Part shown: piece after piece, positions 1 to 64,000 of the stretch
How positions within the stretch are numbered: position 1 is the stretch's first letter
Layout: each line of letters opens with the position of its first letter
From: an uncultured Azospirillum sp.
GTDB taxonomy: Bacteria; Pseudomonadota; Alphaproteobacteria; CACIAM-22H2
DNA length: 64,000 bases
Assembly (NCBI GenBank): GCA_964416335.1
Contig: CAYQDN010000004.1
Span: 64,518-128,517 of the forward strand
Direction of reading: 5' to 3'
Program-made: the position numbers and the translations under genes
Notes under the pieces: generated by a model
What the model was told of the DNA's origin: nothing
Database searches by the model: none
The model's input: the letters and a program-made list of their open reading frames with translations, nothing else

Positions 1-152
1 ATTCCCGGACCAGACTCTGGATGTCGCTCGAGAATTCCAAGAAACCCATCCCGTCCGGATTATGGTATCGTGACTGCGGTATAATTCGCGGGCGACGTTA
101 GCACGTCCGCGGGCCGGTGGAAGGTTTACGGGCGGTTTCCCGGAGAAGATCG

Positions 153-392
153 ATGGGCGTGCGTCTGACAATCGTCACATTTGCAGCAGCGCTGGCGCTG
201 GCGGGACCGGCCCTTGCCGAAGACCCGCGGCCCAACAGCTCGCCGCCCAAGGTCAACAAGGACGCGGACAACATCAACGCGTCGAACCCGCGCGTGTTCC
301 ACGCAGGTCCGGGCAAGCCGCTGCAAGGCGGCGTCTGGGTGCCGCCGTCGGCCGCACCCAAGCCCACCAAGCCCGCCGAAGGCGGGCACTAA
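153..392 (+). CDS. small secreted Pro/Lys-rich protein (hypothetical)
   Basis: ATG at 153 is preceded by GGAGAAG. The N-terminus MGVRLTIVTFAAALALAGPALA reads as a signal peptide, and the remainder is a low-complexity P/K/A-rich mature part. The ORF track starts at a GTG at 117. Confidence 0.4.
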   Translation: MGVRLTIVTFAAALALAGPALAEDPRPNSSPPKVNKDADNINASNPRVFHAGPGKPLQGGVWVPPSAAPKPTKPAEGGH

Positions 393-405
393 CCCATTCG
401 GGAAA

Positions 406-828
406 TCAGGGGGCGACGGGTGCCGGTGTCGACTGCAGCGCCGGGCCCGATGCCGGCGTGAGTTCGGTGCACTCGGTCACGCCGCCGAGCGTGCGGATGC
501 AGCGGAAGCGCGCGTTGGGATCGGGCTTGGGCGGCGGCTCGCCGTTGAAGCGCGCGAGCTGGTCGCAGACCAGGGCGCGGTCGCCGGTCATGTACAGGCC
601 TTCGCAGCGCCCAGGCAGGAAATTGGGCCCCAGCAGGATCGCGGCCCCGTAGAAGCCGGCGCCGAAATTGTCGGTATAGGGCGTGGTGAAGGTCTTGATC
701 TTGTCCGGAACGGCGCTCAGCGGCGGACTCCCCTGGAAGTTCGGGGTGTGCGTGGTGCACGCGGCAAGCCCCATGCCCAGGAGGAGCACGGCGGCGACGG
801 TCCGGATCTGGCGGGTTATCTTGAACAT
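406..828 (-). CDS. putative lipoprotein (hypothetical)
   Basis: N-terminus MFKITRQIRTVAAVLLLGMGLAAC has a lipobox (L-A-A-C) after a hydrophobic core. Sequence composition is unbiased. An alternative TTG start lies at 846. Confidence 0.5.
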   Translation of the reverse strand: MFKITRQIRTVAAVLLLGMGLAACTTHTPNFQGSPPLSAVPDKIKTFTTPYTDNFGAGFYGAAILLGPNFLPGRCEGLYMTGDRALVCDQLARFNGEPPPKPDPNARFRCIRTLGGVTECTELTPASGPALQSTPAPVAP

Positions 829-879
829 ATCTAAAATTTGAACCAAATTGATTAAGAAAGCGTAAATCCCGGCCGGTTT

Positions 880-1710
880 TCAGCCATTCGCCCGGTAGAT
901 GGCCAAGTCATGGAAAAACCCGTCAAAAGCGGCCTTCGGGGTCTGGCCCGTGGCCGCTTCGAAGCGCACGACGGCCTCCAGCGGCAGGGTTCGGACCGGG
1001 GCGAACAGGTTGTCGAACACGGTCAGGAAGTCGGCCTTGGTGAACTGGGCGACGTCGAGCCCGTCGCCGATCTGGACGTACTTGTTGGGGGCGAGGCTCA
1101 CCGAGGTCTGCTTGTGCTGCATGATGCGGAAGAACCATTCGCGGCGCGTGTCGAAGCGCTTGAAGGCCTGCGCGATCTTGACGAGGACGGCCCAGAAGAT
1201 CGCCTGCGCGCGCGGCTCGGCGTAGAAATCGTCCCACGTGAAGGCTTCGCCCAGACGCTCGCGCTGCTCGTCGACGATGGCCGAGCACTGCGCGTTCCAC
1301 TCGGATTCCTCGTCGCCGACCAGCGAGTGGATGAAGAAGAAGAAGTTGTGCAGCATGCCGCGGTCGAGCTGCTGGGACTGGAAGAAGTCCGACAGCGGAT
1401 GCAGCACGAGCCGGCCGAACGCGTTGGTGCGGCGGTTGACCTGCTGGGCATCGACGATCGTGCTGACGATCTGCGCGAAGACCGCCCGGTAAAAGTTGTC
1501 CATCTCGCCGGAGACCTTCATCGCCTCGGCGATGCGCTCGACGTCGTCCGGGCCGATCTTGCCGCCGAGCCGGTCGACTTCGGCTTCCACCGTCTTGACG
1601 AATGCGTCGAGCATCGTGACGACGGCGTGGCGGATCTGCAGGGGGCCTTTGGCGAACATGATGCCGGGACTGTAGCCGCTGGGACCGCGGATGGGAACCG
1701 TTCCGGGCAC
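880..1710 (-). CDS. conserved hypothetical protein
   Basis: 276-aa ORF with balanced, non-Arg-rich composition, unlike the overlapping frames. Acidic E-rich patches (DEESEW, VDEQRER) hint at a ferritin-like or di-iron fold, but no family could be assigned by eye. Confidence 0.45.
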   Translation of the reverse strand: MPGTVPIRGPSGYSPGIMFAKGPLQIRHAVVTMLDAFVKTVEAEVDRLGGKIGPDDVERIAEAMKVSGEMDNFYRAVFAQIVSTIVDAQQVNRRTNAFGRLVLHPLSDFFQSQQLDRGMLHNFFFFIHSLVGDEESEWNAQCSAIVDEQRERLGEAFTWDDFYAEPRAQAIFWAVLVKIAQAFKRFDTRREWFFRIMQHKQTSVSLAPNKYVQIGDGLDVAQFTKADFLTVFDNLFAPVRTLPLEAVVRFEAATGQTPKAAFDGFFHDLAIYRANG

Positions 1711-1732
1711 TTAAGGGGGGTGCGGCCTGCGG

Positions 1733-2752
1733 TTGCCGGATGCTAGGCTCCGGTCCGGAGACTCCAGAAGGAAAACAGGGTTGGCGAACGATCCAGCGCT
1801 CTATTCCGGCAAGACGATCCTCGTGACGGGGGCGACCGGGCTCTACGGCCGGGCGCTCATTCCCCGGCTGGTTGCGTCGGGGGCGCGGGTGCGCGCCGTA
1901 TCGACCCGACCGCCGCCGCAAGATTTCCCGAAGGGCCCCGCGGTCGAGCATCTGGCGGGCGATCTCACCGACAAGGCCTTCGCCGACCGCATTGCCGTCG
2001 GGGCCGACGGCCTGTTCCATCTGGCCGGGCGGCGCGGATCGATCGCGATCCAGATCAAGCACGGCGCCACGCTGCTGGCGCAGAACACGCTCGTCTGCAT
2101 GAACACGCTCGAGGCGGCACGCCGTGCGAACGTGGCGCGCATCGTCTACACGAGCACCGTGTCGGTCTATCCGCCGCTCGAGACGTATCGCGAGGATCTC
2201 GCCTGGTCGGCCAACCCGCATCCGGGCAACGAATACGTCGCCTGGTCCAAGCGCATCGTCGAGAAGCTGATCGAGGCCTACGCGATCGAATACGGCATGA
2301 AGAACATCGCGGTCGTCCGGCCGGTCAACACGTTCGGTCCCCACGACGATTTCGACCCGAAGACGGCGCTCGTCGTGCCGGCCCTGATCTCGCGCGCGCT
2401 TTCGGGCGAGGATCCGTTCACCGTTTGGGGCGACGGGTCGGCCGTGCGCGACTTCCTCTATGTCGACGATGCGGTCGACGGGCTGCTTGCGGCCTACGAG
2501 CGCGGGCTGGGCGCGGGGCCGGTCAATCTCGGCAGCGGGCGCGGCTATACGGTGCGCGAAGTGGTGGCGAGCGTGCTCGCCCATGCCGGCACCTCGCCGA
2601 AGATCGTCTGGGACACGACCAAGCCCGCGGGCGAGGCGCGCAAGGTGGCCGACACCGCGCGCGCGCGCGCGATCCTGGGCTTCGCGCCGCGCGTCGGCCT
2701 CGACGAGGGCATTCGCCGCACGATCGAGTGGTACAGCACCTCGCGGCGCTGA
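1733..2752 (+). CDS. NAD-dependent epimerase/dehydratase (extended SDR)
   Basis: Rossmann motif ILVTGATGLYG near the N-terminus and the catalytic YxxxK (YVAWSKRIVEK). Overall layout matches GDP-sugar epimerase/reductase enzymes. The ORF-track start is TTG, so the true start is uncertain. Confidence 0.8.
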   Translation: MPDARLRSGDSRRKTGLANDPALYSGKTILVTGATGLYGRALIPRLVASGARVRAVSTRPPPQDFPKGPAVEHLAGDLTDKAFADRIAVGADGLFHLAGRRGSIAIQIKHGATLLAQNTLVCMNTLEAARRANVARIVYTSTVSVYPPLETYREDLAWSANPHPGNEYVAWSKRIVEKLIEAYAIEYGMKNIAVVRPVNTFGPHDDFDPKTALVVPALISRALSGEDPFTVWGDGSAVRDFLYVDDAVDGLLAAYERGLGAGPVNLGSGRGYTVREVVASVLAHAGTSPKIVWDTTKPAGEARKVADTARARAILGFAPRVGLDEGIRRTIEWYSTSRR

Positions 2753-2759
2753 AATCCCG

Positions 2760-3953
2760 TCAGTCCGGCCAGCGGAGCAGGCGCTCGAAGCGCTGCGCCT
2801 TGCGTTCGGCGGCCGTGCGCTGCGACGGCTCGTTGCGCTTCAGCGCCAGATCGAGCTCCGCGACGACCCGCTCGGCGACGATCGCCGCCTCGCCCGGATG
2901 GAGGTTGCACGGATCGAGCTGGAAGAAGCCCAGCTCGACCTCGTGGTCGCGCACGATGACCGGCGGGTCGCCCGCGGCAAGCGCGTCGGCAAGATCCCAC
3001 GCCGTCGTCCGGGCGACCGCCGGATCGACCGACAGCGTCAGCCGGTCGAGCGGATTGTCCGTCGGGTCCGGGTCGATCCGCGCGACGATTCCCGGCAGGC
3101 CTGCGAACCGGCGGACCCACAGATCGAGATGGCCGCGTTCGGTCGCGCGGATGCCGGCATGGTCGCGCCGCTCCCACGCCTCGAGTGCGGCGATGGTCGC
3201 GGCGATGCTTTCCTTGCCCACCTTCATGCCGCGGCCGATGCCGTTGTTCTGCAGGAACGTCGCGCGGATGAGGTCCTTGCGCCCGGCGCAGATGCCCGCC
3301 GTCATGCCGCCGAGGAACTTGTGCGCACTGTAGATCGCGACGTCCGCGCCGGCGGCGATGAAGCCCTTGAGGTCGTATTCGGAAGCGAGATCGGCGATCA
3401 CCGGCACGCCCTTGGCGTGGCAGATGCGCGCGAACGCGTCGAGCGGCAGCTGCCCGAACTGCACGGTGTGGTGCGACACGACATAGAGGGCCGCCGCCGT
3501 GCGTTCGGTGATCTTGCCATCGAGCTGGTAGTGCCGCGCGTCGGTGACGTTGCCCACGGGCACGGCCCTGGCGCCGGCAAGGCGGATCGCCTGCTCGATA
3601 TTGGCGCCGTAGCCGGTCATGTGGCCCATCAGGATGACGACTTCGTCCTTCATGCCGGTCGCGTCGGGCAGCTGCTCGACGCGCGGCAGGTTCGCCCCGG
3701 TCATGGCACCCGCGATCGCCAGCGTGATGCCGGCCGATGCGCTGGCGGTGACGAAGCCGGCTTCGGCGCCGCACAGGCGGGCGATCGTCCTGCTCGCCTT
3801 GCGGTGCAGGTCGTTGACCTCGACCCACGCGGGCAGGATCTCCGACGCGGTTGCGACGACTTCGGGGACCGCGATCGAAGCGCCCAGTGCCGTCATCGTT
3901 CCCGAGACGTTGATGATCGGCCTCAATCCAAGGCGCTTGCGGATGTCGGGCAT
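2760..3953 (-). CDS. SelA-family (L-seryl-tRNA(Sec) selenium transferase-like / DgaE-like) PLP-dependent enzyme
   Basis: The motif SAHKFLGG with a candidate PLP lysine, and the fold-type-I layout, are typical of the SelA/DgaE family. It sits directly downstream of the amino-acid ABC transporter operon. Confidence 0.7.
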
Positions 3954-3982
3954 GTCGGTCTGGTTCCTTCGGATCGGGCGGT

Positions 3983-4762
3983 TCAGTGCATCTCGAGGCG
4001 CGCAAGGAACGCCTTGAGGCGTTCGTGGCGCGGGCTCATCAGCAGTTCGCGCGGCGGGCCTTCCTCGACCTTCAGGCCGCCATCCATGAAGACGAGCCGC
4101 GTGCCGACGTCGCGCGCGAAGATCATCTCGTGCGTGACGACGATCATCGTCATGCCGTCGGCGGCAAGCTGGCGCACGACGGTCAGCACCTCGCCGACCA
4201 GTTCCGGGTCGAGCGAGGAGGTGATCTCGTCGAGCAGCAGCACCTTGGGATCCATCGCGACGGCGCGCGCGATGCCCACGCGCTGCTGCTGGCCGCCGGA
4301 AAGCTGGCCGGGGAAATTGTCCATGCGGTCGGCGAGCCCGACCTTGGCGAGCCAGTGCTCGGCGCGCGCGCGCGCCTCGGCCCTGGCCATGCCGCGGACC
4401 TTCGTGAGGCCGAGCATGACGTTCTCGCGCGCGTTGAGGTGCGGGAACAGGTTGAAGAGCTGGAACACCATGCCGATGTCGGCCCGGATCGCGGAAAGCT
4501 CGCGCTCGCCCCGCGCGCGCCTTGCGGGGCCTCCGCTCTCGCGGAAGCCGACCTCGACCCCGTCGACGGTGATCGAGCCGTCGTCGTAGCTTTCCAGCGC
4601 GTTGATGCAGCGCAGCAGCGTCGTCTTGCCGCTGCCCGAGGCGCCGATGATGACGACGGTCTCGCCCGTCTTCACGTCGATATCCACGCCGTTGAGCACC
4701 GACGTGGCGCCGAAGCTCTTCTTCAGGTTCCGGATCGCGACCAGCGGCTTATCCATCGTCAT
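3983..4762 (-). CDS. amino-acid ABC transporter ATP-binding protein
   Basis: Walker [10 protein letters not shown], the signature LSGGQQQRV, Walker [12 protein letters not shown] and an H-loop are all present. The start MTMDKP at 4762 overlaps the upstream permease stop (ATGA). The ORF-track 5-prime extension is an Arg-rich artefact. Confidence 0.9.
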
Positions 4763-5418
4763 TCGCGCACATAGGCGTAGCGCCCCTCGAGTGTCTGGCT
4801 CAGCCGGCTGAGGCTGTAGTTGATCACGAAATAGATCGCCGCGGCGAGCAGGTAGATCGGCAGCGGCTCGTAGGTCCGCCCGATCACCTGCTGCGAGGCG
4901 AGCATCAGGTCGACGATGCCCACGAGCGACACCAGCGAGGAACCCTTGACCGCGTCGGTCACCGAATTGATCCAGGGCGGCAGGAAGCGGCGGATCGCCT
5001 GCGGGAAGATCACGTAGGCAAGCCGCTGGCCGAAGGTGAGGCCGATCGCCTTGCCCGCGTCGATCTGGCCGCGCGAGATCGACTGGATCGCCCCGCGCGC
5101 GATCTCGCTGACATGCGCCGTCTTGAACATGGCGAGGGCGAGGAGGACGGCCGGCAGCGGCTGCAGGTTCAGGCCCGCGAACGGCAGCAGGTAGTAGATC
5201 GTGAAGATGACGACGAGCAGCGGCGTGCCGCGCAGGATGTCGGAATAGACGCGCAAAGGGGCACGCACCCACCACGGCCCGTAGACCAGCGCCACGCCGA
5301 ACGCGGTACCGACCACGACCGACGCGGCGACGACCACGGCCGAGACGAAGAGCGTCATCGTCAGGCCCTGCCAGAGGAAGGGCAGCGTGGCGGCGATGAA
5401 ATCGAGCCAGCCGGTCAT
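4759..5418 (-). CDS. amino-acid ABC transporter permease
   Basis: Polar-amino-acid permease family with the EAA-like region IARGAIQSISRGQIDAGKAIGLT. Start MTGWLDF at 5418 overlaps the upstream permease stop (ATGA). Confidence 0.85.
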   Translation of the reverse strand: MTGWLDFIAATLPFLWQGLTMTLFVSAVVVAASVVVGTAFGVALVYGPWWVRAPLRVYSDILRGTPLLVVIFTIYYLLPFAGLNLQPLPAVLLALAMFKTAHVSEIARGAIQSISRGQIDAGKAIGLTFGQRLAYVIFPQAIRRFLPPWINSVTDAVKGSSLVSLVGIVDLMLASQQVIGRTYEPLPIYLLAAAIYFVINYSLSRLSQTLEGRYAYVRE

Positions 5419-6086
5419 TTGCGCCTGTCCGTGACCAGCGCGCGCTCGAGCATGCGCAGGGCGGCAAGAATGAGATAGCCGGTGACCAGATACATCGGTG
5501 CCGTGACGATCCACACCTCGACCGCGCGGAACGTGTTCGTCTTGATCCAGTTGGCGCCGTAGGTGAGCTCGGGCACGGCGATCACCGAGGCGAGCGACGT
5601 GTCCTTGAACAGCGAGATGAAGGCGTTGGACAGCGACGGCAGCACGATGCGCAGCATGATCGGCATGCGGACATGGATCAGCCGCTGCCAGGGCGTGAGC
5701 CCGATCGCCTTGCCCGCGTCGATGGCGCCCTTCGGGATCGCGTCGAGGCCGGCGCGGAAGACCTCGACCAGATAGGCGCCGGCATAGAGCGAGAGCGTGG
5801 CCACGAAACTCTCGGTCGCGTCGTAGGCGAAGCCGCCGGCCGACGGGATCCCGTAGAAGACGAGATAGACCAGCAGCAGCAGCGGCACGTTGCGGATGAA
5901 CTCGACATAGGCCGAGACGGCCGTGCGCACGAGCCGGCCGCCGCCGGTATAGGCGACGGCGAGCAGGAAGCCGATGACGCAGCCCAGCAGGATCGAGACG
6001 ATCGCAAGCTCGATCGAAAGCGCCAGCCCCCACCAGAGCCGGTCGGCATAGCGCCAGATGAAATTGAAGTTGAGATAGTACTCCAT
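5415..6086 (-). CDS. amino-acid ABC transporter permease
   Basis: Paralogous permease carrying AGLDAIPKGAIDAGKAIGLTPWQ. Hydrophobic helices throughout. Confidence 0.85.
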   Translation of the reverse strand: MEYYLNFNFIWRYADRLWWGLALSIELAIVSILLGCVIGFLLAVAYTGGGRLVRTAVSAYVEFIRNVPLLLLVYLVFYGIPSAGGFAYDATESFVATLSLYAGAYLVEVFRAGLDAIPKGAIDAGKAIGLTPWQRLIHVRMPIMLRIVLPSLSNAFISLFKDTSLASVIAVPELTYGANWIKTNTFRAVEVWIVTAPMYLVTGYLILAALRMLERALVTDRRK

Positions 6087-6096
6087 CGAGCGGTCC

Positions 6097-6121
6097 GTCC
6101 CCGCACGACAGGTGCGGGGAC
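6097..6121 (-). promoter_or_regulatory. intercistronic stem-loop between the binding-protein gene and the first permease gene
   Basis: Perfect 10-bp inverted repeat GTCCCCGCAC-gacag-GTGCGGGGAC in the 46-nt gap between the binding-protein stop (6133) and the permease start (6086). Confidence 0.5.
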
Positions 6122-6132
6122 GGGATCGGGGC

Positions 6133-7017
6133 TCAGATGTTCGGGAAGCCCGGCACGCGCCGGGGCGGCTGGGTCGCGAAGAAGTCCTGGAAGGCCTTGT
6201 CGTAGAGATCCGTCTGGTGGCCGTGCATGTTGACGTTCAGCGTCGTGTCGACGAACGACAGCCAGTCGAGATCGCCCTGGCGCAGGGCCGCGGAATAGAG
6301 CTGCGTTTCGTAGTGGAAGCCCGAATCGAGGTACTTGTCCGGATTGCGCTTCACGAGCCAGCCGACCGTCGAGAGATCGATGACCGCGGCGTCCACGCGG
6401 CCGGAATCGAGCGCCTGGATCGTGTTGGCCTGCGTGTCGAGCTGCAGGACTTGCGCGTTGGGCAGCGCCTTCTTGACGAGCTTGTCGGCATCGACGTTCT
6501 GCAGCACCGACGCCTTGGCGGCCGTACCGGCGTCGATCAGTTCCTTGTGCGTCTTGAGCTTGCCCTTCGACGAGGTCAGCAGCGCCACGCCCTCGACATA
6601 GTAGGGGCGCGAGAAGTTGACGAGCTGGGCGCGCGCGGGCGAGACGGTCATGAACTGGATGACGCAGTCGATCTTGCCGGTGACGAGGTTGGGGATGCGC
6701 GCCGCCGGTTCCTGGCGCACGAACTCGACCTTGGTCGGGTCGTCGAACAGGCCGCGGGCGAGGATCTGCGCGATCGTGATGTCCATGCCGGTGAGCTGGC
6801 CCTTCTCGTCCTCGAAGTGCCAGGGCGCGTTGGTCGAGCCCGTCCCGACGATGAGCTTGCCGCGGTTGAGCACGGTGCGCAGCGTGCTGCCGGGGGCGGA
6901 CTGGGCGGCGGCCTGCTGGGCCATGCCGGAAAGGGCGAGGCCGGCCCCGGCGGCGACGGCGCCGAACTTGAGGAAATCGCGGCGCTGCGTGTCGCGCTGG
7001 TCGTTCGGATTTTCCAT
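6133..7017 (-). CDS. amino-acid ABC transporter periplasmic substrate-binding protein (Tat signal)
   Basis: Twin-arginine motif RRDFLKFGAVAAGAGLA, followed by a family-3 solute-binding fold. ATG at 7017 is preceded by AGGGG. The ORF track starts at a GTG at 7023. Confidence 0.85.
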   Translation of the reverse strand: MENPNDQRDTQRRDFLKFGAVAAGAGLALSGMAQQAAAQSAPGSTLRTVLNRGKLIVGTGSTNAPWHFEDEKGQLTGMDITIAQILARGLFDDPTKVEFVRQEPAARIPNLVTGKIDCVIQFMTVSPARAQLVNFSRPYYVEGVALLTSSKGKLKTHKELIDAGTAAKASVLQNVDADKLVKKALPNAQVLQLDTQANTIQALDSGRVDAAVIDLSTVGWLVKRNPDKYLDSGFHYETQLYSAALRQGDLDWLSFVDTTLNVNMHGHQTDLYDKAFQDFFATQPPRRVPGFPNI

Positions 7018-7154
7018 TTTCACACCCCTGATTATTTTTGTTGGGTGTCAACGAAAGCAGATTGTAGTCCCCAATACAAGGCGAGGGCCCGGAACCGGCC
7101 TTGCGTGGCGGATCATGGCTGCATGAAGCGTCCGGAAGCGGGCGCCCTCGTGCG

Positions 7155-7646
7155 TCAGCGCACGGCCATGCAGCTCAGCAGGATGTCGGGCCGCATGCCG
7201 TCTTCGGACAGCGGCAGGACGATGCGCCGCGCCCCGCGGTAGTCGCGGTCGGGGAAGCCCAGCGGCATGTCGAGCGTCATCGGTTCGCCGGTCGTCACGC
7301 ACGCCGCCAGCCATTCCTCGATGTGGCGCAGCCGGCCGGGTGTTGCGACCTCGTCGAGATAGCGGTGCGTGACGTCGGCGCCGATGATGTTGACGAGCTC
7401 GGTTCCCACCAGCCGGTAGCGGAAGCGCACGGGCGGCAGCGTCGGACAGGCCGGGTGCTCGACATCGTGCAGGGCGAGATAGGGGAGGACGTTGCGGTCG
7501 ATCTCGACCATGTCGATGTCGCGCCGGGCGGGCATGCGCCGGTTGCCGCGCTTGGCCTGCCAGTAGGCATGGATGCTCGCGATCAGCGGCTCGTGCCCGC
7601 CGAAGGGCACGTGCCCGGCGAGGACCGGGGCGAGGGTTCGAAGCAT
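7155..7646 (-). CDS. hypothetical protein (possible PAS-like sensor fold)
   Basis: 163-aa ORF with balanced composition and an ATG start. No confident family assignment. Confidence 0.4.
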   Translation of the reverse strand: MLRTLAPVLAGHVPFGGHEPLIASIHAYWQAKRGNRRMPARRDIDMVEIDRNVLPYLALHDVEHPACPTLPPVRFRYRLVGTELVNIIGADVTHRYLDEVATPGRLRHIEEWLAACVTTGEPMTLDMPLGFPDRDYRGARRIVLPLSEDGMRPDILLSCMAVR

Positions 7647-7906
7647 CCGGGGACGGACTCCAGCGGCGTTCAGCGTGGTTCAGAGGCGCGGGAAATAGGG
7701 GCACGCGCCGCATTTTGCAATGCACAATTCTAATGCCGTTTCATGGAAGTTCCGGCCTTTCGGCCATACAATATTGAAATGAAGACGGATTTCGCCGAAA
7801 GCCCGTGCACTTTCGCAAAACGCACGGCTGCGTTGCAGCTGACGTCGCCGCCGAAGGCTCAGATTGCGAAAGCCGGATGCCCGCGGGGCGGAAGTTTCGT
7901 GCGCGG

Positions 7907-8659
7907 CTATTTGCGCGCCGGCTCCATGCCGGCGTTCGCAAGTACCGTCGCGGCCGCCGGGCCCGACAGATAGGCGAGCAGGGCGCGCGCCGCCTCGGGC
8001 TGGCGCGGGGCCGCGGCAAGTCCGGCCGAATAGACCGTGACGAGCTGGATCGCGGCGGGCAGCGGCCCGATCATCTTCACGCCCTTCACCGGCAGGATCT
8101 CGCTGATCTGGTGGACGACGATGTCGGCCTCGCCGCGCGCGACGATCTCGGCGACATAGCCGCCGGCCTGCACCTTCGTCTTGGGCGCCATCTCGGGGCC
8201 CAGCCCCGCCTTTTCCAGCCAGCCGCGGAAATAGATGCCGCTCGTCCCGCCCGAAGCGGGATCGACATAGGCGATGGCGCGCGCGGCGCGAAGGGCCGCG
8301 GTGAAGCTCTCGACGGTGGAGATGTCGGGGAAGGGGCCGGCCTCGCGCACGCCCACGCCGATGCCGACCGAGGCGATGTCGGACCGGCTGCCGGGTGCAA
8401 GCTTGCCCTTGGCGATCAGGGCATCGATCGCCGACGGCACGATGACGACGACGTCGTAGGCCTCGCCCGCCTCGACGCGGCGCGTGGCCCCGCCGGCGGT
8501 GTCGGCCACGAGCGTGACCTTGTGGCCGGTCGCGGTCTCGAACTGGCGCAGCATCGTCTCGACCACCGCCTTCGTGGCGCCCGTGCACAGCATGTTGATC
8601 TCGGCCGCCTGTGCCGGCAATGCTGCAAGCAGGAAGGCGAGTATGGCGGCGACGCGCAT
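7907..8659 (-). CDS. periplasmic substrate-binding protein, molybdate/tungstate (ModA)-like
   Basis: Signal peptide MRVAAILAFLLAALPAQA. PBP fold with GGATR and ASGGTSG motifs resembling oxyanion-binding ModA-type proteins. No cognate permease is adjacent. Confidence 0.65.
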   Translation of the reverse strand: MRVAAILAFLLAALPAQAAEINMLCTGATKAVVETMLRQFETATGHKVTLVADTAGGATRRVEAGEAYDVVVIVPSAIDALIAKGKLAPGSRSDIASVGIGVGVREAGPFPDISTVESFTAALRAARAIAYVDPASGGTSGIYFRGWLEKAGLGPEMAPKTKVQAGGYVAEIVARGEADIVVHQISEILPVKGVKMIGPLPAAIQLVTVYSAGLAAAPRQPEAARALLAYLSGPAAATVLANAGMEPARK

Positions 8660-8811
8660 GGGGGCCTCGATGTCTGGCGGCGGTGCCCGATGACCGCGGG
8701 ATCGCAGGGCTTCGCCACGATAGGGGCTTGCCGGAGGCTGTCAATGCGCACGGCGCACGTGGTGCCGGAGCGGCCGATGGGCTAGCCTCGAGGCAACCCG
8801 GGAGGAACGCG

Positions 8812-9450
8812 ATGAATCATGGAAACGGACCGATCCGTACGGCGCTGCTGGCCCTTTTCGCAATTCTGATTGCCGCCGGCCCTGCCGGTGCGCAAGGCGT
8901 CATCGACGAATGGGCGAGCGTGAAAGCGCCGCCGCCGCCCGCGATCGTCCGGGTCAAGGTCGACCCGAAGACGACGGCGCTGCTCGTGCTCGACCTTGCC
9001 ACGCAGACCTGCAATCCCCAGCAACGGCCGCGTTGCATCGCCATGCTGCCGCGCGTCGCACCGCTGCTCGCCAAGGCGCGCGCCGAGGGCTGGCGCGTCG
9101 TCCACACGTTGGGGGCCGCGAGCACGCCGGCGGACATCCATCCGCAGGCCGCGATGCTCGCCTCGGAGCCGGTGTTCAAGTCGGGGCCGGACAAGTTCGT
9201 CAACACCGACCTCGAGAAGACGCTCAAGGACATGGGCGTGAAGACCGTGGTCGCGATCGGGGCGGCCGCACACGGGGCGGTGCTGTTCACCGGCAGCGGG
9301 GCGGCCTTGCGCGGCTTCGACGTGATCGTGCCGGTCGACGGCATGGCCGCCGACAACGCCTATGCCGAGCAGCTGGCCGTCTGGACGCTCGCCAACGCGC
9401 CGCGCATCGGCGAGCGGGTGAAGCTGACGACGATGGGCGGCATCGACTAG
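8812..9450 (+). CDS. isochorismatase-family (cysteine hydrolase) protein with signal peptide
   Basis: ATG at 8812 follows a strong RBS GGGAGGAA. Signal peptide is followed by VLDLATQTC and a VAIGAAAHGAVLFTGSGAA core typical of isochorismatase-like hydrolases. Confidence 0.75.
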   Translation: MNHGNGPIRTALLALFAILIAAGPAGAQGVIDEWASVKAPPPPAIVRVKVDPKTTALLVLDLATQTCNPQQRPRCIAMLPRVAPLLAKARAEGWRVVHTLGAASTPADIHPQAAMLASEPVFKSGPDKFVNTDLEKTLKDMGVKTVVAIGAAAHGAVLFTGSGAALRGFDVIVPVDGMAADNAYAEQLAVWTLANAPRIGERVKLTTMGGID

Positions 9451-9462
9451 GGATTCGCCCGC

Positions 9463-10110
9463 ATGACGCGTCTCCTGATCGCCGCACGCCGCCGCCAGCG
9501 GCTGCTTGCGGCCCTGGCGACGGCTGTCGCCGCCTATTTTCTCCTGCCCCCGGCGTGGCCGGCGACGACGCGGCTGCTTGCTGCATGGGATTTCGGGATC
9601 GCGCTCTATCTCGGCCTCGTGCTGGCGATGGCCGTGCGCTCGACCGTCGCGACGCTGAAGCGCCGCTCGGAAGGCGAATATACCGGGGCCGCGGTCATCC
9701 TGGTGCTGGGGGCGGCGACGACGCTGGCAAGCCTCGCGGCGATCGCGGCCGAACTCTCGGGGATACGCGCACCGGACGCGACGGGCCTCTTCTACCGGCT
9801 GGCGCTGGCCGGGGCCACGATCGGCTTTTCGTGGTTCTTCCTGCACGCGATGTTCGCGATCCACTACGCGCACCAGTTCTACGGCAGCAAGGCGGAAGCG
9901 AAGGCGCTCGCGTTTCCCGGCAGCGAGCCGCCGGACTACTGGGAGTTCATCTATTTCTCGTTCACGATCGGTGCGGCCGCACAGACCTCCGACGTGACGG
10001 TCGTGTCGCGCCGCATGCGGCAGATCGTGCTCGCGCACACGATCCTATCGTTCTTCTTCAATACCGGGATCCTGGCGCTCGCCATCAATGTCGGGGCGGG
10101 CCTTCTCTAG
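9463..10110 (+). CDS. DUF1345-family integral membrane protein
   Basis: Multi-pass hydrophobic protein with the conserved FFLHAMFAIHYAHQFYG and FIYFSFTIGAAAQTSDV segments. Confidence 0.7.
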   Translation: MTRLLIAARRRQRLLAALATAVAAYFLLPPAWPATTRLLAAWDFGIALYLGLVLAMAVRSTVATLKRRSEGEYTGAAVILVLGAATTLASLAAIAAELSGIRAPDATGLFYRLALAGATIGFSWFFLHAMFAIHYAHQFYGSKAEAKALAFPGSEPPDYWEFIYFSFTIGAAAQTSDVTVVSRRMRQIVLAHTILSFFFNTGILALAINVGAGLL

Positions 10111-10116
10111 GCGCCG

Positions 10117-10191
10117 TGGTGCCGGGTGAGGGGATTGAACCCCCGACCTTCGGTTTACAAAACCGCTGCTCTACCGCTGAGCTAACCCGGC
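10117..10191 (-). tRNA. tRNA-Thr (anticodon TGT)
   Basis: Reverse complement reads GCCGGGTTAGCTCAGCGGTAGAGCAGCGGTTTTGTAAACCGAAGGTCGGGGGTTCAATCCCCTCACCCGGCACCA. It has a 7-bp acceptor stem, D and T arms (GGTTCAATCC), the anticodon loop TT-TGT-AA and an encoded CCA. 75 nt. Confidence 0.9.
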
Positions 10192-10193
10192 AT

Positions 10194-11474
10194 CTATTTG
10201 ATACGTCTAAGTTTCGCCTTAGTATCCGTTCGCGTCCGTTCTGCCAAGTGGGACTTCTCAGTGGGACTTTGGCCTTTGAAGAGCGGACTTGCCGGTAACC
10301 GAGAGGTCGAGCGCATCGCCGCAACTGCGGCGCGTTTTGCGCTATCGGCGACCTCTGTATAGAGGGCGGTCGTGGCTGCGCTTTTATGGCGGGCCAAGCT
10401 TTGAGTGGTCGCCGAGGATGCGACCAGTGCCACCTGGGTTATGTATGTCGCGCGAAGGTCATGAAACCGCCAGCGTCCACCCATCCCGAACCTCTTGAGC
10501 ACGGTTGACCAAGCGCGTCGCGCATTCTTGATGGGGCGGGGCGGGAAAGGCCTTCCGTCGGATTGGAGACCTGGTGCTGAATACACAATCAATGATTCGC
10601 AAGCTTGCTTGCGCTCAGCAGCGAACATTGCAAGCCACGAGAGCAATTCTAGAGCTTCGTCATTTGCATTGAGTATCTCGTCCCGATTGGCTTTCGTTAT
10701 GGCTGCCGGAAGTCGGAGAGCTTCGGCTTCCCAATCAATCCAATTCGTTTTTGCTTTGAAAACTTCCGACAGGCGAAGTCCGAACAGGCGAACAAGAGCG
10801 GCGGCTTGCCAAAGGTGATCAGGTGTTGCCGGATCTGATTCAATTCGCGCTAGGACAGCCAGCGGAACCGGATTTGGATCCCTCTTTGCCTCGGTAAGCT
10901 TCTCGATTTTTGGCATCCACGTGAGGCGAAGCTGGCCGTCTGGTCCTCGTGTATTGTGAGCAAGCCGAAGCGTTGCCGAGAGCTGATCCAAATATCGATT
11001 GGTACGTGCAGGGGATCGCGGCCGATTGAGTTCGATCATCAAATCGGAAAGCTCTTCTTTATTGCTTCTGTCCGCAGTCTTTGGTCCGCCACGCCACTTC
11101 TTGACGATTTGCCTGCGGCAAAAGGCGCGATATTCCATCCAGCGGTTCGCTACCGAATCAATTGGGGCGGCAGGGCCAAAAAATTCAAGAATCTCCGCCT
11201 GCATAGGCGCTATATCGCGCCAATTTCTTAGATGACGAGCTTCCTCCACTCGCGCTGCAACAGCCTGCGCCAGCGTATAAACCTCACGGGTCGACAGGGC
11301 AGCCTTGGTGTCCTTTCGTGCGATAACCCGCGCCGCTTCTTCACACGCCTTGGCCTGACGTCGAGAGATCGCAGGTGAGCCATCCGCATTCATGCATTGG
11401 CGCTTGAAGCGAATGCCATTTACCCAAAAATCAAAAGTCCAGGATCTGGTCTTTTTATCGACGTAAATTGACAT
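10194..11474 (-). CDS. int: tyrosine-type site-specific recombinase (phage integrase family)
   Basis: C-terminal catalytic region RFHDLRATYITQ...LYTE (the HxxR...Y motif). About 425 aa. Its stop lies 3 nt from the tRNA-Thr 5-prime end. Confidence 0.9.
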   Translation of the reverse strand: MSIYVDKKTRSWTFDFWVNGIRFKRQCMNADGSPAISRRQAKACEEAARVIARKDTKAALSTREVYTLAQAVAARVEEARHLRNWRDIAPMQAEILEFFGPAAPIDSVANRWMEYRAFCRRQIVKKWRGGPKTADRSNKEELSDLMIELNRPRSPARTNRYLDQLSATLRLAHNTRGPDGQLRLTWMPKIEKLTEAKRDPNPVPLAVLARIESDPATPDHLWQAAALVRLFGLRLSEVFKAKTNWIDWEAEALRLPAAITKANRDEILNANDEALELLSWLAMFAAERKQACESLIVYSAPGLQSDGRPFPPRPIKNARRAWSTVLKRFGMGGRWRFHDLRATYITQVALVASSATTQSLARHKSAATTALYTEVADSAKRAAVAAMRSTSRLPASPLFKGQSPTEKSHLAERTRTDTKAKLRRIK

Positions 11475-11498
11475 TGATGTTCCCCGAGATATCTGTGT

Positions 11499-11921
11499 TC
11501 AGGTGACGCCGAGTTCTTTCAGCTTTGACAGCGCGGCGCGATGACTCGCGGATTCTGAACCCTCCGCCTTCACTTGGTGCAAATTCTCGTTGGTCACTTG
11601 TTGTGATGTCACTTTTGGAACAATGCGATTTCTTTTTTTGTACGCCTCTACTGATGCGGAAGAAACTCGGATAGGGCCGCGTCGGTTTGTTTCAACATTG
11701 TTTCTCCAGCCGGAGAGCTGGCCGTTCTGAATCAGCCTGAATGCCGTTGATTCACTGCAGCCCAGAATAAAAGCAGCACGTCCGATACTCATTCCCCAAT
11801 CTTCATAGTTCTCAGCTCCCGATGCTTCGGGCGCCAAGTCCTCGACGTGCCATTTCGGTGCGCGACGCTCGGTCAACCTATCAGTTCCCTTAGTGGGGTA
11901 GATCTCATTGAAACTCTGCAT
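11499..11921 (-). CDS. AlpA/excisionase-family HTH DNA-binding protein
   Basis: MSIGRAAFILGCSESTAFRLIQNGQLSGW matches the AlpA/Xis HTH_17 pattern. The HTH domain starts at the ATG at 11792, and the N-terminal 43 aa of the ORF may not be translated. It lies immediately upstream of int. Confidence 0.6.
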   Translation of the reverse strand: MQSFNEIYPTKGTDRLTERRAPKWHVEDLAPEASGAENYEDWGMSIGRAAFILGCSESTAFRLIQNGQLSGWRNNVETNRRGPIRVSSASVEAYKKRNRIVPKVTSQQVTNENLHQVKAEGSESASHRAALSKLKELGVT

Positions 11922-12221
11922 GGGATTTTCAAAATTTTCTTGGGTTTCGATTCTACAAAATAATAATCAATAAAATCAGATACATGCTATCCCCAGACCT
12001 GAAGTATCCACGATGGGACAGCGCTCAAGATTTCACGCGCGTCACGCGACGCGGGGCCCGCGTCGCAGTTACAGGTTGCGTAATTATTTTTCAGAATTTG
12101 TCAAGGTATGTGGACAGCCGTGAGTTGCGATATGGGCACCTTATTCAAGGCGCCGCGCCGAGCGCCACCGAACCAAGTTGCTCGAATGGCATTCCCAATG
12201 ATCGAGAATTGGCACCCTGAC

Positions 12222-12326
12222 GGGCCATAGTTTGCTTGTAGGCCTGGCCCACGCTGGGCCACATCAACGGAGCCATTGGCCCAGCGTGGGCCACCCGCAA
12301 TAAGAGGTGGACCATACTGGGCCAGG
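12222..12326. repeat. cluster of TGGGCCA motifs including an inverted pair of 18-mers
   Basis: TGGCCCACGCTGGGCCAC at 12245-12262 and its near-inverse TGGCCCAGCGTGGGCCAC at 12277-12294. Additional GGGCCA copies at 12222 and 12319. All lie in about 100 bp of non-coding DNA between xis and the parA-like gene. Confidence 0.6.
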
Positions 12327-12346
12327 CACAATTTATTGGGTCTGTG

Positions 12347-13324
12347 TCACGTACGATCGCGAAGTAGTGTGCCGCAGGCGTCGAACTGCTTGAATGCTGC
12401 CTTCAGAAATTCGCGCACGAAGTTCATCTGTGTAAGCCCTAGGTGCTCATCTGTGGCGCCAGCAGCGCTGAAAGAGATATTGAGGCGATCAATCCGCTGA
12501 AAGATTCCCGTCGAGATCTCAGGGATTTCTATCTCGATACCGCCAGCCGCTAGCAGCTCTCGGCGTGCATTAGAGCCGTTATATGCCGCGAAACTGTCGG
12601 CCATACGCATATTCTTGGCAGCAATCCAGTGGACGCGATCTCCGAGAAGTCTGACGGCTTCACCTAGGCTGGCGACACCGGTCGTAGAGCCATCAACAAG
12701 GAATAGGACAATGATTTCGAGTTCGTCGGCAGTGGCCGCATGCAAAGCCCCGCCATCCGCGAGCCATTGGAAAGCGCCTGGGCTTTTCCGGGCCGAGTAG
12801 TCAAAAAGGGCTATTGCAGGCCCAGCCCGGTCTAGAAGCTCGTCGAGCACAGGTGCGATGGAGTCGATATCCTGCGTATCGACAGCAATAACCGGCTTTG
12901 CGCAGAATCTTGAGAAATCCAGAACACTCGGATCGCCGTCATAAGCGGCATACTCGACTCCCTGAAAGTCGTACCAGGCAGAAAGTAGACCTGCCGTGAT
13001 CGAGCGTCCGACACCCCCCTTGCCGCCATGTACAAGGACAAGGCGCCGCTTAGCACCTTGGATATCAGGAGCGGCGGAAGATTGGAGGGCGATCGGTGCT
13101 TCGCGGATATCCATCTGCGGAATGTTTTGCGGCGGCGAAACGGGCGATGCCGATAGTGGCGTAACTTCGTCGCGGGGCAGGAACGCGCTCTGAAGAGTAA
13201 AGCGCGGCATCGTCGGATGCTCATTCTGCAGCCGCAAATAGGCTGCGACAGCCTCGACAGTCTTCGCGTCTCCGTCTGTCGGGACACGAACCCGGACCCG
13301 AACGCCTGTTGTCTGGTCTTCCAT
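12347..13324 (-). CDS. ParA/MinD-like P-loop ATPase with about 90-aa N-terminal extension
   Basis: Deviant Walker A VLVHGGKGGVGRS (Arg where the P-loop Lys is expected), followed by a ParA-like layout. It is located in the mobile-element backbone. Confidence 0.65.
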   Translation of the reverse strand: MEDQTTGVRVRVRVPTDGDAKTVEAVAAYLRLQNEHPTMPRFTLQSAFLPRDEVTPLSASPVSPPQNIPQMDIREAPIALQSSAAPDIQGAKRRLVLVHGGKGGVGRSITAGLLSAWYDFQGVEYAAYDGDPSVLDFSRFCAKPVIAVDTQDIDSIAPVLDELLDRAGPAIALFDYSARKSPGAFQWLADGGALHAATADELEIIVLFLVDGSTTGVASLGEAVRLLGDRVHWIAAKNMRMADSFAAYNGSNARRELLAAGGIEIEIPEISTGIFQRIDRLNISFSAAGATDEHLGLTQMNFVREFLKAAFKQFDACGTLLRDRT

Positions 13325-13616
13325 GATGAGCTCCTTTCTTGAAGCGGACCCAGGCAGGGTAATTGAGGCGGCTTAAAATCCCCCGATTCCGCCGGCCCCA
13401 AACGGTTCCGGTCTACGTCGCAGCTGTATGCGTCAGCTGCATGGCTTCACAAATTGGGCGACAATAAAATCGTCGCGAAATTTGGCCGTACGCGCTGCGA
13501 CGGATTCTCGCTCGCGACACTCGCGTTTACTCGTCTCACTCTCCATCGATACGCAGGTGTTTCACTGCGCCGGAGCCGCTGAGGGGAGTCACAGCTCGGA
13601 TAACCGCGAATTGGAC

Positions 13617-13742
13617 AGCTACCGCCTAGATCAGGGCAGCTACCGTCCGGAAAAGGCCCGCTACCGCCTGAAATCGAGCCGCTACCTTGTTTTTCCGGCG
13701 AGCTACCGCGGTCGATCACAAAATTCGTGAATAGCTACCGCC
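13617..13742. repeat. iteron-like direct repeat array (6 copies of AGCTACCGCC-like units) followed by AT-rich tract
   Basis: Copies start at 13617, 13638, 13659, 13681, 13701 and 13733, giving a 20-22 bp spacing and then 32 bp. A roughly 120-bp AT-rich segment (13745-13870) lies immediately downstream. The array is upstream of mobC and divergent from the parA-like gene. Confidence 0.7.
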
Positions 13743-13907
13743 AATTAGTCGATGCGATTTTTTAGGTGAATCAATATATTCAAATAAAATCATATAGATA
13801 TGGTATCTTCAGGAGTTTTGAACGGATGATAAATTAGATAGGCAGGATTACGATAATGGCGTACAATTAATTCTACTCTACTCATTATCGGAAGGAATTT
13901 GGGTTCG

Positions 13908-14447
13908 ATGGCATCGGCAAACCCAGTCCGTGCGCCTTCGCCAGAGGAGCCTTCTGGCTCAATCGATCGGGTGTCGGGAAGTCAGACGATGCCGGAAAAG
14001 AGGAGACTTGGACGGCCACCTGGCTCGGGGGCGAGCTCGCCCAGGCTATCGGGTCGCCTGAACATTCGGCTGGCAGAGACCGAATGGGCTGTTATCCGTG
14101 CCGCAGCAGCTGAAGCCGGATGGTCGGTAAGTCGGTATGTGCGTACCGCGTTACTTGAGCGCGCCAGGGATACGAGAATTGGCGTCCTTGCCCGAGAGGA
14201 GCGCGAGCTGATGGCGGCGGGGCTATTCGAGCTACATCGCCAAGGCAGCAACCTCAATCAACTCGCCTTTGCGGCAAACAAGGCGCTGGCGCTCGGCCGG
14301 CTACAGGAGTTTCCAGACGGATCTGATCTCGAGGAGGCCGCAGCGGCGGCGAAAGCCGCCATCGGAAGAATAACGACGCTTCTTGAGTCTGCTGGTAGCC
14401 GACTTCATCGATCCTCCAAAGCAGGTTCCAATGTGGCGGAGCGATGA
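13908..14447 (+). CDS. mobC: MobC-family mobilization (relaxosome accessory, RHH) protein
   Basis: RLNIRLAETEWAVIRAAAAEAGWSVSRYVRTALLERA matches the ribbon-helix-helix core of MobC. ATG at 13908 is preceded by GAAGGAA. The ORF track starts at a TTG at 13899. Confidence 0.7.
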   Translation: MASANPVRAPSPEEPSGSIDRVSGSQTMPEKRRLGRPPGSGASSPRLSGRLNIRLAETEWAVIRAAAAEAGWSVSRYVRTALLERARDTRIGVLAREERELMAAGLFELHRQGSNLNQLAFAANKALALGRLQEFPDGSDLEEAAAAAKAAIGRITTLLESAGSRLHRSSKAGSNVAER

Positions 14448-16503
14448 CACCGATTTCTGGAAGCGGCTGCGTGCCGGTAAGCTCGATGAGCGCGATCATG
14501 ATGCGCTCGGATTTCTGCCCCTAGGCCATCGTGGCGAGAAAGCGTTTATCCGACTTGCGATCCGGGCGAGAGCGCGCCGAATACTGACGGATTGGGGGAC
14601 AAAGCCCCGCAAGCGAACCGGAGTCATGACAGGCCGTGGGCACGGGTCCGCTCCATTGCTACCGCTTCAACCGCCACCGGCCATCGTGGTTAAACAAGTA
14701 TCTGTCGCGCGGCCAAAAGAGGCACTGCGCCGAATTGCTCGCTACATCGGACGGCTCGATGTCGATTACGAAGACGGCAAAGCGGAATCTGCAGCTGAGC
14801 GCACTTTGACGGCGGCCGATCCAGCTGACTCTGCCAAGAAGAAAAGAAAGCCAGCAACTGCCTCACTCGATGCATCGAAAATTGAGCGGAGACCGCCAGC
14901 CATTTTCGACGCCAATGGAAACAAGATCGATCGCGACGAGATGCTCGCGCTTCTGGAAGACTGGGGCCTATTTGCAGACCGCGAGCATCTGACCCCAAAG
15001 GGACGAAGAGTGCTCACGAATGGGGGTGATGGAGCCCTGCGAAACCTCACCGAAGCTGAAGCGTTCTCAGCCGTCCAAGGGCGACACATCGTCATCTCCT
15101 TTCCGAAGAACGATCGGCTCTACAATTCAAAACTGGAAGAGATTGCGCGCCAGTTTCTGAAAGAGACATTTGGCGCTTGGGGGTACCCAGCCATTGCAGC
15201 GGTGCATGCAGAACACGGGCGCTTCCGTCATCTGCATATCCTGGTTGGGAACGTGAAGACATGCTCGCTCGCAATTGAAAATGTCGATCGCCGGCGCCTG
15301 CGCGACAAAAATATCGAGCGTTTCTTTTTTGACCTCGACGGATTCATGGCTGATGGCTTGCGTCTTGCGGCGGTTCAGGTCGCGGAGAAGTTCGGATTCC
15401 ATCTCGATGCCTCTCGCCGCGAAGATCGGCGTGATGTCGTAGACAGAATTCTCGCCGGAACTGAGCGGCTTCGCCCTCGTCCAATCAATGAAAAGTGGGA
15501 CGATCGATCTCTGGAGTTTTTCGCCGAGCGGGAGCTCGCACGGCAGAAGACTGAAGGTTCGATCAATCCATTGCGTGAAATGAATCCAACGCTTCGTCGC
15601 CTTGTGCAACGAGCACCGAGCTTTGTCATCAAGCATGTTGACACGCTCGTGGCCAATTTTCTGGCCGACCAGCGTCGACGCAATGCTTCGGAGCCTTATC
15701 CTGTTCCGGCAACCAAAGTGGAAATGGGAGGTGGCTTCATCCAGCGTATCTTCGGTGTTGCCGGTACACCCGAACGCCCTGTAACCCAGCCGGATGGTTC
15801 ACTTCAGCCTTTTGCCGATGCAATCCGAAAGCGGCAAATATTCGAAGATCAGGGCGGAGTTGATCGAACAAATGAGGCGATCGAGATGTGGGATGACTTG
15901 CGGCGCGAAGACGCGGCACTTGCAAACACAGCTCTCGTAACCTGGCCGGAGCTTTTTGGTCCAGTTACAGAGAGCGCAATTGGTCTACGAAAAGACTCGG
16001 AACTAGTAGACCTGACCAAGTCCGTCGCTTTGCCGACGAATTTCGCGCTGGATCCCGAGGCGGAAAAGCAAGATTCAAAATGTCAAAAGCATGCAAGCCC
16101 TGATGCCAGAACGGCATTGATGGTTCGTGCATTCAATGCACTTTCAACAAAGCTTGAAGAACTGTCAGATTTCGACACTGGAGACCGCACGGCGCGCATC
16201 GATCAATTGGCAATCTCCGACAGTTATCTGCAGTTGGCAAAGACCATCAATGCAGCTTTTCCAGACGATATTGATATGTTGCAGCAGGCGGTCGAGTTGA
16301 GAAGACTGTCGGCGATTGTCCGATCATTGGAGCGCGTGCCCACAAACGGCGATATGCCAAAACAGATCGAAGAATTCTTGATTTCTATCGAACCTGATAT
16401 GGCTCCAAAAAAGCCCGCTTCAATAGCGTCGCTCGAGCCAACTAAGAAAGACGGAGGTACCGAACTTCAGAAGAAACTTCGAGGGGGGCGGGAACTGGAT
16501 TGA
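14431..16503 (+). CDS. conjugative relaxase (MobA/VirD2-like, His-triad type)
   Basis: Motif III HAEHGRFRHLHILVGN (H-x-E-x5-H-x-H) with an upstream candidate catalytic Tyr (NDRLYNSK) and a long C-terminal region. The first ATG, at 14431, overlaps the mobC 3-prime end by 17 nt. The ORF track starts at a TTG at 14383. Confidence 0.75.
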   Translation: MWRSDDTDFWKRLRAGKLDERDHDALGFLPLGHRGEKAFIRLAIRARARRILTDWGTKPRKRTGVMTGRGHGSAPLLPLQPPPAIVVKQVSVARPKEALRRIARYIGRLDVDYEDGKAESAAERTLTAADPADSAKKKRKPATASLDASKIERRPPAIFDANGNKIDRDEMLALLEDWGLFADREHLTPKGRRVLTNGGDGALRNLTEAEAFSAVQGRHIVISFPKNDRLYNSKLEEIARQFLKETFGAWGYPAIAAVHAEHGRFRHLHILVGNVKTCSLAIENVDRRRLRDKNIERFFFDLDGFMADGLRLAAVQVAEKFGFHLDASRREDRRDVVDRILAGTERLRPRPINEKWDDRSLEFFAERELARQKTEGSINPLREMNPTLRRLVQRAPSFVIKHVDTLVANFLADQRRRNASEPYPVPATKVEMGGGFIQRIFGVAGTPERPVTQPDGSLQPFADAIRKRQIFEDQGGVDRTNEAIEMWDDLRREDAALANTALVTWPELFGPVTESAIGLRKDSELVDLTKSVALPTNFALDPEAEKQDSKCQKHASPDARTALMVRAFNALSTKLEELSDFDTGDRTARIDQLAISDSYLQLAKTINAAFPDDIDMLQQAVELRRLSAIVRSLERVPTNGDMPKQIEEFLISIEPDMAPKKPASIASLEPTKKDGGTELQKKLRGGRELD

Positions 16504-16677
16504 ATGCACTCGAATCCCAAGTCTGCTTTCACCAAATTCTCGAATAGTGATTTTGAAGGTGATTTTACACGATGCCATCTCAGCGCGGTTCATGACTAAA
16601 AGTTATAACTTCGAAGAATCCTTGGGGCGCCTATAAACTGTGTGGCGTTTGCAATCTTAGTATGAATAGCATGATCA

Positions 16678-19600
16678 ATGTGTGCCGAACGAAGGAATCC
16701 AGAAGCTGATGCCAAGTTAATAAATCTGGAAGAGCTTATGGCGTCACTGAACCTTGCGCAAAAGAGCAAGGGCACTTTGCGAATTTCAGAGCTGTTGGAA
16801 TCCTGCGGCGAATTTTCCAGTTCTATTCGATTGCTTCACCCAATAAAGGCGATTGCGACGATTGGTGGCTTGCTGACCCATCCGGGCCTACAAGCAAATT
16901 GCCTTCGTCTAGAGGCGATGGCTCATTTGGCAGTATGTGAAGCACGCGGTAAGCAGAAGCCAAATGGAAAATTGATTACGAAGTTCTTTCATTCTTTGGA
17001 AAATTCTCTGGGAGTTCTTGAAGATCCAATCGAGGATCTTTTCGTTTCCCGTGTTTCCTCAGAAAGAGGGGATTATCGAATATTTGGTGGCATAGCTGAG
17101 GGGGCCGCCTTTCAGCTGCAGCGGTTCCTGGACATAGTGGAAATGATGCCGAGTGGCACCATTTATGATGAGCTGCGTGACGAGATCCATTCCTTACTTC
17201 TGTTGTCTGACGTAGTAGCTGATCGCGCCGATTTGCCGGCCAACATCGTTGGAGCTGCAATGCCGCAATCGCGTATGCCATTGAGCATTCTGAATGCATT
17301 ATCGTCACTTAGAAAAACCGTTACGTTCACGACCCAAGAGCTATCGAAGCTAGGTATACGCCGCAATCATTTGCGAGGGTTTTGCTTTCAACCCGATGAT
17401 AGATCGGCGCTTGAAAGTGAGGCCATTGGGCACAGCCAACTGGAAAGTAAGCCAATAATCTTGACGGAGAGTGGGGTCGTGCTTGCGCTCCCCACTGCTG
17501 TAAACGTCGCAGTTCGTCGACGTATCATCGAGCGCTGCCATCAGCTTGGTATCCAAGAAGGACTCTTTAAATCGTACCTTGGTTGCTACGAGCGGACTCT
17601 TCACAACATGCCGATCTTGGGCATACCGCGGCGAGCACCAGTGCGTTTTCGGGCAGTTGGCCCATGCTGGTTTGCGCAGTTCATGACAGAAATTGACGCT
17701 GGTCGATGGTTACATTTCATAGCGATTGCAGATGATTTCGTGGGCTACGATAAAAATGGTCTGGCAGGTGTGAATGCCGATCCAGAAACCGCCGGAGCTT
17801 GCATCAAAGCCGAAATAGATAAAGCAATTGGATCTCTACAAGGAAAGCCAGAGTTTCGAAACGGCATAACACTCGTTGTGGTTTGTGGCTGGGGGCGAAC
17901 TTTTGCGACATCTCAGCAACCTGTTCGCCCAAATTGGAATTGGGAACTAATCAGCGCCCATGACCTTGCGACTTTGAGCTACTTGAACGGATTTAATCCA
18001 TGCGAGCTTTGGCGAGTTATCCATGACGAGGAAGAGCTAACTCGGTTTGATCTACGCCTTCAGAATCCCAATGGCTTGCTCAATTTGATCGCATGGGAGC
18101 GGCAGTTGAGCGGGCACCTCATTCCACATGCCAAACTCTTAGAAGTCGGTTCGACAGATAAACGTCCGACGATCCTCCAGATTGAACAGAACGGATTGCT
18201 AAAGCTGCGGGCGGAGGTTGCTATTGCTCACGATTGTCGGCGGCTTGGCGATAACAAGGGTCGAAGGTTAAGGGTTAGTCGCTTTGGGCAGGGGCACTTC
18301 CAAGAGGATAGACGGAAGGCAATTTATGTAGCCGAAGACGAGATTCTGGACGGCAAGTTAATGGGCGCGGTTGCGACGCCTGGTCGTGTTTGGTGGGTTT
18401 CCGTAGACGGTAATAGTCCGAGGGAAATGCTGTTTCAGTACTGGGAGATGCTTCTCCATTGGATGCACGAGTCCTCATCTGTACTCGATCTGGAGCTATC
18501 AAGCTTACTAGCCGGACCAATCCATTGGTCCGTTTGCTTTAATGAACTGACGCCGGCAATAGAAACACAACCGGGGCCTATCGATTGGTCGCGTGCCAGT
18601 TCTCTGCTTCAAACACGGATTTTTCCAGAGGATGGATCTGTATTCTTGGATGTGGACCCTCGTTTCCAAGAATCATTCCATCACCCTGAAAATCGAGCAG
18701 AGCGACTGCTCGTTGAAGTATTGGTCGAGGCAACAGCTCGATTGGTTGGGGCGAAGTTATCCGCAGAGCGTTTGGCAGAATTGGTAGGTCGAATCGTTCC
18801 GAATGTGGAAGCTAGACATATCCATGCATTTGAACAGCGTGAATTTAGAGATTTTTTCCGAGACAAGATCCCATCCAAATATATTTCGATAGCGCAGCAA
18901 GACGCCGCGAGATTGAGCCTTAGTCTTGGGTGGCGTGCGCGGCCACGTGAGGCGCTGGATTCGATCGTAGGAAAGCCAGAATGCACGACATTTCTAAATG
19001 CAACCGTAGCACTCTTGGAAGAGGAGCTTTGCCGCAATCTGGCTCGGTATCCCTGTGAAGCCTTGGTAAAGCGTGTTGTGCTCAACTATGAGAGCGCCAA
19101 TCAAGATTCTCTCACGTGGACTCGCTCTTCAGCAGCTTTGCTCGCTCTCTGTCGCGACAAGAGTGATGCGCTAGAGGTGATCTCCGATCGTAGCGCGGAA
19201 AGGAATGCTGTACTTCAGACATCTCGAATCATCATTGAAGCTGCCACGTGCGAGTGCCCGACGGAAGGTGGCGAGGCGGTCGGCGATATCGATGTCTCTC
19301 GGCTCATGGCAATCGTTTCGTGCATTGTGCATCTTGGCGGTTGGTCAGATGCTATTAGATGGGACGCGCTTGAGCCGCATTTAAAAATATCACCTTTTGG
19401 AGAAATTCTGAAATCGGCGCACTTCGAGGATGCCATTCTTGAGCCGTTCGGGCGCGCCAGTAGTGCGCGATTTGTGCGCGATGCAGTGTCGCGTTATCCC
19501 AAGCACTATGAAGAGATCAACGCCATTTCAAAGGTGGAGGCATCCTTCGATCAAGCGTTCGTAGTGGCCTTTCAGGCCGAGCTGGGAGTTTCTTTAGATG

Positions 19601-20478
19601 ACTGTAGAGGCATCATTGACGCATTCGAGAACGAAGCGATAAGTCGTGGAGAGCCAATTCTTTTCGCCTCACGCGCGGAGATGCTTGGATATGCGTACGA
19701 TGGGCGCGTGACGCGGGGGGCAATTGAGAAGTTCGCGAATGCCTTTTCGATGCAGCCTCGCTTGTCGTGGAGAGTGCCGCCCAAGGGCTATAAGCCGCGT
19801 GATCGCGAGCCTTGGCGGTATAGACGAAGATTGTCCACGTTGAGACTGCCGATATTGCAGCTAGATAGTTCCGAGAATCCAAAGATTCTTGTCGCACCAG
19901 GAATGTTGAGAGAATCATTCAACTATCTTTTGGGGGGCTATTACTTCGGCAATTTTGACAAGGCCTTTGTCTCTTCAGACGAAATGCGGAAGTGGATCGG
20001 AGCCGCCGCTAATCGGCGAGGCCACAAGTTTAATGAAAAAGTGGCAGCTCGAATGCGTGAGCTTGGATGGGAAGCGCAAGCCGATGTTCGGGTTGCCCAC
20101 CTTCTTCGCAAAGGGCTCCCGCGCGATTATGGTGATGTCGATGTTGTCGCCTGGAATCGAAGTTCGGGAAGAGTTTTGATTATGGAGTGCAAAGACCTCC
20201 AGTTCCGTAAAACACACGGTGAAATCGCCGAACAGATCTCCGACTTCCGCGGCGAGTTAGATGAAGATGGACGGCCGGATCTATTAAAAAAGCATTTGGA
20301 TCGTCTCGACATCGTTACGGCCCATCTGATGGAGGTGGTTCAGTTTTGTAAACTTTCAAAAGAGCCAGTTGTTGAAGGTCATGTCGTATTTAGGAATCCT
20401 GTTCCGATGCAGTTTGCTTGGAAGCGCCTAGCGCATTTGATTCGTCTGTCTATCTTTGACGCTTTAGAATCATTGTAG
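16678..20478 (+). CDS. large (1266 aa) hypothetical protein with C-terminal NERD/PD-(D/E)xK nuclease-like domain
   Basis: Long unbroken ORF in a roughly 50% GC region with unbiased composition. No Walker A motif was found. The C-terminus YGDVDVVAWNRSSGRVLIMECKDLQFRKTHGE fits a D-x-D...E-x-K restriction-endonuclease-like or NERD motif. A hairpin terminator follows. Confidence 0.7.
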   Translation: MCAERRNPEADAKLINLEELMASLNLAQKSKGTLRISELLESCGEFSSSIRLLHPIKAIATIGGLLTHPGLQANCLRLEAMAHLAVCEARGKQKPNGKLITKFFHSLENSLGVLEDPIEDLFVSRVSSERGDYRIFGGIAEGAAFQLQRFLDIVEMMPSGTIYDELRDEIHSLLLLSDVVADRADLPANIVGAAMPQSRMPLSILNALSSLRKTVTFTTQELSKLGIRRNHLRGFCFQPDDRSALESEAIGHSQLESKPIILTESGVVLALPTAVNVAVRRRIIERCHQLGIQEGLFKSYLGCYERTLHNMPILGIPRRAPVRFRAVGPCWFAQFMTEIDAGRWLHFIAIADDFVGYDKNGLAGVNADPETAGACIKAEIDKAIGSLQGKPEFRNGITLVVVCGWGRTFATSQQPVRPNWNWELISAHDLATLSYLNGFNPCELWRVIHDEEELTRFDLRLQNPNGLLNLIAWERQLSGHLIPHAKLLEVGSTDKRPTILQIEQNGLLKLRAEVAIAHDCRRLGDNKGRRLRVSRFGQGHFQEDRRKAIYVAEDEILDGKLMGAVATPGRVWWVSVDGNSPREMLFQYWEMLLHWMHESSSVLDLELSSLLAGPIHWSVCFNELTPAIETQPGPIDWSRASSLLQTRIFPEDGSVFLDVDPRFQESFHHPENRAERLLVEVLVEATARLVGAKLSAERLAELVGRIVPNVEARHIHAFEQREFRDFFRDKIPSKYISIAQQDAARLSLSLGWRARPREALDSIVGKPECTTFLNATVALLEEELCRNLARYPCEALVKRVVLNYESANQDSLTWTRSSAALLALCRDKSDALEVISDRSAERNAVLQTSRIIIEAATCECPTEGGEAVGDIDVSRLMAIVSCIVHLGGWSDAIRWDALEPHLKISPFGEILKSAHFEDAILEPFGRASSARFVRDAVSRYPKHYEEINAISKVEASFDQAFVVAFQAELGVSLDDCRGIIDAFENEAISRGEPILFASRAEMLGYAYDGRVTRGAIEKFANAFSMQPRLSWRVPPKGYKPRDREPWRYRRRLSTLRLPILQLDSSENPKILVAPGMLRESFNYLLGGYYFGNFDKAFVSSDEMRKWIGAAANRRGHKFNEKVAARMRELGWEAQADVRVAHLLRKGLPRDYGDVDVVAWNRSSGRVLIMECKDLQFRKTHGEIAEQISDFRGELDEDGRPDLLKKHLDRLDIVTAHLMEVVQFCKLSKEPVVEGHVVFRNPVPMQFAWKRLAHLIRLSIFDALESL

Positions 20479-20603
20479 CAATCATGAGGCAATTGATCTG
20501 CCGTCCGCAATCGCCCGGTGCTTAGACGATCTATGCAATTTGGACTTAGGTATGAGAAATTGACAAAATTTATATCGCAATAGAGTTGCTTCCTGACAGT
20601 AGC

Positions 20604-21101
20604 CTAAATAGCAGAAGCCCCATCTCGGTTCGCGGCCGAGGTGGGGCTTTTTTGCATGGTTGTTTGTCGTTCCTTAGTCTCCCAGTTTTTAAATATCGAA
20701 TGATCGATCCAAGTACCCAATCGGCCCCACAGCGGTGGCCTATCATGTCGCTCGTCGATCCATTCCGTCGTATCGATGCAGTCGACCCTCGCCCAAACGG
20801 CGATCTCGCAAAGCATGTTTAGCCATCCGAGCGGCCGTGCTTCGTTTGCTGCCTTGCAGGACTGGAGTGCGCGGTTTGGGATCGCCCATAGCACTTCCCA
20901 GTAGATGTCGAGATCCGGCGGTAGAGTGGCAAAGGCCAGGGACCGGGCCTGCACTTCAGTCAGCGATTTCACGTTCGTGAAGTATGGCCGCGGGAGCGCG
21001 AACAGCAGCCGGATCCGCTCGGCGAAGCGCTCGAACTCCGGAAGGGCTGCCGTCTGTTCGTGGATATCAACGATCGTGGCTGTGCCGACCTGATGCATCA
21101 T
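20604..21101 (-). CDS. hypothetical protein (last gene of the NERD operon)
   Basis: 165-aa ORF whose start overlaps the upstream stop (ATGA). Its 3-prime end overlaps the terminator hairpin, so the true C-terminus may be shorter. Confidence 0.45.
   Translation of the reverse strand: MMHQVGTATIVDIHEQTAALPEFERFAERIRLLFALPRPYFTNVKSLTEVQARSLAFATLPPDLDIYWEVLWAIPNRALQSCKAANEARPLGWLNMLCEIAVWARVDCIDTTEWIDERHDRPPLWGRLGTWIDHSIFKNWETKERQTTMQKSPTSAANRDGASAI
20617..20653 (+). terminator. rho-independent terminator for the 1266-aa gene
   Basis: GCCCCATCTCGG-ttcgcgg-CCGAGGTGGGGC forms a 12-bp stem with one G-U wobble, followed by TTTTTT. It lies between convergent genes. Confidence 0.65.
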
Positions 21102-21436
21102 GAAGGGTACATCCCCTTTATCAACGTTTCCCGGATCTTTCGTAACTCTTCGTCGATGTCGATATTAGATTGGATCGAGCGCCGACGCTCGAATGCGGGG
21201 AATTCGAGCTCATCATCCTGCGTCGCTCGGACTGAAAGAATGAAATGCCCTTCGGCGATGCAGCGAAGGAGATAGTCGCGAACCGATATGCCCATCCGAT
21301 CGGCTACGGCTTTGGCGCGTTGGTAGGCGGCTCCGGATTCCAGGAACTTCAGCTCGATCGTTGGTGGCGCAGAGGGCGCCGCGCCGTCTTGCGATATGAC
21401 GGCCGGGCTCGGCGGAGTAGGGCGTGGGCCACTCAA
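21098..21436 (-). CDS. small ribbon-helix-helix (CopG-like) domain protein
   Basis: AYQRAKAVADRMGISVRDYLLRCIAEGHF resembles an RHH DNA-binding module. Both ends overlap neighbouring genes by 4 nt (ATGA), implying translational coupling. Confidence 0.45.
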   Translation of the reverse strand: MSGPRPTPPSPAVISQDGAAPSAPPTIELKFLESGAAYQRAKAVADRMGISVRDYLLRCIAEGHFILSVRATQDDELEFPAFERRRSIQSNIDIDEELRKIRETLIKGMYPS

Positions 21437-22707
21437 TAGCGCCAGACCCCACGATCGCCCTCCCGGCAGGCGACCACGTTGTAGGTCTTCCCCGAATAGG
21501 ACATCTCCGCGAACTGGCAGCCAGGGCGTCCGGTAACTGGCCCGAGCGCCCGGACCCAGTCCTTGTCGCCGGCGGCGATACGTTTCTCGGGCTCACTTGT
21601 CGCCTTGGTCAGGGCGGCCTGGATCGGGTCGGGTGTTGGTGCCGCCCGTGCTGGTGTTCTCGCGACGATTTGACTAGCCGGTGGTGGCGTTGGCGCCAGT
21701 ATCTGGCTGGGGCGGCCTGCCCAGATTGAGAAGGCGATGAGAATTGCCAGCCCGATGCCAAGCTTGTTGATCCAGCGACTTGGCTTCCGGATCGGTTCAG
21801 GGGGCTTGGGGCTTATCTTGGTCAAGAAAGTTCGCACGTCCTCGGACTTCAGGTGCGGACCTTCATGACGACGCTGTTCTTCGACCGGTGGTGCCTTCGA
21901 AAAACTCAAGGGCTTCGGTGACGGGTTGATGATCGCTTCGATCTCTTGTCGAACGAGATCAGGACCTGGTCGAACGTCGAGCTCGCTCGTCATCCAGCTG
22001 ATCAGCCGGGTGGTATCGTCCCCCGAGAGCAGATAACCGATACCCGGTCGTGACAGCTCATCGGCGACCAGTGCCCACATACCGAATTCGGCCAGATCCT
22101 CCGCGAAGACGATCCGCATGAAGTCACGGTCGGGGGCATAGAGGCGGCTCAGGATCGATGGACCGATCTGCGTCCGGGATGTATGGGGAAACACCATCAG
22201 CTGGCCGATCCGGGGGCCCAGATCGATGCCGGTCATTGCTCGGGCGGTAAGCGAGAAAGTATCAGTCAACCGGAACAGCTGCGCCGGCCTTACGTGGCCG
22301 CCTGTCGGTTGGCCACTCCGTGTGAAATGAGCCCAACGTACGCTTGGGCCGGGGCGGCCGTTGACCTCGACGAGGCCGCCCTTGACCTCGATCAAAGCTA
22401 CCCCGTGGGGGGTAACGGCGACGAAGTCCGCCTCGAGGCGGTGATTGCCGTCGAAGGGCAGGGGTAGCGAATAGGCTGCGTATCCGATGAACTGGGGTGT
22501 GTCCCACAGGAAGGATTCGTAAACGAGCCGCTCGCCGTCGTGTTGCGGTTCGGCGAGGACGACCGGGGCCGGCCATGGCGTGACCCGTACCTGTTCGGGG
22601 CGACCAGATGGGAGTGCCTCAACCGACGTCCCCTCTCGTCCAGTTTGGTTGACGAGATTCCAATAGACTCCGCGGGCCTGCCAAGCGGCCAATTCGTTGT
22701 TGTCCAT
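21433..22707 (-). CDS. NERD (nuclease-related domain) protein with one transmembrane helix and Pro-rich linker
   Basis: NERD core HRLEADFVAVTPHGVALIEVKGG (D/E...E-x-K). A hydrophobic helix WINKLGIGLAILIAFSIWAG is followed by a Pro-rich segment and a C-terminal domain. Confidence 0.7.
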   Translation of the reverse strand: MDNNELAAWQARGVYWNLVNQTGREGTSVEALPSGRPEQVRVTPWPAPVVLAEPQHDGERLVYESFLWDTPQFIGYAAYSLPLPFDGNHRLEADFVAVTPHGVALIEVKGGLVEVNGRPGPSVRWAHFTRSGQPTGGHVRPAQLFRLTDTFSLTARAMTGIDLGPRIGQLMVFPHTSRTQIGPSILSRLYAPDRDFMRIVFAEDLAEFGMWALVADELSRPGIGYLLSGDDTTRLISWMTSELDVRPGPDLVRQEIEAIINPSPKPLSFSKAPPVEEQRRHEGPHLKSEDVRTFLTKISPKPPEPIRKPSRWINKLGIGLAILIAFSIWAGRPSQILAPTPPPASQIVARTPARAAPTPDPIQAALTKATSEPEKRIAAGDKDWVRALGPVTGRPGCQFAEMSYSGKTYNVVACREGDRGVWRY

Positions 22708-22724
22708 GCGGCCTCGAGACTACG

Positions 22725-22756
22725 TATGAAGTATGCTTTATTAAGTATACTTCATA
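22725..22756. promoter_or_regulatory. palindromic operator in divergent NERD/XRE promoter region
   Basis: TATGAAGTAT-N12-ATACTTCATA: perfect 10-bp inverted arms in the 82-bp gap between the NERD gene start (22707) and the XRE gene start (22790). Confidence 0.6.
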
Positions 22757-22789
22757 GAGTCGAAGCTGCCAACGGGATTTCCTCGCGGT

Positions 22790-23020
22790 ATGAAAGCGCG
22801 GGAAATCCTTGCTCGGAATGTGCGGCGGTTGCGTGCGGAGCGCGGGATGTCACAGGAGAAGCTTGGGTTCGAGGCTGAAATTTCGATGACCTATGTAAGT
22901 CACATCGAAACTGAAAAATATGCGGCCACAATTGATGTGATTGGGAAGGTCGCGAAGGCTCTGAAAGTGACGTTGAGCGAGCTGTTATCCGAGCCGCCAA
23001 AGCAGCGCCGCTCTAAATAA
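22790..23020 (+). CDS. XRE-family (Cro/CI-type) HTH transcriptional regulator
   Basis: ILARNVRRLRAERGMSQEKLGFEAEISMTYVSHIETEKYAATIDVIGKVAKALKVTLSELL is a canonical HTH_3 domain. 76 aa. Confidence 0.85.
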   Translation: MKAREILARNVRRLRAERGMSQEKLGFEAEISMTYVSHIETEKYAATIDVIGKVAKALKVTLSELLSEPPKQRRSK

Positions 23021-23575
23021 ACATACGGTGTCATTTTGCGCGGACAACTGGCACATCCGATCAGCGCGTCGTGTAGGCCGGCGTAAGGTTCGCAAACCGC
23101 GTCTGCCAACTCGGGCGAATACCCTCGCCGGCGACTTTTAGCGATCCGCGTCCCATGCGCCCGTTCAGGGCGTCGACAGCAGCCATGAGCTTGATCCGTC
23201 GCGGATCGCCATTGGTCTCGAACAGAGAACGCTGTCCCGTTCCGGCGGACGCCAGGCCATCCGCAACGACGCCTGCCTTCGAGTATCAGAAGCAGTCCCG
23301 CCAAATCTGCTTTGCCGCTTTGACCGAAGCCGATACCAGCTCGAACGCGTCGGCCGACGGCTCGAGCAGCCGCGCACTGGTCGAATTCGCATAAGATGGA
23401 TCGCCATTGAGATTGCCTACAAATGTCTAGCTGTTTTGCCAAAGATCATTGACCTGTTTTCATCGCAGCGAAAAGTAAGAATATGATTTTAAATGATTAT
23501 TCGCCCATTCGAGCATATGAAACATATCAGGAACAAATTTCTTCAAGATAATCGAGAAACATCCTATGATAGGCC

Positions 23576-24907
23576 ATGTCAAAAGTTGTCACCGACAATC
23601 AGGTATTGGGGGAGCTGGGCGAGACAGCGATCAAAAAAATCGTGCTCGAAACTGGTTTCATCTATGAGCATCGCGGGCGACTGGAAGCAGGTACAGACGG
23701 TCTAGTCGAGCTACGTGATCCGCGCAGTGGCGCGCCACTTGGCAAAATGCTTGCTGTGCAAGTTAAATCCACAGATGTCGGGAAGTATATTCGTGAAGAT
23801 GAGCGCGGATTCGAATACCTACTCAAGCCAGATGATCTGAAATATTGGCGTACGTCAAACATCCCAGTCGTGATTGTCCTCTGGCGTAAGTTCGACCAGA
23901 CAGCTTATTGGAAAGAAGTCACTGATTGTGTAGGAGGCGAAGAGCGCCGCCTGAAATTCGACAAGCGCGCAGATGTTTTTGATGGTTCATGCGGGGATCG
24001 GCTCGGTGAGCTGACCATCGACCGTCGCACGCCTGGCGTATTCCTTCCGCCGCTGAATCACGGGGAAGGCGCGATTATCAATCTGTTGCGGGTGAAGTTG
24101 CCAGAGGAAATATTCATTGCAACATCACCATTCGGCAGCGGTCGGGATGCCGTTCCCGAGCTAGTCAAGCATGCAAATATCCGCTTCGATTGGGTCATCC
24201 GTAAGCGCCGTTATGTTTCCTTCTTCGATCCCCGAGAATATGGCACCTCTTCGATTGTCGATCTCGATCAAGTCGAGGCTGTCGATGCGAGGCAAATCAC
24301 GATGAACGATGAAACAGATGATTTGAATGATACTATTGATTTGCTGCGCCGCACGATCGAGCGACAAGTAGGAGCACAGCTTTCCTATCTGCGCAAAGAT
24401 CGACTCTTTCACTTCAAGGCTACCGATGTTCGCAAGGGCCGTAGCTATCGCTACATGGCGAACGTCAATGAGACCTCTGCCAAGGTGGTAAGCGTCTATT
24501 CAAGCAAAAAGAAGGAAGGGCGTGGCTACGTCCGACATCACGCGGCTCGATTGCGCTTCGAGCGACTATCTGACGAATGGTTTCTTGTTATTGATCCAGA
24601 CTATTACTTTACGTTTGATGGATTTCAGCCGCACCGCTATCCAGAAGCATTGCTCGCTGGCAAGAAGCGCCTTGAGCGTAATGCCGCTGTGCGCGGCCAG
24701 GTCATAATGTGGCAGCACCTACTGGTTAACAGCGGAAAGAACGAAGTTGGCCTGTTTGATGCGGGCAAACCAGCGCCGTTTCTTCAGTTCGAACGACTTC
24801 CGGTTCTCCAGCTCTCCCAGGCCGTTCCGGAAGATTCATGGAGCCGGACCGACCCCCGCGCTAAAGATATGGAAGCTTTCGACCTCTTCGAGGAAGGAGG
24901 TCTGTAA
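23576..24907 (+). CDS. DUF4365/DREN-type PD-(D/E)xK nuclease domain fused to APAZ-like region (short-pAgo partner, SPARDA-type)
   Basis: N-terminus GELGETAIKKIVLETGFIYEHRGRLEAGTDGLVELRD...MLAVQVKST gives a D...E...QxK nuclease motif characteristic of DUF4365 (Mrr-like). The roughly 300-aa remainder, of unknown fold, sits where APAZ does. Its stop overlaps the pAgo start (TAATG). Confidence 0.7.
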   Translation: MSKVVTDNQVLGELGETAIKKIVLETGFIYEHRGRLEAGTDGLVELRDPRSGAPLGKMLAVQVKSTDVGKYIREDERGFEYLLKPDDLKYWRTSNIPVVIVLWRKFDQTAYWKEVTDCVGGEERRLKFDKRADVFDGSCGDRLGELTIDRRTPGVFLPPLNHGEGAIINLLRVKLPEEIFIATSPFGSGRDAVPELVKHANIRFDWVIRKRRYVSFFDPREYGTSSIVDLDQVEAVDARQITMNDETDDLNDTIDLLRRTIERQVGAQLSYLRKDRLFHFKATDVRKGRSYRYMANVNETSAKVVSVYSSKKKEGRGYVRHHAARLRFERLSDEWFLVIDPDYYFTFDGFQPHRYPEALLAGKKRLERNAAVRGQVIMWQHLLVNSGKNEVGLFDAGKPAPFLQFERLPVLQLSQAVPEDSWSRTDPRAKDMEAFDLFEEGGL

Positions 24908-26361
24908 TGAGTTTCAAAGCACAAGTTTTTGATGAACCGATGCTGGAATTTGGCGATGGTGGTCAACATTGCGATCCCCGGCAAGGCTTGCGCGAATATG
25001 GGCCATTGCAGCCAGGTTCGGGCGATATCGTGCGCGTGGGCGTGATCGGAACGGACGAAACTGTCGCGGGTTTTGCAGAATTTTTGGAGGAGACCGGACG
25101 AGGCATCGAGAGCGGCAACAAGCAACTCATAAATCTGAACCCGGATTTTCCCGGATTGGGAAATCAAAATCCGTTCCGCTGCAAGTTCGAGGTTCCGGAG
25201 GGAGCAACCGCAACTATTTCGCGACGACAGGTTAACGAAATCAGAGAAATCAAACGGCATGACGACGCTGTCAATTACGCAGTCGAACTGATCACAGCGC
25301 AACTTTCCGCTCTGGTCGAGAGTAGCGCCAAGCCCGATGTTATCGTGCTCGCTTTGCCGGTGCCGCTGATCGAAAAGCTGGTAAATGCCAAAAGTGAGGA
25401 AGAGGCAGAAGCCGCCGAAGAAAACGAAGATCGCGGAGGGATGTTAAACTTCCGTGACCTGTTGAAAGCCAAGACTCTTCATCTACCGGTACCGAGCCAA
25501 ATCGTATGGCCAGATACATGGGATGACGCCGCAAAAATTCCTCGCAAAGTGAAGCGGGACAGCAATCGCCAAACGCAAGTCAAAGCGACTCGTGCATGGA
25601 ATCTATTGAACGCGCTGTTCTACAAAACGGGTAAGGTGCCATGGCGCTTGCTTCCAGATCGGGCTGAATATCGTACAAGCTTTCTTGGTATTGGGTTCTA
25701 TCGCGATATTGACGGTCAGCAGCTTTGGACTAGCACGGCACAGATGTTTGATGAGCGAGGTCGTGGGCTCATCCTGAGGGGCGCCCGTGCGCAGACAGAA
25801 ACTCGCGGTCGCCATCCGTATCTGACGGCGCACGACGCAGAAGATTTAGTTTCGCAATCCATTGCGGCGTACAAGTCGCATCATCGCCATGTCCCGGCAC
25901 GCTTGATTGTCCTAAAAACATCACGGTTTCGACCCGAGGAAGCAGAGGGCATAGATGCCGCCCTCAAGAGATTCAATGTCGAGATGTGCGATCTTGTTTG
26001 GGTGCAAGAAAGTTCACCGATCGCGATCTTCCGTGACGGCAACTATCCAGTTTTACGAGGAACGTTTGTCGATCTGGGAGGCAAGGGCTTACTTTACACC
26101 CGCGGTAGCGTGCCATTCTATGGAACGTATCCAGGACTACGAATTCCCCGCCCGTTAATGCTCGTGCCGCACCAGAATTCGGATAGTAATCTGCTCACAT
26201 TGGCGAAGCACGTGTTGGCGCTGACCAAGGTCAATTGGAACTCCACGCAATTTGACCAGAAACTTCCTGCACCAATCAAAGCGGCTCGAGAAGTCGGTCG
26301 CATCCTAAAACATGTGAAATTTGGCACGGCAGTCTCGCCGGATTTCCGCCGATATATGTGA
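24907..26361 (+). CDS. short prokaryotic Argonaute (MID-PIWI only, catalytically inactive type)
   Basis: MID-like PDVIVLALPVPLIEKL. Argonaute-typical LLNALFYKTGKVPWRL followed by FLGIGFYRD, which occupies the position of the first RNase-H strand. A RIIFYRDG-like LIVLKTSRFRPEE follows. No DEDX catalytic tetrad is evident. 484 aa. Confidence 0.7.
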   Translation: MSFKAQVFDEPMLEFGDGGQHCDPRQGLREYGPLQPGSGDIVRVGVIGTDETVAGFAEFLEETGRGIESGNKQLINLNPDFPGLGNQNPFRCKFEVPEGATATISRRQVNEIREIKRHDDAVNYAVELITAQLSALVESSAKPDVIVLALPVPLIEKLVNAKSEEEAEAAEENEDRGGMLNFRDLLKAKTLHLPVPSQIVWPDTWDDAAKIPRKVKRDSNRQTQVKATRAWNLLNALFYKTGKVPWRLLPDRAEYRTSFLGIGFYRDIDGQQLWTSTAQMFDERGRGLILRGARAQTETRGRHPYLTAHDAEDLVSQSIAAYKSHHRHVPARLIVLKTSRFRPEEAEGIDAALKRFNVEMCDLVWVQESSPIAIFRDGNYPVLRGTFVDLGGKGLLYTRGSVPFYGTYPGLRIPRPLMLVPHQNSDSNLLTLAKHVLALTKVNWNSTQFDQKLPAPIKAAREVGRILKHVKFGTAVSPDFRRYM

Positions 26362-26905
26362 CAACCCCGGCATACACCCCAGATGGCCTCAACACATTTC
26401 TCAGTGCCTGCGGAATCAAGGGCAGGCCAACTTTCGAAACTCAATTTGCAGTTACGCTTGATACTAGCCTGCAGACTGATTGAAGTCTTTCAACCCTCGC
26501 GAGGCCCATGCGGCAACCAAGCCGACTGAGGGGCTAAAAGGCCCGAAGGAGGATGTAGAAAGTCGTGGGCGGAACGAGGGAAAGATGATGGCGCGCTAAA
26601 AGGTAGTGCTAGAACGTCCAAGCGGCTGAGAACATAGGGCATGCCATAGCAGCTCCCTGAAAAGTAATAAAGAATCAATAGGCTAGCCAAATCAGGCCGA
26701 GCTCAGTAGGTTGACAGTTTGCTAATCGATTCAGAGTCTAACGCATGCCTACTGGAGAAATCCGCAACAAAGTCTGCAGGATGATCGCGAGGATTACCTA
26801 CAATTTACAATTGATTGCGCACGGCCCCGTCGGGCAGCGCGATAGCTGCTGCGATACGATGCAGGACCTCAGTCTGCGTCATTCAACCGTATTGAGGCCG
26901 TACTG

Positions 26906-28330
26906 ATGGTCGATACCTACCAAGGCAGCCTTTTCTCTGGCGACTTTCTGACTGACTCCATTACTCGGCTGCCCGATTGGGCGGAGGTGTCCGACAGCGA
27001 AATCGCCAGCCTCTCCGGCAAGCTTACTGAAATTATCGCTAAGTTTCCAACCAGGCAGTCGCCCAACGAAGCGCAAACTGAAGATGATCTCATCTGGAAA
27101 GTGCTCGGTGCACTCGGCTGGACGGATTTCCTCCGTCAGCAGAATCTTGCGCCGAAAGGTCGCGAGGACGTGCCGGATGGTCTGTTGTTCAGGAATGACG
27201 CCGCCAAGGCCCAGGCCAACAAGACCCCAGATGAATGGAGACGCTACGAATTCGGGCTTGCCGTTGTGGAATCTAAGCGTTGGAATCGTCCTCTTGATCG
27301 CCGATCAGGAACGCGCGGTGAAGAAACCGCGCCATCGACGCAGATGCTGCGCTATTTGCGCCGCGTCGAGGATCTAACGACTGGCAAATTAAGATGGGGC
27401 ATTCTTACCAATGGCGGACGTTGGAGGCTCTACTATCAAGGAGCCCGCTCGGTCGCCGAACACTTCTTCGAAATCGACCTTGCGCAGATTCTAGGAATTG
27501 AGGGGCACGAGGGCGGCTTGTTCTCACTCAAAGTGAGCCAACGCGCCCATGCGCTTCGCGTTTTTTATCTGATATTTCGGAAGGCCGCCTTTATCGGCAC
27601 CGCAAGCGATCCGCGGACTTTCCATCAACGCGCGCTCGATGAAGGCCGCTTCTATGAAGAAAGAGTTGCCGCCAATCTTTCTGATCTCGTGTTCGGCGAA
27701 GTCTTCCCAAAGTTGGTGCACGCCATAGCAAACGCTGCGCCCAGCGCGCCGTTGCAAAGTGTGCGCGAGGCCGCCCTGATTCTTCTCTACCGCCTCCTAT
27801 TCATTCTGTATGCAGAAGATCGCAACTTACTTCCTGTGCGTGATCCTCGTTACGACGATTATGGATTGCGTGATAAAGTGCGTGGAAATGTCGGAGATCG
27901 CAAAACCAAGAACGACGTGTTCTCCGATACGGCGGCCCGCTATTGGTCAACGATTGACGATTTGTGTCGAGCCATCGATAAAGGTGACAGCTCGATTGGG
28001 CTTCCTCCTTACAATGGCGGGCTGTTCGACCGGGAGCGTACACCTCTGCTGACAGAGGTGCGGATACCCGATGCGGTCATGGCCGACGTCATCGACGCCT
28101 TGTCCTTTGAGCAAACGCCGGCAGGACGACGCTATATCAACTATCGTGATTTGAGCGTGCAACAGCTCGGCTCGATATACGAGCGCCTGCTTGAGCATGA
28201 AGTTGACCTGACCGGGTTTTCTTGGACCAGGCTGATTGAGATAATCAGTTTGGAAAGGAGCCCCGGTCAGGTCACGTGTAAAGCGCTGACAGAAGTCTCC
28301 CTCCGTAGTCCGGCCGGTGGACGATCGTGA
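26906..28330 (+). pseudogene. truncated type IIL/IIG (MmeI-like) restriction-modification enzyme, N-terminal nuclease plus helical part only
   Basis: N-terminal PD-ExK (PDGLLF...GLAVVESKRW) and the conserved LLYRLLFILYAEDRNLLP motif of MmeI/Eco57I-like enzymes. It stops after 474 aa without any methyltransferase motifs, and a frame-shifted 68-aa ORF follows (28317-28523). The gene ends at the island GC boundary. Confidence 0.65.
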
Positions 28331-28649
28331 GAAGAGCGTTAGAAAAAGTTCCGCAGACGGAGAAAGTTTCTCAATTGAAACGATCGGCCGCTTCGCCATC
28401 CTGATGGCAAAGCGAACAACAGATGTCGGTCCCATGCCTGAAATTCTAGAAACTCTCTTTAAGAGCTTCGGATTTGTCGCAGCGCCACTGGTGCTGCTCT
28501 ATCTCCTTGGGCTCGTGCACTGACGCTGCATGGATTGCGTGCAGCGTGTCTGCAAGCTTTATTCGGGCAACCAACAAGAAGTTCTAACTGGCTTCGGGCC
28601 ATCGGCATCGGTGCAAATGCGGTCAACGCAACCATCGAAAGGCCGACAC

Positions 28650-29678
28650 ATGCGACATGCCATTATCAGTCGACGAAGCCTTCTCGCCCTTGGGGGCGGC
28701 GCGTTCGCTGCAGGCCTGGGTCGGAGCGCCAACGCACAGGCGCCGGCGACGCTGATCAATGTCTCGTATGATCCGACGCGCGAGCTCTACAAGGATTTCA
28801 ACGAGAAATTCGTGCGCTTCTGGCAGGCGCAGAATAAGCCATCCGTCCGCATAAACGTGTCGCACGGAGGCTCGGGCTCGCAGGCCCGCACGGTCATCGA
28901 CGGCCTCGATGCCGATGTCGTGACGCTGGCGCTTGCCTATGACATCGACGCGATCGCCGACCGCGGCTTGATCCGTCCCGACTGGCAGAGCGTCTTCCCA
29001 AACAACAGCTCGCCCTATACGTCGACGATCGTGTTCGTCGTGCGCAAGGGCAACCCGAAGAAGATTGCGGACTGGTCGGACCTGGCGCGCCCGGGCGTTC
29101 AGGTGATCACGCCGAACCCGAAGACGTCGGGCGGGGCGCGCTGGAACTATCTGGCCGCGTGGGGTTATGAACTCCGCCGTCCGGGCGCCAGTGAGATAAG
29201 CGCAGAAGAGTTCGTTCGCGCGATCTACAAGAACGTCCCGGTTCTCGACACTGGGGCCCGCGGTTCGACCACGACGTTCGGTCAGCGTGGCATCGGTGAC
29301 GTAGCACTGTCGTGGGAGAACGAGGCGTTCCTGGTCCTGAAGGAGCTGGGCGAAGACAAGTTCGAGATCGTCGTGCCCACGGTCAGCATCCTCGCCGAAC
29401 CCCCGGTCGCGATCGTCGACCGCAATGTCGACCGCAAGGGGACGCGTGCACTGGCCGAAGCCTATCTCAACCATCTCTACAGTCCGGAAGGGCAGGACGT
29501 CGCGGCGCGCAATTTCTATCGGCCGCGATCGGCCGAGGCGCTGGCGCGCAGCGGCGACCGGTTCAAGAAGCTCCCGCTGTTCACGATCGACGAGGTCTTC
29601 GGCGGCTGGAGAAAGGCCCAGAACACGCACTTCGCCGATGGCGGGGTATTCGACCGGATCTACAAGCCGGGTAGTTGA
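28650..29678 (+). CDS. sbp: sulfate/thiosulfate ABC transporter substrate-binding protein
   Basis: Tat-like signal [24 protein letters not shown]. Sbp/CysP family throughout ([23 protein letters not shown]). ATG at 28650 is preceded by AAAGG. Confidence 0.9.
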
Positions 29679-30517
29679 GCGTGGCCGGCGCATTTGTGCT
29701 GCGACAACGCTCGGCTTTGCCCGGGTTCGGGCTGGCGTTCGGCTTTGCCGTCACATATCTCAGCCTGATCGTGCTGATCCCGCTCGCGGGCTTGATCCTC
29801 AAGCCCGTCGAGCTGGGATTGGCCGGATTCTGGGCGCAGGTCGCCACACCGCGCGTCTGGGCCTCGCTGCGCCTGAGCTTCGGGGCGGCACTCGTCGCGG
29901 CCGCAGTCAACGCGATCTTCGGTTCCATTCTCGCCTGGATCCTGGTGCGTTATCCGTTTCCCCTGCGGCGCTTCGTCGACGGGCTGATCGACCTGCCGTT
30001 CGCGCTTCCGACGGCCGTTGCCGGCATCGCACTGACCGCGATCTATGCCCCGAACGGGTGGATCGGAAGTTGGTTTGCCGCCAACGACATCCGGATCGCG
30101 TTCACGCCGCTCGGTGTGGTGGTGGCCCTCGTCTTCATCGGGCTGCCGTTCGTCGTGCGCACCGTCCAGCCGGTGCTGCAGGATCTCGAGCCTGAAATCG
30201 AGGAGGCGGCGGCAACGCTGGGTGCAAGCCGGCTCCAGACGATCATCCGGGTGATCCTGCCGACGCTTGCGCCGGCCCTGTTGACCGGTTTCGCACTCGC
30301 CTTTGCGCGCGCCGTCGGCGAGTACGGGTCGGTGATCTTCATCGCCGGGAACATACCGCTCGTCTCCGAGATCGCCCCGCTTCTGATCGTTGTGAAGCTC
30401 GAGCAGTTCGACTACGCGGGGGCAGCGGCCATCGGCGTCGTGATGCTGCTCATCTCGTTCCTGCTGCTCCTCGGCATCAATATCCTCCAGCACTGGAGCC
30501 GTGCATGGGCACGCTGA
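29675..30517 (+). CDS. cysT: sulfate ABC transporter permease CysT
   Basis: [23 protein letters not shown] at the N-terminus and the EAA loop [14 protein letters not shown]. Start is ambiguous: TTG at 29675 or GTG at 29681, with no ATG in frame. Confidence 0.85.
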
Positions 30518-31371
30518 GCATCGCGACGGCCGGGCGTGGTGCGACGCGCGAACCTGTGCTGGCAAGAATTCTGCTGATCGTCGCCGGACTCGGATTCCTC
30601 GCGGCGTTTGTCGTGCTGCCGCTCCTGGCGGTGCTCGCCGAGGCACTCCGACGCGGCTGGGATACTTATTTTTCCAACATCGTCGAAGCCGATGCGGTTT
30701 CGGCAATGTGGCTTACCATCACCGTCGCAGCCATCTCGGTTCCGCTCAATCTTGTCTTCGGTGTCGCCGCCGCCTGGTCGGTGTCCAAGTTCGATTTTGT
30801 GGGCAAGAGCGTACTTGTCACACTGATCGACCTGCCGTTCTCGGTCTCGCCCGTGGTCTCGGGCCTCATCTACATGTTGCTGTTCGGTGCACAGGGCTAT
30901 TTCGGTCCGTGGCTGCGCGGGCACGACATCCAGATTGTTTTTTCGGTGACGGGGCTCGTGCTGGCGACGTCCTTCGTGACATTCCCCTTCGTCGCGCGCG
31001 AGCTCATTCCTCTGATGCAGGATCAGGGAACGCACGAGGAGGAGGCCGCCCTTTCGCTCGGCGCTTCCGGCTGGAAGACATTCTGGTACGTGACGTTGCC
31101 GAATATCCGTTGGGCGCTGCTCTATGGCGTCCTTCTCTGCAATGCGCGTGCGATGGGAGAGTTCGGTGCTGTTTCCGTCGTTTCGGGCCGCATCCGCGGC
31201 GAGACGACGACGATGCCGCTGCATATCGAGATTCTTTACAACGAGTACAATTTCGTTGGCGCTTTCGCGGTGGCGTCGCTTCTCGCCCTGCTCGCACTCG
31301 TCACGCTCGGCGCGAAGTCCCTTCTCGAATGGCGGCACGCCGACGACCTTGCCGCTTCCCGTCGTCACTGA
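30505..31371 (+). CDS. cysW: sulfate ABC transporter permease CysW
   Basis: Second permease with the EAA loop [25 protein letters not shown] at 30505 overlaps the cysT 3-prime end. Confidence 0.85.
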
Positions 31372-31382
31372 GAGCATCGAAC

Positions 31383-32450
31383 ATGGAAATCGAACTGCGG
31401 AACGTATCGAAGTCCTTCGGCAATTTTCAGGCGGTCGCAGGCGTATCCCTCGAGATCGCGGATGGCGAATTCCTGGCGCTGCTCGGTCCGTCGGGCTCAG
31501 GCAAGACGACGCTGCTGCGCATCCTTGCCGGCCTCGAGTTCCCCGATGGCGGCCGCGTGCAGTTCGACGACATCGACGTGACCGACCAGCCGGTGGGTGC
31601 GCGCGAAGCGGGCTTCGTCTTCCAGAGCTATGCGCTGTTCCGGCATCTGACCGTGGCGAAGAACGTCGCCTTCGGGCTTGACGTGCGGCCCCGGAAACGT
31701 CGACCAAGCCCGGCGGCGATCGCTGACCGGGTCGATGAATTGCTCACGCGCGTGGGCCTGCCCGGGCTTGGGGCACGCTTCCCGGCCCAGCTATCGGGCG
31801 GCCAGCGCCAGCGCGTGGCGCTGGCGCGTGCGCTGGCGGTCGAGCCGCGCATCCTGCTGCTCGACGAGCCCTTTGGCGCGCTGGACGCACGCGTGCGCAA
31901 GGAACTGCGTCGCTGGCTGCGCGGCCTGCATGCCGATCTGGGTCTGACCAGCGTGCTGGTCACGCACGACCAGGACGAAGCCTTCGAACTCGCCGACAGG
32001 GTTGCCGTAATCGATGGCGGCAGGATCGTCCAGATCGGTACGCCGCAGGAGGTCTACGACGAGCCGGCGACGGCCTTCGTGCACGAGTTCCTCGGCGAAG
32101 CGAACCGGTTCGCCGGACACATCAGCGGTGGTCGCCTGACTATTCCCGAGCTGCGATTCGACATGGTGGCGCCGGCGCATCTGCATGACGGGCCCGCACT
32201 CGCCTATATCCGTTACACGGACCTGTTGCCAAGCGTGCGGCCGGTCGCTCACGGGACCGGCCTCGCCACGATCGTGCGGGACGTCGTCGCCAACGGCCCG
32301 AATATCGGTGTTGTCTGCGAGATCGCGGGGGCCTCGGCGACCGTGGTCGCCGAGTTCGACCGCCAATTGGCCGCGCGGCACAATCTGGGTGTCGGCCAGT
32401 CCCTGTCGCTCGAGCCGCGCCGGCTGCACGCCTATTCGACGGCGGCCTAG
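31383..32450 (+). CDS. cysA: sulfate/thiosulfate import ATP-binding protein CysA
   Basis: Walker [25 protein letters not shown], Walker [12 protein letters not shown], and a C-terminal TOBE-like domain. MEIELRN start at 31383. Confidence 0.9.
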
Positions 32451-34339
32451 TCGCGGCCGGTTGCCTGCGTATCGATGAAGCGGGCCAGCCGGTCGATCGA
32501 TACGGTTTTCGAATCCACGACCGTGTCGAGTACGAGGTCGGGTGCGTCGGGCGCCTCGTAGGGAGCCGAAACACCCGTAAAGCCGGCGATCTCGCCGCGC
32601 GCTGCCCGTGCATAGAGCCCTTTCGGGTCCCGTGCCCGGCAGGCATCGAGATCGGCACGGACATGGATCTCGTGAAAACCCGACCCGATGATCCGTCGTG
32701 CCAGCGCCCGATGCTCGGCAAGCGGCGAGATCAGCGCCACGACGACGATGAGGCCGCTTTCGGCAAGCAGCCGGGCGACATGCGCGGTGCGACGGACATT
32801 CTCGGTCCTGTCATCGGGCTCGAAGCCGAGATCGGCGTTGAGGCCGTCGCGCAGGTTGTCGCCGTCGAGGATCTGGATTTGCCGGCCGGCATCGAACAGG
32901 CGGCGCAGGGCTGCCGTCGCAAGTGTCGACTTGCCGGCCCCCGACAGGCCCGTGAGCCAGAAGACGCCGCCGCGATGCCCATTTTCACGCGCGCGGGCTG
33001 CCGCATCGACGGGCGTGGCAACCGGGAAGATTTCTGCAGATGCTCTATTGGCAGTTGACGGGTCCGCCCGCTCGACGACAAAGCCGCCGACCACATTGTC
33101 GCCGGCGAGGGCAACGCCGCGGCCGGTTGCAGGCAGATCAACGAAAGCGTCGGCCGGCATGGGGGCAGCGAGCCGGACGCGGACAACCGCGACACCATTG
33201 CGGGCAAGCATGCCGGGGCGATGCTGGTCACCCAGTCCCGGTTCGAGGATCCGGTCGATCGCTTCGACGACGCCGTCCTGGGTCGCCGTGCCGACGGCCA
33301 GGCGCAACTTGCGCCCGGGGGCGAGCGGATCGTGTGCCAGCCACAGCAGGCGTAGCCGCAAGTCGCGAGTCGCTTCGGGTGACGTGTCGGGCTCGGTCAG
33401 CCAGGCGCCGCGCTCGACGAAGGCTTCGGTGTCGAGGGCGATGGCCACGCTTTCGCCCGCGACCGCTTCGACGCGCGGCCGGCCGGCGTTCCAGTCCGAA
33501 AAAGCCGCGACCCGGACGAGCCGGCCGCCCGGCACGATTCGGATGCCGTCACCGACGCGCAGCCGGCCGCTTTCGATGCGCCCGGCGATGAAACGCCGGT
33601 CGCCGCGGCGATAGACGTCCTGCACCGGAAGGCGCAGCGGCCCATCTGCAAGTGGCCGGCCAGGCTCGAAACGGTCAAGTGCTTCCAGCAGGGCAGGGCC
33701 CTTGTACCAGGAGGTCCGGGGGCTCCGGAGTGCGACATTGTCGCCGTCGCGCGCCGAGATCGGGACCATCGCCGCCGCCGTCACGCCGATCCGCTCGAAC
33801 AGCCCGTTCAGTTCACCGGCGATTTCGGCAAACCGACCCTGATCGAAATCGAAAAGGTCCATCTTGTTGACTGCGACAGTAACCTGCCGCAGGCCGAGCA
33901 GCTCAAGTATCGAAGCGTGTCGGCGTGTCTGCTCGCTCACACCCTGCTTGGCGTCGACGACGAGCACGGCCGCGTCGGCAGCCGACGCACCGGTTGCCAT
34001 GTTCTTGACGAACTCGGCATGGCCGGGCGCGTCTATCGCGCGGAAACTGCGCCGCGCGGTCTTGAACCATACTTGGGTCGTGTCGAGCGTGATGCCCTGG
34101 TCGCGCTCGATCTGGAGCGCGTCGAGCAGGAACGACCATTCGTTGCTCAGGCCGCGCCGATCCGAGATGGTGCGAAGCTCGGCGAGCTTCTCTTCGGGCA
34201 GTGCTCCGGTCTCGTAGAGGATGCGGCCGACCAGCGTCGACTTGCCGTGATCGACATGGCCGACGAACACGACAGACAGAACGGCCGCCTGCTCGCGCGG
34301 CAGAATAGGCGGGATGACATGGGCGACGGCGACGGACAT
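32447..34339 (-). CDS. cysNC: bifunctional sulfate adenylyltransferase subunit 1 / adenylylsulfate kinase (CysN-CysC fusion)
   Basis: GTPase motifs [15 protein letters not shown] and NKMD in the N-terminal half. The C-terminal half carries the APS kinase P-loop [12 protein letters not shown] at 34339 is preceded by GAGG. The ORF track starts at a GTG at 34354. Confidence 0.9.
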
Positions 34340-34350
34340 ACGCGAAGACC

Positions 34351-35145
34351 TCACATGTAGCCTGTGGCACGAAGCCGCTCGAATGCGTCCTCGGAATCGT
34401 GATCCATCGCACGGCCGGCCCGTTCCGGCGTGCGTGTGGCGGCAAGCTCGTCAATGATCTCGGGCACGTTGCGGGCGACGCTGTCGATCGGGAAGGTGAT
34501 GCCGATCTCGCCGAGCGAGCGGTAGCGCTTGCCCTCGCGGGCGAAATAGAGCGGCACGACCGGGATGGATTCACGCAGGATATAGCGCCAGATGTCGATT
34601 TCGGTCCAATGCAGCAGCGGATGGATGCGCACATGCCCGCCCGGCGGCGGAGCGGGCCGGTAGCTGTCCCAGAACTCGGGCGGCTGGTCGCGGAAATCCC
34701 AGTTGCCGTCGGCGGCGCGCGGGCTGAAGACGCGCTCCTTGGCACGCGTGGCCTGTTCGTCGCGCCGGATGCCGGCGATCACGCCCTTGAAGCCGTGGCG
34801 CTCAAGCGCCTGGCGCAGCCCGAGGCTCTTGCGCGCGGCGAGGCGTGAGGCCGGTGGCAGCGATGGGTCGACGGCCTCGATCGGCGGGCAGGCGTCGTTG
34901 ATCAGCTTGAGGCCCCATTCGGCGACGTAGCGCTTGCGGAAAGCATAGGTTTCCGGGAACTCGAGTCCGGTATCGAGATGGGCGACGGGGAACGGCACTT
35001 CGCCAAGGAACGCCTTGCGGGCGAGCCAGATCATCACGTTCGAATCCTTGCCCAGCGACCACAGCATCGCGAGCGGGCGGATCGTTGCGTAGGCTTCGCG
35101 CAGGATGTAGATGCTTTTGGCTTCGAGTTGGTCGAGATGGTCCAT
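34351..35145 (-). CDS. cysD: sulfate adenylyltransferase subunit 2
   Basis: PAPS-reductase-like ATP pyrophosphatase fold [13 protein letters not shown], characteristic of CysD. 264 aa. Confidence 0.9.
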
Positions 35146-35148
35146 CGT

Positions 35149-35865
35149 TCACTCCGGCCTTGTTCCGGCCATCTGGTGGATGCCGCATTCGGTCTTGTCC
35201 ACGCCGCGCCAGCGGCCGGCCCGGATGTCTTCGCCGGGCTTCACGCGCGCCGTGCAGGGCGTGCAGCCAATCGATGCGAATCCGTCGGCTACAAGAGGAT
35301 GATGTGGAAGCTCGTAGGTGGAAAAATATGCTTCAACATCTGTGCGCGTCCAATGGGCTAACGGGTTTAGCTTAATGCGCAAATCTTCCCGCTCGACAAG
35401 ACGAATCGTTGATCTTGTGTCGCCGTGGTGACGCTTTCGCCCGTTGATCCAAGCCGAAAACGGTGCCAGTGCGTCTCTCAATGGATTGACTTTGCGCAAG
35501 GCACAGCAGGCGTCTGGATCATCGCGCCATAGGGAGCCGTTCGGATCTGCCGCCAAAATCTCTGTGGAGCTTGCGCGTGCGACACGCACGTCCGCCAAAT
35601 TCAGCCGTTCAACTAGTTGGTCACGATAGCGCTTCGTTTCTCCGAAGAGCTTTCCAGTGTCGATAAAGATGACAGGAACCGCATTGTCTATTGACGCTAC
35701 CATATGGAGAAGTACCGCCGCTTCGGCGCCGAATGAGGAAACAAGCGCTATTTTTTTCGGAAATAGATCAAGAATTGCGCTGCGAAGAATTTCTACGGAT
35801 GCAAACGCGCTGTATGAGGTATTTGCGCTCAGAAGCGCGACCCGATATTGGAAATCTTGGAACAT
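35149..35865 (-). CDS. cysH: phosphoadenosine phosphosulfate (PAPS/APS) reductase
   Basis: ALVSSFGAEAAVLLHMVA PP-loop and the C-terminal ECGIH redox motif. GC content switches inside the gene near 35290. Confidence 0.85.
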   Translation of the reverse strand: MFQDFQYRVALLSANTSYSAFASVEILRSAILDLFPKKIALVSSFGAEAAVLLHMVASIDNAVPVIFIDTGKLFGETKRYRDQLVERLNLADVRVARASSTEILAADPNGSLWRDDPDACCALRKVNPLRDALAPFSAWINGRKRHHGDTRSTIRLVEREDLRIKLNPLAHWTRTDVEAYFSTYELPHHPLVADGFASIGCTPCTARVKPGEDIRAGRWRGVDKTECGIHQMAGTRPE

Positions 35866-36031
35866 TCCGCCCTCAATCTAATGAGGCGGTTATCGAATAA
35901 ATCCGTAGCTAGCGCATCGCAATTCCATTCAAGACCGCGGCAAGAGAAATTAAAGTGGCCGGCCATCAAAAAATATTTGGATGGCGAATTAGAAATGTTC
36001 GATAACGGGATTGTACTTGGCACGTACCAGG

Positions 36032-36442
36032 CTATGCCTGCGATCGGCCCCCACTGAGTGGTCCGAGTAGAATGTTAGTGCATGATGCCGTTAGTTCTGC
36101 CCCGAACTTAGGTCCATTCGCTAAGCGAACTTTCGGGCACGGTCTATTTGATCTGCGAAGGCCTTCGGCATCAAGCCGCCGAGGGCCATGTGGGGTCGTT
36201 CGGTGATGTAATCTGTCCTTCATTCTTCGATACGCTGCCGAGCATCGGCCATCGAGATGAACCATGAAGCATTCAGGCACAACGACTGAACCGTGATTGG
36301 CAAGCATAATCGCGTGGTCGTCAAGCGTGATCTGTGTTGACCAAGGGAGTACTGATCCTTTGATTTTGACTAAGAAGCCTAGCCAGATTTCTACTTGAGA
36401 CCGGCGGACGTCTACACCAGATTGTCCCCCGTCAGCGCCCAT
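36032..36442 (-). CDS. hypothetical protein (low confidence)
   Basis: 136-aa ORF in a low-GC segment with no recognisable motifs. It may be a gene remnant. Confidence 0.25.
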   Translation of the reverse strand: MGADGGQSGVDVRRSQVEIWLGFLVKIKGSVLPWSTQITLDDHAIMLANHGSVVVPECFMVHLDGRCSAAYRRMKDRLHHRTTPHGPRRLDAEGLRRSNRPCPKVRLANGPKFGAELTASCTNILLGPLSGGRSQA

Positions 36443-36557
36443 AGGACAGTCTGAGCAGTTTGCGTAACGGAGTGTTTTCGGCTCATCGTCACCGAGAAAG
36501 GGACGAGAATGAGACCGATGAAACAGACCCCACCGAACGGCAGGAGAACTGCATGCT

Positions 36558-36848
36558 TTGAAGCTCTTCTACCCGTTCGCGCGGTTCAGATCGAAGAAAA
36601 CGAATATGGCCTACATCAGCTACGAGAAGATCGAGGAGCAGACAGCGATCTCCCGCAATAATATCAAGCAAGGAATCAGCATCCTGGCGGCCGTAGGCCT
36701 CGTCCACATCGAGCACGTGCCAAGCGGTCTCAATGGACATGGCGTCACCAGCGCCTATCGTCTCGCCCGCCTTGAAACTAATCGCCATCTCGGAGCGACC
36801 GGTCGAAACATGGACATTGCTGACACGGAGTTTGAGGAGGCATTGTAG
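36558..36848 (+). CDS. hypothetical winged-helix-like DNA-binding protein (possible replication-initiator N-terminal remnant)
   Basis: AYISYEKIEEQTAISRNNIKQGISILAAVGLV resembles a wHTH segment. Only 96 aa, and no downstream catalytic part. Confidence 0.3.
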   Translation: MKLFYPFARFRSKKTNMAYISYEKIEEQTAISRNNIKQGISILAAVGLVHIEHVPSGLNGHGVTSAYRLARLETNRHLGATGRNMDIADTEFEEAL

Positions 36849-36858
36849 CGCTTGCCTT

Positions 36859-37920
36859 CTAGATAGCTGCGGTCGGCCCCGCAACGTTCAACCTTACCTG
36901 GATGGTCGAAATTGTTTCGACGATCTCTTTGAATGGAATGACGTCGCCAAAAATCATCTGCGACATCAGCGCGTAGTCGGCCTCAAGTGCGGCAAGCAGT
37001 CTGCCCTCAGGCACAAGGTTAAAGCTGCCAGGTATGAACTGGTCAAGCCTCTGCCAATGCTTCCAATAGGTCCTCTTGCAGTGTTCGCAAACTTCAGATC
37101 CCAGATCTGCGTCGGCAAGAAACTCTTCGCCTCTCGGGTTCTGAAAGATCTTTGCGACATCATAGTAGTGCCTCGATATCCGATTCCGATCAGCCGGGAT
37201 TTCTACATTGCCCGTATACCGGCAGGCTTGGCCGTGCAGGATTATTAGCTTCTCCCAGAATGTCCGCTGTGGCTCGATCGCCAAAACGTTTCCGATATTA
37301 ATTTTCCCCGGAACTACTTCCGAGATATACGGCGATACTTCGCTAATTGATTTCGGTCTCAGGCCGCCGCGAACGCCAATCTCGAGCTTTACGGTCGACG
37401 TGAAGTATCCGTTTGGATCAGCTTCCGTGATCGACGGATATCGGAGCCTCAGGGTGGTTTCGTGTTCGTTGTTTCCTTCAAACTCGATCGCTACCCTTTG
37501 TCCATACGCATCGAAGAGATTTCGTAAATCCGGGACTATGAAATTTTCAACGTGCTGCTTGCAGGTAAGCTGCACCTCTTCGAATTTTCTCTTTCTCGCC
37601 TCTCCACTTCCTACGAATTCAGCACTCGTCGGATCGTCTGGTCCCAGAAAGCCGAGCTGGGATGGCATCATGGTGAGATCGATATCTTCTGAGAATCTCT
37701 GGATAAGAGAATACAACTTCGATAGCGATGTACCGCCCTTAAAGATCAGCTCTTTGTTTCGGCCAGGATTGTGATTGAACAGTCCATCCAGAACCAGGCA
37801 AACCCAAAAATCCTTTTCAGCGAAGAACGCCAGGGCGCCATACTTTTCCATGGCTGCCAGAAACGCGGCGCGTCGATTGCCATCCGACTGTGCTAGAAAT
37901 TCACGGATGTTTGAATTCAA
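36859..37920 (-). CDS. abiEii: AbiEii/AbiGii-family nucleotidyltransferase toxin (type IV TA)
   Basis: Signature IFKGGTSLSKLYSLIQRFSEDIDL (the KGGT...SEDID motif of AbiEii). The TTG start overlaps the abiEi stop (TTGA). Confidence 0.8.
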   Translation of the reverse strand: MNSNIREFLAQSDGNRRAAFLAAMEKYGALAFFAEKDFWVCLVLDGLFNHNPGRNKELIFKGGTSLSKLYSLIQRFSEDIDLTMMPSQLGFLGPDDPTSAEFVGSGEARKRKFEEVQLTCKQHVENFIVPDLRNLFDAYGQRVAIEFEGNNEHETTLRLRYPSITEADPNGYFTSTVKLEIGVRGGLRPKSISEVSPYISEVVPGKINIGNVLAIEPQRTFWEKLIILHGQACRYTGNVEIPADRNRISRHYYDVAKIFQNPRGEEFLADADLGSEVCEHCKRTYWKHWQRLDQFIPGSFNLVPEGRLLAALEADYALMSQMIFGDVIPFKEIVETISTIQVRLNVAGPTAAI

Positions 37921-38576
37921 GCAACCACGTTCTCGTTTTGAGGTTGATCGTCTTCAACGACCTTCTTCGCGATCTTGCAAATCCAGTTCGGTAGCTTGTT
38001 GAGGCCATCGGCAAGATCCGCTTTGACATCCGGTGCCAAACGAGCGCGAAGAATCCGTACCACCTCAGTGTCTGTCTTGACTATAGGGCCAAGCCAATAC
38101 AACGCCTGGACGACCGGAAGTGCCGGCCGATTCTCCCATTCAGTCACTTTCTTGCGGGCATGCTTGAACCGGATTGTCCAGCCGCCGACCTTCATTTCTT
38201 TGGTAGGGGCGGCAGTTTCCCATTCCGGCTTCACAGAGACAGCCGTTGTAAGGCCAAGCATGTTCGCGGCAGCCATCCCGGTACCGATGATCTGGATGTT
38301 GTCGCGCCGCGCAATAGCATGAGCTACCTGCGCCGGATCAACCGGCGCAGTACGGTTCAAATACGCGTTGTGACGAGGCATCTCATAGACGCCGCGCGCA
38401 ACCCGACGAAGCTTGCCTGCGCGCACCAGACGACCCAGCGCCTGATCAACGGCAGCACGCGTGCCGACGTTCAGAAACTCCTTCGGCATGCAGATGCGCG
38501 CCTCGGGGTCGCGTCGCCGGAGTGTCTTCAGGATTTTGGCTTTGATATCGATCATAGGGCTGACTTTCTGACACAT
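37917..38576 (-). CDS. abiEi: AbiEi-family antitoxin / transcriptional regulator
   Basis: N-terminal wHTH IKAKILKTLRRRDPEARICMPKEFLNVGTRAAVDQALGRLVRAGKL, then the AbiEi C-terminal domain. An alternative ATG start at 38555 is possible. Confidence 0.75.
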   Translation of the reverse strand: MCQKVSPMIDIKAKILKTLRRRDPEARICMPKEFLNVGTRAAVDQALGRLVRAGKLRRVARGVYEMPRHNAYLNRTAPVDPAQVAHAIARRDNIQIIGTGMAAANMLGLTTAVSVKPEWETAAPTKEMKVGGWTIRFKHARKKVTEWENRPALPVVQALYWLGPIVKTDTEVVRILRARLAPDVKADLADGLNKLPNWICKIAKKVVEDDQPQNENVVA

Positions 38577-38610
38577 TCTGTGTCAGAAAATATAGGTGAT
38601 TATTCTGACA
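38566..38610. promoter_or_regulatory. AbiE operator: perfect palindrome TTCTGACACA-ttc-TGTGTCAGAA plus third half-site TTCTGACA
   Basis: 10-bp inverted arms at 38566-38588, with an extra TTCTGACA copy at 38603-38610. The palindrome overlaps the abiEi start region. Confidence 0.65.
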
Positions 38611-38774
38611 AAATCAACTCATTAAATGATATCTAACAATATGTTTATAAACATATTTATAGAATTATGATCGAATCATATCCTTAAACATAGGATAGCG
38701 ACATATCAGAACGCGCTGTGCGATGCACATGATCAGTGACCTGACCGAGTTTTTGAACCAAGCCGAATGAGAGA

Positions 38775-39582
38775 TTACTGCATCGCTGTTTCCTGTTCGA
38801 GAGGGTGTATTTCGCCGATCGTCACCGGTGCTGGCGGCCGATATCCAAGCGATGAGTGCGGCCGTTTCTCGTTGTAGTGCTTGCGCCATAGCTCGATGAC
38901 GATCCGAGCTTCCTTCAGGCTGTAGAAGATCTCTCCGTTGAGCAGCTCGTCCCTGAGCTTGCCGTTGAAGCTCTCGCAGTAGCCGTTCTCCCAGGGGCTC
39001 CCGGGCTCGATGAACAGCGTCTTCGAGCCGATCTGCGCGAGCCAGTCCCGAACGACCTTCGCGGTCATCTCCGGGCCATTGTCTGATCGTATATGCGCGG
39101 GGATGCCGTGCTTCAGCATCGCATCGGCGAACGTCTCGATGACGCCGAAGCTGTTGATCCGCCGTGCCACCCGGATCGCAAGGCATTCCCGGGTGTACTC
39201 GTCGATCAGGGTCAGGAGCCTTACCGACCGGCCGTCGTGCGTCTGGGCCGAGACGAAGTCATAGCTCCAGACATGCCTTGGCCGCTCAGGCCGCAGCCGG
39301 ACGCACGAGCCGTCGTTCAGCCACAGCCGGCCTCTCGGACGCTGCTTCTTTGGTACCTTGAGGCGCCTCACGGCGCCAGATGCGCTGAACCTGGTCCTTG
39401 CCCACCTGCCAGCCGCCGGACCGCAACAACGCAGTTATCCGTCGGTAGCCGTAGCGCCCGTATTCGGACGCCAGGGTGACAACGGCCCTGGTCAGCACAT
39501 CCTCGTCAGCCCGGGCCGTGGGGATATAGCGCTGTGTCCCTCGCGGTTGGCTGACGATCCGACAGGCATGGCGTTCCGACAC
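38775..39582 (-). pseudogene. IS3-family transposase OrfB (integrase core), interrupted by an internal frameshift
   Basis: The N-terminal segment (39286-39582, HACRIVSQPRGTQRY...) and the catalytic DDE segment (38775-39371, ...IRSDNGPEMT...WENGYCESFNGK...) are in different frames and overlap between 39286 and 39371. This is separate from the usual programmed orfA/orfB -1 site. Confidence 0.65.
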
Positions 39583-39640
39583 TCGATATTTCCGTTGGAT
39601 CGCCTCGACCGCCTGCCGGCGTCGATCGGGCGCTACAAGT

Positions 39641-39931
39641 TTAGCTGCGCTGGCCTACGGCTCCCTCGGCGACATCCTTCAGAATCTGCTTCTCGAGCGA
39701 CAGGTCAGCGACCAGCCGCTTCAGCCGGGCGTTCTCCCGCTCGAGCTCCTTGAACCGCTTGGCCTGTTCGATCTCGAGGCCGCCATACTCATTGCGCCAG
39801 CGGCAATAACTCTGCTCGGGAATCTCGGCTTCTTTGCAGGCCTGGCCGATGGTCCGGCCCTGCGCCACCAGCACTTCGATCTGCCGCAGCTTCGTGACGA
39901 TCTGCTCGGCGCTGTGTCGTTTTCTGGGCAT
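39641..39931 (-). CDS. IS3-family transposase OrfA (HTH, leucine zipper)
   Basis: MPRKRHSAEQIVTKLRQIEVLVAQGRTIGQACKEAEIPEQSYCRWRNEYGGLEIEQAKRFKELERENARLKRLVADLSLEKQILKDV is the canonical IS3 OrfA. Confidence 0.85.
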   Translation of the reverse strand: MPRKRHSAEQIVTKLRQIEVLVAQGRTIGQACKEAEIPEQSYCRWRNEYGGLEIEQAKRFKELERENARLKRLVADLSLEKQILKDVAEGAVGQRS

Positions 39932-40074
39932 CTTCCGGGGCTCCTTTCCAAACTGATTATCTCAATCAGCCTGGTTCAAGAAAACCCGGTCAGGTCATGA
40001 CGACGGACAAGATAGACACCAAACTGCCTTGCACGCGGACCCTTACGGGTTAGATACTATTTCGCGAAGGCAAA

Positions 40075-40770
40075 ATGTTCAGCAACCGAAGCGACCTTGA
40101 AGTAAAAATGATGCTGATGAAGCGAAAGAACTCCAGTCAGAATCGTAGCCTACATACGAGCGAGCTAATTTTGGACGCGGCAGAGAGCCTGTTTGCACGC
40201 GACGGGTACGACAAGGTTTCAGTGAGAGATATCACGGCGCAGGCAAAAGTAAATCTTGCTCTGGTCACCTATCACTTCGGTTCGAAGGACAAGCTACTTG
40301 AGGCAGTACTCGGCAGGCGCGCCGCTGTTCTTAATCAAGAACGTCGCGAAGCTCTTTTCGAAGCAAGAGACAGCGGAAGTTTGAATTTTGAAAGCATAGC
40401 GCGCGCATTCATCGGGCCTTTTTTGGTGCGAAGTCTCGGAGCCGATATCGGTTGGCGTCACTATTGCCGGTTGATCACCGTGGTCGCGCCGACGGGCCGA
40501 TGGCCGGACATGATGTCCCGGCTTTTTGATGGCAATGCACAACTGTTTATCGATGCGCTCATGAAGGTGGAAAGTCGTTTTAATCGTGAGTTGGCGAGCC
40601 GCGCGTTCTTGTTTTGCGTTGCAACAATGATGGCGTCAATTCGAATGGAGGAACGGTTGAAGCGCTTGACGATGCGCACTCGAGTTAATCCAAAATCCCA
40701 TCTCGAGCTGGAGGTGGCATTTCTGGTCGGCGGCTTGAACGAACTCGCTCGGAGCTCAGATGACAGATAG
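40075..40770 (+). CDS. TetR/AcrR-family transcriptional regulator
   Basis: N-terminal HTH SELILDAAESLFARDGYDKVSVRDITAQAKVNLALVTYHFGSKDKLLEAVL. Confidence 0.85.
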   Translation: MFSNRSDLEVKMMLMKRKNSSQNRSLHTSELILDAAESLFARDGYDKVSVRDITAQAKVNLALVTYHFGSKDKLLEAVLGRRAAVLNQERREALFEARDSGSLNFESIARAFIGPFLVRSLGADIGWRHYCRLITVVAPTGRWPDMMSRLFDGNAQLFIDALMKVESRFNRELASRAFLFCVATMMASIRMEERLKRLTMRTRVNPKSHLELEVAFLVGGLNELARSSDDR

Positions 40771-40877
40771 CGAAAATCCGTAGAGTTTCATGTCGGAGAT
40801 GGGTTCGAGCTTGACGAAATTAAACTAACGTTTAAAATATTTAAGCTTTGTTGTGGATCATTTGTTATGAGGGGCGA

Positions 40878-41828
40878 ATGTCGCCGCGACTCAAGGTTCT
40901 AATTGTCGGCGGTGGCACGATGGGGCAAGGCCTTGCCGTGGTATTTTCCGGTAAAGGGCACGAAGTAACCGTCGTCGAGAAAAGCGAAGAGGTTCGCGAT
41001 CGAATCTTGCCCTTCGTGCAAGGCGTGGTCGAGACGTTGATGGATTGCGACCCAGCACGGTCCGAGGAACTATCGTCCGCCCCGAGCCGTATATTCGTCG
41101 CCAGCGATCTTACCAGAGCCGCCGATGCTGACCTCGTCATCGAGGCGATTTCGGAGAACGTATCGGCGAAAGCCGCGCTCTTCGCTGAACTTAACCAGGT
41201 GATGTCAGTTTGCGCAATTCTCGCGACCAACACGTCGTATCTCGACCTTACCGACGTCGTGCCAGCGGCGCGGTGTACGACGACGCTCGCTGCACACTGG
41301 TATTCCCCACCCTACATTATCGACTTGGTTGATATCGCGCCGTTTCAAGGGACGTCCACCGACACGGTCAAAAGGATGGTTCAGATCGTCGAAGATCTCG
41401 GACAAAAGCCACTGAAACTAAAAAAATTCATTCCAGGCTACCTTGCCAATCGGATACAGGCCGCTATCGCGGCGGAAGCCTATGCCTTGGTCGACGCCGG
41501 CGTCGCATCTCCAGCCGAAGTTGATTTTTCTATCGTCCACGGTCTGGCGTTAAGGCTGGCGGTCCTCGGGCATTTCGGCAGGGTAGATTTTGCTGGACTA
41601 GGATTTACGCAGCTGTCCCTGGCCAATCGCCCATATGAATCGCCGCCCAAGCGACCTCGCAGCGAGGCGCTAGACGCCCTTTTGGCGCTTGGCTTTAGTG
41701 GAGTTGATGCCGGGCGCGGATTCTACGAGTGGGGCAGCGAAAAGCCGGCAATATATCGGGAGCGGGACCAACGGATTATTGCGCTGAAGCGGATCGTAGC
41801 CCCGCTCGCCGGTAGAAAATCGGGGTGA
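40878..41828 (+). CDS. 3-hydroxyacyl-CoA (3-hydroxybutyryl-CoA) dehydrogenase-family protein
   Basis: NAD-binding KVLIVGGGTMGQGLAVVFSGKGHEVTVVE. A C-terminal dimerisation domain is present. ATG at 40878 is preceded by GAGGGG. Confidence 0.8.
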   Translation: MSPRLKVLIVGGGTMGQGLAVVFSGKGHEVTVVEKSEEVRDRILPFVQGVVETLMDCDPARSEELSSAPSRIFVASDLTRAADADLVIEAISENVSAKAALFAELNQVMSVCAILATNTSYLDLTDVVPAARCTTTLAAHWYSPPYIIDLVDIAPFQGTSTDTVKRMVQIVEDLGQKPLKLKKFIPGYLANRIQAAIAAEAYALVDAGVASPAEVDFSIVHGLALRLAVLGHFGRVDFAGLGFTQLSLANRPYESPPKRPRSEALDALLALGFSGVDAGRGFYEWGSEKPAIYRERDQRIIALKRIVAPLAGRKSG

Positions 41829-41946
41829 GTCGAGGAATCCGTCGAGGGCGACGGTAGCAGCTTGACTCAAAGTTAAACGGTTGTTTAAAATCAGCATCGG
41901 AAAAAGTGGCCGGCTCGGAGAGGGGCCGGTTTGGAGCGGAGAGGTG

Positions 41947-42828
41947 ATGGCACAAGTCAATTGCGAACGGACCGACGTTGCGCAGACCCCGGTAAAGAGG
42001 GCATTACCGATAGTCGATTACGTGCTCGCGATCGTTTTCGCGGCCATTTCCATCGTCGTCGTTAAGGGATTTGCGGAAGGTCAGATCAGTTGGCGTATTA
42101 CCGGACAGTATTTCTTTTTTAAAACAATCTTGAATGGTGTCCTGATGACGGTGATCATGGCAATCACCGCGAAGATGTTCTCCATCGTGATTGGGATAGT
42201 GAGTGCCCTTGCGTTGCTTTCCAACCGGTCGGTCCTAAAGGCGATCGCCACCGCATATGTCTGGCTGTTCCGCGGAACACCGGTTCTGCTTCAACTCCTG
42301 ATCTGGTTCAATCTCGCTCTGGCATTCCCGACGATCTCACTCTTCGGATTTGGCGAGTGGCGTACCGTCGACGTAATGACGCCGTTCTTCGCGACGCTGC
42401 TCGGCCTCGGATTGAACCAAGGCGCTTACACCGCGGAAGTCGTGCGGGCGGGGATAATCTCGGTCGACCAAGGTCAAGTCGAAGCCGCCAAATCAATCGG
42501 AATGACGCGGTCACTCACGCTTCGTCGCATCGTCATGCCGCAGGCGATGCGCGTCATTATTCCGCCGCTCGGTAACGAAACAATTTCGATGTTGAAACTC
42601 ACTTCTGTCGCTAGCGTCATTCAGTTTGAGGAAGTCCTGCGTAACGCCGAAGGAATCTATTACGCTAATGCGAGAACGATTGAACTTCTGTTCGTTGCCG
42701 CCGGTTGGTACCTGATCTTGGTCACGATATTCAGCGTCGCCCAGAAGATGCTTGAACGGCATTTCTCGCGCGCATATCAGGCCGGCGACGAGGCATCGCG
42801 CACCCCGCGGAAGGAAAACGTCGCATGA
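41947..42828 (+). CDS. polar amino-acid ABC transporter permease (His/Glu/Gln/Arg/opine family)
   Basis: EAA-like [31 protein letters not shown] and multiple transmembrane helices. ATG at 41947 is preceded by GGAGAGG. Confidence 0.85.
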
Positions 42829-43586
42829 CGGTCATCGACGCTTACAATGTGGGCAAGCAGTTCGGTGACTTCACTGCTTTGTCGGGCGTGTCGTTCGAAG
42901 TGGCCGAAGGCGAAGTAGTTTGCATCGTGGGCCCCTCTGGATCTGGCAAGAGCACGTTGCTCAGATGCATCAATCAACTCGAACGAATCGATGCTGGCTC
43001 AATTTCCATCGATGGTGAGTTGCTCGGATACAAGCGCCAGAACGGACGCCTGCGGGTGCTTGGTGAAGGCGAAATCGCGCGCCAGCGCCTTAAAGCCGGC
43101 ATGGTCTTCCAGAGGTTCAATCTCTTCACTCATATGACCGTACTCGAAAACGTTATGGAGGGGCCGACGAAGGTCTTGGGGAAGCCGCAGAAGGAAGTGC
43201 GAGACATGGCGCTGGCGCTTCTCGAGCAGATGGGACTGCCGGAGAAAGCCGCCGCTTATCCTGCCCAGCTATCCGGAGGACAGCAGCAAAGAGTCGCGAT
43301 CGCGCGCTCGTTGGCCATGCGTCCCAGGGTAATGCTCTTTGACGAGCCCACCTCCGCACTGGACCCCGAACTCGTCGGCGAGGTGCTCGGCGCAATTCGG
43401 CAGCTCGCAACATCCGGAATGACGATGATTGTCGTTACGCACGAACTTGGCTTTGCCCGGGAAGTCGCAGATCGAGTCTTTTTCATGGACAAGGGGAAGA
43501 TCGTCGAGCACGGCCCGGCAAAGCAAATTCTCATCGACCCTCGCGAGACGCGCACGAAAGAGTTTCTCGCATCCGTAATCCATTAA
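42825..43586 (+). CDS. amino-acid ABC transporter ATP-binding protein
   Basis: [31 protein letters not shown] and [13 protein letters not shown]. Start overlaps the permease stop. Confidence 0.9.
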
Positions 43587-43601
43587 TTGGAGGATTAACC
43601 G

Positions 43602-44426
43602 ATGGCTGGTCGCCGACTTACTGCATTGTTCGCAGCGCTTTTCGCCCTCACGACTTCTGCATATGCCCAGACGGTCAAGCCCGGTGTGCTTACGGTGGGA
43701 ACCGTCAGCACATATGCGCCGATGGCTTACCGAGATCCGAGTACGGGCCAACTTACCGGTTTCGACGTCGACTTGGCCGGAGTGATCGCGGAAGAGATGA
43801 AACTTAAATTGGAGCTCGTCGAAGTTTCTTTCGCGCAGCTGATGCCTTCGCTTACAACGGGACGGATCGATACCGCCCTGGCCGGCATGTCAGACCGGCC
43901 AGAACGGCGTGAACAGGCCAACTTCATTAACTATCTCCGATCCGGGGCCCAGTTCTTCTCTATTTCCGACAAGGCGAGTGCCATCGGCGACGTCGCGAAT
44001 ATGTGCGGCAAGAAGGTAGCGTCTAGCCGCGGTGCGCAATGGATCGATCGGATCAACGAGTGGAGCAGGGTCAACTGCGTCGGCAAAGGCATGCTCGCGA
44101 TCGCAAACATCGGATCTGAAAACACCGCCGACACGAGAACACAACTGCTCGCCGGGCGAGCGGATGCCGGCGTTCAGGGTAGCGAGACGATCGGATATCT
44201 GCAGAAGCTCGATCCCGGACGTTTCTCGAAAATAGGTGGGATTTTTTCCGAGTTTCTGGTTGGCATGCCGTTCCTCAAGGGAAATGCAAAGGCCGACGCG
44301 TTGATGAACGAAGTGATAGGCGCTCTCAATCGAGTCCAGCAGAGCGGCAAGTATGATGAAATACTAAATAAGTACGGCATCGAAGAGAACCGTTATCTGC
44401 CAATCACGATCAACCGCGGGACTTGA
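43602..44426 (+). CDS. amino-acid ABC transporter substrate-binding protein
   Basis: Signal peptide MAGRRLTALFAALFALTTSAYA, then a family-3 solute-binding fold. RBS GGAGGA. Confidence 0.85.
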   Translation: MAGRRLTALFAALFALTTSAYAQTVKPGVLTVGTVSTYAPMAYRDPSTGQLTGFDVDLAGVIAEEMKLKLELVEVSFAQLMPSLTTGRIDTALAGMSDRPERREQANFINYLRSGAQFFSISDKASAIGDVANMCGKKVASSRGAQWIDRINEWSRVNCVGKGMLAIANIGSENTADTRTQLLAGRADAGVQGSETIGYLQKLDPGRFSKIGGIFSEFLVGMPFLKGNAKADALMNEVIGALNRVQQSGKYDEILNKYGIEENRYLPITINRGT

Positions 44427-44432
44427 GCCGTT

Positions 44433-45422
44433 ATGAACCGCAATATGGATAGCCATATATCGGCGCGTCCGACCGTCGTCGTGTGGCACGATCATTGGGC
44501 GACCTACAAGGCGGAGTTTCAGCGGCGCGGATTGCTCGAAAAAATCACCTTCCACGGTGTGCTAGCATCCACCGATCCGTCCGTCCAACTACTTGCAGTA
44601 GCAGATACGCTGTTGGCGTCGTCTAGCATTCCGGATGGTACGCTGAGGGCGATGCCAAAGCTTGGTTGGATCCAAACTTTGACCGTCGGCGTCGACGATT
44701 GGCTTAAACGCCGAGACCTTCGAAACGACGTGACGATCGTCTGCGCGCGCGGTGTTCACAGAATACAAATGCCGGAGAATATTCTCGGCGCGCTTTTCTT
44801 CGCGGCCAAGCCATTCGAGCAAGGCAGGCGGCGGCAAAACCAACGGCATTGGGACATCGAGCTTGTCTCCCAACCCCTTGCAGGAAAGACCCTTGGGATC
44901 GTCGGACTTGGGGCGATCGGCCAGGAACTAGCCCGGAAGGCAAGTTTGCTGGAGATGCGCGTTCTCGGGGTGAACAAGTCCGGTAGGCCTGTTGCCAATG
45001 TCGATCGGGTCTATCGCCTCGACGATATCGACGCAGTCCTGAGTCAGTGCGACTACGTGGTGCTCGTGATCCCCGCGACGACGGAAACCAACAATCTGAT
45101 CGATTCCGGTCGACTGCACGCCATGAAGCCGGGGGCATGGATTATGAACTTCGCGCGCGGCGAAATTATCGTCGATGCTGACCTGATTTCGGCGATCAAG
45201 GAAGGTCATATCGCGGGAGCCGTACTCGACGCATTTCGCATCGAACCACTGCCGACAGATCACCAGTTTTGGTCGGAAGAGAATATCCTGGTGCTACCCC
45301 ACATGGGAGGAAAGCATCCGCAGCGAAATGCCATCGTAGCGGACATTTATGCCGCGAACATCGAGCGTTCGCTGCGAAACGAACCTTGGCCCGACGCGGT
45401 CGATAGAGCACGAGGATACTGA
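44433..45422 (+). CDS. D-isomer-specific 2-hydroxyacid dehydrogenase (NAD-binding)
   Basis: LAGKTLGIVGLGAIGQELARKA Rossmann motif, with the catalytic Arg/Glu/His region FARGEIIVDADLISAIKEGHIAGAVLDAF. Confidence 0.85.
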   Translation: MNRNMDSHISARPTVVVWHDHWATYKAEFQRRGLLEKITFHGVLASTDPSVQLLAVADTLLASSSIPDGTLRAMPKLGWIQTLTVGVDDWLKRRDLRNDVTIVCARGVHRIQMPENILGALFFAAKPFEQGRRRQNQRHWDIELVSQPLAGKTLGIVGLGAIGQELARKASLLEMRVLGVNKSGRPVANVDRVYRLDDIDAVLSQCDYVVLVIPATTETNNLIDSGRLHAMKPGAWIMNFARGEIIVDADLISAIKEGHIAGAVLDAFRIEPLPTDHQFWSEENILVLPHMGGKHPQRNAIVADIYAANIERSLRNEPWPDAVDRARGY

Positions 45423-46634
45423 ATGTCAGAAAGAAATTTTGGGGCGCAGGCATCAACTGTTTCGTCACGTAAGGTGCTGCCGATGGCTCGTAGCGAAATG
45501 GAACGGCGATGGAGTGCCGTCCGCGCGATGATGCGCGAGCGCGATCTTGAATCGGTGATTGCCTGGGCCCGAAATGATTTTCATGGTGGATACGTCAAAT
45601 GGTTGACCGACGCACCCGCATTCAATCCGCGTACGGTAATCTTCCACGTGGACGGCACCATGAACGTGATAGAGCACGGGGCGAACAACGGTATTCGACA
45701 ACTTAACGGGCGTGACTTGGACCATCCCGGTGTCGAGAGCGTTTCTACGGTATGGTCCGTGCCGACGGTGCATTTCTCGCACATGGCGGAAGTCGAAGCG
45801 GTCATCCAAGTGCTCAAGAAGCGAGATTGCCGCCGTATTGGCTGGCTCAACCCAGGCGCAAGCCCATATCGTCTGGTTTCGAGCGTTCAAGAAATACTTA
45901 CAAACGTCGTGTCCGTCGATGTCACCGACGAAGTCGATGCGATCAAGGCCATCAAATCGCCAGCGGAAATCGAGCAGGTCCGGCACGCCTGTACACTTCA
46001 GGACAAAGTATTCGATGGCGTCCTCCAGAGACTAACTCCGGGTATGCGCGAATTCGAGGTGACTGCGATTGCGCGCAGTATCGCGGAGCAGGAAGGTAGT
46101 GAGCAGGCGCTATTTTTGATCTCTTCGGCACCGGTCGGGACGCCCGGTGTGTTGCGTAACCGCCACTGGCAGGGCCGAATGATCGAGAAGGGCGATATTG
46201 TCAGTATTCTCATCGAGAACAATGCGCCCGGTGGATTCTATGCTGAATTCTCGCGAACCATCGCTTTCGGTACTGTGCCGCGCGCAATCGAGGACCTGTT
46301 CGACTCTGCCGTCGAGGCGCAAGACAGCGTTGCCAGACGGCTAGTGCCGGGCGCAAGCTGTGGCGAGATATCAGAGACCAACGATGCGTTTTTGGAAGAG
46401 CGGGGGTGGCCGAAAGAGGACCGCCTTCTGGGTCATAGTCAGGGTTACGACTTGGTCGAGCGTCCGATTCTTCGACCAGACGAGCCGATGCTGGTTGCAG
46501 AAAACATGTACTTCTCGATCCATCCGACCGTGCAGACGCAGAAAATGCACATGTCGCTGTGCGACAATTTTCTAGCGACGTCAACCGGCGGAGAGCGGTT
46601 GCATCGAACAGCGCGACGCATCTTTATTCGTTGA
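45423..46634 (+). CDS. M24-family metallopeptidase (Xaa-Pro dipeptidase / creatinase-like)
   Basis: N-terminal creatinase-like domain plus a C-terminal pita-bread fold (HGLGHSQGYDLVERP-like HSQGYDLVE, and EPMLVAENMYFSIHP). Confidence 0.7.
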   Translation: MSERNFGAQASTVSSRKVLPMARSEMERRWSAVRAMMRERDLESVIAWARNDFHGGYVKWLTDAPAFNPRTVIFHVDGTMNVIEHGANNGIRQLNGRDLDHPGVESVSTVWSVPTVHFSHMAEVEAVIQVLKKRDCRRIGWLNPGASPYRLVSSVQEILTNVVSVDVTDEVDAIKAIKSPAEIEQVRHACTLQDKVFDGVLQRLTPGMREFEVTAIARSIAEQEGSEQALFLISSAPVGTPGVLRNRHWQGRMIEKGDIVSILIENNAPGGFYAEFSRTIAFGTVPRAIEDLFDSAVEAQDSVARRLVPGASCGEISETNDAFLEERGWPKEDRLLGHSQGYDLVERPILRPDEPMLVAENMYFSIHPTVQTQKMHMSLCDNFLATSTGGERLHRTARRIFIR

Positions 46635-46641
46635 TTTTAAG

Positions 46642-48012
46642 CTAGTGATCTGAAAGGTAGGCAGTAACCTCGAGCTCCAGGCGGGCATTCTTGAATGGCG
46701 ACGCGCCAACAATCGGTACGAGTGTCGTCGCCGGCGCTTTCGTCGGGAAGTGCGCGCGCATAACGCCTTCCAAGGCGGGGCCGTCGCCAGCTTCCGTCAA
46801 GTACACTGTTTGGTGCACGGTCGATCCCATGCTTGAACCGTACGCCTCGAGCGTCCGCTTCCAGAGACTATAGACATAGTGGGCCTGCGACTGGATTGGG
46901 CTTTCGCGATATATCTTCCCGAAATTTTCGGACTGCAGGGGAGGTGGCAGCTTTTGCATTTCGTCGATCAGACGGAAATTGACTGTGTCGACCGGAACTT
47001 CTCCTGATCCGAACAGATAATGGCCGACGCCAATCATTCCATAGTAGCTATTTGATATGCCATGGATTGGAACACGGACCGACTTCTTCAATCCGGACTC
47101 TGGAAGGATCGCGACGACGCGACCTTCAAGCTGTGCGTCAGGTGCTCGCAGTCCAGAGGTCGGAAAGCAAGTCAGAAGATATTCGCCAGTGAGGTCCATA
47201 ATGGAACGCGTGATCGATCCATCTGAGAATACGCGCATCGACGGCCGCATCCAGTTCATATGGTAAAGGATCGCGCTAGGCGGCACGCGTGCTGCGTCGA
47301 GAACGGTGAGGATGTTGTCCCACAGGGCCGCTTGCTGGATCAGAAATTCTGAATTTTTTTTCGGCGCGGTTTTCAGGAGAGGTTCGATCCGCTCTCGCAT
47401 CGCCGACGACAGCTCTGTTGGGGATCGGACCATATCGCCGGATTTTGCGTTGGCTCCGCCAAACTGGGAGGTGAACAAAAACGCGCCGGCTTTTGTTGCC
47501 GTCGGAAACGGAGCGGTCAGCGCCTCGAGACCCGGCGCCCATAGGTTCTTTGGAGTTCCGGCTTCGACGGAGAGCGCTATGCAATCCATCTGAACATGGA
47601 TGTCCGAATTGCAGCCGGCGTTTACCGCTTCGATCAGTTCGCCCGATGAAAGCTTGTCACCGAAATACGAGCGAACAACGCCAAGTACAACTCCTTCCAT
47701 TCCAATGTCCGAGACGAAAATGCGCAGATGGGCGACATGTTCGATCGATGATCCCGCCACTTCGAGCGAGAGCTTCATGTTTTCGAGGACCTGACGTGTT
47801 TGTGCCTTTACGCCACCAAACGCTACTTCGGAAAAGAGTACTTTTGACCGGACTTGGTCCGATATCGGTGCGGAGAGATCGGCGGTTCCGACGATCAAAC
47901 GGCCAGTTGCACGATCATGTGGCGTGTGGCTGCCGAGGAGCACGAGATCACCCGCTCGTGTGGCCGGTGGAATGTAAGGACCGAAGGAAGTGGTTTGGCC
48001 CGACGGCGACAT
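46642..48012 (-). CDS. tandem RidA/YjgF-like domain protein
   Basis: Two consecutive chorismate-mutase-like RidA-type modules. It is a paralog of the 52800-54032 gene. Confidence 0.5.
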   Translation of the reverse strand: MSPSGQTTSFGPYIPPATRAGDLVLLGSHTPHDRATGRLIVGTADLSAPISDQVRSKVLFSEVAFGGVKAQTRQVLENMKLSLEVAGSSIEHVAHLRIFVSDIGMEGVVLGVVRSYFGDKLSSGELIEAVNAGCNSDIHVQMDCIALSVEAGTPKNLWAPGLEALTAPFPTATKAGAFLFTSQFGGANAKSGDMVRSPTELSSAMRERIEPLLKTAPKKNSEFLIQQAALWDNILTVLDAARVPPSAILYHMNWMRPSMRVFSDGSITRSIMDLTGEYLLTCFPTSGLRAPDAQLEGRVVAILPESGLKKSVRVPIHGISNSYYGMIGVGHYLFGSGEVPVDTVNFRLIDEMQKLPPPLQSENFGKIYRESPIQSQAHYVYSLWKRTLEAYGSSMGSTVHQTVYLTEAGDGPALEGVMRAHFPTKAPATTLVPIVGASPFKNARLELEVTAYLSDH

Positions 48013-48019
48013 AGCCAGA

Positions 48020-48335
48020 TCCTTATTCTAGAAGGGAATGACAGCAAAAATTTACTAGATAGAAGTCGTATTTGATCAAAGAAATCAAGTCAAGCTCAAG
48101 GTTTCTCGCAACCAAAAGGTTTCCCTTGCTCTGTCAGATAAATCTATATTTATAATATATTATAACTAGTTATGTTATATAAATGATACTTATATCGCTA
48201 CCCAATCAAGTCGTTATGAGCAGACTAAATCCACATATTTAGTCCTTGTTGGTTCAAATATAAGATCGTAATATGTATTTAAATTTATCTAATGAAATGA
48301 TATTGTATTAAATGACTTTATCGACGAGCACTGAC
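48020..48335. other. about 300-bp extremely AT-rich intergenic tract with internal palindrome
   Basis: The tract falls well below 30% GC by eye, in a 50-68% GC background. It contains GACTAAAT-ccacat-ATTTAGTC (48223-48244) and runs of TATA/ATAA. It lies between divergent genes. Confidence 0.7.
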
Positions 48336-48364
48336 GTAACTCTCGAGCTGAGGCGCGGGCCTCG

Positions 48365-48655
48365 ATGGAGTGCCGTGTACGGCAGTATGTACCTATCGGA
48401 GAAGACACAATGGTTCTCGGCGACATCATCCGGGTCCATGTCCACGGATCGATCGTCCGTTCCGGAAGGGTCGATCCACATCTGCTCGAGCCGATCAGCC
48501 GGTTCGGTGTGAACAGCTATGCCGAGTTCACGAAGATATACAAACTTCTGCGCTCTACTTGGGCCGATATCCAGAATGTTGGTCCCTCTGCAAAGTTGCC
48601 AAAATTCAAAGAGAACGCTTGGTGCGGCGTCGAGACGCTTCAGAAGCGCAAATGA
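48365..48655 (+). pseudogene. flavin reductase (HpaC-like) C-terminal fragment
   Basis: MVLGDIIRVHVHGSIVRSGRVDPHLLEPISRFGVNSYAEF matches the C-terminal strand-loop of flavin-reductase-domain proteins (GDH.IFVGEVV...PLLYHRG). The N-terminal two-thirds are absent. Confidence 0.4.
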
Positions 48656-48737
48656 AAATTCGCAAAGCGCTCAGGGTGATTCGCGTCCAACCGCAGGCGC
48701 CTTGGCCGCTTGAAATCAGGATTTACTCAGGTCGGAG

Positions 48738-49571
48738 ATGAGCCACATGGACCCAGCTGAAAACCACGGGAAGTTTCACCGCATGCCGGCCCATTTCGGA
48801 CCTTCTTGTGGTCCGAGGCAGTTCCCGGTCGGAAAATTGGCAGATCACCGAAACTCGCCTAAGAAGCTCGCCGCCGCCGTCAGTTTTCTGACAACGCCGA
48901 AAGCGCTTCAGCGCATTTTGCCACCAAATTTTGTTTTACGGAGTGAACCAGTGGTAACAGCAGAGATCAGTTACCTCACCGAGATCGACTGGCTCGCCGG
49001 CCGAGGTTATGCGACGTTCGGCATCCGATTTCCGGCGACATACGAAGGCAGCCGCGACAAGGTCAACGGAATGTTCCTGTCCGTTCTTTGGGAGAATCTC
49101 GCTGATCCCATTATAAGCGGCCGCGAAGAGCTCGGCTTTAGCAAGGTGTACTGCGATATCGCTGACCCTCGTCGGTCGGGGGCAAAATTATCGATCGACT
49201 GCGCTTGGCAGGGATTTCGCTTCTTCAACATGGAACTGGAGGAGTTGCAAGATGCGCCGCCGTTATTGGCGGCCGATCCTGAGAATGCCGGCTTGCTGCA
49301 TTGGAAATACATTCCGCGTACTGCCTCGCCCGGCCAGGCGGACGTCACCTATGCGACACTCACGCCAAGCGCTAACCCCCTTGTGACGGTGGAGCAGCGC
49401 CAAACAGCGAAAGGGCGCTTCGAGTTCCGAAAAACGAGATGGGATGATATGCCGACGCAGTTCCAGATCGTAAATGCACTTTGCGATCTCGAGCTTCTTG
49501 AGTTCCGCGGCGCGAGCCTGACCCGCTCTCGAGGCGGAAAGGATCTCGGCGATCAACGGATTCTCGTTTGA
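48738..49571 (+). CDS. hypothetical protein (possible acetoacetate-decarboxylase-like fold)
   Basis: 277-aa ORF with a size and beta-rich composition compatible with the ADC family. No decisive motif was found. Confidence 0.35.
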   Translation: MSHMDPAENHGKFHRMPAHFGPSCGPRQFPVGKLADHRNSPKKLAAAVSFLTTPKALQRILPPNFVLRSEPVVTAEISYLTEIDWLAGRGYATFGIRFPATYEGSRDKVNGMFLSVLWENLADPIISGREELGFSKVYCDIADPRRSGAKLSIDCAWQGFRFFNMELEELQDAPPLLAADPENAGLLHWKYIPRTASPGQADVTYATLTPSANPLVTVEQRQTAKGRFEFRKTRWDDMPTQFQIVNALCDLELLEFRGASLTRSRGGKDLGDQRILV

Positions 49572-50428
49572 TGAACAAACGAGAAGAACCATTCGACTGG
49601 CAAACCGCGTCAGCCAGCGAACTCGAGCTGCAATTCAATCCGCGTGCTGCAGTGCCGGATTTCGAGTCGTACCTCGGTGCGTGGGCGGATCTTGGCAAGC
49701 GAGCTCGCGCGGAACATGTCTTTGAGGCCAACATTCGGTACGGCAAGGGCGCTCACCAATTGATTGATATCTTTCCCGGCGCCGAGAGCGGACCAGCTGT
49801 GGTCTACGTTCATGGCGGGTTTTGGCGTGCGCTGTCGAAAGACGCATTTTCTGGCGTCGCGGGTACGCTGTCTCGATTTGGCATCACAACTGCGATTGTC
49901 GGGTATGACCTTTGTCCGGAAGTGACGTTGGACCGACAAATCGATGAGATCGGGGAAGCGCTCGATTGGTGCTTTGAACATCTCGCATCGTACAATGTAG
50001 ACACCTCGCGCTTGTTTCTTGCCGGGTCGTCCGCGGGCGCGCATTTATTGGCGACGAACCTTTTCCGATCCGTCGAGCGGTCGAAGCGCTACGCCGGAGC
50101 TTGCCTCTCGAGTGGAATTTACGACGTACGCCCTGTTATGCGGATCTCGGTGAACAGAGATATCGGCCTCGACGAGGCTTCAGCGGAGCGGAACAGCCCG
50201 TTGCTGCAGATTAGTAAGATATCCACACGGCTAGCGATTGTCGTAGGTGGCGCGGAATCCCCAGCATGGATATCCCAATCGCGCGAGCTAAAGCGTATAT
50301 GCGATTCGGCAGGTTGCGATTCACGCCTGATCGTCGTTCCGAACGCTCATCATTTCTCGGTAGGGCTTGGGCGGCCGGGATCGGAGGCCACCAACGCTAT
50401 GCTCGATCTTATGGGGTTCCACGCATAA
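49568..50428 (+). CDS. alpha/beta-hydrolase (esterase / arylformamidase-like)
   Basis: HGGFW oxyanion motif and the nucleophile elbow GSSAG. Confidence 0.75.
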   Translation: MMNKREEPFDWQTASASELELQFNPRAAVPDFESYLGAWADLGKRARAEHVFEANIRYGKGAHQLIDIFPGAESGPAVVYVHGGFWRALSKDAFSGVAGTLSRFGITTAIVGYDLCPEVTLDRQIDEIGEALDWCFEHLASYNVDTSRLFLAGSSAGAHLLATNLFRSVERSKRYAGACLSSGIYDVRPVMRISVNRDIGLDEASAERNSPLLQISKISTRLAIVVGGAESPAWISQSRELKRICDSAGCDSRLIVVPNAHHFSVGLGRPGSEATNAMLDLMGFHA

Positions 50429-50465
50429 CGCTGCGGAATCGTCGCTAAACGACCGATGTGATCGA

Positions 50466-51476
50466 CTACTTAATCGCAATCGGATTAATTGGCGCACCGA
50501 CCGCGCCTGTCATGGGGATTGGTGAAGCGACAAATTGAAAGTCGTATTGGTGATCCTCTGCGCAGTCGGCCGCGAGTCCCTCCAAATCGAATATTTCACC
50601 GAGCAACAATCCCATGTAGACAAGCGCCACGATGTGGAATGGCTGAAACACATCGGCAGCCTGATTTGGGCGAACTTCGGCACCCCAGGTGTCGGTTGCA
50701 ACGCCGGCAAGATCGTTGTGCCGGATCCACCGAGCAGCGTCGAGCGCCAGGCCGGGTGCGTCCCCGCCGGCAAACTCGCCCCACCGATTTGCCGCCCGGC
50801 ACATTCCGACAGCACCTGTCCGGACGAGAACGATATCGCCAGGCCGAATCTCCACACCTTGGTCTTTTGAGCATTTCTCCAGATGTGCCGCGCCGATAGC
50901 TTCGCCGGGCTCGAGCCAATCGCGGCCGTACCAACGTGCGATGTCGAGCAGAACGCCTCTTGTCGAAATTCTGTCTTTCCACACCTCGATCCCACAATGT
51001 GTGGTTCCCCAGCTTGCAACGCACTCGGCGCCGAAGCCGTTGTACATTTTTCCGTCGTGCATGCAGTGAGCGAGGGCGTCCCACTGTGTTCCCGCTTGCG
51101 ACGGCAAAATCCAGACGTCGTCGGTGAAGCGCGAGTGGCATTCGCAGGCGTATCGCGGAAGACGACGGATCGCGCCCGAAGCGATGTCGCCGCCGTCCCG
51201 GGTCATGAAAAGCATTGGATTGAAGCGCTGCGTCAATCCGGTTTGGGGCCCCTTCTGATCGAAGGGGACGGCAAGGGAAAACTGCTTGCCGCTACGCACG
51301 CTCGCCGCACCCTCTCGAACTTTAGCTGGCGTGATCAGATTGACCGTGCCGATTTGATCCTCCGCCCCCCAGCGCCCCCAATTGGAGAGTTCTTTCGAAA
51401 AGGCGAGAACGTCGGCGATGCCGAGCGTCACATTGGCGCTGTCTTTTGTGCTGGGAAGCTTCATATCCGATTCCAT
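50466..51476 (-). CDS. cyclase-family protein (kynurenine-formamidase-like)
   Basis: NWGRWGAEDQIGTVNL start region and His/Asp-rich metal-site residues, typical of putative cyclases. Confidence 0.65.
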   Translation of the reverse strand: MESDMKLPSTKDSANVTLGIADVLAFSKELSNWGRWGAEDQIGTVNLITPAKVREGAASVRSGKQFSLAVPFDQKGPQTGLTQRFNPMLFMTRDGGDIASGAIRRLPRYACECHSRFTDDVWILPSQAGTQWDALAHCMHDGKMYNGFGAECVASWGTTHCGIEVWKDRISTRGVLLDIARWYGRDWLEPGEAIGAAHLEKCSKDQGVEIRPGDIVLVRTGAVGMCRAANRWGEFAGGDAPGLALDAARWIRHNDLAGVATDTWGAEVRPNQAADVFQPFHIVALVYMGLLLGEIFDLEGLAADCAEDHQYDFQFVASPIPMTGAVGAPINPIAIK

Positions 51477-51496
51477 TGTTCAGTGTTGATTGTCAA

Positions 51497-52612
51497 CTAT
51501 GTGTCTTCGACGACGATTACGTCCGATGCCGCTAACCCTATGCGAAGTGTCGCTCCGGTGGTCGGAAGCGTCGCCAGCTGCGGATCTCGAGCTCCGACGC
51601 GGACGGCGATTTCAGTTCCATTATCAAGTGCGAGATGAATGAGAACCGAATCGCCTTGGTAGACTGCATCAATCAGTTTGACGCTTATTGCATTGACGGC
51701 GGGGTCAGTATCGCTGACACGAAGGCACAGGCGTTCTGGCCGCACGATAAGGCAAGGACTAGATATGCTTTTGTCGAAAGACTTGGCCATCGCGAGAGGC
51801 CTGCCGTTCAATAGAACGTTGTCACCCCGCCGCTCTAATGGAAGCACGAAGGATTCACCGATAAAAGTGCCGACAAATCGAGTGTTCGGGGAATCGTAGA
51901 TCTCTACGGGCGATCCAACTTGCGCGATTTGACCGTCCTTCATGACGGCTATTCGGTCCGACATTGTCAGAGCTTCACGTTGGTCGTGAGTCACATAGAT
52001 CGTCGTTACGCCAAGACGTTCATGAAGCCGCCGTATTTCGATTTGCATAGCCTCCCGCAGGTTCTTGTCGAGCGCGGATAATGGTTCGTCCATCAGCAGA
52101 ACGCGAGGTTCGAAAACGATGCATCGGGCAAGCGCGACGCGCTGGCGTTGGCCTCCGGAAAGAGCGTCGGGTTTGCGGTCACCGACGGTACCTAGTTTGA
52201 CGAGATCAAGTGCCGATTGAACGCGCTCGTTCAGTTCCTTTTTGAGAACGCCGCGGATTTTGAGTGGGTAGCCGACGTTCTCGCTAACTGTCATATGAGG
52301 AAAGAGAGCGTAGTTTTGGAACACGATGCCCACGTCGCGCTTGTGTGGCGGCGTCGATATCATTTCTCTGTTGCCGAACATCAGGCTTCCCGAGTCCGCG
52401 CGGATAAACCCGGCGATCACCATGAGAAGGGTCGTTTTTCCAGATCCCGACGGACCGAGTAGCGTGAGGAACTCCCCGGCGCGCACGTCGAGTGACACGC
52501 TTCTGAGCGCGTGAAACGATCCATATGCCTTTGCAACCCGATCGATCAGGACGGGAGAGGGTTCGTGCGTGGCTGTCATGGCGAGTTGTGGTGTCCCATC
52601 ATTTCGCTTCAC
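51497..52612 (-). CDS. ABC transporter ATP-binding protein (spermidine/putrescine PotA-like, with C-terminal TOBE domain)
   Basis: [36 protein letters not shown] and a C-terminal regulatory domain. Confidence 0.9.
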   Translation of the reverse strand: MKRNDGTPQLAMTATHEPSPVLIDRVAKAYGSFHALRSVSLDVRAGEFLTLLGPSGSGKTTLLMVIAGFIRADSGSLMFGNREMISTPPHKRDVGIVFQNYALFPHMTVSENVGYPLKIRGVLKKELNERVQSALDLVKLGTVGDRKPDALSGGQRQRVALARCIVFEPRVLLMDEPLSALDKNLREAMQIEIRRLHERLGVTTIYVTHDQREALTMSDRIAVMKDGQIAQVGSPVEIYDSPNTRFVGTFIGESFVLPLERRGDNVLLNGRPLAMAKSFDKSISSPCLIVRPERLCLRVSDTDPAVNAISVKLIDAVYQGDSVLIHLALDNGTEIAVRVGARDPQLATLPTTGATLRIGLAASDVIVVEDT

Positions 52613-52799
52613 GGAGGCAAGCCTTAAGTACGACGTGAAGAAGTTTTGAGCGGCCCCGAGCCGTTGGCAAGCGCACTATATGAAATTGCCCGGCGTCCAT
52701 TTTTGTGTCCACCAATATTTTTATCTAGTGAATATAAAGGCTGTTGTATAAAAACTATAAGTATGGTTCTATTTCTCCATTGTCACAGTGGAGGGAAAT

Positions 52800-54032
52800 A
52801 TGGGTTCGGTAAGCGGCCAAAAAATCAAGATATTTCGTCAAAACGGCGATAACTCCCCGTTTCCGATCGCAGTTCGTGCCGGAGACTATATTTTTGCACC
52901 ATGTATCGTAAATTTGAACGGCCAAAATGAACGCCCACTCGATGCACGACCGTCGCGCTACGAGGCTGCGGCGGTACTCACCCGGCTTAAGGGTGTCGTT
53001 GAGCAGGCCGGGGGCAAAGTGTCGGATGTGATCAACCTTTTGCAGCTGTTCTTGGGGCGCGGCCAAACGGCGGGCTATGTCGAAGAACGATTGTTTCATT
53101 TTCCCAGTGGCGTGCCTACGAGCACAGGATCGGGCGGAACCGCTCTGGCGATGCCCGACGGCTTAATCCAGCTCGATGCCGTCGGGATCGTTCCTTCTGC
53201 AGGACGAGAGCTCGAGTATATCGGGGGGACAAGTCCTAGCGCCGGATACTCGCATGCGATTGCCTATGGGGACGTAGTGTACTTCTCCGGTGTTATGACG
53301 AACGCTCCGGAAACCATGCCAAATCCGGCGCATTGGTTTGGGTCGGCCGTGAAGAACGAGATCCGATTCATCATGGAGAAAAAACTCGGACCGATCCTCG
53401 AGCAATCAGGCGTGACGCGTGAGGATATTGCCGTTGCGCACTTCCATCTTCTCGATGCGCCGGCCGATTACGGCGCGTTTCGCGAGGCACTCGACGAGCT
53501 GTTCCCAGGTAGAAAGCCGCTAATAATGATTTCCGCTTCCAGCGGCCTCGGCGCATTACCTGGACGGATCGAGATTACACCAATTGCCGTACGAAACGGC
53601 GGCAAAACGAAGGTTGAGGACATCAAAGTCTCATCGGTCCCGGCCGGAATCGGCGGTGGTCCGCAGGCGCGTCGGGTCGGCGATTTTCTGTACATCTCGA
53701 CGCAAGTCGCCGTGGACACCCAAGGCAAGTTGGCAGAGTCCGTATTCAATCGGCGCCTTATTCATTTCTACGACAAGACCATGTCAGAAACTAACCTGAT
53801 CATTGATCAAATCGAAGCTTTGCTCGCGGCCGGCAAGTGCTCTTCCGCCGATCTGGTCCGGGTCCGGGTCTATGTCAACAACATCAAGGTCGCTCCGTCA
53901 GCGATTGCCGTTATCCGCCGCAGGTTGGGCGAAAACATGCCCGTCTCTCTGGTTGAAGATGCGGGCGCAGGCGGTTGGCTTGGTGATGCGACAGTAAGCA
54001 TCGATGCCGTCGCGCACGCACCGCAGGCGTAA
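52800..54032 (+). CDS. tandem RidA/YjgF-like domain protein
   Basis: Two RidA-like modules. ATG at 52800 is preceded by GGAGGGAAAT. The ORF track starts at a GTG at 52788. Confidence 0.55.
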   Translation: MGSVSGQKIKIFRQNGDNSPFPIAVRAGDYIFAPCIVNLNGQNERPLDARPSRYEAAAVLTRLKGVVEQAGGKVSDVINLLQLFLGRGQTAGYVEERLFHFPSGVPTSTGSGGTALAMPDGLIQLDAVGIVPSAGRELEYIGGTSPSAGYSHAIAYGDVVYFSGVMTNAPETMPNPAHWFGSAVKNEIRFIMEKKLGPILEQSGVTREDIAVAHFHLLDAPADYGAFREALDELFPGRKPLIMISASSGLGALPGRIEITPIAVRNGGKTKVEDIKVSSVPAGIGGGPQARRVGDFLYISTQVAVDTQGKLAESVFNRRLIHFYDKTMSETNLIIDQIEALLAAGKCSSADLVRVRVYVNNIKVAPSAIAVIRRRLGENMPVSLVEDAGAGGWLGDATVSIDAVAHAPQA

Positions 54033-54044
54033 GGGCGTCAAAAA

Positions 54045-55271
54045 ATGCCATTCAGCAGCAACATCGAGGCTATCGCCTACCATCCCCTCGGGGACCGGCC
54101 CGGCTTCAAGTTTGCGATGCAGGAGCACAACCGGCGACTCTATCTTTACGTCGCTCATCTGTGGGAAGCACTAATCTCAGTTGTCGATGTCACCGATCCA
54201 ACCAAGCCGGAGATGCTAACCCAGATTGAAGGGCCTGGAAACACATGGACCCATCAGGTTCAGGTCGCAAACGGCTTGATGATCACCAATTTCGAGCATC
54301 GGATTGCTGGCTGGGGACTCGACCCGGCGGGGCCGTCGCCGGAAGAGGGACTTGCCGTTTGGGACGTTCGGGAGCCGGCGGAGCCGGTTCTCCTTGGGCG
54401 ATGGAAGGGCGGGGCAAGCGGAACGCATCGAAATTTCTACACGGGCGGTCGCTACGTCCATGCGACCGCCGGCAAGAAGGGATGGCGCGGGAAATTCTAC
54501 GTGATCATCGATATAGCCGACCCACGCAATCCGGTCGAAGCCGGTTCGTGGTGGATTCCAGGCCAGAAGGAAGACGAGGAGGTTCAAGAACGATACCGCG
54601 GTAAACACGTCGACCTGCACGGACCGCCTTATGTGGTTGGCGACAAGGTCTATTGCCCATGGTCATCGGCGGGATTGGTCGTCTTAGATATTTCGGATAT
54701 CTCCAAACCGAAGAAGATTTCGCAACTCGACGTCAATCCGCCTCTCGGCAGCCGCATAGCGCTCCACACTGTCGTGCCGTCCGTCGATCCGCGGTTCTTG
54801 ATCATGAACAGCGAGGCATTGCGCGAGCGCTGCGACGAGCCCGTCAACTTCTGCGGAATGGTCGATATATCGAGGATAGAAGAGCCTCGCTTGGTGAGCC
54901 TGTTTCCCACCCCAGAGATGCCGCCAGGATATCCTGCGCGGGACTTCATTGAAAAGGGCGGACGTTTCGGACCACACAACCAGCACCATCATCAAGGTAA
55001 CGATTGTCTGATGCCACCGGACCGATATGTCTACGTGACCTATTTCAACGCGGGTTTGCAGATCTACGATATCTCAAATCCGCACTTTCCGAAGATCGTC
55101 GGATACTACATTCCGGACGATCCAACAAAGCGCCTCGGGCCTCTGCCGGCTGATCTCGTCGCGCAGTTCGAGGATGTGCTTGTCGACCGCAGAGGCTACG
55201 CCTACGTGTCAGAAAAGAACTCCGGGCTTCATATCCTAAGATTCGACGGCCACAAGAATGGTCCGATCTAA
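54045..55271 (+). CDS. beta-propeller (LVIVD-repeat-like) protein
   Basis: Repeated YVxxxxxGLxIxD-like blades (VYVTYFNAGLQIYDIS, AYVSEKNSGLHILRF). Confidence 0.45.
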   Translation: MPFSSNIEAIAYHPLGDRPGFKFAMQEHNRRLYLYVAHLWEALISVVDVTDPTKPEMLTQIEGPGNTWTHQVQVANGLMITNFEHRIAGWGLDPAGPSPEEGLAVWDVREPAEPVLLGRWKGGASGTHRNFYTGGRYVHATAGKKGWRGKFYVIIDIADPRNPVEAGSWWIPGQKEDEEVQERYRGKHVDLHGPPYVVGDKVYCPWSSAGLVVLDISDISKPKKISQLDVNPPLGSRIALHTVVPSVDPRFLIMNSEALRERCDEPVNFCGMVDISRIEEPRLVSLFPTPEMPPGYPARDFIEKGGRFGPHNQHHHQGNDCLMPPDRYVYVTYFNAGLQIYDISNPHFPKIVGYYIPDDPTKRLGPLPADLVAQFEDVLVDRRGYAYVSEKNSGLHILRFDGHKNGPI

Positions 55272-55329
55272 GTGACCTACAATTCGATGTACAAAAATGC
55301 ACTCCTATCCGGAAGAATGGAGAATGACA

Positions 55330-56370
55330 ATGAACAGTATGGTTAGGCTGGGTTTGTCGGCGATGTTTATCGTCGGGCTGAATTGGAGCTATGCCCATGC
55401 TCAAACGGACGTCACTATTGTGACCTGGGGTGGCAATATCGAGCGCGAAATGATGGACGCTTGGTTTCGTCCAGCATCGAAGGGAATGAACGTGCGCCTC
55501 CGCAACGACGTGATCAAAGGTCCCAATGACGTCCATGCGCACGTGGCGTCGGGCAACGTGTTTTGGGATGTAGTCGACGCCGCTTCTGACATGTGCGTAC
55601 GTGGTGGCATGGCTGGCGTCGTCGAGGAACTCGATTTTAATATCATCAAGGCGGACGGTCTACCACCGCAACAGGTTACCAAGTGGTCGGTGCCGTCCAC
55701 AGCCTTCACGATGGTGTTGGCATGGAACAAGAAGACCTATAAGGGCAAGCAACCGCAAAGCTGGAAGGACCTGTTCGACGTTAAGAGTTTCCCTGGAACG
55801 CGGTTTTTTGGCCCATTTGTCAATGCGTCTCTCGAGATTGCATTGCTGGCCGACGGAGTGGCGCCGGAAAATCTCTATCCACTCGATGTGGACAGGGCCT
55901 TCCGGAAGCTGAACGAAATCAAACCAAATATTACCGGGTTCCCAGCCAGTTTCGGCGCAGCCACGCAGCTGATTGTCGATGGCGAAGCCGACATGCTCTA
56001 TTTGCCCGAGAACCGATTGTTCGCGGCTCTTAGAGCAGGGGCCGATTACGGCTACACCTACAATCAAGGCGTCATGAACTTCGATTGCCTCGTGGTTCCC
56101 AAAGGGTCAAAGAACAAGGCTTTGGCGATGCAGATCATCAACAACGTCGTCAGCCCGTCGATAAACGCGGCGATCGTCGAAAGTTCAGGCCTCAGCCCTG
56201 CGAATCTGCTCTCGATCACCCAAGGGCACATTCCGGCGCGCTATCTTCCAGACCTAGCGGTAGCTCCTCAGAACTACTCGAAAATCGTGCAGGCAAACAA
56301 TCAGTGGTGGGCGGAGAACCGCGAGCGACTGAAACTCAACGAGCGATACAACGAGTTTAAAGCCAAGTAG
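55330..56370 (+). CDS. ABC transporter substrate-binding protein (polyamine PotD/PotF-like family)
   Basis: Signal peptide MNSMVRLGLSAMFIVGLNWSYAHA. Family-1 solute-binding fold. RBS GGAG 7 nt upstream of the ATG at 55330. Confidence 0.8.
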   Translation: MNSMVRLGLSAMFIVGLNWSYAHAQTDVTIVTWGGNIEREMMDAWFRPASKGMNVRLRNDVIKGPNDVHAHVASGNVFWDVVDAASDMCVRGGMAGVVEELDFNIIKADGLPPQQVTKWSVPSTAFTMVLAWNKKTYKGKQPQSWKDLFDVKSFPGTRFFGPFVNASLEIALLADGVAPENLYPLDVDRAFRKLNEIKPNITGFPASFGAATQLIVDGEADMLYLPENRLFAALRAGADYGYTYNQGVMNFDCLVVPKGSKNKALAMQIINNVVSPSINAAIVESSGLSPANLLSITQGHIPARYLPDLAVAPQNYSKIVQANNQWWAENRERLKLNERYNEFKAK

Positions 56371-56383
56371 TGATCGTTCGGTC

Positions 56384-57301
56384 ATGACGGCAACTGACCA
56401 GTCACGTCCGGCATTGAGAGACGGCAGCATGCCGCCTCCCAATGCCGACTTGCTTACCGCGTGGGAGCGCCGGGAGGTCGCGGCTCGGGCGTTCCTCGGC
56501 ATGCCCGCCATCATTGTCGTGTTTCTTGCGCTCTTGGTGCCGTTGGCGTGGCTTTTCTATCAGTCTTTCGTTGGTCCCCAAGGCGCAACTCTCGACCATT
56601 ACAAAACCGTCTTCGAGCGGCCGGCTTACTTCGGATACCTTACGACGACGTTCCAGCTCTCGTCGCTTGCGACGCTCTTGTGCGCGATATTCGCCTACCC
56701 GATTTGCTACGCGATGGTGATCCTCCGGTCCTGGTACGGCGCGGTACTTTTCGCATGCGTGATCTGCTCGTTCTTTGCGTCTTACCTGGTGCGCAGCTAC
56801 GCCTGGCTTGTTCTCCTTCAGCGACGTGGCGTCATCAATACGTTCCTGATGGATAACGGCATCATTAGCGAACCTCTACGCTTGGTTTACAATTTCGAGG
56901 GTACGCTGTTCGGAATGGTTCACATTCTGCTTCCGCTGATGGCGTTGCCACTCTATGCGTCAATGAAAGCTGTCGATGGAAGCCTTATGAAGGCGGCAAT
57001 GGGACTCGGCGCCTCGCCATCGCGAGCCTTTCGTGACGTTTTCTTTCCTCTGTCGATCCCCGGCTTACTGGCCGGTTCCGTGATGGTGTTCATTCTGAGT
57101 CTCGGCTTTTACCTTACGCCGGCGATGCTCGGAGGAGGCCGGATTGTCGTTTGGTCCACAGCGATTGCATCCGCTGCTGAGGAAAATCCGGTATGGGGAG
57201 CCGCGAGCGCACTTGGTATGATTTTGCTAGTGATGACGGTCGTGCTGCTCAGACTTCTGAAGAATCTGTTTCGTCTCAAATCCGAATCCGGACGCATCTG
57301 A
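56384..57301 (+). CDS. ABC transporter permease (PotB-like)
   Basis: Six predicted transmembrane helices and the EAA loop MKAAMGLGASPSRAFRDVFFPL. Confidence 0.85.
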   Translation: MTATDQSRPALRDGSMPPPNADLLTAWERREVAARAFLGMPAIIVVFLALLVPLAWLFYQSFVGPQGATLDHYKTVFERPAYFGYLTTTFQLSSLATLLCAIFAYPICYAMVILRSWYGAVLFACVICSFFASYLVRSYAWLVLLQRRGVINTFLMDNGIISEPLRLVYNFEGTLFGMVHILLPLMALPLYASMKAVDGSLMKAAMGLGASPSRAFRDVFFPLSIPGLLAGSVMVFILSLGFYLTPAMLGGGRIVVWSTAIASAAEENPVWGAASALGMILLVMTVVLLRLLKNLFRLKSESGRI

Positions 57302-57302
57302 A

Positions 57303-58115
57303 ATGGACAGCCGGATTGAGACTCTGCCTGAGAAAAGCCGCTTGTGGCTCTACGCGGTCAGCGGTGCCATCGCGATTGCGTTGATTCTTCCCATGCTGTT
57401 GATCGTGCCTATGTCGTTCTCGGATGCAACGTTGATGAGATTTCCACCGAAGCAATGGTCGTTACGCTGGTACGAGAACTATTTCGGTAGCGAAAGATGG
57501 ATCGACGCGACGAAAGTATCCTTCGCGGTTGCGTTCTGGACCGTCGTAATCGCGACGCCTGCAGGTACGTTGGCCGCCTATGCGGTCCGAACGAGCAGCG
57601 GACGTCTCGGCGAGGTGATCTGGGCCATCGTAATGGCTCCGCTCGTTGTGCCGATTGTTCTGCTCGGTATCGGCCTCTATTTCACATATGCGCGGCTCGG
57701 CTTCAATAACACTTACTTGGGATTGGTTCTTGCGCATGCGATGCACGCAGTGCCTTACGTCTTCATCACTATGCACAGTGCTTTTAAAAGCTTCGACATG
57801 AACCAGCCGCGAGTGGCTCAAAGTCTCGGCGCATCGCCTTTCCGCGCCTTTGTCGGCGTGACGCTCCCGCAGCTCAGCTTGTCGCTGTTCTCCTCTGCGT
57901 TTCTCGCATTTTTGGCTTCTTTCGACGAGGTTGTGATTTCGCTCTTCATTTCGGGTGGAACGATTCCGACGCTGCCGAAGCTTATGTTCACTGAACTCAG
58001 GATGTCTCTCGATCCGACAATTTCGGCGGTCTCGTCTCTCATGCTTATGCTTGCGGTCTTGGTGTTGGCATTCACGCAGTTCGTCGCTTACCGCCAGGCG
58101 CGAGCCCGGGCGTAA
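57303..58115 (+). CDS. ABC transporter permease (PotC-like)
   Basis: EAA loop PRVAQSLGASPFRAFVGVTLPQ. Its start abuts the upstream permease stop. Confidence 0.85.
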   Translation: MDSRIETLPEKSRLWLYAVSGAIAIALILPMLLIVPMSFSDATLMRFPPKQWSLRWYENYFGSERWIDATKVSFAVAFWTVVIATPAGTLAAYAVRTSSGRLGEVIWAIVMAPLVVPIVLLGIGLYFTYARLGFNNTYLGLVLAHAMHAVPYVFITMHSAFKSFDMNQPRVAQSLGASPFRAFVGVTLPQLSLSLFSSAFLAFLASFDEVVISLFISGGTIPTLPKLMFTELRMSLDPTISAVSSLMLMLAVLVLAFTQFVAYRQARARA

Positions 58116-58140
58116 AACTGAGTTTTGAAAGGATGTTCGA

Positions 58141-58923
58141 ATGGAATGCACAAAAGGTGCGGATAAAATGACGCGAGCGGACGTGTTTGGGATGATTGAC
58201 GTGTTGGATCCACACTACGCGGGCTTGCTACGGCGCTTTCAATTCGAAATCGACGATATGATCGAGCTTCCGCCAAGACTTGCGCGCCTGTGCAATCTTG
58301 GCGCGGCGGTCGCCCTCCGCTCTCCGGGATTGGCGCGTGAGTATCTCCAGGCCGCGACGACAGCGGGCGCGACGCCGGAGGAGTGCGCCGAAGTCATTTT
58401 CGGATGCACGAGCTTCGCGGGTTTCGCAGCTCTGACAGAGGGGCTTGTCGCATTCCGTGATGTGCTCGGCAACCGTTCGTTCAAAGGTCAGAAGCCCGAG
58501 GACTACCCGATCGGACCTAAAGTCGACGGATATGACAAGCCGTCGCTCGATGTCGGAATCGAAATGTATGGCCCGGTTCGCGCGCGGAGAAATGTTGATA
58601 TGTTCGTTGGCGTCGGCGGCCCTCGGTTTTCTGAGGCTTTGGAGCTCTATGCGTATGGCGGCTTGTTCGCTCGCCGAGTTTTGCCGCCGGTTGACCGTGA
58701 AGTCATTTCCGTTGCGCTGCTGTCCGTGATTGAACGCCCCGGACCGTTTACTTGGCACGCTAAAGCGGCATTGCGGATGGGGGCAAAAGCAGTGGAACTC
58801 AAGCACGCTGTTATCGGTCAGGCCAATATCGCCGGCGTCGTTGTTGTATTCAAAGCACTCGCACTCCTGAATCCGGTGATCGACGATTGGAGAGCGCATC
58901 CGGCGGCCGATAGAGGAATTTAA
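58141..58923 (+). CDS. carboxymuconolactone-decarboxylase (AhpD-like) family protein
   Basis: Two AhpD-like helical modules with Cys/His positions (CNLGAAVAL, CTSFAGF). Family assignment is tentative. Confidence 0.5.
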   Translation: MECTKGADKMTRADVFGMIDVLDPHYAGLLRRFQFEIDDMIELPPRLARLCNLGAAVALRSPGLAREYLQAATTAGATPEECAEVIFGCTSFAGFAALTEGLVAFRDVLGNRSFKGQKPEDYPIGPKVDGYDKPSLDVGIEMYGPVRARRNVDMFVGVGGPRFSEALELYAYGGLFARRVLPPVDREVISVALLSVIERPGPFTWHAKAALRMGAKAVELKHAVIGQANIAGVVVVFKALALLNPVIDDWRAHPAADRGI

Positions 58924-58964
58924 GTCAGTTCATGACTAATATTCAGTCTTAGGAACGTAGGACT

Positions 58965-59738
58965 GTGAAATCTGAGCCAGTTGCCATCATCACTGCGGGC
59001 GCAGGGGCAATCGGGGGAGCTTGCGCGCGCGAGTTGAATGCCCGCGGGTATCGTCTTGTGCTTATGTCCACTTCCGGCAAAGCGGAAGAGCTGGCGGCGG
59101 AGCTCGGTGGTGTCGGATTTTCGGGATCTGTGACTGACACCAATGCATTGCGGCACTGCGTAGAGCTCGCAGAAGCTCATTTCGGGCGAGTCGATGCGGT
59201 CGTTAACAATACTGGGCATACGCGTTCCGTCGATACCGGTGAGCTACTATGGAACCGCGATTATCAAGGGTACCGAGTGAAGCCGGACGCGACCGACGAC
59301 TATATGTTGGAAATCAGTGACGACGATTGGCACGCCGCTCTGGATCTCTTGTTCCTTAACGTGGTCCGCATGGCGAGGTTTGCGACGGACGTGATCAGGC
59401 GGTCGGGGGGCGGATCTATCGTCAATGTATCAAGCTACGTCGCAAAAGAGCCGAGCCTATCGTTACCTGTTGGCTCCTCCATTCGCGGTGCGCTGGGCAA
59501 CTTTACCAAGCTCTATTCGGATCGTTATGGTGCGGACGGTATCCGGATGAATACCGTATTGCCTGGTCACGTCGAAAATTGGCCGGGTCGGGAGAAGGTA
59601 AAAGACCTGATACCACTCGGACGCTCTGCGGGCGTCGATGAAATTGGTAAAGTGGTAGGATTTTTGGTTTCGCCGGACTCCGGATACATGACCGGGCAAA
59701 GCATTCTGGTCGATGGCGGGCGGAATCGCGCGCCGTGA
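58965..59738 (+). CDS. SDR-family oxidoreductase
   Basis: ITAGAGAIGGACAREL cofactor-binding motif, NNTG motif, and catalytic Y-x3-K (YVAKEPSLS region). Confidence 0.85.
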   Translation: MKSEPVAIITAGAGAIGGACARELNARGYRLVLMSTSGKAEELAAELGGVGFSGSVTDTNALRHCVELAEAHFGRVDAVVNNTGHTRSVDTGELLWNRDYQGYRVKPDATDDYMLEISDDDWHAALDLLFLNVVRMARFATDVIRRSGGGSIVNVSSYVAKEPSLSLPVGSSIRGALGNFTKLYSDRYGADGIRMNTVLPGHVENWPGREKVKDLIPLGRSAGVDEIGKVVGFLVSPDSGYMTGQSILVDGGRNRAP

Positions 59739-61153
59739 CTCCTGGCAAAGAGCTGTTCCTCGGCTTTCCCGGGACCGGTGATCCCTCGAAGAATCGTTAT
59801 TCCACCACGGAGGGTCGATTTTCGCTGGGACCGCTGTTGTTTCAGCGGATAATGGTTGAACTTGGACTGTCTGCTTCTGCGACGACAGTCATGTTTCAGT
59901 TGTTCCGACTGGCGTTGGAGGGTTACTCCGCAAACGAGAATCTGAGTGCCTTGATCGAAGAGCATTGTGACCTCGATCGGCGGCGAATTGTCGAGGCTCT
60001 CCGCGAACTGAATCCATTACTGATCGGAGTTTCGGGCCCGTTGGTCGGCTGCATCGAGTTATTATTGAAGCGACTGTGCGGCGCAATTGGCGACTGGTAT
60101 CTGCCACTCGACGGTATCGCTACCCGCAGGGCCGCTCTGCGCGCAATCCGAACAGCGCGAGCTGTTGCCGGATCGAAGAGGCGGCCGCCTGAGTTGGTCG
60201 TGCTCACCGGATTTCTCGGTAGCGGAAAGACTACGCTGCTGAATGCGATGCTTCGGCATCGGAAAATGCAAGACGCAATAGTGTTCATAAATGAAGCCGG
60301 CGCGACGCCCGTCGATCAACTCAATGTTAGAGTAAGCGAGGGAGCAGAGGACCCTGTAATGCTAGCCGGTGGATGTCTTTGCTGCCGACTTGGGGAGTCG
60401 TTCGTCGACGATCTCAAAGAAACGATCCGCAAGCGCGATGAAGGCAGAATTCCTTGGTTTGACAGCATTCTCGTCGAAACGAGTGGAATAGCGGACCCCT
60501 CTGCGATCGTTCGTGCGATCCAAGAGGATATCGAACTCCGCCGCATGATTTCGTATCGCGGCACCATCACGACCGTCGATCTTGCCGCGTCGATCGGCGA
60601 TTTGACTGAAGCTCCGGAATCTACCAGCCAGTTGGCGGCTGCGGATTGGGTCGTGCTGACTAAGGCAGATTTGGTCGATGGCGATCGCATCGCAACAGCG
60701 CGGAGTGAGGTCGAAAAGATTCGTCCGGGCGTTCGGATCGTGATCGCGCGGTCGTCGGCCGACGCCGCATCAAATGTCGTCGAAGCGATATCATGCGGTA
60801 GTCCTTTGGCAGAATTCGCCGGTTCGTTCGAGTTAGCTCCGATGCAAGGTCACACAGATCGGTTATCCGTGGTAAACTTACGGGTTGACACCCTATCTGC
60901 AACGGTACTCCGGATATTCTGCGATGTTCTTGCTGCGTCGAAGGGCGAAGAATTTTTTCGAATGAAGGGTGTTGTCGGAATTTTGGGTCGCCGGTCGCCG
61001 CTATTCCTTCAATCTGTTCGCGGCGGTGCGCATTCATTGGAGTGGTTGCCGGAGTATCGCGGAACGCGCGGTATAGTGATCATTGCGCGCCGGCTCGATT
61101 CGGCCTGCGTGAATCGCGTTCTGGCATCGATTACTGCGGCTTTCGGGAATTGA
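59735..61153 (+). CDS. CobW/COG0523-family GTPase (putative metallochaperone) with N-terminal extension
   Basis: [14 protein letters not shown] Walker A, the GCLCC metal-binding motif, a LTKADLV G4-like motif, and a C-terminal CobW_C-like domain. About 150 aa precede the GTPase core. Confidence 0.8.
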   Translation: MTPGKELFLGFPGTGDPSKNRYSTTEGRFSLGPLLFQRIMVELGLSASATTVMFQLFRLALEGYSANENLSALIEEHCDLDRRRIVEALRELNPLLIGVSGPLVGCIELLLKRLCGAIGDWYLPLDGIATRRAALRAIRTARAVAGSKRRPPELVVLTGFLGSGKTTLLNAMLRHRKMQDAIVFINEAGATPVDQLNVRVSEGAEDPVMLAGGCLCCRLGESFVDDLKETIRKRDEGRIPWFDSILVETSGIADPSAIVRAIQEDIELRRMISYRGTITTVDLAASIGDLTEAPESTSQLAAADWVVLTKADLVDGDRIATARSEVEKIRPGVRIVIARSSADAASNVVEAISCGSPLAEFAGSFELAPMQGHTDRLSVVNLRVDTLSATVLRIFCDVLAASKGEEFFRMKGVVGILGRRSPLFLQSVRGGAHSLEWLPEYRGTRGIVIIARRLDSACVNRVLASITAAFGN

Positions 61154-61169
61154 CAGACGTTGCGCCGGT

Positions 61170-61592
61170 TTAACCGACGCGATGTTCTTCGAGGATTGAG
61201 ACGGCAGTCAGCAAGCCGCACTTGAGGTGATGCCAGGTTCTGGTTCGATAATTGTGATCATGGATCAGGCTAAGTTCCCAGAACGACACCGACGGATCTG
61301 AATTTAGGTGCCACTCGGCAAGGACAGCGCCATCAGAACCCCACGCCCGCCCGGAGATCGCATCGCTCGCTATGGCAACATCCCCCAAAGCCGAAATTTT
61401 CCCCGACACACGTGATTTGGAGATCGTGCCATCTTCGGATTTCCGCGTGTTGTGAATGGAGAGTGTATTTCCGGCGATCGAGCAATCCACGTCGAGCGTC
61501 CACGTACCCATGGGCGAGCCTTTGGGATCGACCGTGCGAACGATGCCTGTCCACTTGCCCGCCATATGCTGAAATTCTTTCGACCAGTTCAT
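61170..61592 (-). CDS. hypothetical protein
   Basis: 140-aa ORF with balanced composition and an ATG start. No motif assigned. Confidence 0.4.
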   Translation of the reverse strand: MNWSKEFQHMAGKWTGIVRTVDPKGSPMGTWTLDVDCSIAGNTLSIHNTRKSEDGTISKSRVSGKISALGDVAIASDAISGRAWGSDGAVLAEWHLNSDPSVSFWELSLIHDHNYRTRTWHHLKCGLLTAVSILEEHRVG

Positions 61593-61810
61593 CGGTCCTC
61601 ATGCTTTTATTGTTTAAAAAGATATTTCATGGTAGAAATTGATGGCGTATCAGTCAAGGGATTTAAGCGCATCTTCTATGTTCTCGATGGTCTGATGACC
61701 TAATGTTAGGCAGGCCTTAATGGTAGGTGGGTGCATCGCTGTTTGAGCGAGAAGGGAGATTCGGTTAGCCGAGTGTCCGGAGAAACCTGACGAGAATTGG
61801 GAGCCATTGT

Positions 61811-63409
61811 TTGGCGAAACAGAGTTCCAGCAAGCAGGCGGTGGCAAAGGTCGCGATCGTCGAGCCGCAGCAAAACCGATATCATATCGATGCAATCCAG
61901 CGTGGTCTGGATGTCTTGTGGCTATTTAAAGATGGCCGCTACCAGCTGACACTCGCCGAAATCAGCCGGACGACCGGCGCTGTTCCCTCAACCACCTTGA
62001 GGATTGTTGAGACTCTCAAGGACATGGGGGCAATTGAAGAAATTGGAGACAGCGGGTTATATCGACCGGGGCCTGCGGTTCTCAGGCTTGGCTCCAACTT
62101 CATTTTGACGTGCGAACTGCGGGAGATTGCACGGCCCTGCTTGCTGCGCTTGAGCGAAACCGTAGGAGAGCCGATCGCTCTCGCAATCAAGCAGGATGAC
62201 GAAGTTTTTTTCGTCGATTGCATCGGTGGAAATTCCCCGATGTCTTTTCATCTGCAGATCGGAGCCGCAGTTCCTGCACACCTATCCGCTGCCGGGCGGG
62301 TGATCCTCGCTCTTTCGGGCCAAAATCCAAGTAAATTGAGCGCGCAGGAAAGCGTCGATTCTCGGATCCTGGCCCAAGCGCGACAATTGGGGTATGCGAC
62401 CCAAGACGGGGAGGTGACCAGCGGCCTGCGGTCGATCGCAGCGCCGATTTTCGACGAGAATGGGCGTGCTTTTGCCGCTGTCGTCATCGCGGTCGGCATG
62501 AGCCAATACGACGCTTCGGAACTCACGCGCGATATGGCGCCACTGCTGGTCGGCACGGCCGCTGAAATATCGACGAGATTTCGTGCTCAGCGCGCCGCGG
62601 CAAATCGTCCCGAAGCGCCAGTCATTCCGCCGCAGGGGTATCCGAAGAGCAACAGCAGGTATCACGTCGAGGCTTTGGCGAAGAGCTTTCAAGTATTTGA
62701 ATGCTTCTCGGCGGCGTCGCCGCGTCTACTTCTTACCGAGATTTCTAAGGCGACGAAGATCAACACATCAACGGTCTTTCGGATTGCAAGTACGCTTAAG
62801 TCGGTCGGACTTCTCGATGAGGATTCGACCGGCCGGTATCAGCTTGCGCCAAAGGTAATAACCCTCGGATATCGAGCGCTGCTCTCGCTCGATCTGAAGG
62901 AGTTTCTCGAACCGCCGATGACCGACCTGCATATTCGGTCCGGGGAATCGGTTTACCTGAGCATTCTCGTTGGAACCGAGGCGTTCGATATCGCGAGCTT
63001 CCGCAAACCGGGTATGGTCTCCACCACTGGACGATCGTATCCGCTTTATTGCACGCCTGGCGGTAAGATCTGGCTCGCGTTCATGCCGGGTGAAGCTGCT
63101 TCACGGATTCTCGATTCGATCCAACTCGTCCCCCGAGCGGCGAGGACTATTACCGATCGGGCGACGATAGAAAGCGAGCTCGAGAGAATCCGGACCGAGC
63201 GTCTATGCGAAGTTTATGAGGAGTATCTTCCGGGTGTATCGGGCGTCGCGGCACCGATTCTTGACAGCTCCGAACGTTGTGTGGCGTCGGTCGCCGTCTC
63301 GTTCAGCTCTGTTATACGGGAGAACCAGAAGCGCCGTCTGGAAATGATCAAACTGGTCAAAAGCGCAGCCGAAGACATGTCGACGCGACTGCGCTGGCGC
63401 TTCACTTAA
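61811..63409 (+). CDS. fused tandem IclR-family transcriptional regulator (two HTH plus effector modules)
   Basis: Two complete IclR units in a single ORF: QRGLDVLWLF...LAEISRTTGAVPSTTLRIVETLKDMG and EALAKSFQVFECF...LTEISKATKINTSTVFRIASTLKSVG, each followed by an IclR effector domain. The TTG start is uncertain. Confidence 0.7.
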   Translation: MAKQSSSKQAVAKVAIVEPQQNRYHIDAIQRGLDVLWLFKDGRYQLTLAEISRTTGAVPSTTLRIVETLKDMGAIEEIGDSGLYRPGPAVLRLGSNFILTCELREIARPCLLRLSETVGEPIALAIKQDDEVFFVDCIGGNSPMSFHLQIGAAVPAHLSAAGRVILALSGQNPSKLSAQESVDSRILAQARQLGYATQDGEVTSGLRSIAAPIFDENGRAFAAVVIAVGMSQYDASELTRDMAPLLVGTAAEISTRFRAQRAAANRPEAPVIPPQGYPKSNSRYHVEALAKSFQVFECFSAASPRLLLTEISKATKINTSTVFRIASTLKSVGLLDEDSTGRYQLAPKVITLGYRALLSLDLKEFLEPPMTDLHIRSGESVYLSILVGTEAFDIASFRKPGMVSTTGRSYPLYCTPGGKIWLAFMPGEAASRILDSIQLVPRAARTITDRATIESELERIRTERLCEVYEEYLPGVSGVAAPILDSSERCVASVAVSFSSVIRENQKRRLEMIKLVKSAAEDMSTRLRWRFT

Positions 63410-63527
63410 AGTTATTTGTCGAGCGGATTTGTTCAGGTGCCGCGCTCAGCGAAACGCAGGCCGGGGCTTGTTATTCAATTTTTTTTGTGATAAATGTTTA
63501 TTTCGATAGATAAACATAGAGGCCGAA

Positions 63528-64000
63528 ATGTCCGATCTGCCGATTTTCTCTCAAAAGGGCCCGCTGCTCGTCCTGCCCCCCGAAACCGGCCATTCGCATT
63601 GGATGCCCGACCAGGGTGGTTTTACGACCACGATTGTTAGCCCATGCGACTATCCAACCCTTGGATACTCAATGGGAATTCAGCGACTTGAGGTTGGCGA
63701 AACGGTGCCAGAGCACTATCACGATAGGCACGAAGAGCTATTTTACATCACGCAAGGAAGCGGCAGAGCAATCTTGGGCGGTGCCGAGCATAGGTTTGCG
63801 GAAGGGTACACGCTACTCTTCGGCCGGAATGTGTCGCATCAGATCTTCAATGACGGCGACAAGCCTCTGGTGTGGGTTTGGATATTCAACCCGCCTGGAC
63901 TGGAGCACGTGCTTGCCGGCGTTGGCACACCTCGCGCGCCTGGACAGAAGCGTCCCGCTGAGGTTCCCCGCCCGACCGAAGTCAGTCCACTTGTCCAATG
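63528..64000 (+). CDS. cupin-domain protein (partial, 3-prime end beyond window)
   Basis: ATG at 63528. Cupin motifs G(X)5HXH-like PEHYHDRHEELFYITQGSG and GxxxxxxH (VSHQIF). The frame stays open to the window end. Confidence 0.6.
   Translation, partial: MSDLPIFSQKGPLLVLPPETGHSHWMPDQGGFTTTIVSPCDYPTLGYSMGIQRLEVGETVPEHYHDRHEELFYITQGSGRAILGGAEHRFAEGYTLLFGRNVSHQIFNDGDKPLVWVWIFNPPGLEHVLAGVGTPRAPGQKRPAEVPRPTEVSPLVQ

Follow-up and report, generated by a model that had tools for sequence, protein, structure and literature searches.

Integrative mobilizable elements combine adaptive cargo with an integrase, an excisionase-like gene and a relaxase that is accompanied by an accessory protein, and have no mating-pore genes. 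Islands that use tRNA genes mostly carry a 3' fragment of the tRNA gene: among the 3919 islands in Islander, 3760 have a 3' fragment and 159 have a 5' fragment (Hudson, Lau and Williams 2015, PMC4383910). Integration by way of a 5' tRNA fragment is already known, and the island presented here calls for no new integration mechanism.

The window, by which we mean the whole 64-kb stretch of DNA analyzed, is part of a metagenome contig. Its GC content is 0.65–0.70 over 1–10 kb, 0.47–0.61 over 10–28 kb and 0.64–0.69 over 29–35 kb, which bears out the drop between a tRNA-Thr gene and about 28.5 kb described in an earlier note on this DNA. The low-GC island spans ~10.19–28.30 kb (~18 kb), with a tRNA-Thr(UGU) gene as its left edge. 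The view of the earlier note that an ~18-kb integrase, excisionase and relaxase backbone with defense cargo and no transfer genes lies beside this gene is supported, while its right limit at 28530 is corrected to ~28304. We regard the island as probably an integrative mobilizable element located in the anticodon loop of tRNA-Thr(UGU), the distal end of which was later deleted and which has lost excision; as it stands, it is most likely a deletion-fixed remnant.

The tRNA-Thr junction and its counterparts in relatives

The tRNA-Thr(UGU) gene was located by ARAGORN at 10117–10191 on the minus strand and has a perfectly paired acceptor stem (GCCGGGT/ACCCGGC). A high-GC (70%) host gene encoding a DUF1345 protein has its stop codon 6 nt from the tRNA's 3' end. 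On the opposite side, an intact tyrosine integrase gene (10194–11474, minus strand, 426 aa; PF00589 and PHROG integrase) terminates with a TAG codon at 10194–10196, leaving a gap of only 2 nt (10192–10193) to the 5' end of the tRNA, which confirms the 5'-side placement of the integrase reported earlier. The locus thus has an intact tRNA gene at one end and the island on its 5' side, as in the 5'-fragment class. All family-invariant catalytic residues (R234, K261, H338, R341, H363 and Y372) are present in the integrase, which had no relatives among GenBank phages and no PDB match, and whose family has no characterized member. A neighbor-joining tree of 24 integrases was star-like, with the type found at the 5' side of tRNA-Thr falling in three clusters.

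The attachment site could be read from an unintegrated phage relative (L029), a 39-kb contig in which phage genes flank the integrase on both sides. Its integrase is 57% identical to that of the window, and its attP holds positions 1–38 of tRNA-Thr, up to the anticodon loop, just after the integrase gene. This attP is identical to the window sequence over the 5'-half block (10155–10191, minus strand; anticodon loop 10155–10161) and diverges right past TTTTGTAA, with 10155–10199 as the blastn match. The 5' tRNA fragment is therefore seen in the attP of this relative, not of the window element itself. The anticodon loop (10155–10161) is the presumed crossover point, and the tRNA-Thr gene appears to be a hybrid with an element-derived 5' half and a host-derived 3' half. 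In two integrated relatives (L014 and L019, integrases 55% identical), the integrase is likewise followed by an intact tRNA-Thr(UGU) gene on the same strand. Because integrases of this group carry the tRNA 5' half in their attP, they come to lie on the 5' side of the tRNA, and the non-canonical att site that had been suggested earlier corresponds to the minority 5'-fragment class, as the attP of the relative shows.

Two direct AAGTCCCACT repeats with 13-nt spacing (10247–10256 and 10260–10269, minus strand) were identified by motif search inside the 3' end of the integrase gene, where the two copies lie in different reading frames; the motif occurs nowhere else in the window. In closer integrase relatives, AGTGGGACTT repeats recur 108–110 and 95–97 nt from the anticodon, and this spacing is kept in eight relatives (four Thr-type and four Pro/Arg-type loci), being the same for direct (Thr) and inverted (Pro, Arg) orientations of the tRNA. 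The same motif also lies close to the tRNA-Pro 3'-half sites, which begin with the anticodon stem-loop. Moreover, L029 carries two further arm repeats at +87 and +99, so that they are present on both sides of its attP. The AAGTCCCACT pair represents putative P-arm integrase-binding sites; the earlier proposal that the AGTGGGACTT pair could be arm-type sites gains support from the fixed distance to the anticodon across relatives.

Mobilization genes and defense cargo

Next to the integrase lies an HTH_17 excisionase-like gene (11499–11921, minus strand), a putative recombination directionality factor with weak Pfam and PHROG matches to HTH_17 and excisionase-like proteins (E 2e-4 and 9e-4); a comparable small HTH_17 gene was found upstream of the integrase in three relatives (L011, L014 and L076). 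It is followed by a gene for a P-loop NTPase-like protein of 325 aa (12347–13324, minus strand), which is possibly ParA/MinD-like. Measured against the ParA/MinD type, which combines a deviant Walker A motif, KGGxxGK[ST], with a match to the family profile, its Walker-A-like motif GGKGGVGRS carries R where the P-loop lysine would stand (the one homologue found has C there), and the protein has no Pfam or PHROG match. Its best sequence match in the PDB is ParA (E 0.2), and the poor structure model (pLDDT 49.7) makes its weak matches to SIMIBI-class P-loop folds (NifH, MipZ and HypB) no more than suggestive. We keep the earlier designation of this gene as parA-like only tentatively.

A repeat search and reading of the sequence revealed six GCTACC-core repeats followed by an AT-rich stretch (13618–13739, plus strand), with a spacing of 21 bp among the first five and of 32 bp before the sixth. 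These repeats, the iterons of the earlier note, may represent an oriT, a centromere or an oriV element. Two mobilization genes lie beyond them on the plus strand. The first (13899–14447) encodes a ribbon-helix-helix relaxosome accessory protein; the gene was earlier annotated as mobC, and its product is NikA-like (PF21983, E 1.6e-10). The second (14383–16503, start codon uncertain) encodes a divergent MobA/VirD2-type relaxase (PF03432; score 34.6 bits, cut-off 24.6), to which no type was assigned because tblastn gave no match in PLSDB plasmids. No further ORF matched type IV secretion, coupling or other transfer families in Pfam and PHROG. The island has a relaxase and no type IV coupling or secretion genes, as expected of an integrative mobilizable element.

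The cargo is made up of an Upx homologue, a short-Argonaute pair of the SPARDA type and, in addition, four genes of unknown function. The Upx-like anti-phage protein (16678–20478, plus strand) matches the PADLOC Upx profile over nearly its full length (E 1.7e-250) and scores 901 bits with NCBIfam NF042954, under the cut-off of 1900 bits. The SPARDA pair (23576–26361, plus strand; PADLOC) comprises a DREN(DUF4365)-APAZ gene (23576–24907) beside a MID-PIWI short pAgo gene (24907–26361); these match PDB 9qbq and 9qbl with E values of 6e-255 and 4.5e-294, and PDB 9jsb carries the names 'DREN-APAZ' and 'pAgo'. The module (23435–26406) shows 93.2% DNA identity to plasmid-like contigs. Both Upx and SPARDA are known systems. 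The genes between them comprise a three-gene cluster (20604–22707, minus strand; 165, 112 and 424 aa) with no PADLOC or PHROG match, the 424-aa product of which has a sub-threshold NERD match, and a 180-aa ORF taken from the ORF list (22900–23442, minus strand) with no match in Pfam, PADLOC, NCBIfam or PHROG. These four uncharacterized genes are reasonable candidates for defense screens.

The right end and competing explanations

The last gene of the island (26906–28330, plus strand) is a truncated type IIG restriction-modification gene that retains its N-terminal ~35% (positions 44–443 of the ~1250–1350 in the PADLOC profile). A full type IIG enzyme is a single polypeptide of ~1250–1360 aa with nuclease, methyltransferase and specificity regions. 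Homology to a 1361-aa Celeribacter plasmid gene stops at nt 28303, at residue 468, so that only residues 8–468 of the homologue are encoded, and the rest of the gene is absent throughout the 64-kb window. From 28304 to 28572 extends the right-junction zone, the presumed deletion endpoint, which lacks att features: neither tRNA fragments nor arm repeats were detected there, and Rfam gave no match. Beyond it, a host cys-promoter motif lies at −72 of sbp (start 28650) and is conserved in a related genome (L071). Searches with k-mers, blastn (word size 7) and Rfam detected neither a displaced tRNA 5' half nor any other tRNA repeat in the 64 kb, and an arm-motif search found no P' arm repeats in the window. 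The earlier description, in which the right edge falls at a truncated restriction-modification gene and an att repeat is missing, was accurate, and the alignment of tRNA-Thr with the right boundary that it had proposed, extended to the whole window, gave the same result. Since the displaced 5' tDNA fragment expected in direct orientation at the other end is absent, we class the island as a truncated remnant, and the lack of a right att speaks against excision. Of the two options left by the earlier note, decayed or fixed, or a non-canonical att site, the former is judged the better. Unless the deletion happened recently, it is slightly unexpected that a fixed remnant should keep its integrase and all backbone genes intact.

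Two candidates for the lost end were rejected. An 11-nt tRNA match at 56599–56609 is located inside a coding ORF, has flanks that are not tRNA-like and is attributed to chance. A second low-GC block (35.9–64 kb) contains no tRNA fragment or arm repeats and lies past the syntenic host cys cluster.

No genome with an empty site was found that would place the host–element junctions directly. A look-up of the exact DUF1345 protein of the left flank returned only short contigs ending in the tRNA, and a scan of one genome collection gave only relatives with at most 43% identity and no tRNA beside the gene. On the right flank, the sbp protein (342 aa) exists on the source contig only; its closest orthologue, in L071 (75% identical), has the same cys gene order and no tRNA-Thr upstream. 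The comparison with island-free related genomes that had been proposed earlier thus yielded cys synteny in L071, but neither an empty site nor defined att limits.

The contig's metagenomic origin raises the alternative of an assembly chimera, in which an extrachromosomal element (plasmid-like or a free attP) was joined to the chromosome via the 38 nt shared with tRNA-Thr. Short-read Logan contigs of the same runs do end at 10146 or start at 10163, within the tRNA; the repeats and the P-loop NTPase could serve plasmid maintenance, and the right junction is not an att site. The Logan contigs carrying the pAgo gene end at 28232 and 28112, before this junction at 28304. However, a chimera needs a second false join at ~28304, where no shared repeat exists, the same junction of integrase and intact tRNA-Thr occurs in two unrelated samples (L014 and L019), and no Rep protein was detected with Pfam or PHROG. 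We therefore consider a chimera unlikely.

A complete, still mobile element, with a right att that lacks a recognizable tRNA copy, would account for a backbone in which every ORF is intact, the integrase and excisionase-like genes among them, and might find its att in a 9-nt tRNA match, GCTGCTCTA, at 28493–28501. Yet we estimate that ~0.1–0.2 such 9-mers are expected by chance per 400-nt target, and the flanks of the match are not tRNA-like; the earlier note had also considered it probably fortuitous. Moreover, arm repeats, which the attP of L029 has on both sides, are missing near the right end, and the final gene of the island breaks off at residue 468 of ~1361, making this explanation very unlikely. 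Incidental adjacency, i.e., an insertion into intergenic DNA upstream of tRNA-Thr or a tRNA that is entirely cargo, fits the lack of a direct repeat flanking the island but is highly improbable and already contradicted by an attP in the relative that carries exactly the 5' half of tRNA-Thr, by the conserved spacing from arm repeats to anticodon, and by the tRNA 3' end, which adjoins the 70%-GC host gene, so that the tRNA is not wholly inside the island.

Integration model and relation to known systems

For an integrative mobilizable element truncated after its entry into tRNA-Thr, the following course of events is proposed. Its attP would have consisted of the integrase 3' end with two arm-type repeats, ~55 nt, tRNA positions 1–38 and a P' arm. 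The element would enter the host's tRNA-Thr(UGU) gene within its anticodon loop, and as attP carries the 5' half, recombination in the 7-nt loop would exchange the host 5' half and the native promoter for the element's copy. The integrase would thereby land directly upstream of the rebuilt tRNA, while the original 5' half should move to the far end of the element. A later deletion then probably took this distal end and with it about two-thirds of the type IIG gene, the P' arm and, along with the native promoter, the displaced 5' half. Thereafter the element would be unable to excise, and both the 5' half of the tRNA and its transcription would rely on element DNA. Scans of the sequence upstream of the tRNA in the window, L014 and L029 detected no consensus promoter on the right strand.

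More tentatively, and somewhat short of probable in our judgment, one integrase family may switch between capture of 3' and 5' halves by flipping the tRNA-like segment of its attP while the spacing from arm sites to anticodon stays fixed. The spacing would survive the flip, since either half of the tRNA measures ~38 nt. With capture of the 5' half, transcription of the host tRNA-Thr(UGU) would start within the integrase gene or pass through it, and as the integrase stop codon and the mature 5' end are 2 nt apart here, cleavage by RNase P would sever the integrase message. After deletion of the displaced native copy, the host would be locked into keeping the integrase-proximal end. The locus raises the testable idea that a host tRNA may come to need element DNA for both promoter and 5' half.

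The SPARDA pair shows the same adjacent gene arrangement as, and near-identical sequence to, the solved complexes (PDB 9qbq, 9qbl and 9jsb); no difference was noted, and it is ordinary cargo. With integrative mobilizable elements, the island shares the integrase, the excisionase-like gene, the relaxase with its accessory protein, and the cargo, but it lacks one att end, which makes its mobility doubtful, its relaxase is very divergent, and its oriT is only a candidate. The common 3'-half anticodon-loop class includes close integrase relatives at tRNA-Pro(CGG), tRNA-Arg(CCU) and tRNA-Thr(CGU), with integrases 48–53% identical. In these, too, AGTCCCAC arm repeats lie within the 3' end of the integrase gene, ~96 and ~109 nt from the anticodon as in the window, and the excisionase-like gene is found upstream. 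There, however, tRNA and integrase have opposite orientations; the 3' half then comes from the element and the native promoter is retained, whereas the polarity is reversed in the window. In the Islander 5'-fragment class (PMC4383910), complete islands keep the displaced 5' fragment, which the window island lacks. Both have a tyrosine integrase with a target inside a tRNA gene, an island upstream of the tRNA, and a tRNA gene that would be restored by the element's own 5' copy. Island finders built to look for 3' tRNA fragments alone would overlook such islands or place them wrongly. The odd boundary of the window island is thus explained without a new integration mechanism, and the locus offers a concrete, sequence-level case of this rare class, complete with an attP and a conserved arm-site geometry.

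Island limits and mobilization backbone

The GC content of the window is 0.65-0.70 at 1-10 kb, 0.47-0.61 at 10-28 kb and 0.64-0.69 at 29-35 kb. The low-GC island begins at tRNA-Thr(TGT) (10117-10191, minus strand), the sole tRNA of the window, and a high-GC DUF1345 gene in the left flank stops at a distance of 6 nt from its 3' end. A tyrosine integrase gene (10194-11474, minus strand; 426 aa, PF00589) terminates with a TAG codon at 10194-10196, leaving two bases between the stop codon and the tRNA 5' end, which bears out the earlier note's placement of the integrase on the 5' side. On its right, the island is flanked by a host sulfate-assimilation cluster, whose gene order recurs in a related metagenome-assembled genome (MAG). 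A second low-GC block (35900-64000; 0.47-0.63, mostly 0.50-0.58) begins directly after cysH and continues past the window edge; it contains an AbiEii/AbiEi toxin-antitoxin pair (36859-38576) and an IS3-family transposase (38775-39931, minus strand) followed by TetR, IclR, transport and catabolic genes, and neither an integrase nor a tRNA fragment was found in it.

Beyond the integrase lies an HTH_17/excisionase-like gene (11499-11921) with weak family matches, and a similar small gene is also found upstream of the integrase in relatives. The next protein (12347-13324; 325 aa) has a Walker-A-like GGKGGVGRS motif and weak P-loop fold matches, with no family match. It carries an arginine at the P-loop lysine position of ParA-type ATPases (a cysteine in its only homologue) and, judging from these residues, may be unable to hydrolyse ATP. 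Six GCTACC repeats (13618-13739), the first five at 21-bp intervals and the sixth 32 bp on, are followed by AT-rich DNA. The backbone also encodes a NikA-like accessory protein and a divergent relaxase (PF03432), and family searches with the window ORFs gave no match to a mating-pore or coupling protein.

Integrase relatives and attachment-site geometry

The protein collection holds 26 homologues of the integrase, itself excluded, and DNA context was recovered for thirteen relatives. At eight loci from seven relatives, the tRNA is inverted and the integrase adjoins its 3' end, the textbook layout (Pro-CGG in L011, L022 and L023; Arg-CCT in L012/L021, which are one contig, L024 and L036; Pro-GGG in L030; Thr-CGT in L076). 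Two contigs, L014 and L019, with integrases 55% identical to that of the island, share its layout, in which the integrase is followed on the same strand by an intact tRNA-Thr(TGT). The integrase of L029, a 38,964-bp viral contig, is 57% identical and has phage genes on both sides, including tail fibre genes downstream, which makes L029 the unintegrated form. Shortly past its stop codon, GCCGGTTTAGCTCAGCGGTAGAGCAGCGGTTTTGTAA corresponds to tRNA-Thr positions 1-38, up to the last anticodon-loop base, and the contig diverges from the tRNA beyond it; the L029 attP therefore holds the tRNA 5' half. Recombination in the anticodon loop would rebuild the tRNA with the integrase immediately upstream of it, matching the window, L014 and L019. 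A viral-contig scan for tRNA-Thr(UGU) revealed two further half-sites with the same end base as L029, and the tyrosine integrases upstream of them are not related to this family (L045, about 5266-6783; L058, about 4805-6135), and tRNA-Thr(UGU) may be a recurrent target of 5'-type integration. In L074 (3900-4560; also L075), a 55%-identical integrase beside a relaxase is enlarged at its 3' end by about 440 bp, through an insertion or a duplication; further along come a stop codon, 3 nt and a degenerate tRNA-Thr 5' half, which has lost 11 nt internally and is not continued by a 3' half.

The AGTGGGACTT pair, regarded in the earlier note as possible arm-type sites, reads AAGTCCCACT on the gene strand, with copies at 10247-10256 and 10260-10269 that are unique within the window. 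Relatives carry equivalent pairs, AGTCCC[A/G][A/C][T/C], inside the integrase 3' end. Their 13-nt spacing puts the copies in different reading frames, so what is conserved is the DNA sequence itself. In 8/8 close loci examined (four with the 5' half of tRNA-Thr, four with the 3' half of tRNA-Pro or tRNA-Arg), the two copies begin 108-110 and 95-97 nt away from the central base of the anticodon, and L029 has two extra copies at +87 and +99, on the opposite side of the core. This fixed distance and the DNA-level conservation support the AAGTCCCACT repeats as putative arm-type integrase-binding sites. Viral contigs also contain tRNA-Pro(CGG) 3'-half sites; these start with the anticodon stem-loop, and the arm-repeat motif is found close by. 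Two of the sites adjoin integrases 34-35% identical to that of the island. The sequences support one predicted family geometry of arm repeats, about 55 nt, a ~38-nt tRNA half and crossover in the anticodon loop, varying solely in the orientation of the tRNA-like segment, direct (5' half) or inverted (3' half).

The truncated right end

The final cargo gene corresponds to a type IIG restriction-modification enzyme, of which it encodes the N-terminal third. Its match to a 1361-aa Celeribacter plasmid enzyme covers residues 8-468 only and ends at nt 28303, and the remaining part of the gene was not found anywhere in the window, in agreement with the truncated gene reported earlier at this edge. 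Since the match ends at 28303 and a motif at -72 of the host gene sbp (start 28650) is also conserved in the related MAG L071, the right junction lies between 28304 and about 28572. As the earlier note had stated, no direct repeat of the tRNA marks this boundary: the 64 kb hold no other whole or partial tRNA-Thr copy, and the 9-nt GCTGCTCTA (28493-28501) was rejected as a right att copy, being a chance-level match with flanks that are not tRNA-like. A search for arm repeats near the right end found none. The simplest reading is that this end is the product of a deletion, which would have removed distal cargo, the P' arm (the attP side beyond the crossover core), the displaced 5' half and the native tRNA promoter.

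An assembly chimera at tRNA-Thr is improbable. The window is a metagenome contig, same-sample short-read contigs break inside tRNA-Thr and before the right junction, and no empty-site genome was found via a genome-collection scan, a search with right-flank sbp or L071; however, such a chimera would leave the right junction unexplained. Under the deletion reading, excision is unlikely because the integrase, though intact, has no partner site, and the tRNA-Thr 5' half and its transcription must now be supplied by element DNA. Promoter scans found no consensus promoter for tRNA-Thr, and our default guess is therefore that it is transcribed together with the integrase gene and then processed by RNase P.

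Two side observations concern this region. An imperfect 20-nt inverted repeat (28204-28274), in which a palindrome is nested, lies inside the last conserved stretch of the truncated type IIG gene, and position 28232 within this repeat is the end of the Logan contig L082. L071 carries a tRNA 3'-end fragment (T arm, acceptor, CCA) at about 7420-7460, missed by ARAGORN; the sbp orthologue lies about 560 nt downstream of it, and this intergenic region may be an integration scar as well.

Cargo and comparison with known tRNA islands

The cargo includes a Upx homologue (PADLOC E 1.7e-250, yet under the NCBIfam cut-off) and a SPARDA pair whose sequences are near-identical to those of solved DREN-APAZ/pAgo complexes. 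The SPARDA module (23435-26406) shares 93.2% DNA identity, with sharp limits, with two contigs bearing Rep3, ParA and Mob_Pre genes (L017 and L018), and appears to be a cassette that moves between plasmids and the island. Four minus-strand genes of unknown function (20604-23442; 165, 112, 424 and 180 aa) gave no defence, phage or NCBI family match, except for a sub-threshold NERD match of the 424-aa protein; their position between Upx and SPARDA makes them candidates for unknown defence genes.

In Islander, 3760 islands have a 3' tDNA fragment and 159 a 5' fragment, and a 5' fragment located upstream of the tRNA is explicitly permitted by the filters (PMC4383910); the 5'-fragment configuration is thus rare but catalogued. 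The integrase family has no relative among GenBank phages and none in the PDB, and a rough integrase tree does not distinguish one polarity switch from several. The original observation is confirmed, and its interpretation gains both support and precision. The island belongs, in truncated form, to a minority class of tRNA islands that is already known, and its defence cargo is known as well; what is new here is an uncharacterised alphaproteobacterial integrase family in which both polarities occur with one and the same geometry.

Follow-up and report, generated by a model that had tools for sequence, protein, structure and literature searches.

The 1266-aa protein studied here is almost certainly a divergent, full-length member of the Upx family. 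It is encoded in a 64,000-nucleotide stretch of DNA from an uncultured Azospirillum sp., which was analysed at its full length and is referred to as the window (Table 1). The family has already been described (the first description is credited to Gao et al., 2020; ref. 17 in PMC13601566), so the locus is an ordinary instance of a known single-protein anti-phage nuclease family, and nothing found at it would surprise a phage-defence specialist. A cryo-EM structure (PDB 9wuf) and biochemistry have been published for the Salmonella enterica NCTC6026 protein SeUpx (SQI81149.1, 1272 aa; PMC13099982; Zhou et al., 2026). The other tested homologs are HpUpx from Hydrobacter penzbergensis and PbUpx from a Pyrinomonadaceae bacterium (PMC13601566).

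Profile searches matched the protein to Upx models over nearly its whole length. The PADLOC Upx profile (PDLC02221) aligned with residues 53–1254 over positions 47–1257 of 1271 (832 bits, E = 1.7e-250), and Upx was the sole PADLOC family matched at E ≤ 1. The NCBIfam model NF042954 (anti-phage protein Upx; Upx_antiphage) gave 901.3 bits (E = 7e-271), with residues 54–1249 aligned to positions 30–1224 (1195 of the 1240 profile positions). This is well under the curated equivalog cut-off of 1900 bits, and sameness of function with SeUpx is therefore not guaranteed by the NCBIfam standard. That cut-off picks proteins closely related to SeUpx; PMC13601566, with its tree of 895 Upx members, draws the family wider and takes in tested members with only 16% identity. 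Using phmmer, residues 58–1254 were aligned collinearly with residues 52–1258 of SeUpx (9wuf_A, E = 4.2e-163), and the identity was 29.8% across 1,119 aligned positions. Since HpUpx and SeUpx are only 16% identical, the window protein lies well inside the divergence range of the tested Upx homologs.

Relatives are numerous and widespread. A word-indexed search returned 90 homologs, the nearest of which, the protein's own copies aside, was only 49% identical. All 90 carry the precomputed Pfam accession PF28173.1. Our local copy of Pfam gave no family match at E ≤ 1, which reflects the age of the library, as PF28173.1 is newer than that copy. An exhaustive search with residues 50–1249 as the query found 2,393 representatives at 50% identity, and Upx relatives were identified in at least 149 species genomes spanning many phyla (the genome scan was seeded with a 20-sequence alignment, the 57-sequence alignment being too diverse). 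The gene is not phage-borne, since no PHROGs profile matched the protein and tblastn against 50,697 phage records gave no match.

The predicted structure points the same way. AlphaFold2 models were obtained for residues 1–750 (pLDDT 89.1) and residues 701–1266 (pLDDT 93.7, pTM 0.92), and both superpose on 9wuf, so that the models match the NTD-MD-CTD architecture of SeUpx. Foldseek gave E = 2.5e-52, TM 0.86 and rmsd 3.4 Å for the first model and E = 4.6e-35 and TM 0.71 for the second, and in the PDB neither model had a match besides 9wuf at E ≤ 0.001. The middle domain is the least conserved part (≈20% identity to SeUpx). A preliminary description of this DNA, made from the sequence alone, had called the protein an orphan and had proposed remote-homology searches on AlphaFold models as a check; the match of both halves to a Upx structure contradicts the orphan status. 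It had also reported that P-loop, helicase and methyltransferase motifs are absent, and this holds: the protein contains neither a Walker A motif nor motifs of the DEAD/DExH or NPPY type. In agreement, no NTPase module was indicated by either a Pfam ATPase match or an ATPase fold match. Like SeUpx, the protein is thus a single-gene product with no NTPase.

The C-terminal part of the protein was predicted to adopt a PD-(D/E)xK fold, as the preliminary description had supposed when it proposed a restriction-endonuclease-fold tail. The modelled nuclease core has the element order α-β-β-β-α-β and aligns with residues 1021–1258 of 9wuf at 36% identity. The next-best Foldseek matches of the C-terminal model, all weak, were the PD-(D/E)xK nucleases VC1899, NucS/EndoMS, Cdn1 and MspJI. 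The motif singled out earlier by eye, YGDVDVVAWNRSSGRVLIMECKD (GDVD...ECK), is present, and the residues then chosen are the exact counterparts of the catalytic D...ExK of SeUpx, with D1155, E1170 and K1172 aligned to D1161, E1176 and K1178. This triad is kept in every one of the 56 relatives whose aligned sequence spans it, and a pattern search recovered it in 64 of 66 full-length genome-encoded relatives. The motif is not at the extreme C-terminus as had been stated, being 94–116 residues ahead of the end within a nuclease core of ≈150 residues. The accompanying NERD/Mrr/Shedu-like label did not stand up either: none of these Pfam or PADLOC models matches the protein, and Shedu, Mrr and the other PADLOC nuclease-based defence profiles were all unmatched at E ≤ 1. 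The preliminary description had also likened the motif to a NERD motif in the gene next door (21433–22707), but the best BLASTP hit of the Upx nuclease core against that gene's product had E = 0.064 and fell on unrelated segments. We therefore rejected the NERD reading (PF08378). The neighbouring gene's own NERD match (21.5 bits) is below the Pfam gathering score of 22.1.

The open reading frame is uninterrupted, as first described. An alternative start at M21 (nt 16738) would give a protein of 1246 aa, and the NCBI-derived copy (P0001, 1246 aa), which is 100% identical, begins at this residue, 20 codons downstream of the start of the open reading frame. The strong terminator attributed to the gene was likewise recovered. 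Its hairpin starts ≈130 nt 3′ of the stop codon and has a folding energy of −33.1 kcal/mol (z = −5.74; none of 200 shuffled sequences was as stable). It was not picked up by a consensus terminator scan and was confirmed by direct folding of the RNA. The terminator overlaps the 3′ end of a convergent open reading frame (20604–21101, minus strand).

Table 1. Features of the Upx locus and its surroundings (window positions; residue numbers refer to the 1266-aa protein).
Feature	Position	Strand	Basis and remarks
tRNA-Thr(TGT) (10117–10191) and tyrosine integrase (10194–11474)	10117–11474	−	ARAGORN; Pfam Phage_integrase, 40.4 bits; left island end
NikA-like mobilization protein and MobA/VirD2-type relaxase	13899–16503	+	Pfam NikA-like, 41.4 bits, and Relaxase, 34.6 bits; immediately upstream of Upx
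Upx-family gene	16678–20478	+	Uninterrupted open reading frame, 1266 aa plus stop codon; open reading frame list and translation
N-terminal domain, residues 1–520 (SeUpx NTD 1–515)	16678–18237	+	Boundaries via HMMER alignment to 9wuf; putative phage-protein sensor, termed an 'atypical nuclease' by Zhou et al.
Acidic motif EDPIED, residues 115–120 (SeUpx E110–D115)	17020–17037	+	Directly before β-hairpin 123–136
Middle domain, residues 521–718 (SeUpx MD 516–714)	18238–18831	+	Transferred via 9wuf alignment
C-terminal domain, residues 719–1266 (SeUpx CTD 715–1272)	18832–20475	+	Predicted model and Foldseek
PD-(D/E)xK nuclease core, residues 1115–1266 (SeUpx 1121–1272)	20020–20475	+	9wuf alignment and model
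Catalytic motif, residues 1151–1173	20128–20196	+	D1155, E1170, K1172
Intrinsic terminator after Upx gene	20611–20655	+	≈17 bp hairpin followed by UUUUUU

By analogy with the characterised homologs, a function of the protein in defence is very probable. The earlier guess of a single-gene, ATPase-less defence protein with a C-terminal PD-(D/E)xK effector appears to have been right, by way of a characterised homolog. It is likely that this divergent Upx acts on its own as an anti-phage protein of ≈140 kDa, free of an NTPase, in which a sensor is combined with the C-terminal nuclease. Direct support comes from the full-length homology, the folds of both halves, the intact triad, the absence of both an NTPase and a constant partner gene, and the location in a mobilizable defence island; defence activity, trigger, substrate and outcome we infer by homology. 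SeUpx is a monomeric, Mg2+-dependent, sequence-independent 3′-to-5′ exonuclease acting on ssDNA ends (PMC13099982), and its E1176A variant loses both defence and terminase-induced toxicity (PMC13601566). Three Upx homologs respond to diverse large terminases (PMC13601566). ExK-dependent protection against phages has been shown for SeUpx and HpUpx only (PMC13099982; PMC13601566), and the mode of terminase binding comes from AlphaFold 3 models, not from a solved complex (PMC13601566).

In the mechanism that we propose, the protein would sit in the cell as an inactive monomer, and the N-terminal and middle domains (residues ≈1–718) would form the sensor for a phage protein that is produced in the course of infection. 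Among the triggers proposed, the large-terminase ATPase domain would be the best supported; it would be partly unfolded and held by β-strand augmentation. For the window protein a large terminase is, on balance, somewhat favoured as the trigger by analogy with the tested homologs. Binding would then license the C-terminal nuclease (D1155/E1170/K1172), whose action would halt the accumulation of phage DNA and, in the presence of the trigger, poison the cell.

The two published mechanisms conflict with respect to both the trigger (gp16 vs. terminase) and the outcome (direct immunity vs. toxicity and abortive infection). According to Zhou et al. (2026) the NTD and the CTD are both 3′–5′ ssDNA exonucleases, and the middle domain keeps the NTD blocked until the block is lifted by gp16, an ejection protein of the phage PhiV-1; the outcome is direct immunity and no cell death. 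We regard this account as rather unlikely for the window protein. It draws on experiments in which the isolated NTD had nuclease activity, D127A/R129A lost defence, gp16 acted as an activator and growth was seen at MOI 3 (PMC13099982). Furthermore, of the five NTD residues singled out in SeUpx (D122, D127, R129, E147 and D173), four are kept here as D132, R134, D152 (an E to D substitution) and D178, and only D122 is replaced (S127). Across the family these positions vary. Of the 57 aligned sequences, 48 have N at the position of D127, as do 42 of 56 relatives encoded in genomes; the position of D122 has no dominant residue, and that of E147 is N in 23 of 57. An essential catalytic site would be expected to be as conserved as the C-terminal triad, and the poor conservation suggests that the NTD 'catalytic' residues may not define Upx. 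In addition, gp16 was non-toxic in a genome-wide co-expression screen in which terminase was the sole activator, and one Upx homolog defends against T4, a phage without gp16 (PMC13601566).

The acidic motif of the N-terminal domain behaves differently from the published residues. E115, D116, P117 and E119 are invariant in the 57 aligned sequences, and of the 66 full-length relatives encoded in genomes, 56 carry the pattern EDPxE[DN] and the remaining 10 have near-variants. As xDPxED is near-invariant whereas the published N-terminal residues are variable, the role of the N-terminal pocket may differ from the published one. The combination of an invariant C-terminal triad, variable N-terminal residues and a conserved xDPxED bears on the dispute over the mechanism, and is an observation on the family as a whole, not one particular to this locus.

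The gene lies between the relaxase and a short-pAgo system, with defence genes downstream. The setting given in the preliminary description (relaxase upstream, defence genes downstream, on a mobile element) was confirmed as an integrase-bearing island of lower GC content (0.54 vs. 0.65–0.68 in the flanks). This tRNA-Thr-linked region of 18 kb can be labelled a mobilizable defence island that carries a short-pAgo/REase-APAZ pair and further candidate genes besides Upx. Its right boundary (≈28.4 kb) is drawn from the GC step and the gene content only, because direct repeats originating from the tRNA-Thr gene were not found anywhere in the window. A second Upx copy and a linked Avs1 gene have each been reported for some members of the family (Avs1 in PMC13601566); the window contains no second copy of Upx, and neither Avs1 nor any other Avs gene adjoins Upx in it. 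Upx is a single-gene system without a conserved partner gene. Among the 148 open reading frames flanking Upx at 37 related loci, no PADLOC family occurred more than 4 times and no Pfam family more than 2 times. The preliminary description had suggested surveying the neighbourhoods of homologs for enrichment in defence genes. Such genes, as well as those of mobile elements, are indeed among the neighbours (Avs2, PtuA, AriA, MADS, AbiL, integrases and transposases).

The genes for the relaxase and the NikA-like protein end 174 nt 5′ of Upx on the same strand, SeUpx acts on 3′ ssDNA ends, and a few relatives are plasmid-borne. One could therefore suppose that the protein works chiefly for the mobile element, for example by degrading competing conjugative or mobilizable DNA during its transfer as a single strand. 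This is very unlikely: a neighbouring relaxase is not characteristic of the family, as none is listed in the 25 most frequent flanking Pfam families of the 37 loci, where the maximum recurrence is 2, plasmid-borne relatives are rare (6 of 72,556 records), and all experimental phenotypes to date are anti-phage and triggered by phage proteins. A double duty is conceivable from the location behind a relaxase and the ssDNA 3′-end chemistry; that the protein may also act on incoming conjugative ssDNA, or answer to a trigger other than terminase, strikes us as improbable, and is less well grounded than the point made above on the N-terminal pocket. If true, this divergent clade (≤49% identical to anything else) would be a functional variant of Upx.

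The reading as an undescribed orphan, a defence gene acting alone whose product ends in a NERD/Mrr/Shedu-like tail, to which only the empty result from the local Pfam copy and the 'hypothetical protein' label of the homologs in public records lend themselves, is refuted by the unmatched NERD, Mrr and Shedu models, the end-to-end matches to dedicated PADLOC and NCBIfam Upx models, the solved homolog 9wuf, the folds of the half-models, and the 90 homologs and 2,393 cluster representatives, and has next to no probability left. The claim of novelty falls with it, as Upx was reported by Gao et al. (2020), and its structure and phage trigger have been published since. The gain is mainly one of annotation: the gene, unnamed or recorded as a hypothetical protein, can now be labelled a Upx-family anti-phage nuclease, and a family with a disputed mechanism gains a further divergent sequence.

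Upx shares features with other defence proteins. The AbiU-1, NERD- and Shedu-type single-gene PD-(D/E)xK proteins likewise have a restriction-endonuclease-like core with D...ExK, but their profiles do not match the protein, and the ≈1,100 residues ahead of the nuclease core are found only in Upx. Avs1–3, the terminase-sensing STAND NTPases, also combine a large phage-protein sensor with a nuclease-type effector in one polypeptide. Unlike these, Upx lacks a STAND NTPase and Walker A, is a monomer in the apo state, and has no detectable sequence or fold similarity to Avs: no PADLOC Avs profile matched the protein, and the Avs3 structure was a chance-level fold match (E = 1.3). At one of the related Upx loci, the adjoining gene is Avs2.

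The 1266-aa protein was recognized end to end by the PADLOC model Upx (E = 1.7e-250, 832 bits; residues 53–1254 against positions 47–1257 of the 1271 in the profile) and by the NCBIfam model NF042954, "anti-phage protein Upx" (E = 7e-271, 901 bits, 1195 of 1240 profile positions). [quoted passage not shown] The two proteins share 29.8% identity over 1,119 positions, as counted from the printed alignments, with 29% in the N-terminal, 20% in the middle and 33–36% in the C-terminal domain. By every sequence and structure criterion that could be tested, except the NCBIfam score, which lies below the equivalog cut-off of 1900 bits, the protein is a divergent member of the Upx family. The PADLOC, NCBIfam and PDB matches thus leave the novel orphan defence factor of the preliminary description unsupported, and the orphan label is explained by our local copy of Pfam, where the protein had no match at E ≤ 1. 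The gene can now carry the Upx name, but the find is an ordinary one. Support does extend to the proposed single-gene defence factor that acts through a nuclease and sits on a mobile island, with the defence role assigned by homology.

Real and intact, the gene is very probably also functional. Its GC content is 0.505, compared to 0.65–0.68 in the flanking core genes. An identical full-length protein is present in the public protein collection (from Logan contigs), together with a 1246-aa form that begins at M21 (nt 16738) and comes from a 134,973-bp NCBI contig. As the first ∼30 residues have low confidence in the AlphaFold2 model and the N-termini of aligned homologs are variable, the start codon is uncertain by 20 codons. 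About 130 nt past the stop codon, folding predicts a hairpin of ∼17 bp followed by six U (−33.1 kcal/mol, z = −5.7), which was not picked up by a simple consensus terminator scan.

Both halves of the protein were modeled with AlphaFold2 using alignments of 55–56 sequences, and the domain limits were carried over from SeUpx by alignment. Besides 9wuf, the model of residues 1–750 had no Foldseek match in the PDB at E ≤ 0.001. The model of residues 701–1266 also gave weak, non-significant matches to the PD-(D/E)xK nucleases VC1899, NucS/EndoMS, Cdn1 and MspJI. A PD-(D/E)xK fold of the C-terminus, on which the earlier proposal had been made to depend, is thus what AlphaFold2 and Foldseek point to.

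The motif singled out in the preliminary description lies at residues 1151–1173, where GDVDVVAW...LIMECKD aligns with GDIDLLAW...LVIECKD of SeUpx. D1155, E1170 and K1172 are the counterparts of SeUpx D1161, E1176 and K1178, and the motif is therefore the true active-site motif. In an alignment of 57 relatives (21–49% identical to the protein), the three residues are kept in all 56 sequences covering the site. Among the uninterrupted full-length relatives of named genomes, a pattern search recovered the residues in 64 of 66. The tail carries a generic PD-(D/E)xK signature and has no NERD match, so that the term NERD-like does not apply, and BLASTP gave no segment related to the neighboring NERD-like protein. 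The reported lack of P-loop, helicase and methyltransferase motifs was borne out, as Walker A, DExx and NPPY are all absent.

The identification of Upx as a defence gene goes back to Gao et al. (2020), as cited in PMC13601566 (ref. 17). SeUpx is monomeric and has, in its C-terminal domain, a Mg2+-dependent, sequence-independent 3′–5′ exonuclease acting on ssDNA ends with the assistance of the middle domain; E1176A/K1178A abolishes defence against PhiV-1 (Zhou et al., 2026; PMC13099982). [quoted passage not shown] The terminase ATPase domain is enough for activation, the resulting toxicity depends on E1176, and AlphaFold 3 models show unfolded terminase β-strands threaded through the N-terminal sensor domain (Evans et al., 2026). 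By analogy, residues ∼1–718 of our protein would sense a phage protein, most likely the terminase, and the nuclease at 1115–1266 would then degrade DNA and stop the infection. The terminase-sensing Avs proteins are functional analogues of Upx, both being one-protein sensor-effectors, but the STAND NTPase of Avs is absent from Upx.

Zhou et al. (2026) instead regard the N-terminal domain as a second nuclease (D122, D127, R129, E147 and D173), which is restrained by the middle domain and freed by the ejection protein gp16, with direct immunity as the outcome. The corresponding residues here are S127, D132, R134, D152 and D178. Across the family, the five positions are poorly conserved. An acidic motif, EDPIED (residues 115–120, nt 17020–17037; SeUpx E110–D115), lies upstream of them, just before the N-terminal β-hairpin. 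Its E115, D116, P117 and E119 are invariant among the 57 aligned relatives. Of 66 genome-encoded relatives, 56 have EDPxE[DN] and 10 have near-variants such as QDPAED and EDAAED. The main texts of PMC13099982 and PMC13601566 do not mention these residues. The pattern would favor a non-catalytic or differently organized role for the N-terminal pocket, and because EDPxED is conserved while the published residues vary, we prefer the sensor model to the dual-nuclease model on sequence grounds.

A word-indexed search gave 90 homologs, nearly all of ∼1,250 aa, the nearest being 49% identical (own copies aside). Each of the 90 is assigned, in precomputed annotation, to Pfam PF28173.1, an accession missing from our local copy. 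When 1.84 billion cluster representatives were searched exhaustively, 2,393 relatives passed E ≤ 1e-3, and 858 of them passed E ≤ 1e-30. Scanning species-representative genomes gave 149 stretches, of which 80 were kept, spanning Alpha-, Beta- and Gammaproteobacteria, Acidobacteriota, Planctomycetota and Verrucomicrobiota, and further Firmicutes, Spirochaetia, Campylobacterota and Saccharimonadales. Six of 72,556 plasmid records contained relatives, all annotated as "hypothetical protein," and none were found in phage records. Names in public records are mostly missing or equally unhelpful, and the relative in Variovorax paradoxus (QGW84405.1) is mislabelled "zinc chelation protein SecC." With the strict NCBIfam threshold of 1900 bits, most family members probably stay nameless.

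No recurrent partner was seen among the 148 ORFs that lie closest to Upx, two on each side, at 37 loci with long flanks (at most four per PADLOC family and two per Pfam family). The neighbors include defence genes (Avs2, PtuA, AriA, MADS, AbiL, PDC-S06), mobile-element genes (integrase, resolvase, transposases, RepC) and housekeeping genes, which fits a stand-alone gene traveling in variable regions.

The gene content of the island is that of an integrative mobilizable element with defence genes, as had been supposed. The integrase stop codon (10194) and the 5′ end of tRNA-Thr (10191) are 2 nt apart, which places the island 5′ of the tRNA gene and not on the usual 3′ side. Since no tRNA-derived direct repeat was found anywhere in the 64-kb window, the right end was set by GC and gene content only. 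In the operon convergent with Upx, stop and start codons overlap between a 424-aa protein, whose NERD score stays below threshold (21.5 vs. 22.1 bits), and ORFs of 112 and 165 aa. The operon had no matches in PADLOC, NCBIfam, PHROGs or the PDB and is a possible uncharacterized defence candidate. The REase-APAZ (443 aa) and short Argonaute (484 aa) genes overlap by 1 nt and form a SPARDA-type short-pAgo system. The 474-aa protein at the right edge aligns only with the first ∼400–440 positions of the profiles for type IIG restriction-methyltransferases and DrmMI, which are far longer, and possibly comes from a truncated or stand-alone methyltransferase-like gene. Two further ORFs, 12347–13324 (−; 325 aa) and 22900–23442 (−; 180 aa), had no match in Pfam, PADLOC, NCBIfam or PHROGs.

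Features of the island (nt of the window), and regions and N-terminal positions of Upx (aa)
Feature	Position	Strand	Remarks
tRNA-Thr(TGT)	10117–10191	−	
Tyrosine integrase	10194–11474	−	
HTH_17 protein			Next after integrase
NikA-like protein, then MobA/VirD2 relaxase	13899–16503	+	Followed by Upx
Upx ORF	16678–20478	+	Uninterrupted, 1266 codons plus stop
Three-gene operon	22707–20604	−	Convergent with Upx; first gene weakly NERD-like
DUF4365/REase-APAZ gene and short pAgo	23576–26361	+	PADLOC 528 and 561 bits
Methyltransferase-like gene	26906–28330	+	
Sulfate-assimilation genes	From 28530		High GC, beyond island
N-terminal domain	1–520		Transferred from SeUpx
Middle domain	521–718		Transferred from SeUpx
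C-terminal domain	719–1266		Transferred from SeUpx
Nuclease core	1115–1266		Transferred from SeUpx
N-terminal half model	1–750		pLDDT 89.1; 9wuf E = 2.5e-52, TM 0.86, rmsd 3.4 Å over 725 columns
C-terminal half model	701–1266		pLDDT 93.7, pTM 0.92; 9wuf E = 4.6e-35, TM 0.71
SeUpx position	D122		No dominant residue (57-sequence alignment)
SeUpx position	D127		N in 48/57; N in 42/56 genome-encoded relatives
SeUpx position	R129		L in 12/57
SeUpx position	E147		N in 23/57

Outside the island, an AbiEi/AbiEii toxin-antitoxin (abortive infection) pair at 36859–38576 (−) opens a second lower-GC stretch (36000–64000; GC 0.55 vs. 0.65–0.68 in core genes). This stretch, possibly a second region of acquired DNA, has genes of metabolism and regulation (TetR, 3-hydroxyacyl-CoA dehydrogenase, ABC permease, RidA-like proteins, CobW and IclR).

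Follow-up and report, generated by a model that had tools for sequence, protein, structure and literature searches.

The stretch of DNA analysed here (the window, 64 kb in its full length) carries a cassette of four genes, N, B, C and X. Three of these lie on the minus strand: N (21433–22707, 424 aa), a putative membrane-anchored nuclease of the NERD-type PD-(D/E)xK class, B (21098–21436, 112 aa), which is RHH-like by pattern only, and C (20604–21101, 165 aa), which is predicted to be all-helical with a fold without known match. The fourth gene, X (22790–23020, plus strand, 76 aa), encodes an XRE/Cro-C1-type HTH regulator and is divergent from the N operon. All four open reading frames are at the coordinates given in a first-pass annotation of this DNA, and the divergent start codons of X and N are indeed 82 bp apart. 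The annotation had also described N, B and C as chained by ATGA overlaps. This is true of the B/C junction, where the stop codon of B and the start codon of C share an ATGA, but not of the N/B junction, where the overlap is TTGA. The start codon of B is thus TTG, the sole in-frame start upstream of its conserved core. The ATGA coupling of B and C is also tight in lineage L008.

The NERD-like nuclease domain of N comprises residues ~56–248 (21964–22542, minus strand) and contains the motif DFV...IEVKGG. Taken by itself, the window protein falls below the Pfam gathering score for NERD (PF08378; 21.5 bits, cut-off 22.1, E = 3.4e-4), so that the earlier assignment to this family is secured only because relatives pass the threshold. 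P0045, P0046, P0047 and P0049, which were reached by the family profile, score 28.7, 26.5, 26.8 and 28.0 bits, respectively, P0053 and P0054 are also in the 26–29-bit range, and precomputed PF08378 matches are available for P0011, P0016 and P0018. All 19 aligned sequences share D94, E107 and K109; the D...(D/E)-x-K motif is thus conserved, and the same catalytic motif is visible in distant relatives. The nuclease domain was modelled by AF2 with a pLDDT of about 70–90. The best matches of N in a Foldseek search of the PDB were all PD-(D/E)xK nucleases, but weak (McrC first, with AF1548, Bax1, Can2, Cdn1 and Hjc also among them; all E>=0.05), and a PDB profile search with N gave no match. N also matched the MAD6 kinase model of NCBIfam (E = 0.008), but at 14.8 bits, where the cut-off is 460 bits; this match was rejected, as it reflects only a shared NERD strand.

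Both the transmembrane helix and the Pro-rich segment following it, as noted in the first pass, are present in N. The helix is single and covers residues 313–331 (21715–21771, minus strand; INKLGIGLAILIAFSIWAG), with a Kyte–Doolittle 19-residue maximum of 1.67 and an AF2 helix at 312–330. Four K/R residues are found in the 15 residues before it and one after it, a bias which suggests that the N-terminus of N is inside. The Pro-rich linker (residues 332–357, minus strand) leads to a conserved C-terminal domain of ~65 aa (residues ~358–424; 21436–21636, minus strand) that had been overlooked and is predicted to be periplasmic. This domain contains exactly two cysteines in 19 of 19 proteins, close and distant, with C397 and C414 invariant, and the predicted cytoplasmic part is devoid of cysteine in seven of the eight close family members checked. 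AF2 builds the domain as one helix and four strands (pLDDT about 80–89). Pfam and PDB sequence searches gave no match for it, the PDB profile search returning one chance match (E = 0.4); a likeness to the 17-kDa surface-antigen domain family was dropped for want of Pfam support at E<=10. We infer that N is a membrane-anchored NERD-type nuclease, with a catalytically intact nuclease domain that faces the cytoplasm and its C-terminal domain in the periplasm, where the two cysteines are probably disulfide-bonded.

The product of B consists of a Pro/Ala-rich N-terminal segment of ~27 aa and a core of ~85 aa, and shows a strand–helix–helix pattern with a G-x-S turn and a conserved C-terminal tail. 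Matches to the RHH families of Pfam are weak (best E = 0.03) and are to NikA-like proteins in nine of 18 members and to ParD in six. Using hhalign, B was aligned with the NikA-like protein of the window itself (E = 0.07) and, in register, with a hand-made RHH alignment (P = 0.0013, probability 19%). These matches are too weak to establish an RHH fold for B statistically, but such a fold is plausible. The only PDB profile matches of B, to designed repeat proteins, were discarded as an artefact of summed sub-threshold repeats. According to hhalign (96.9%, E = 1.3e-10), C and the third gene of the other lineages are homologous. C is conserved only over about 20735–21101; DNA homology to L008 stops at 20735, and the last ~25–40 residues are a tail specific to the window. 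An AF2 model of C, based on a seven-sequence alignment, has five helices in residues 7–106 (pLDDT about 70–90). No match to C was found in Pfam, PADLOC, PHROG, NCBIfam, the PDB (Foldseek) or BFVD, and it belongs to no recognized toxin family. The dN/dS ratios of N (against L008), B and C are 0.22, 0.10 and 0.25, respectively, indicating purifying selection on all three genes.

X consists of an HTH domain (Pfam HTH_3, E = 2.9e-13) and little else besides a short basic tail; it has no sensor domain. Its top match in PADLOC is the restriction–modification model 'Control_protein' (PDLC03665, E = 1.7e-15, residues 3–67 of 76), followed by capH (E = 9e-13); it also matches an HTH-bearing type II REase model. 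Among the open reading frames and Pfam matches of the window, no CapP-like partner protease was found beside X.

Between X and N lies the palindrome TATGAAGTAT-N12-ATACTTCATA (22725–22756), which is present as claimed and is unique in the window; dinucleotide-preserving shuffles yielded a 10-N12-10 palindrome in none of 100 cases. A repeat finder extended it to 14-nt arms with 93% complementarity and also read the region as a direct repeat (D1) with a 14-bp period. The first-pass view of this palindrome as the operator of a single dimer had to be revised, since it is not a conserved element and relatives keep a pair of 16-bp boxes. The 10-N12-10 form is restricted to the window sequence, and boxes 1 and 2 each contribute their outer half-site to it; compared with L010, in which the XRE protein is 96% identical, it results from T>G and the matching A>C, together with a spacing that is 2 bp shorter in the window.

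The conserved operator, found in 12 lineages, consists of a tandem pair of quasi-palindromic boxes of 16 bp each. Box 1 (22740–22755, unstranded; plus strand ATTAAGTATACTTCAT) has the family consensus ATTAAGTATACTTAAT, a perfect 16-bp palindrome; it is perfect in L001, L004, L006, L010, L012, L015 and L018 and has one mismatch in L014 and L019. Box 2 (22726–22741, unstranded; plus strand ATGAAGTATGCTTTAT) is a weaker quasi-palindrome, placed 14 bp downstream of box 1 in the window and 16 bp in most relatives, and its good half-site (ACTTAAT/GCTTAAT) is kept in an alignment of eight intergenic regions. A sigma-70 promoter of the N operon was predicted at 22744–22772 on the minus strand, with a −35 hexamer TTGGCA (22772–22767), a 17-nt spacer and a −10 hexamer TATACT (22749–22744). 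It matches the consensus at 10 of 12 positions and is rated a strong prediction. The −10 hexamer falls within box 1, and box 2 overlies the region in which the N transcript is predicted to start (+1). Without exception, the eight aligned lineages have −35 TTGGC and a 17-nt spacer; they keep the boxes as well, and four further lineages retain all three features. The box flanks co-vary with the recognition helix of X in L002 and L008, in which X is 59 and 45% identical, respectively, to that of the window. From the boxes and their conservation, we infer that X binds DNA. The box motif has no second site anywhere in the window; for this reason, additional control by X of the SPARDA genes downstream was rejected. 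No plus-strand sigma-70 promoter was predicted for X. The leader and first codons of the X mRNA contain a conserved stem-loop (22774–22808, plus strand; RNAalifold, 12 lineages) with the AUG (22790–22792) in its loop. It has 93.8% of cells paired, against 32–62% with the partners slid, and compensatory changes at three pairs; its covariation score of 0.327 was matched by one of 500 shuffles.

The N family is very rare: among 5.8 billion proteins it has 19 members, and among 1.8 billion it has 21 representatives. Searches of 72 556 PLSDB plasmids, of phage records and of viral contigs returned no relative of N, and a scan of species-representative genomes returned only two Tagaea sp. MAG contigs. 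Conservation of the gene order proposed earlier was borne out only in part. X and N occur together in all 12 independent lineages, with unrelated flanks and with X always divergent from N, but C is present in nine of the 12 and B in five. Four lineages (L004/L005, L006, L012 and L015) have C but no B, and L018 and L019 have neither. The core is therefore two genes and not a fixed three-gene operon: X and N form the invariant core, and B and C are lineage-specific accessory genes. The picture of a nuclease with obligate small partners is weakened accordingly. The first-pass statement that no named system matches the cassette stands: N, B and C have no defence-model match in PADLOC (PADLOC-DB v.2.0.0, E<=0.1), PHROGs or NCBIfam, and only X has matches, to generic HTH models.

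Defence systems are frequent neighbours of the cassette. In the window, PADLOC identified Upx (E = 1.7e-250) on one side of it and, on the other, a SPARDA-type pair of a DUF4365-APAZ protein (5e-159) and a short pAgo (7.5e-169). Elsewhere, the neighbours are PDC-S06 and SPARTA (L004), PDC-S06 (L010), a HerA-like ATPase (L012), CapH/CapP (L019) and CBASS (P0012 locus). The window cassette sits in a low-GC island with a tRNA-Thr, an integrase, a NikA-like protein and a relaxase, from which it is separated by the Upx gene; no second att site was found, in that no repeat of the tRNA-Thr region of >=14 nt occurs elsewhere in the window. A MobA_MobL or VirD2-type relaxase is encoded ~1–4 kb from the cassette in L002, L006, L010, L018, the P0017 locus and the window, and is not nearby in L001, L004 or L012. 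In L001, a close lineage, the cassette is found amid metabolic genes. No methyltransferase was found in or beside the cassette in the loci examined. P0047, a distant relative with the NERD-TM-2Cys architecture, has housekeeping neighbours and no XRE, B, C, mobile-element or defence genes; this architecture alone does not, therefore, imply defence.

Taken together, the gene content, conservation and context suggest a repressor-gated, membrane-tethered nuclease cassette, autonomous and horizontally mobile, that serves defence or exclusion, a reading to which we give not quite even confidence. Dimers of X would bind the two tandem 16-bp boxes, and because these overlie the −10 and the +1 of the N promoter, bound X would shut off N-B-C. 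X probably also silences its own gene; this is proposed because the −10 is itself palindromic, and it is a conjecture since X lacks a predicted sigma-70 promoter. The conserved hairpin around the start codon probably throttles translation of X. N would be a single-pass inner-membrane protein, to judge from its architecture, with the PD-(D/E)xK domain in the cytoplasm and the Pro-rich stalk and small, probably disulfide-bonded, domain in the periplasm. The tether would keep N off the nucleoid and hold it at the membrane, in the path of foreign DNA that is passing through, and the periplasmic domain may serve for docking or sensing. The cassette itself would be cargo of integrative mobilizable elements, with a role as a defence or exclusion nuclease.

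The closest parallel is SNIPE, a membrane-bound GIY-YIG nuclease that cuts phage DNA during injection and is toxic without its transmembrane segment, the tether preventing self-cleavage (Saxton et al., Nature, 2026; PMC13190303). Both have a single-pass inner-membrane anchor and a cytoplasmic nuclease, by prediction in the case of N (helix 313–331, K/R bias and cysteine placement), and both are found amid defence genes. The nuclease folds are unrelated, however, being GIY-YIG in SNIPE and NERD/PD-(D/E)xK in N; SNIPE combines GIY-YIG with DUF4041, whereas Pfam finds only NERD in N. The order is also reversed, as N has the nuclease first, the transmembrane helix near residue 313 and then the conserved periplasmic domain, and SNIPE is a single gene, whereas here the nuclease comes with a repressor of its own and at most two accessory genes. 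Our best reading is that the cassette may be a functional analogue of SNIPE made of unrelated parts. A more specific version is that this is an undescribed immune or exclusion system in which the periplasmic domain senses or docks at the point of DNA entry and the tethered nuclease cuts the incoming DNA, arriving independently at the SNIPE strategy with a controller-type repressor as gate and two new accessory proteins for tuning; this we regard as doubtful.

N resembles the NERD family (PF08378), to which NERD-helicase proteins also belong, in its D...ExK motif and HMM similarity, but forms a tiny subfamily with a fixed NERD-TM-Pro-2Cys architecture. Predicted transmembrane helices in some NERD proteins were reportedly described by Grynberg and Godzik in 2004. 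A NERD domain also serves as a defence effector in ZwsA, which differs in being a soluble VHS-DUF647-NERD-S4 protein that cleaves RNA (bioRxiv 10.64898/2026.04.06.716636). X recalls CapH in its match to the capH model and its position divergently upstream of a defence-like operon, but has no adjoining CapP-like protease.

Three other explanations were weighed against defence or exclusion. The cassette could be an addiction (toxin–antitoxin-like) module that stabilizes a mobilizable element, in which N or C is the toxin, neutralized by B and/or silenced by X, and loss of the element frees the toxin. Its location on integrative mobilizable elements, beside relaxases and integrases, would fit, as would the resemblance of B to the RHH partners of type II systems (ParD/ParE, CopG-type): the RHH-like pattern, weak ParD/NikA matches, a C-terminal tail reminiscent of those with which antitoxins bind their toxins and the ATGA overlap with the next gene. 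XRE proteins are antitoxins in several type II families, a precedent for X. Nevertheless, C without B in four lineages and N without both in two argue against an obligate toxin–antitoxin pair, X is divergent from N and transcribed separately, no toxin family matches C, and a simple toxin would need neither a transmembrane anchor nor a strongly conserved periplasmic domain; we consider an addiction module rather unlikely. It is less likely still that N acts at the envelope on transferred DNA in element-borne DNA processing or entry exclusion tied to conjugative mobilization, serving the element rather than acting against viruses. The relaxases within ~1–4 kb of the cassette in the six loci named above, the weak matches of B to NikA-like relaxosome RHH proteins in half of its members and the absence of N relatives from the phage and viral collections all point in this direction. 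Against it, the plasmids of PLSDB also lack N relatives, Upx intervenes between cassette and relaxase in the window, three lineages have no relaxase nearby, and cargo hot-spots beside relaxases account equally well for the proximity.

Finally, N could be a solitary restriction enzyme, modification-dependent or type IV-like, with X as a C protein that times its expression after entry into a new host. Tandem palindromic OL/OR C-boxes are known for C.AhdI, C.PvuII and C.Esp1396I, and X shares with such proteins a ~76-aa XRE HTH and, beside the regulator's gene, a pair of neighbouring palindromic boxes that differ in their degree of symmetry; the 'Control_protein' and type II REase matches of X, and the PD-(D/E)xK nature of N with McrC as its best, if weak, fold match (E>=0.05), are of the same tenor. 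The cassette lacks a methyltransferase in every lineage, however, and X is divergent from the nuclease gene rather than upstream and co-transcribed. Both boxes lie on the core promoter (−10 and +1), which predicts repression only, the activating distal site of C-protein circuits being absent, and N is membrane-anchored, unlike known restriction enzymes. We therefore regard a restriction enzyme as improbable.

On the reading of defence or exclusion, the cassette is a credible candidate for a new bacterial immune module. If it is such a module, DNA cleavage at the site of entry would have arisen on two or more occasions from unrelated nucleases, and the periplasmic domain of N would be a convenient starting point for learning how events outside the membrane are linked to a nuclease in the cytoplasm. 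Should the genes serve only addiction or housekeeping, they would extend the NERD family in a minor way. The regulatory region is compact and well defined, with two boxes over a symmetric −10 and a hairpin over the start codon of the repressor, and its twelve natural variants, with repressor–operator covariation, may provide a clean model for the silencing of a dangerous enzyme by mobile elements.

The cassette comprises four open reading frames, whose coordinates in the first-pass annotation were confirmed by the ORF list and the raw sequence. The gene for the predicted membrane-anchored NERD-type nuclease (N, 424 residues) lies at 21433–22707 on the minus strand, and the same strand carries the genes for protein B (21098–21436, 112 residues) and protein C (20604–21101, 165 residues). 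The XRE regulator X (76 residues) is encoded divergently on the plus strand at 22790–23020, and the 82 bp gap between the start codons of N and X was likewise confirmed. The proposed chaining of the operon by ATGA overlaps holds at the B/C junction, which is a true ATGA overlap, but not at the N/B junction, where the overlap is TTGA and B starts at TTG, its only in-frame start upstream of the conserved core. X is clearly a Cro/C1-type HTH protein (Pfam HTH_3, E = 2.9e-13). N scores 21.5 bits against Pfam NERD, just below the 22.1-bit threshold; the gathering score is reached by more distant relatives. B and C gave no significant family match in Pfam, PADLOC, NCBIfam or PHROGs.

Conservation was assessed over 12 independent lineages (the window and the relatives' loci L001, L002, L004/L005, L006, L008, L010, L012, L014, L015, L016/L018 and L019); two further loci are known from gene tables only. 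X and N are present in 12/12 lineages, with an XRE gene of 76–79 residues divergently upstream of N in each (in L008 and L010 it was missed or truncated by the gene caller, yet is present) and with unrelated flanks. C was found in nine lineages (the window, L001, L002, L004, L006, L008, L010, L012 and L015) and B in five (the window, L001, L002, L008 and L010); neither was found in L018 or L019 using tblastn (E ≤ 10). Since X and N occur in all 12 lineages and B and C only in some, the conserved unit is X + N rather than the three-gene operon originally proposed, and B and C are accessories; N therefore cannot rely on B or C for neutralization in every lineage. The dN/dS values between the window and L008 (0.22 for N, 0.10 for B and 0.25 for C) indicate that all three are real genes, and the two subfamilies of C are homologous (hhalign 96.9%, E = 1.3e-10). 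In the clade without B, a conserved N–C spacer of ~200 bp contains a possible 72-residue ORF unrelated to B (L004 7292–7507, L006 7298–7513, L015 5223–5438 and L012 7319–7528), with 82–86% amino-acid identity among three lineages and 67% in L012. This spacer could hold a substitute for the second gene, or act as a conserved regulatory element or RNA.

The N family numbers 19 proteins among 5.8 billion in a word-indexed search and 21 representatives among 1.84 billion in an exhaustive profile search. Among 185,579 species genomes, relatives were found on two contigs of Tagaea sp. MAGs, and none was found in PLSDB plasmids, INPHARED phages or IMG/VR. In an alignment of 19 sequences, D94, E107 and K109 are invariant in the motif DFV...IEVKGG, which, judged from the sequence, is the PD-(D/E)xK signature of NERD; Q143, H175, R194, E203, D216 and E217 are among the other invariant positions. 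The AF2 model is confident for residues 56–248 and contains a helix at 312–330 and a compact domain at 358–424 of one helix and four strands (pLDDT about 80–89). The top Foldseek matches in the PDB were all PD-(D/E)xK nucleases (McrC, AF1548, Bax1, Can2, Cdn1 and Hjc), none of them significant (best E 0.05). Hydropathy gives a single transmembrane segment at 313–331, with four K/R residues before it and one after. On the simplest reading, the nuclease domain is cytoplasmic, and the Pro-rich stalk and small domain are periplasmic.

This small domain has no sequence match in Pfam or the PDB. The region after the membrane segment has exactly two cysteines in 19/19 proteins checked, close and distant, and of eight close family members inspected, seven lack any cysteine ahead of the segment. 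In an alignment of the C-terminal domains from both clades, only the two cysteines formed invariant columns; the domain is probably disulfide-bonded. Two distant NERD–TM relatives, P0059 and P0062, have a longer domain in place of the small two-cysteine domain; its sequence may resemble that of staphylococcal-nuclease-like domains. Another distant relative, P0047 (locus L020, 4001–5134), has the same NERD–TM–2Cys plan; it is surrounded by housekeeping genes (dioxygenase, LysE, TetR and GlnD) and lacks XRE, B, C and mobile-element genes in its vicinity, so the architecture is older than its mobile, XRE-gated version. The L020 setting may reflect an original role of this architecture outside mobile elements.

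The N-terminus of B is variable and Pro/Ala-rich. Its conserved core of ~85 residues, beginning with MIELKF in many homologues, reads as a strand and two helices with a G-x-S turn between the helices, and leads into a conserved PAFERR...ELRKLR tail. Its Pfam matches were below threshold (NikA-like in 9/18 members and ParD in 6/18). Aligned to the window's own NikA-like protein by hhalign, B is in register and insignificant (E = 0.07), and comparison with a small hand-made alignment of ribbon–helix–helix sequences gave P = 0.0013 and a probability of 19%. This evidence is weakly consistent with a ribbon–helix–helix fold. C is all-helical in its predicted structure, with five helices in residues 7–106 (pLDDT about 70–90), and has no structural match in the PDB or BFVD. 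In the window, its last 25–40 residues have no homology to relatives, and the 3′ tail of the gene runs into a GC-rich hairpin followed by a T-run (GCCCCATCTCGG-TTCGCGG-CCGAGGTGGGGC-TTTTTT, 20618–20650, plus strand). This hairpin, absent from the terminator scan output, resembles a terminator for the convergently transcribed Upx gene. The Upx module thus directly borders the cassette, whose true end is near 20735.

The palindrome TATGAAGTAT-N12-ATACTTCATA at 22725–22756, described earlier as a perfect operator, is real: it is unique in the window and arose in 0/100 dinucleotide-preserving shuffles. However, the conserved form is two tandem boxes, of which the 10-N12-10 palindrome, found in that form only in the window, represents the outer half-sites. 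A promoter scan of the gap gave one strong site, on the N strand, with −35 TTGGCA (22772–22767), a 17 nt spacer and −10 TATACT (22749–22744), amounting to 10/12 matches, and the N transcript is predicted to start near 22737; CGTTGGC and the 17 nt spacing are invariant in eight aligned intergenic regions and four more. Box 1 (22740–22755, reading ATGAAGTATACTTAAT on the N strand) contains the −10 element; it is a perfect 16 bp palindrome, ATTAAGTATACTTAAT, in seven lineages and has one mismatch in L014 and L019. Box 2 is offset downstream by 14 bp in the window and by 16 bp in most relatives; its right half-site is good (ACTTAAT or GCTTAAT; the window has ACTTCAT) and its left half degenerate.

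The X proteins of the window and L010 are 96% identical. Compared with L010, the window shows T>G in the outer half-site of box 1 and, complementary to it, A>C in that of box 2, and its boxes are 2 bp closer together. The recognition helix reads IDRSYVSLLE and VDRGYIGHLE in L002 and L008 and ISMTYVSHIE in the window; the boxes of L002 and L008 keep the AGTATAYT core and differ in the flanks of both boxes, the pattern expected if X reads the boxes. TATACT also occurs on the X strand (22746–22751) because AGTATACT is symmetric. The promoter scan predicted no X promoter and found no acceptable −35 beside this element; autoregulation of X is plausible. The box motif occurs nowhere else in the window, so control of the neighbouring SPARDA genes by X is unlikely.

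A conserved stem–loop spans the X leader and first codons (22774–22808, plus strand), with the AUG in the loop. Across the 12 lineages 93.8% of its cells are paired, compared with 32–62% when the partners were slid; compensatory changes occur at three pairs, and the covariation score was equalled by 1/500 shuffles. Coding constraint accounts for some of this conservation, since the 3′ arm specifies the peptide KAREIL. Even so, the 5′ arm, which is untranslated, changes in step with it, also in L002 and L008 with their different peptides. The hairpin may serve to throttle repressor translation.

A low-GC island (about 10–29 kb, 47–60% GC) within DNA of 65–70% GC holds the cassette. In order, the island contains tRNA-Thr(TGT) (10117–10191), an adjoining tyrosine integrase (10194–11474), a NikA-like protein with a MobA/VirD2-type relaxase (13899–16503), a full-length Upx gene (16678–20478, plus strand; PADLOC E = 1.7e-250), the cassette and a plus-strand SPARDA-type pair, DUF4365–APAZ (23576–24907, PADLOC 5e-159) and short pAgo (24907–26361, PADLOC 7.5e-169). 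The genes at 10117–16503 mark the island as an integrative mobilizable element, of which the cassette is therefore cargo, wedged between two recognized defence systems. No direct repeat of the tRNA of ≥14 nt was found in the window to define the far end. The cassette is about 60% GC and its neighbours about 50–52%, which suggests mosaic assembly. Positions 23020–23410 show ~76% identity to the 3′ end of the umuC-like (IMS/DUF4113) gene that adjoins the XRE gene in L010. This stretch looks like the remains of a truncated umuC lying between cassette and SPARDA, suggesting that SPARDA was inserted into an older cassette–umuDC arrangement. Downstream of SPARDA, a 474-residue ORF with no Pfam match (26906–28330, plus strand) matches the first ~400 residues of the PADLOC DrmMI and type IIG REase–MTase models (E about 1e-26; full length 1250–1350 residues) and may be a truncated or stand-alone methyltransferase-like gene.

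Elsewhere, PDC-S06 adjoins X in L004 (E = 1.7e-181), and a SPARTA pair lies about 2 kb beyond C (TIR–APAZ 5.7e-138, pAgo 2.2e-196). Short-pAgo systems thus stand beside the cassette twice, SPARDA-type in the window and SPARTA in L004, in different orientations. Neighbours include PDC-S06 (1.3e-125), umuDC and a relaxase in L010, a HerA-like ATPase and transposases in L012, a CapH/CapP pair in L019, and a CBASS operon with CapH/CapP-type regulators plus a PIN protein at the locus of the N-related protein P0012. Relaxases lie a few kilobases or less away in L002, L006, L010, L018 and the P0017 locus. L001, with the cassette among metabolic genes, is a counter-example, and so is the distant relative P0047 in its housekeeping setting.

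In the best-supported model, it is fairly secure, as an inference, that X on the tandem boxes would repress the N promoter. Binding would occlude its −10 and +1, and in a naive recipient the operon would be expressed until X had built up. N would be a catalytically competent nuclease, tethered to the membrane and borne by mobile elements in the company of defence genes, an effector role that we infer from its architecture and genomic context. Three other functions were weighed against this role: an addiction module, a role linked to mobilization or in exclusion, and a solitary restriction enzyme gated by a controller. Each of them fails at least one tested feature.

In the membrane-bound nuclease defence system SNIPE, the tether can give positional discrimination of self from non-self; SNIPE cuts lambda DNA during injection and is toxic without its TM segment (PMC13190303). 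The tether of N could provide the same positional solution, and its conserved, predicted periplasmic domain could dock at or sense the entry apparatus. N differs from SNIPE in its nuclease fold, its reversed domain order and the added conserved periplasmic domain. The first-pass annotation was thus essentially right in its observation and partly so in its interpretation, with the conserved unit, the operator form and the N/B junction corrected; its view of a regulated nuclease module in a defence setting without a named match is borne out by the Upx and SPARDA flanks and by the lack of PADLOC matches for N, B and C. The cassette is a rare, well-conserved assembly of familiar kinds of parts that carries no annotation, and it would gain considerably in interest if N proved to cleave DNA at the entry site or its periplasmic domain to act as a sensor.

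Follow-up and report, generated by a model that had tools for sequence, protein, structure and literature searches.

Crystal and cryo-EM structures have been published for XauSPARDA of Xanthobacter autotrophicus Py2 (PDB 9QBL, 9QBQ, and 9QCC; Jurgelaitis et al., 10.1101/2025.04.08.647717), and the same work described its Argonaute, XauAgo, as catalytically inactive. Described relatives are EaeSPARDA from Enhydrobacter aerosaccus ATCC 27094 (PDB 9QBP) and NbaSPARDA from Novosphingopyxis baekryungensis (PDB 9JSB etc.; Prostova et al. 2023/2024; Cell Res 2025, PMC12205087). The APAZ region of the effector subunit is the counterpart of the N-L1-L2 region in long pAgos. In the Xau effector the C-terminal tail (residues 414-444) sits in the groove for nucleic acid until the target strand pushes it out. 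Protection against phages was reported for Nba and Cme SPARDA, but not for XauSPARDA or EaeSPARDA, which in E. coli gave rise to anti-plasmid toxicity only, with no robust phage protection. In the functional studies considered here, SPARDA was cloned in E. coli behind the araBAD promoter, and one of these studies calls for work in the native host; on regulation the SPARDA literature says nothing.

We compared with these systems a two-gene locus in a 64,000-nt stretch of DNA from an uncultured Azospirillum sp. (the whole stretch is referred to as the window). The locus is almost certainly an intact two-gene SPARDA, a short pAgo system of the S2B clade, and a close ortholog of XauSPARDA. The first-pass annotation had proposed a SPARDA-type gene pair, and this assignment was borne out in all structural respects, i.e., the domains, the gene order, and end-to-end alignments with known proteins; the coordinates and lengths of its two ORFs match exactly (Table 1). 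The junction of the two genes reads GGAGGTCTGTAATG and contains a 1-base overlap (TAATG), with one base common to the TAA stop codon (24905-24907) and the ATG start codon (24907-24909). Together with the GGAGG Shine-Dalgarno sequence of gene 2, this overlap implies translational coupling, as previously claimed. Relatives of the gene pair also have overlapping stop/start junctions, and in 77 of the 80 related genome loci the effector gene directly precedes the Ago gene. A generic promoter/terminator scan called no terminator 3' of gene 2.

Table 1. Positions in the window of the SPARDA genes, their domains and control elements, and the landmarks of the surrounding island.
Feature	Coordinates	Strand	Description
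tRNA-Thr	10117-10191		next to the island
Phage_integrase (tyrosine integrase)	10194-11474		adjoins tRNA-Thr
MobA/VirD2 relaxase	14383-16503		on the island
HTH_3/XRE gene	22790-23020	same as gene 1	upstream of gene 1
LexA-box-like direct repeat	23520-23534	-	minus strand reads GTTCCTGATATGTTT, GTTC-N7-GTTT
TATGAT, -10-like hexamer	23565-23570	+	5 nt before gene 1 ATG
Gene 1	23576-24907	+	ORF, 443 aa; DREN(DUF4365)-APAZ effector subunit
DREN/DUF4365 PD-(D/E)xK nuclease domain	23612-24001	+	residues 13-142; PF14280
APAZ region	24026-24814	+	residues ~151-413; PADLOC PNTD1-PNTD2 models
Acidic C-terminal tail of gene 1	24815-24904	+	residues 414-443; 8 D/E vs 3 K/R
GGAGG Shine-Dalgarno of gene 2	24896-24900	+	within 3' end of gene 1
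Gene 2	24907-26361	+	ORF, 484 aa; MID-PIWI short prokaryotic Argonaute

Gene 1 encodes a DUF4365/DREN nuclease domain followed by APAZ, in the order that had been proposed. The Pfam model DUF4365 (PF14280) matches residues 13-142 (E=1.5e-24), the PADLOC model Aga_REase-PNTD1-PNTD2 matches the protein with E=5e-159, and a PDB sequence search found the Xau effector chain 9qbq_A (E=6e-255). Residues 151-443 align with the DREN-deleted Xau APAZ construct 9qbl_A (E=2e-168). The quoted motifs GTDGLVELRD and QVKST are present and begin at residues 39 and 62, respectively. Mapping by alignment indicated that the DREN active-site residues E37, D41, Q62, and K64 are kept, and the D...QxK motif singled out in the first-pass annotation is the experimentally verified active site: mutants of the matching DREN residues in the Xau and Nba proteins had lowered or abolished activity (10.1101/2025.04.08.647717; 10.1101/2023.06.08.544223). 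Residue R424 of the C-terminal tail is conserved.

Gene 2 encodes a MID-PIWI short Argonaute, as the PADLOC pAgo_I profile (E=7.5e-169; protein residues 3-484 against positions 1-455 of the 455-position profile) and full-length PDB alignments indicate. The 484-aa protein consists of MID and PIWI only, and its alignments with XauAgo (482 aa), EaeAgo, and NbaAgo run from end to end; the PDB sequence search gave 9qbl_B with E=4.5e-294. We relied on PADLOC and PDB sequence searches because the Pfam Piwi model had no match in gene 2 and no NCBIfam model matched either protein. The profile-HMM check suggested earlier thus succeeded for DUF4365 (Pfam) and for the effector and pAgo_I models (PADLOC) and failed for Pfam Piwi on gene 2, such that a Pfam-style check alone would seem negative. 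The motifs PDVIVLALPVP, LLNALFYKTGKVPWRL, and FLGIGFYRD were found from residues 143, 233, and 259, respectively. The second of these, which had been called Ago-typical, contains K240, the counterpart of an NbaAgo MID residue; R183, K187, and K240 are all kept and correspond to the positions of the NbaAgo MID-domain triple alanine mutant. Residues N181, Q224, and N232 are equivalent to Xau N179, Q222, and N230, which read the 5'-AU of the guide. Conservation extends to the small sensor loop (Q271, Q272), the large sensor loop (300-RGRHPYL-306), and the response loop (E283, R284). The functional residues compared were those defined experimentally in 10.1101/2025.04.08.647717 and 10.1101/2023.06.08.544223, and all that were checked in gene 1 and gene 2 are conserved. 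Judging from 88% identity to XauAgo and the literature on short pAgos, the PIWI domain of gene 2 presumably lacks the DEDX tetrad and is predicted to be catalytically inactive.

We infer the biochemical activity of the window's pair wholly by homology. On this basis the two proteins would form a heterodimer, with an auto-inhibited dimer of heterodimers as the resting state. The Ago would load 5'-phosphorylated small RNAs starting with 5'-AU from abundant transcripts, and guide pairing with complementary single-stranded invader DNA would push the PIWI sensor loops, with base pairs 10-13 being critical. A 'beta-relay' would then dissolve the apo dimer and lead to filament assembly. Within the filament, DREN tetramers would cleave double-stranded DNA in a non-specific manner, with Mg2+ or Mn2+ as the metal ion, and the destruction of both host and invader DNA would abort the infection at the population level.

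The cassette has its own conserved leader of ~57 nt. The LexA-box-like direct repeat in it starts at -56 from the gene 1 ATG and lies at the 5' margin of the conserved cassette in the promoter alignment and information-content profile. It agrees with the alphaproteobacterial LexA (SOS) box, GTTC-N7-GTTC (PMC4951493, PMC9578287), at 7 of 8 core positions, and a 7-of-8 match is a criterion in use in the Caulobacter literature. Among the 27 distinct promoters of the window's clade (at least 65% identity), 25 have a 7-of-8 match at the fixed -56 position vs 1.2 expected, and three (3/27) carry the exact GTTC-N7-GTTC. The native locus of Xau Py2 was absent from the set of related loci used for this promoter comparison. 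In the distant Nba-like clade the exact box is found at -27 in 18/35 distinct promoters (0.08 expected). Near the projected start of three other loci (Pirellulales and two Acidobacteriaceae), the exact box is absent. The sole exact GTTC-N7-GTTC in the window lies at 36535-36549, the chance expectation being 2.5 per window. The -10-like hexamer TATGAT is invariant in the promoter alignment and largely conserved in the information-content profile. Since gene 1 has no Shine-Dalgarno sequence and TATGAT is just 5 nt from its ATG, the gene 1 transcript is probably leaderless. A generic sigma-70 scan passed over this site, with no + strand promoter called ahead of gene 1, because the -35 accompanying TATGAT is poor.

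As the cassette's own promoter carries the LexA-box-like repeat, its expression may be LexA-controlled, that is, held down until DNA damage or the entry of single-stranded DNA releases it. The lexA gene of the host lies outside the window. In our judgement the evidence is evenly balanced on the broader proposal that alphaproteobacterial SPARDA cassettes are members of the SOS regulon, with a LexA operator that travels with the two genes, a leaderless mRNA, LexA/RecA control, and SOS feedback. In healthy cells this suicidal DNase would be kept scarce by LexA. Once conjugation, phage replication, or DNA damage had given rise to ssDNA, RecA activated by it would cause LexA cleavage and raise SPARDA expression just as ssDNA targets appear. 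DNA breaks made by SPARDA would in turn provide positive SOS feedback and commit the cell to death.

A reading to be taken seriously, if tentatively, is that the upstream repeat has some role other than LexA binding, either as a routine promoter element or as the target of a different regulator, and that SPARDA is constitutively expressed at a low level. Of 25 promoters in the window's clade, 22 have AAAC and not GAAC as the first half-site; the spacer (ATAAC) also shows conservation, unlike that of a classic variable-spacer operator, and the box is 5' of the presumed -35 (in the window likewise, and not over the -10). GGAAC is similar to the -35 of ECF-sigma promoters. Against this, the exact boxes of the distant clade exceed chance expectation by far, have variable spacers, and abut the -10, where a bound protein is expected to block the promoter. 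The two clades differ in the strand and position of the repeat, yet they have in common a T before each half-site and spacer preferences. Furthermore, the box is missing from the evaluated non-alphaproteobacterial promoters even when one mismatch is allowed (0/4; two Gammaproteobacteria, Spirochaetia, and Poribacteria), and we know of no other alphaproteobacterial regulator with such direct-repeat geometry. LexA control is kept here as a putative reading; a conserved leader of the SPARDA cassette with a LexA-box-like repeat is apparently unreported.

The gene pair is located within a ~18 kb low-GC integrative, mobilizable island adjoining tRNA-Thr (GC 0.54 vs 0.66-0.68 in the flanks), which also carries an HTH_17 gene and other defence genes. 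The first-pass annotation had placed the pair in a defence island next to an XRE regulator. The XRE gene is indeed upstream; the island itself is better described as an integrase- and relaxase-bearing element by tRNA-Thr. In an Rfam search of the region from 10 to 29 kb the tRNA was the sole match, and no direct repeat of at least 13 nt, as sought for att sites, was common to 10000-10260 and the rest of the window. We examined the XRE gene as a dedicated controller of a three-component SPARDA, analogous to the C-proteins of restriction-modification systems, and consider this arrangement highly improbable. The gene has the same orientation as gene 1, ends 555 bp 5' of it, and is matched by PADLOC 'Control_protein' models (E=1.7e-15), as well as capH. 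However, it is adjacent to the cassette in 0/80 related loci (two tblastn hits are ~8 kb away), DNA similarity of the cassette begins 496 bp past the XRE stop codon, and the XRE gene is divergent to a NERD gene, whose promoter-like site faces away. XRE was rejected as a SPARDA component because it is not conserved beside the cassette; it may instead serve the NERD gene or the island.

DNA similarity among the cassettes is limited to 23516-26354. No conserved neighbour genes were found beside the cassette among the 80 related loci, and the island flanks had no match in any of them. We concluded that SPARDA moves as a self-contained ~2.85 kb cassette composed of the promoter and two genes. Comparison of the gene pair with eight orthologs gave pN values of 0.07-0.11 and pS values of at least 0.72, showing strong purifying selection on both genes. 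It is hardly credible that the pair is a decaying, non-functional remnant and passive cargo of an eroded island: the right island end does appear eroded, with the adjacent type IIG RM/DrmMI-like gene truncated after ~430 of ~1250 residues, and the att repeat search was negative, but both ORFs have their full length and run collinear with structurally solved proteins, all functional residues are retained in both, pN/pS indicates strong constraint, the Shine-Dalgarno sequence and overlap of gene 2 are intact, and identical proteins are present in two independent SRA assemblies.

As another copy of SPARDA the locus adds little, the guide preference, filament activation, and structures having been published for a pair 82-88% identical. 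Its value is that of an example in natural context, a SPARDA cassette on an integrase/relaxase island beside other defence genes. The promoter repeat is the sole new lead and could matter more than the SPARDA copy. If true, the conserved LexA-type operator would be the first concrete testable hypothesis for the silencing and arming of a self-destructive Argonaute nuclease, and would tie Argonaute immunity to the DNA-damage response.

Compared with the alphaproteobacterial SOS regulon, the SPARDA promoter contains the same half-sites, directly repeated and likewise 7 nt apart; it differs in the GTTT half-site and conserved spacer of the window's clade. SPARTA, SPARSA, and SPARHA resemble the window's system in having a short MID-PIWI Ago, an APAZ-containing effector, and guide/target-triggered oligomerisation, and gene 2 matches their PDB chains with E=1e-20 to 1e-65. 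In contrast, their effectors are TIR, SIR2, or HNH in place of DUF4365/DREN, and NAD+ depletion stands against DNA degradation as the SPARDA output. NbaSPARDA is of the same system type, with a filament-activated DREN nuclease, and its DREN active site and the above-mentioned MID residues are kept in the window's pair, whereas the identity is only 41.3% and 51.0%, Nba belongs to another subclade, and the LexA-like box of its relatives is in the opposite orientation.

EaeSPARDA is closer, with 75.3% and 83.4% identity over the full length, and its native locus has the same -56 box (AAAC-N7-GAAC) and a -10-like TATCCT before the ATG; it differs in its thermophilic host, greater divergence, and small indels in the APAZ region. 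XauSPARDA is the closest. About 12-18% of residues differ from it, the window's Ago has two additional residues in the acidic MID loop (~165), and the window's system has a GC content of 52% and a tRNA-Thr island as its genomic context. The two systems nevertheless have in common the two-gene architecture, the subunit lengths, the identical DREN active site, the residues that read 5'-AU, the sensor loops, the response loop, and the acidic tail at the C-terminus, with full-length identities of 82.4% for DREN-APAZ (9qbq_A, 443/443 residues) and 87.9% for Ago (9qbl_B). Given this full-length identity and the retention of the functional residues, we regard the locus as a new ortholog within a known system whose mechanism has been solved, and not as a new kind.

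Both ORFs of the SPARDA pair lie exactly where the first-pass annotation had placed them, and the peptide motifs that it quoted were found in the proteins (5/5). Gene 1, the DREN(DUF4365)-APAZ effector, and gene 2, the short MID-PIWI Argonaute (Ago), overlap as described, the TAA stop and the ATG start having one base in common (junction GGAGGTCTGTAATG), and a GGAGG Shine-Dalgarno sequence stands 6 nt upstream of the gene 2 ATG. The GC content of both genes is 52%, against 66-68% in the surrounding chromosome. Pfam confirmed DUF4365 in gene 1 (residues 13-142, E=1.5e-24). Gene 2 gave no significant Pfam match, the Pfam Piwi model misses it, and NCBIfam holds no model for either gene. PADLOC assigned both unambiguously and over the full length, gene 1 to Aga_REase-PNTD1-PNTD2 (E=5e-159) and gene 2 to pAgo_I (E=7.5e-169). 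In a search of all PDB chains the best matches were 9qbq_A for gene 1 (E=6e-255) and 9qbl_B for gene 2 (E=4.5e-294), followed for each subunit by 9qbp and 9jsb. Crystal structures have been published for apo XauSPARDA (Xanthobacter autotrophicus Py2), its DREN-deleted variant and EaeSPARDA (Enhydrobacter aerosaccus), and 9QCC is the XauSPARDA filament (10.1101/2025.04.08.647717). Based on molecule names and on chain sequences in common (those of 9qbq_A and 9qbl_B are found in 9qcc too), we assign 9QBL, 9QBQ and 9QCC to XauSPARDA, 9QBP to EaeSPARDA and 9JSB to NbaSPARDA (Novosphingopyxis baekryungensis). The alignments of both subunits run essentially end to end, with identities of 82.4% (DREN-APAZ) and 87.9% (Ago) to Xau, 75.3% and 83.4% to Eae, and 41.3% and 51.0% to Nba. 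Together with the PADLOC and PDB matches, these alignments show that the proposed SPARDA-type interpretation was correct.

All residues named in the experimental SPARDA papers are conserved in the pair. In gene 1 these include the DREN active-site residues E37, D41, Q62 and K64; in Xau, E37A reduces cleavage and D41A, Q62A or K64A abolishes it, and the Nba active-site mutant is D41A/Q60A/K62A. The GTDGLVELRD...QVKST pattern picked from the sequence is thus the real active site. The closed-state contacts E31, R33 and R424 are also present, and the DREN-APAZ C-tail is acidic (8 D/E vs 3 K/R). In gene 2, R183, K187 and K240 are those replaced by alanine in the Nba MID-domain triple mutant, K240 falling within the earlier highlighted segment LLNALFYKTGKVPWRL. 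The residues with which Xau Ago recognises the 5'-AU of its RNA guide, N179, Q222 and N230, have their equivalents in N181, Q224 and N232, and the small sensor (Q271, Q272), response (E283, R284) and large sensor (300-RGRHPYL-306) loops are conserved. The PIWI domain is presumed to lack the DEDX tetrad, from the description of XauAgo and short pAgos as catalytically inactive. A decaying remnant is very unlikely: both genes are uninterrupted and collinear with the structurally solved proteins, pN against eight orthologs is 0.07-0.11 per site (reaching 0.17 in Eae DREN-APAZ) with synonymous sites saturated (pS 0.72-0.84), and proteins identical to both are encoded in two SRA assemblies and a 135-kb NCBI contig.

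Features of the SPARDA island and of other sites in the window
Feature	Position	Strand	Remark
tRNA-Thr (TGT)	10117-10191	-	left end of island
Tyrosine integrase	10194-11474	-	immediately after tRNA-Thr
HTH_17 excisionase-like gene	11499-11921	-	
MobA/VirD2 relaxase	14383-16503	+	
1266-aa protein	16678-20478	+	PADLOC 'Upx' (a candidate defence model), E=1.7e-250, almost full length
424-aa protein	21433-22707	-	weak NERD match, E=3e-4, below Pfam cut-off
Promoter-like site for the gene of the 424-aa protein	22772-22744	-	
XRE/HTH_3 gene	22790-23020	+	
Conserved leader	23516-23575		~57 nt
Gene 1, DREN-APAZ	23576-24907	+	ORF, 443 aa
Gene 2, Ago	24907-26361	+	ORF, 484 aa
Type IIG RM/DISARM DrmMI-like enzyme	26906-28330	+	N-terminal ~430 of ~1250 residues
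Unannotated ORF	36032-36442	-	136 aa
Exact GTTC-N7-GTTC	36535-36549	-	~90 nt upstream of the 136-aa ORF
AbiEii nucleotidyltransferase toxin with 219-aa ORF upstream	36859-38576	-	toxin: Pfam E=2e-31

The pair is located in an ~18 kb low-GC block (10.2-28.4 kb, GC 0.54) that starts at tRNA-Thr; this tRNA gene has the island on its 5' side, not on the usual 3' side. The Upx-matching protein has no Pfam domain, and the C-terminal half of the NERD protein is proline-rich. Similarity of the type IIG fragment stops near 28200-28215, ~300 nt short of a housekeeping gene that starts at 28530; from their sequences we judged this gene to encode a sulfate-binding protein and the genes beyond the island to be sulfate-transport housekeeping genes. 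The truncated gene appears to mark an eroded right end. No att repeat of the island was found. 'Defence island' was a fair description; more exactly, the island is integrative and mobilizable and carries defence genes as cargo. In another lower-GC stretch, a 219-aa ORF upstream of AbiEii could be its AbiEi partner, and the two could form another module of the abortive-infection or toxin-antitoxin kind.

Scanning a single genome for each species gave 80 related loci, mostly from Alphaproteobacteria of many families, and in 77 of them the effector gene directly precedes the Ago gene. The other island genes do not travel with SPARDA, apart from two cases that are not meaningful: a pair of remote XRE matches ~8 kb away, and a type IIG homolog downstream in an Afipia MAG (L051; 60% identical, from 12042 onward, same position downstream of SPARDA). 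DNA similarity to the closest loci is limited to 23516-23520 through 26354. Since no neighbours co-travel and similarity ends at the cassette edges, SPARDA is a self-contained ~2.85 kb unit. The XRE gene noted earlier beside the pair is present, but it is not part of this unit. It is divergent from the NERD gene, its product matches RM 'control protein' and capH models, and it may regulate the NERD neighbour rather than SPARDA. Over the 70-130 nt compared, the promoter in a MAG labelled Aggregatilineales (Chloroflexota; L013) is identical to those of Rhizobiaceae/Zhengella/Nitratireductor loci L014, L015 and L025, and that in a MAG labelled Planctomycetaceae (L034) to those of Sphingopyxis/Sphingobium loci L033 and L036, which suggests very recent transfer or mis-binned contigs.

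The leader travels with the cassette and also precedes the DREN-APAZ genes of the related loci L001-L078. When the sequences upstream of eight loci belonging to different families are aligned, they are unrelated up to about -57; conservation begins there and includes two invariant elements, AAACA.A.C..GAACA and, 5-7 nt ahead of the ATG, TATGAT. In the window TATGAT lies 5 nt before the gene 1 ATG and gene 1 has no Shine-Dalgarno sequence, so its mRNA is probably leaderless or nearly so. Within the window clade (at least 65% DREN-APAZ identity, including Eae with its native locus L028), (G/A)AAC-N7-GAAC is found at a fixed -56 in 25/27 distinct promoters, three of which carry the exact GAAC-N7-GAAC; the window's own repeat at -56 reads GTTC-N7-GTTT on the minus strand. 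The Nba-like clade (below 65%) carries the reverse-complement form, GTTC-N7-GTTC, on the coding strand at a fixed -27, exact in 18 of 35 promoters and with at most one mismatch in 30/35; a CTAT.AT -10-like box follows it without a gap, and the ATG is 6-7 nt beyond that. From the background of 2.5 exact sites per 64 kb in the same loci, 0.06-0.08 exact and 1.2-1.6 one-mismatch boxes were expected; the binomial P of 1e-31 to 1e-39 overstates independence because the promoters are homologous. In the Nba-like information profile conservation is confined to the two TGTTC half-sites and the -10, with spacer and flanks randomised, which argues for selection. Read on the other strand, the window clade has in common with it a T before each half-site and spacer preferences. 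In a comparison with small numbers and imperfect MAG labels, the one-mismatch box was absent from 4/4 evaluated promoters labelled Gammaproteobacteria (2), Spirochaetia and Poribacteria, and the exact box was absent within 200 nt of the projected start in three loci (Pirellulales, two Acidobacteriaceae). The window's only exact GTTC-N7-GTTC is within chance expectation.

In Alphaproteobacteria LexA binds the direct repeat GTTC-N7-GTTC, which is described as extremely well conserved in the class (PMC4951493, PMC9578287, PMC3323433), and a 7-of-8 match served as working criterion for Caulobacter LexA sites (PMC4211646). The cassette promoter may be LexA-repressed and give a leaderless or near-leaderless mRNA. 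Against this reading at the window stand the GTTT half-site, the spacer conserved in the window clade, the position of the box, which sits immediately 5' of a weak -35 instead of covering the -10, and a generic sigma-70 scan that called no promoter there; we consider the chances of LexA control at the window locus evenly balanced, and somewhat better in the Nba-like clade. The SPARDA and SPARHA papers examined leave LexA control unmentioned and bring in SOS solely as a response that DNA degradation might trigger, and a full-text literature search for Argonaute, LexA and 'SOS box' returned nothing relevant. Single-stranded DNA is the SOS-inducing signal. SPARDA requires single-stranded DNA targets (Xau and Eae work), and LexA control would make biological sense because target and signal coincide; breaks made by SPARDA itself would reinforce SOS induction.

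For the window pair the mechanism is inferred from 82-88% identity, the features seen here being those of sequence. By homology with the Xau, Eae and Nba systems, the heterodimer would rest as an auto-inhibited dimer of heterodimers, and Ago would load 5'-P small RNAs with 5'-AU from abundant transcripts and be activated by a complementary single-stranded DNA target. Activation requires a target of at least 14 nt in Xau and 16 nt in Eae and depends critically on base pairs 10-13; targets that are double-stranded throughout leave the complex inactive. The single-stranded target would oust the acidic tail, push the sensor loops and move two beta-strands ('beta-relay'), extending the response loop, dissolving the apo dimer and nucleating a filament, in which DREN tetramers would non-specifically cleave dsDNA in the presence of Mg2+ or Mn2+ and cause cell death. 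These tetramers resemble those of the homing endonuclease I-Ssp6803I. The leader is the sole new element, and could open the question of how short-Argonaute abortive-infection systems are natively regulated. In the PDB search the Argonautes of SPARHA, SPARTA and SPARSA matched gene 2 only distantly. We concluded that the locus is a new but ordinary ortholog within a system already solved in structure and mechanism.
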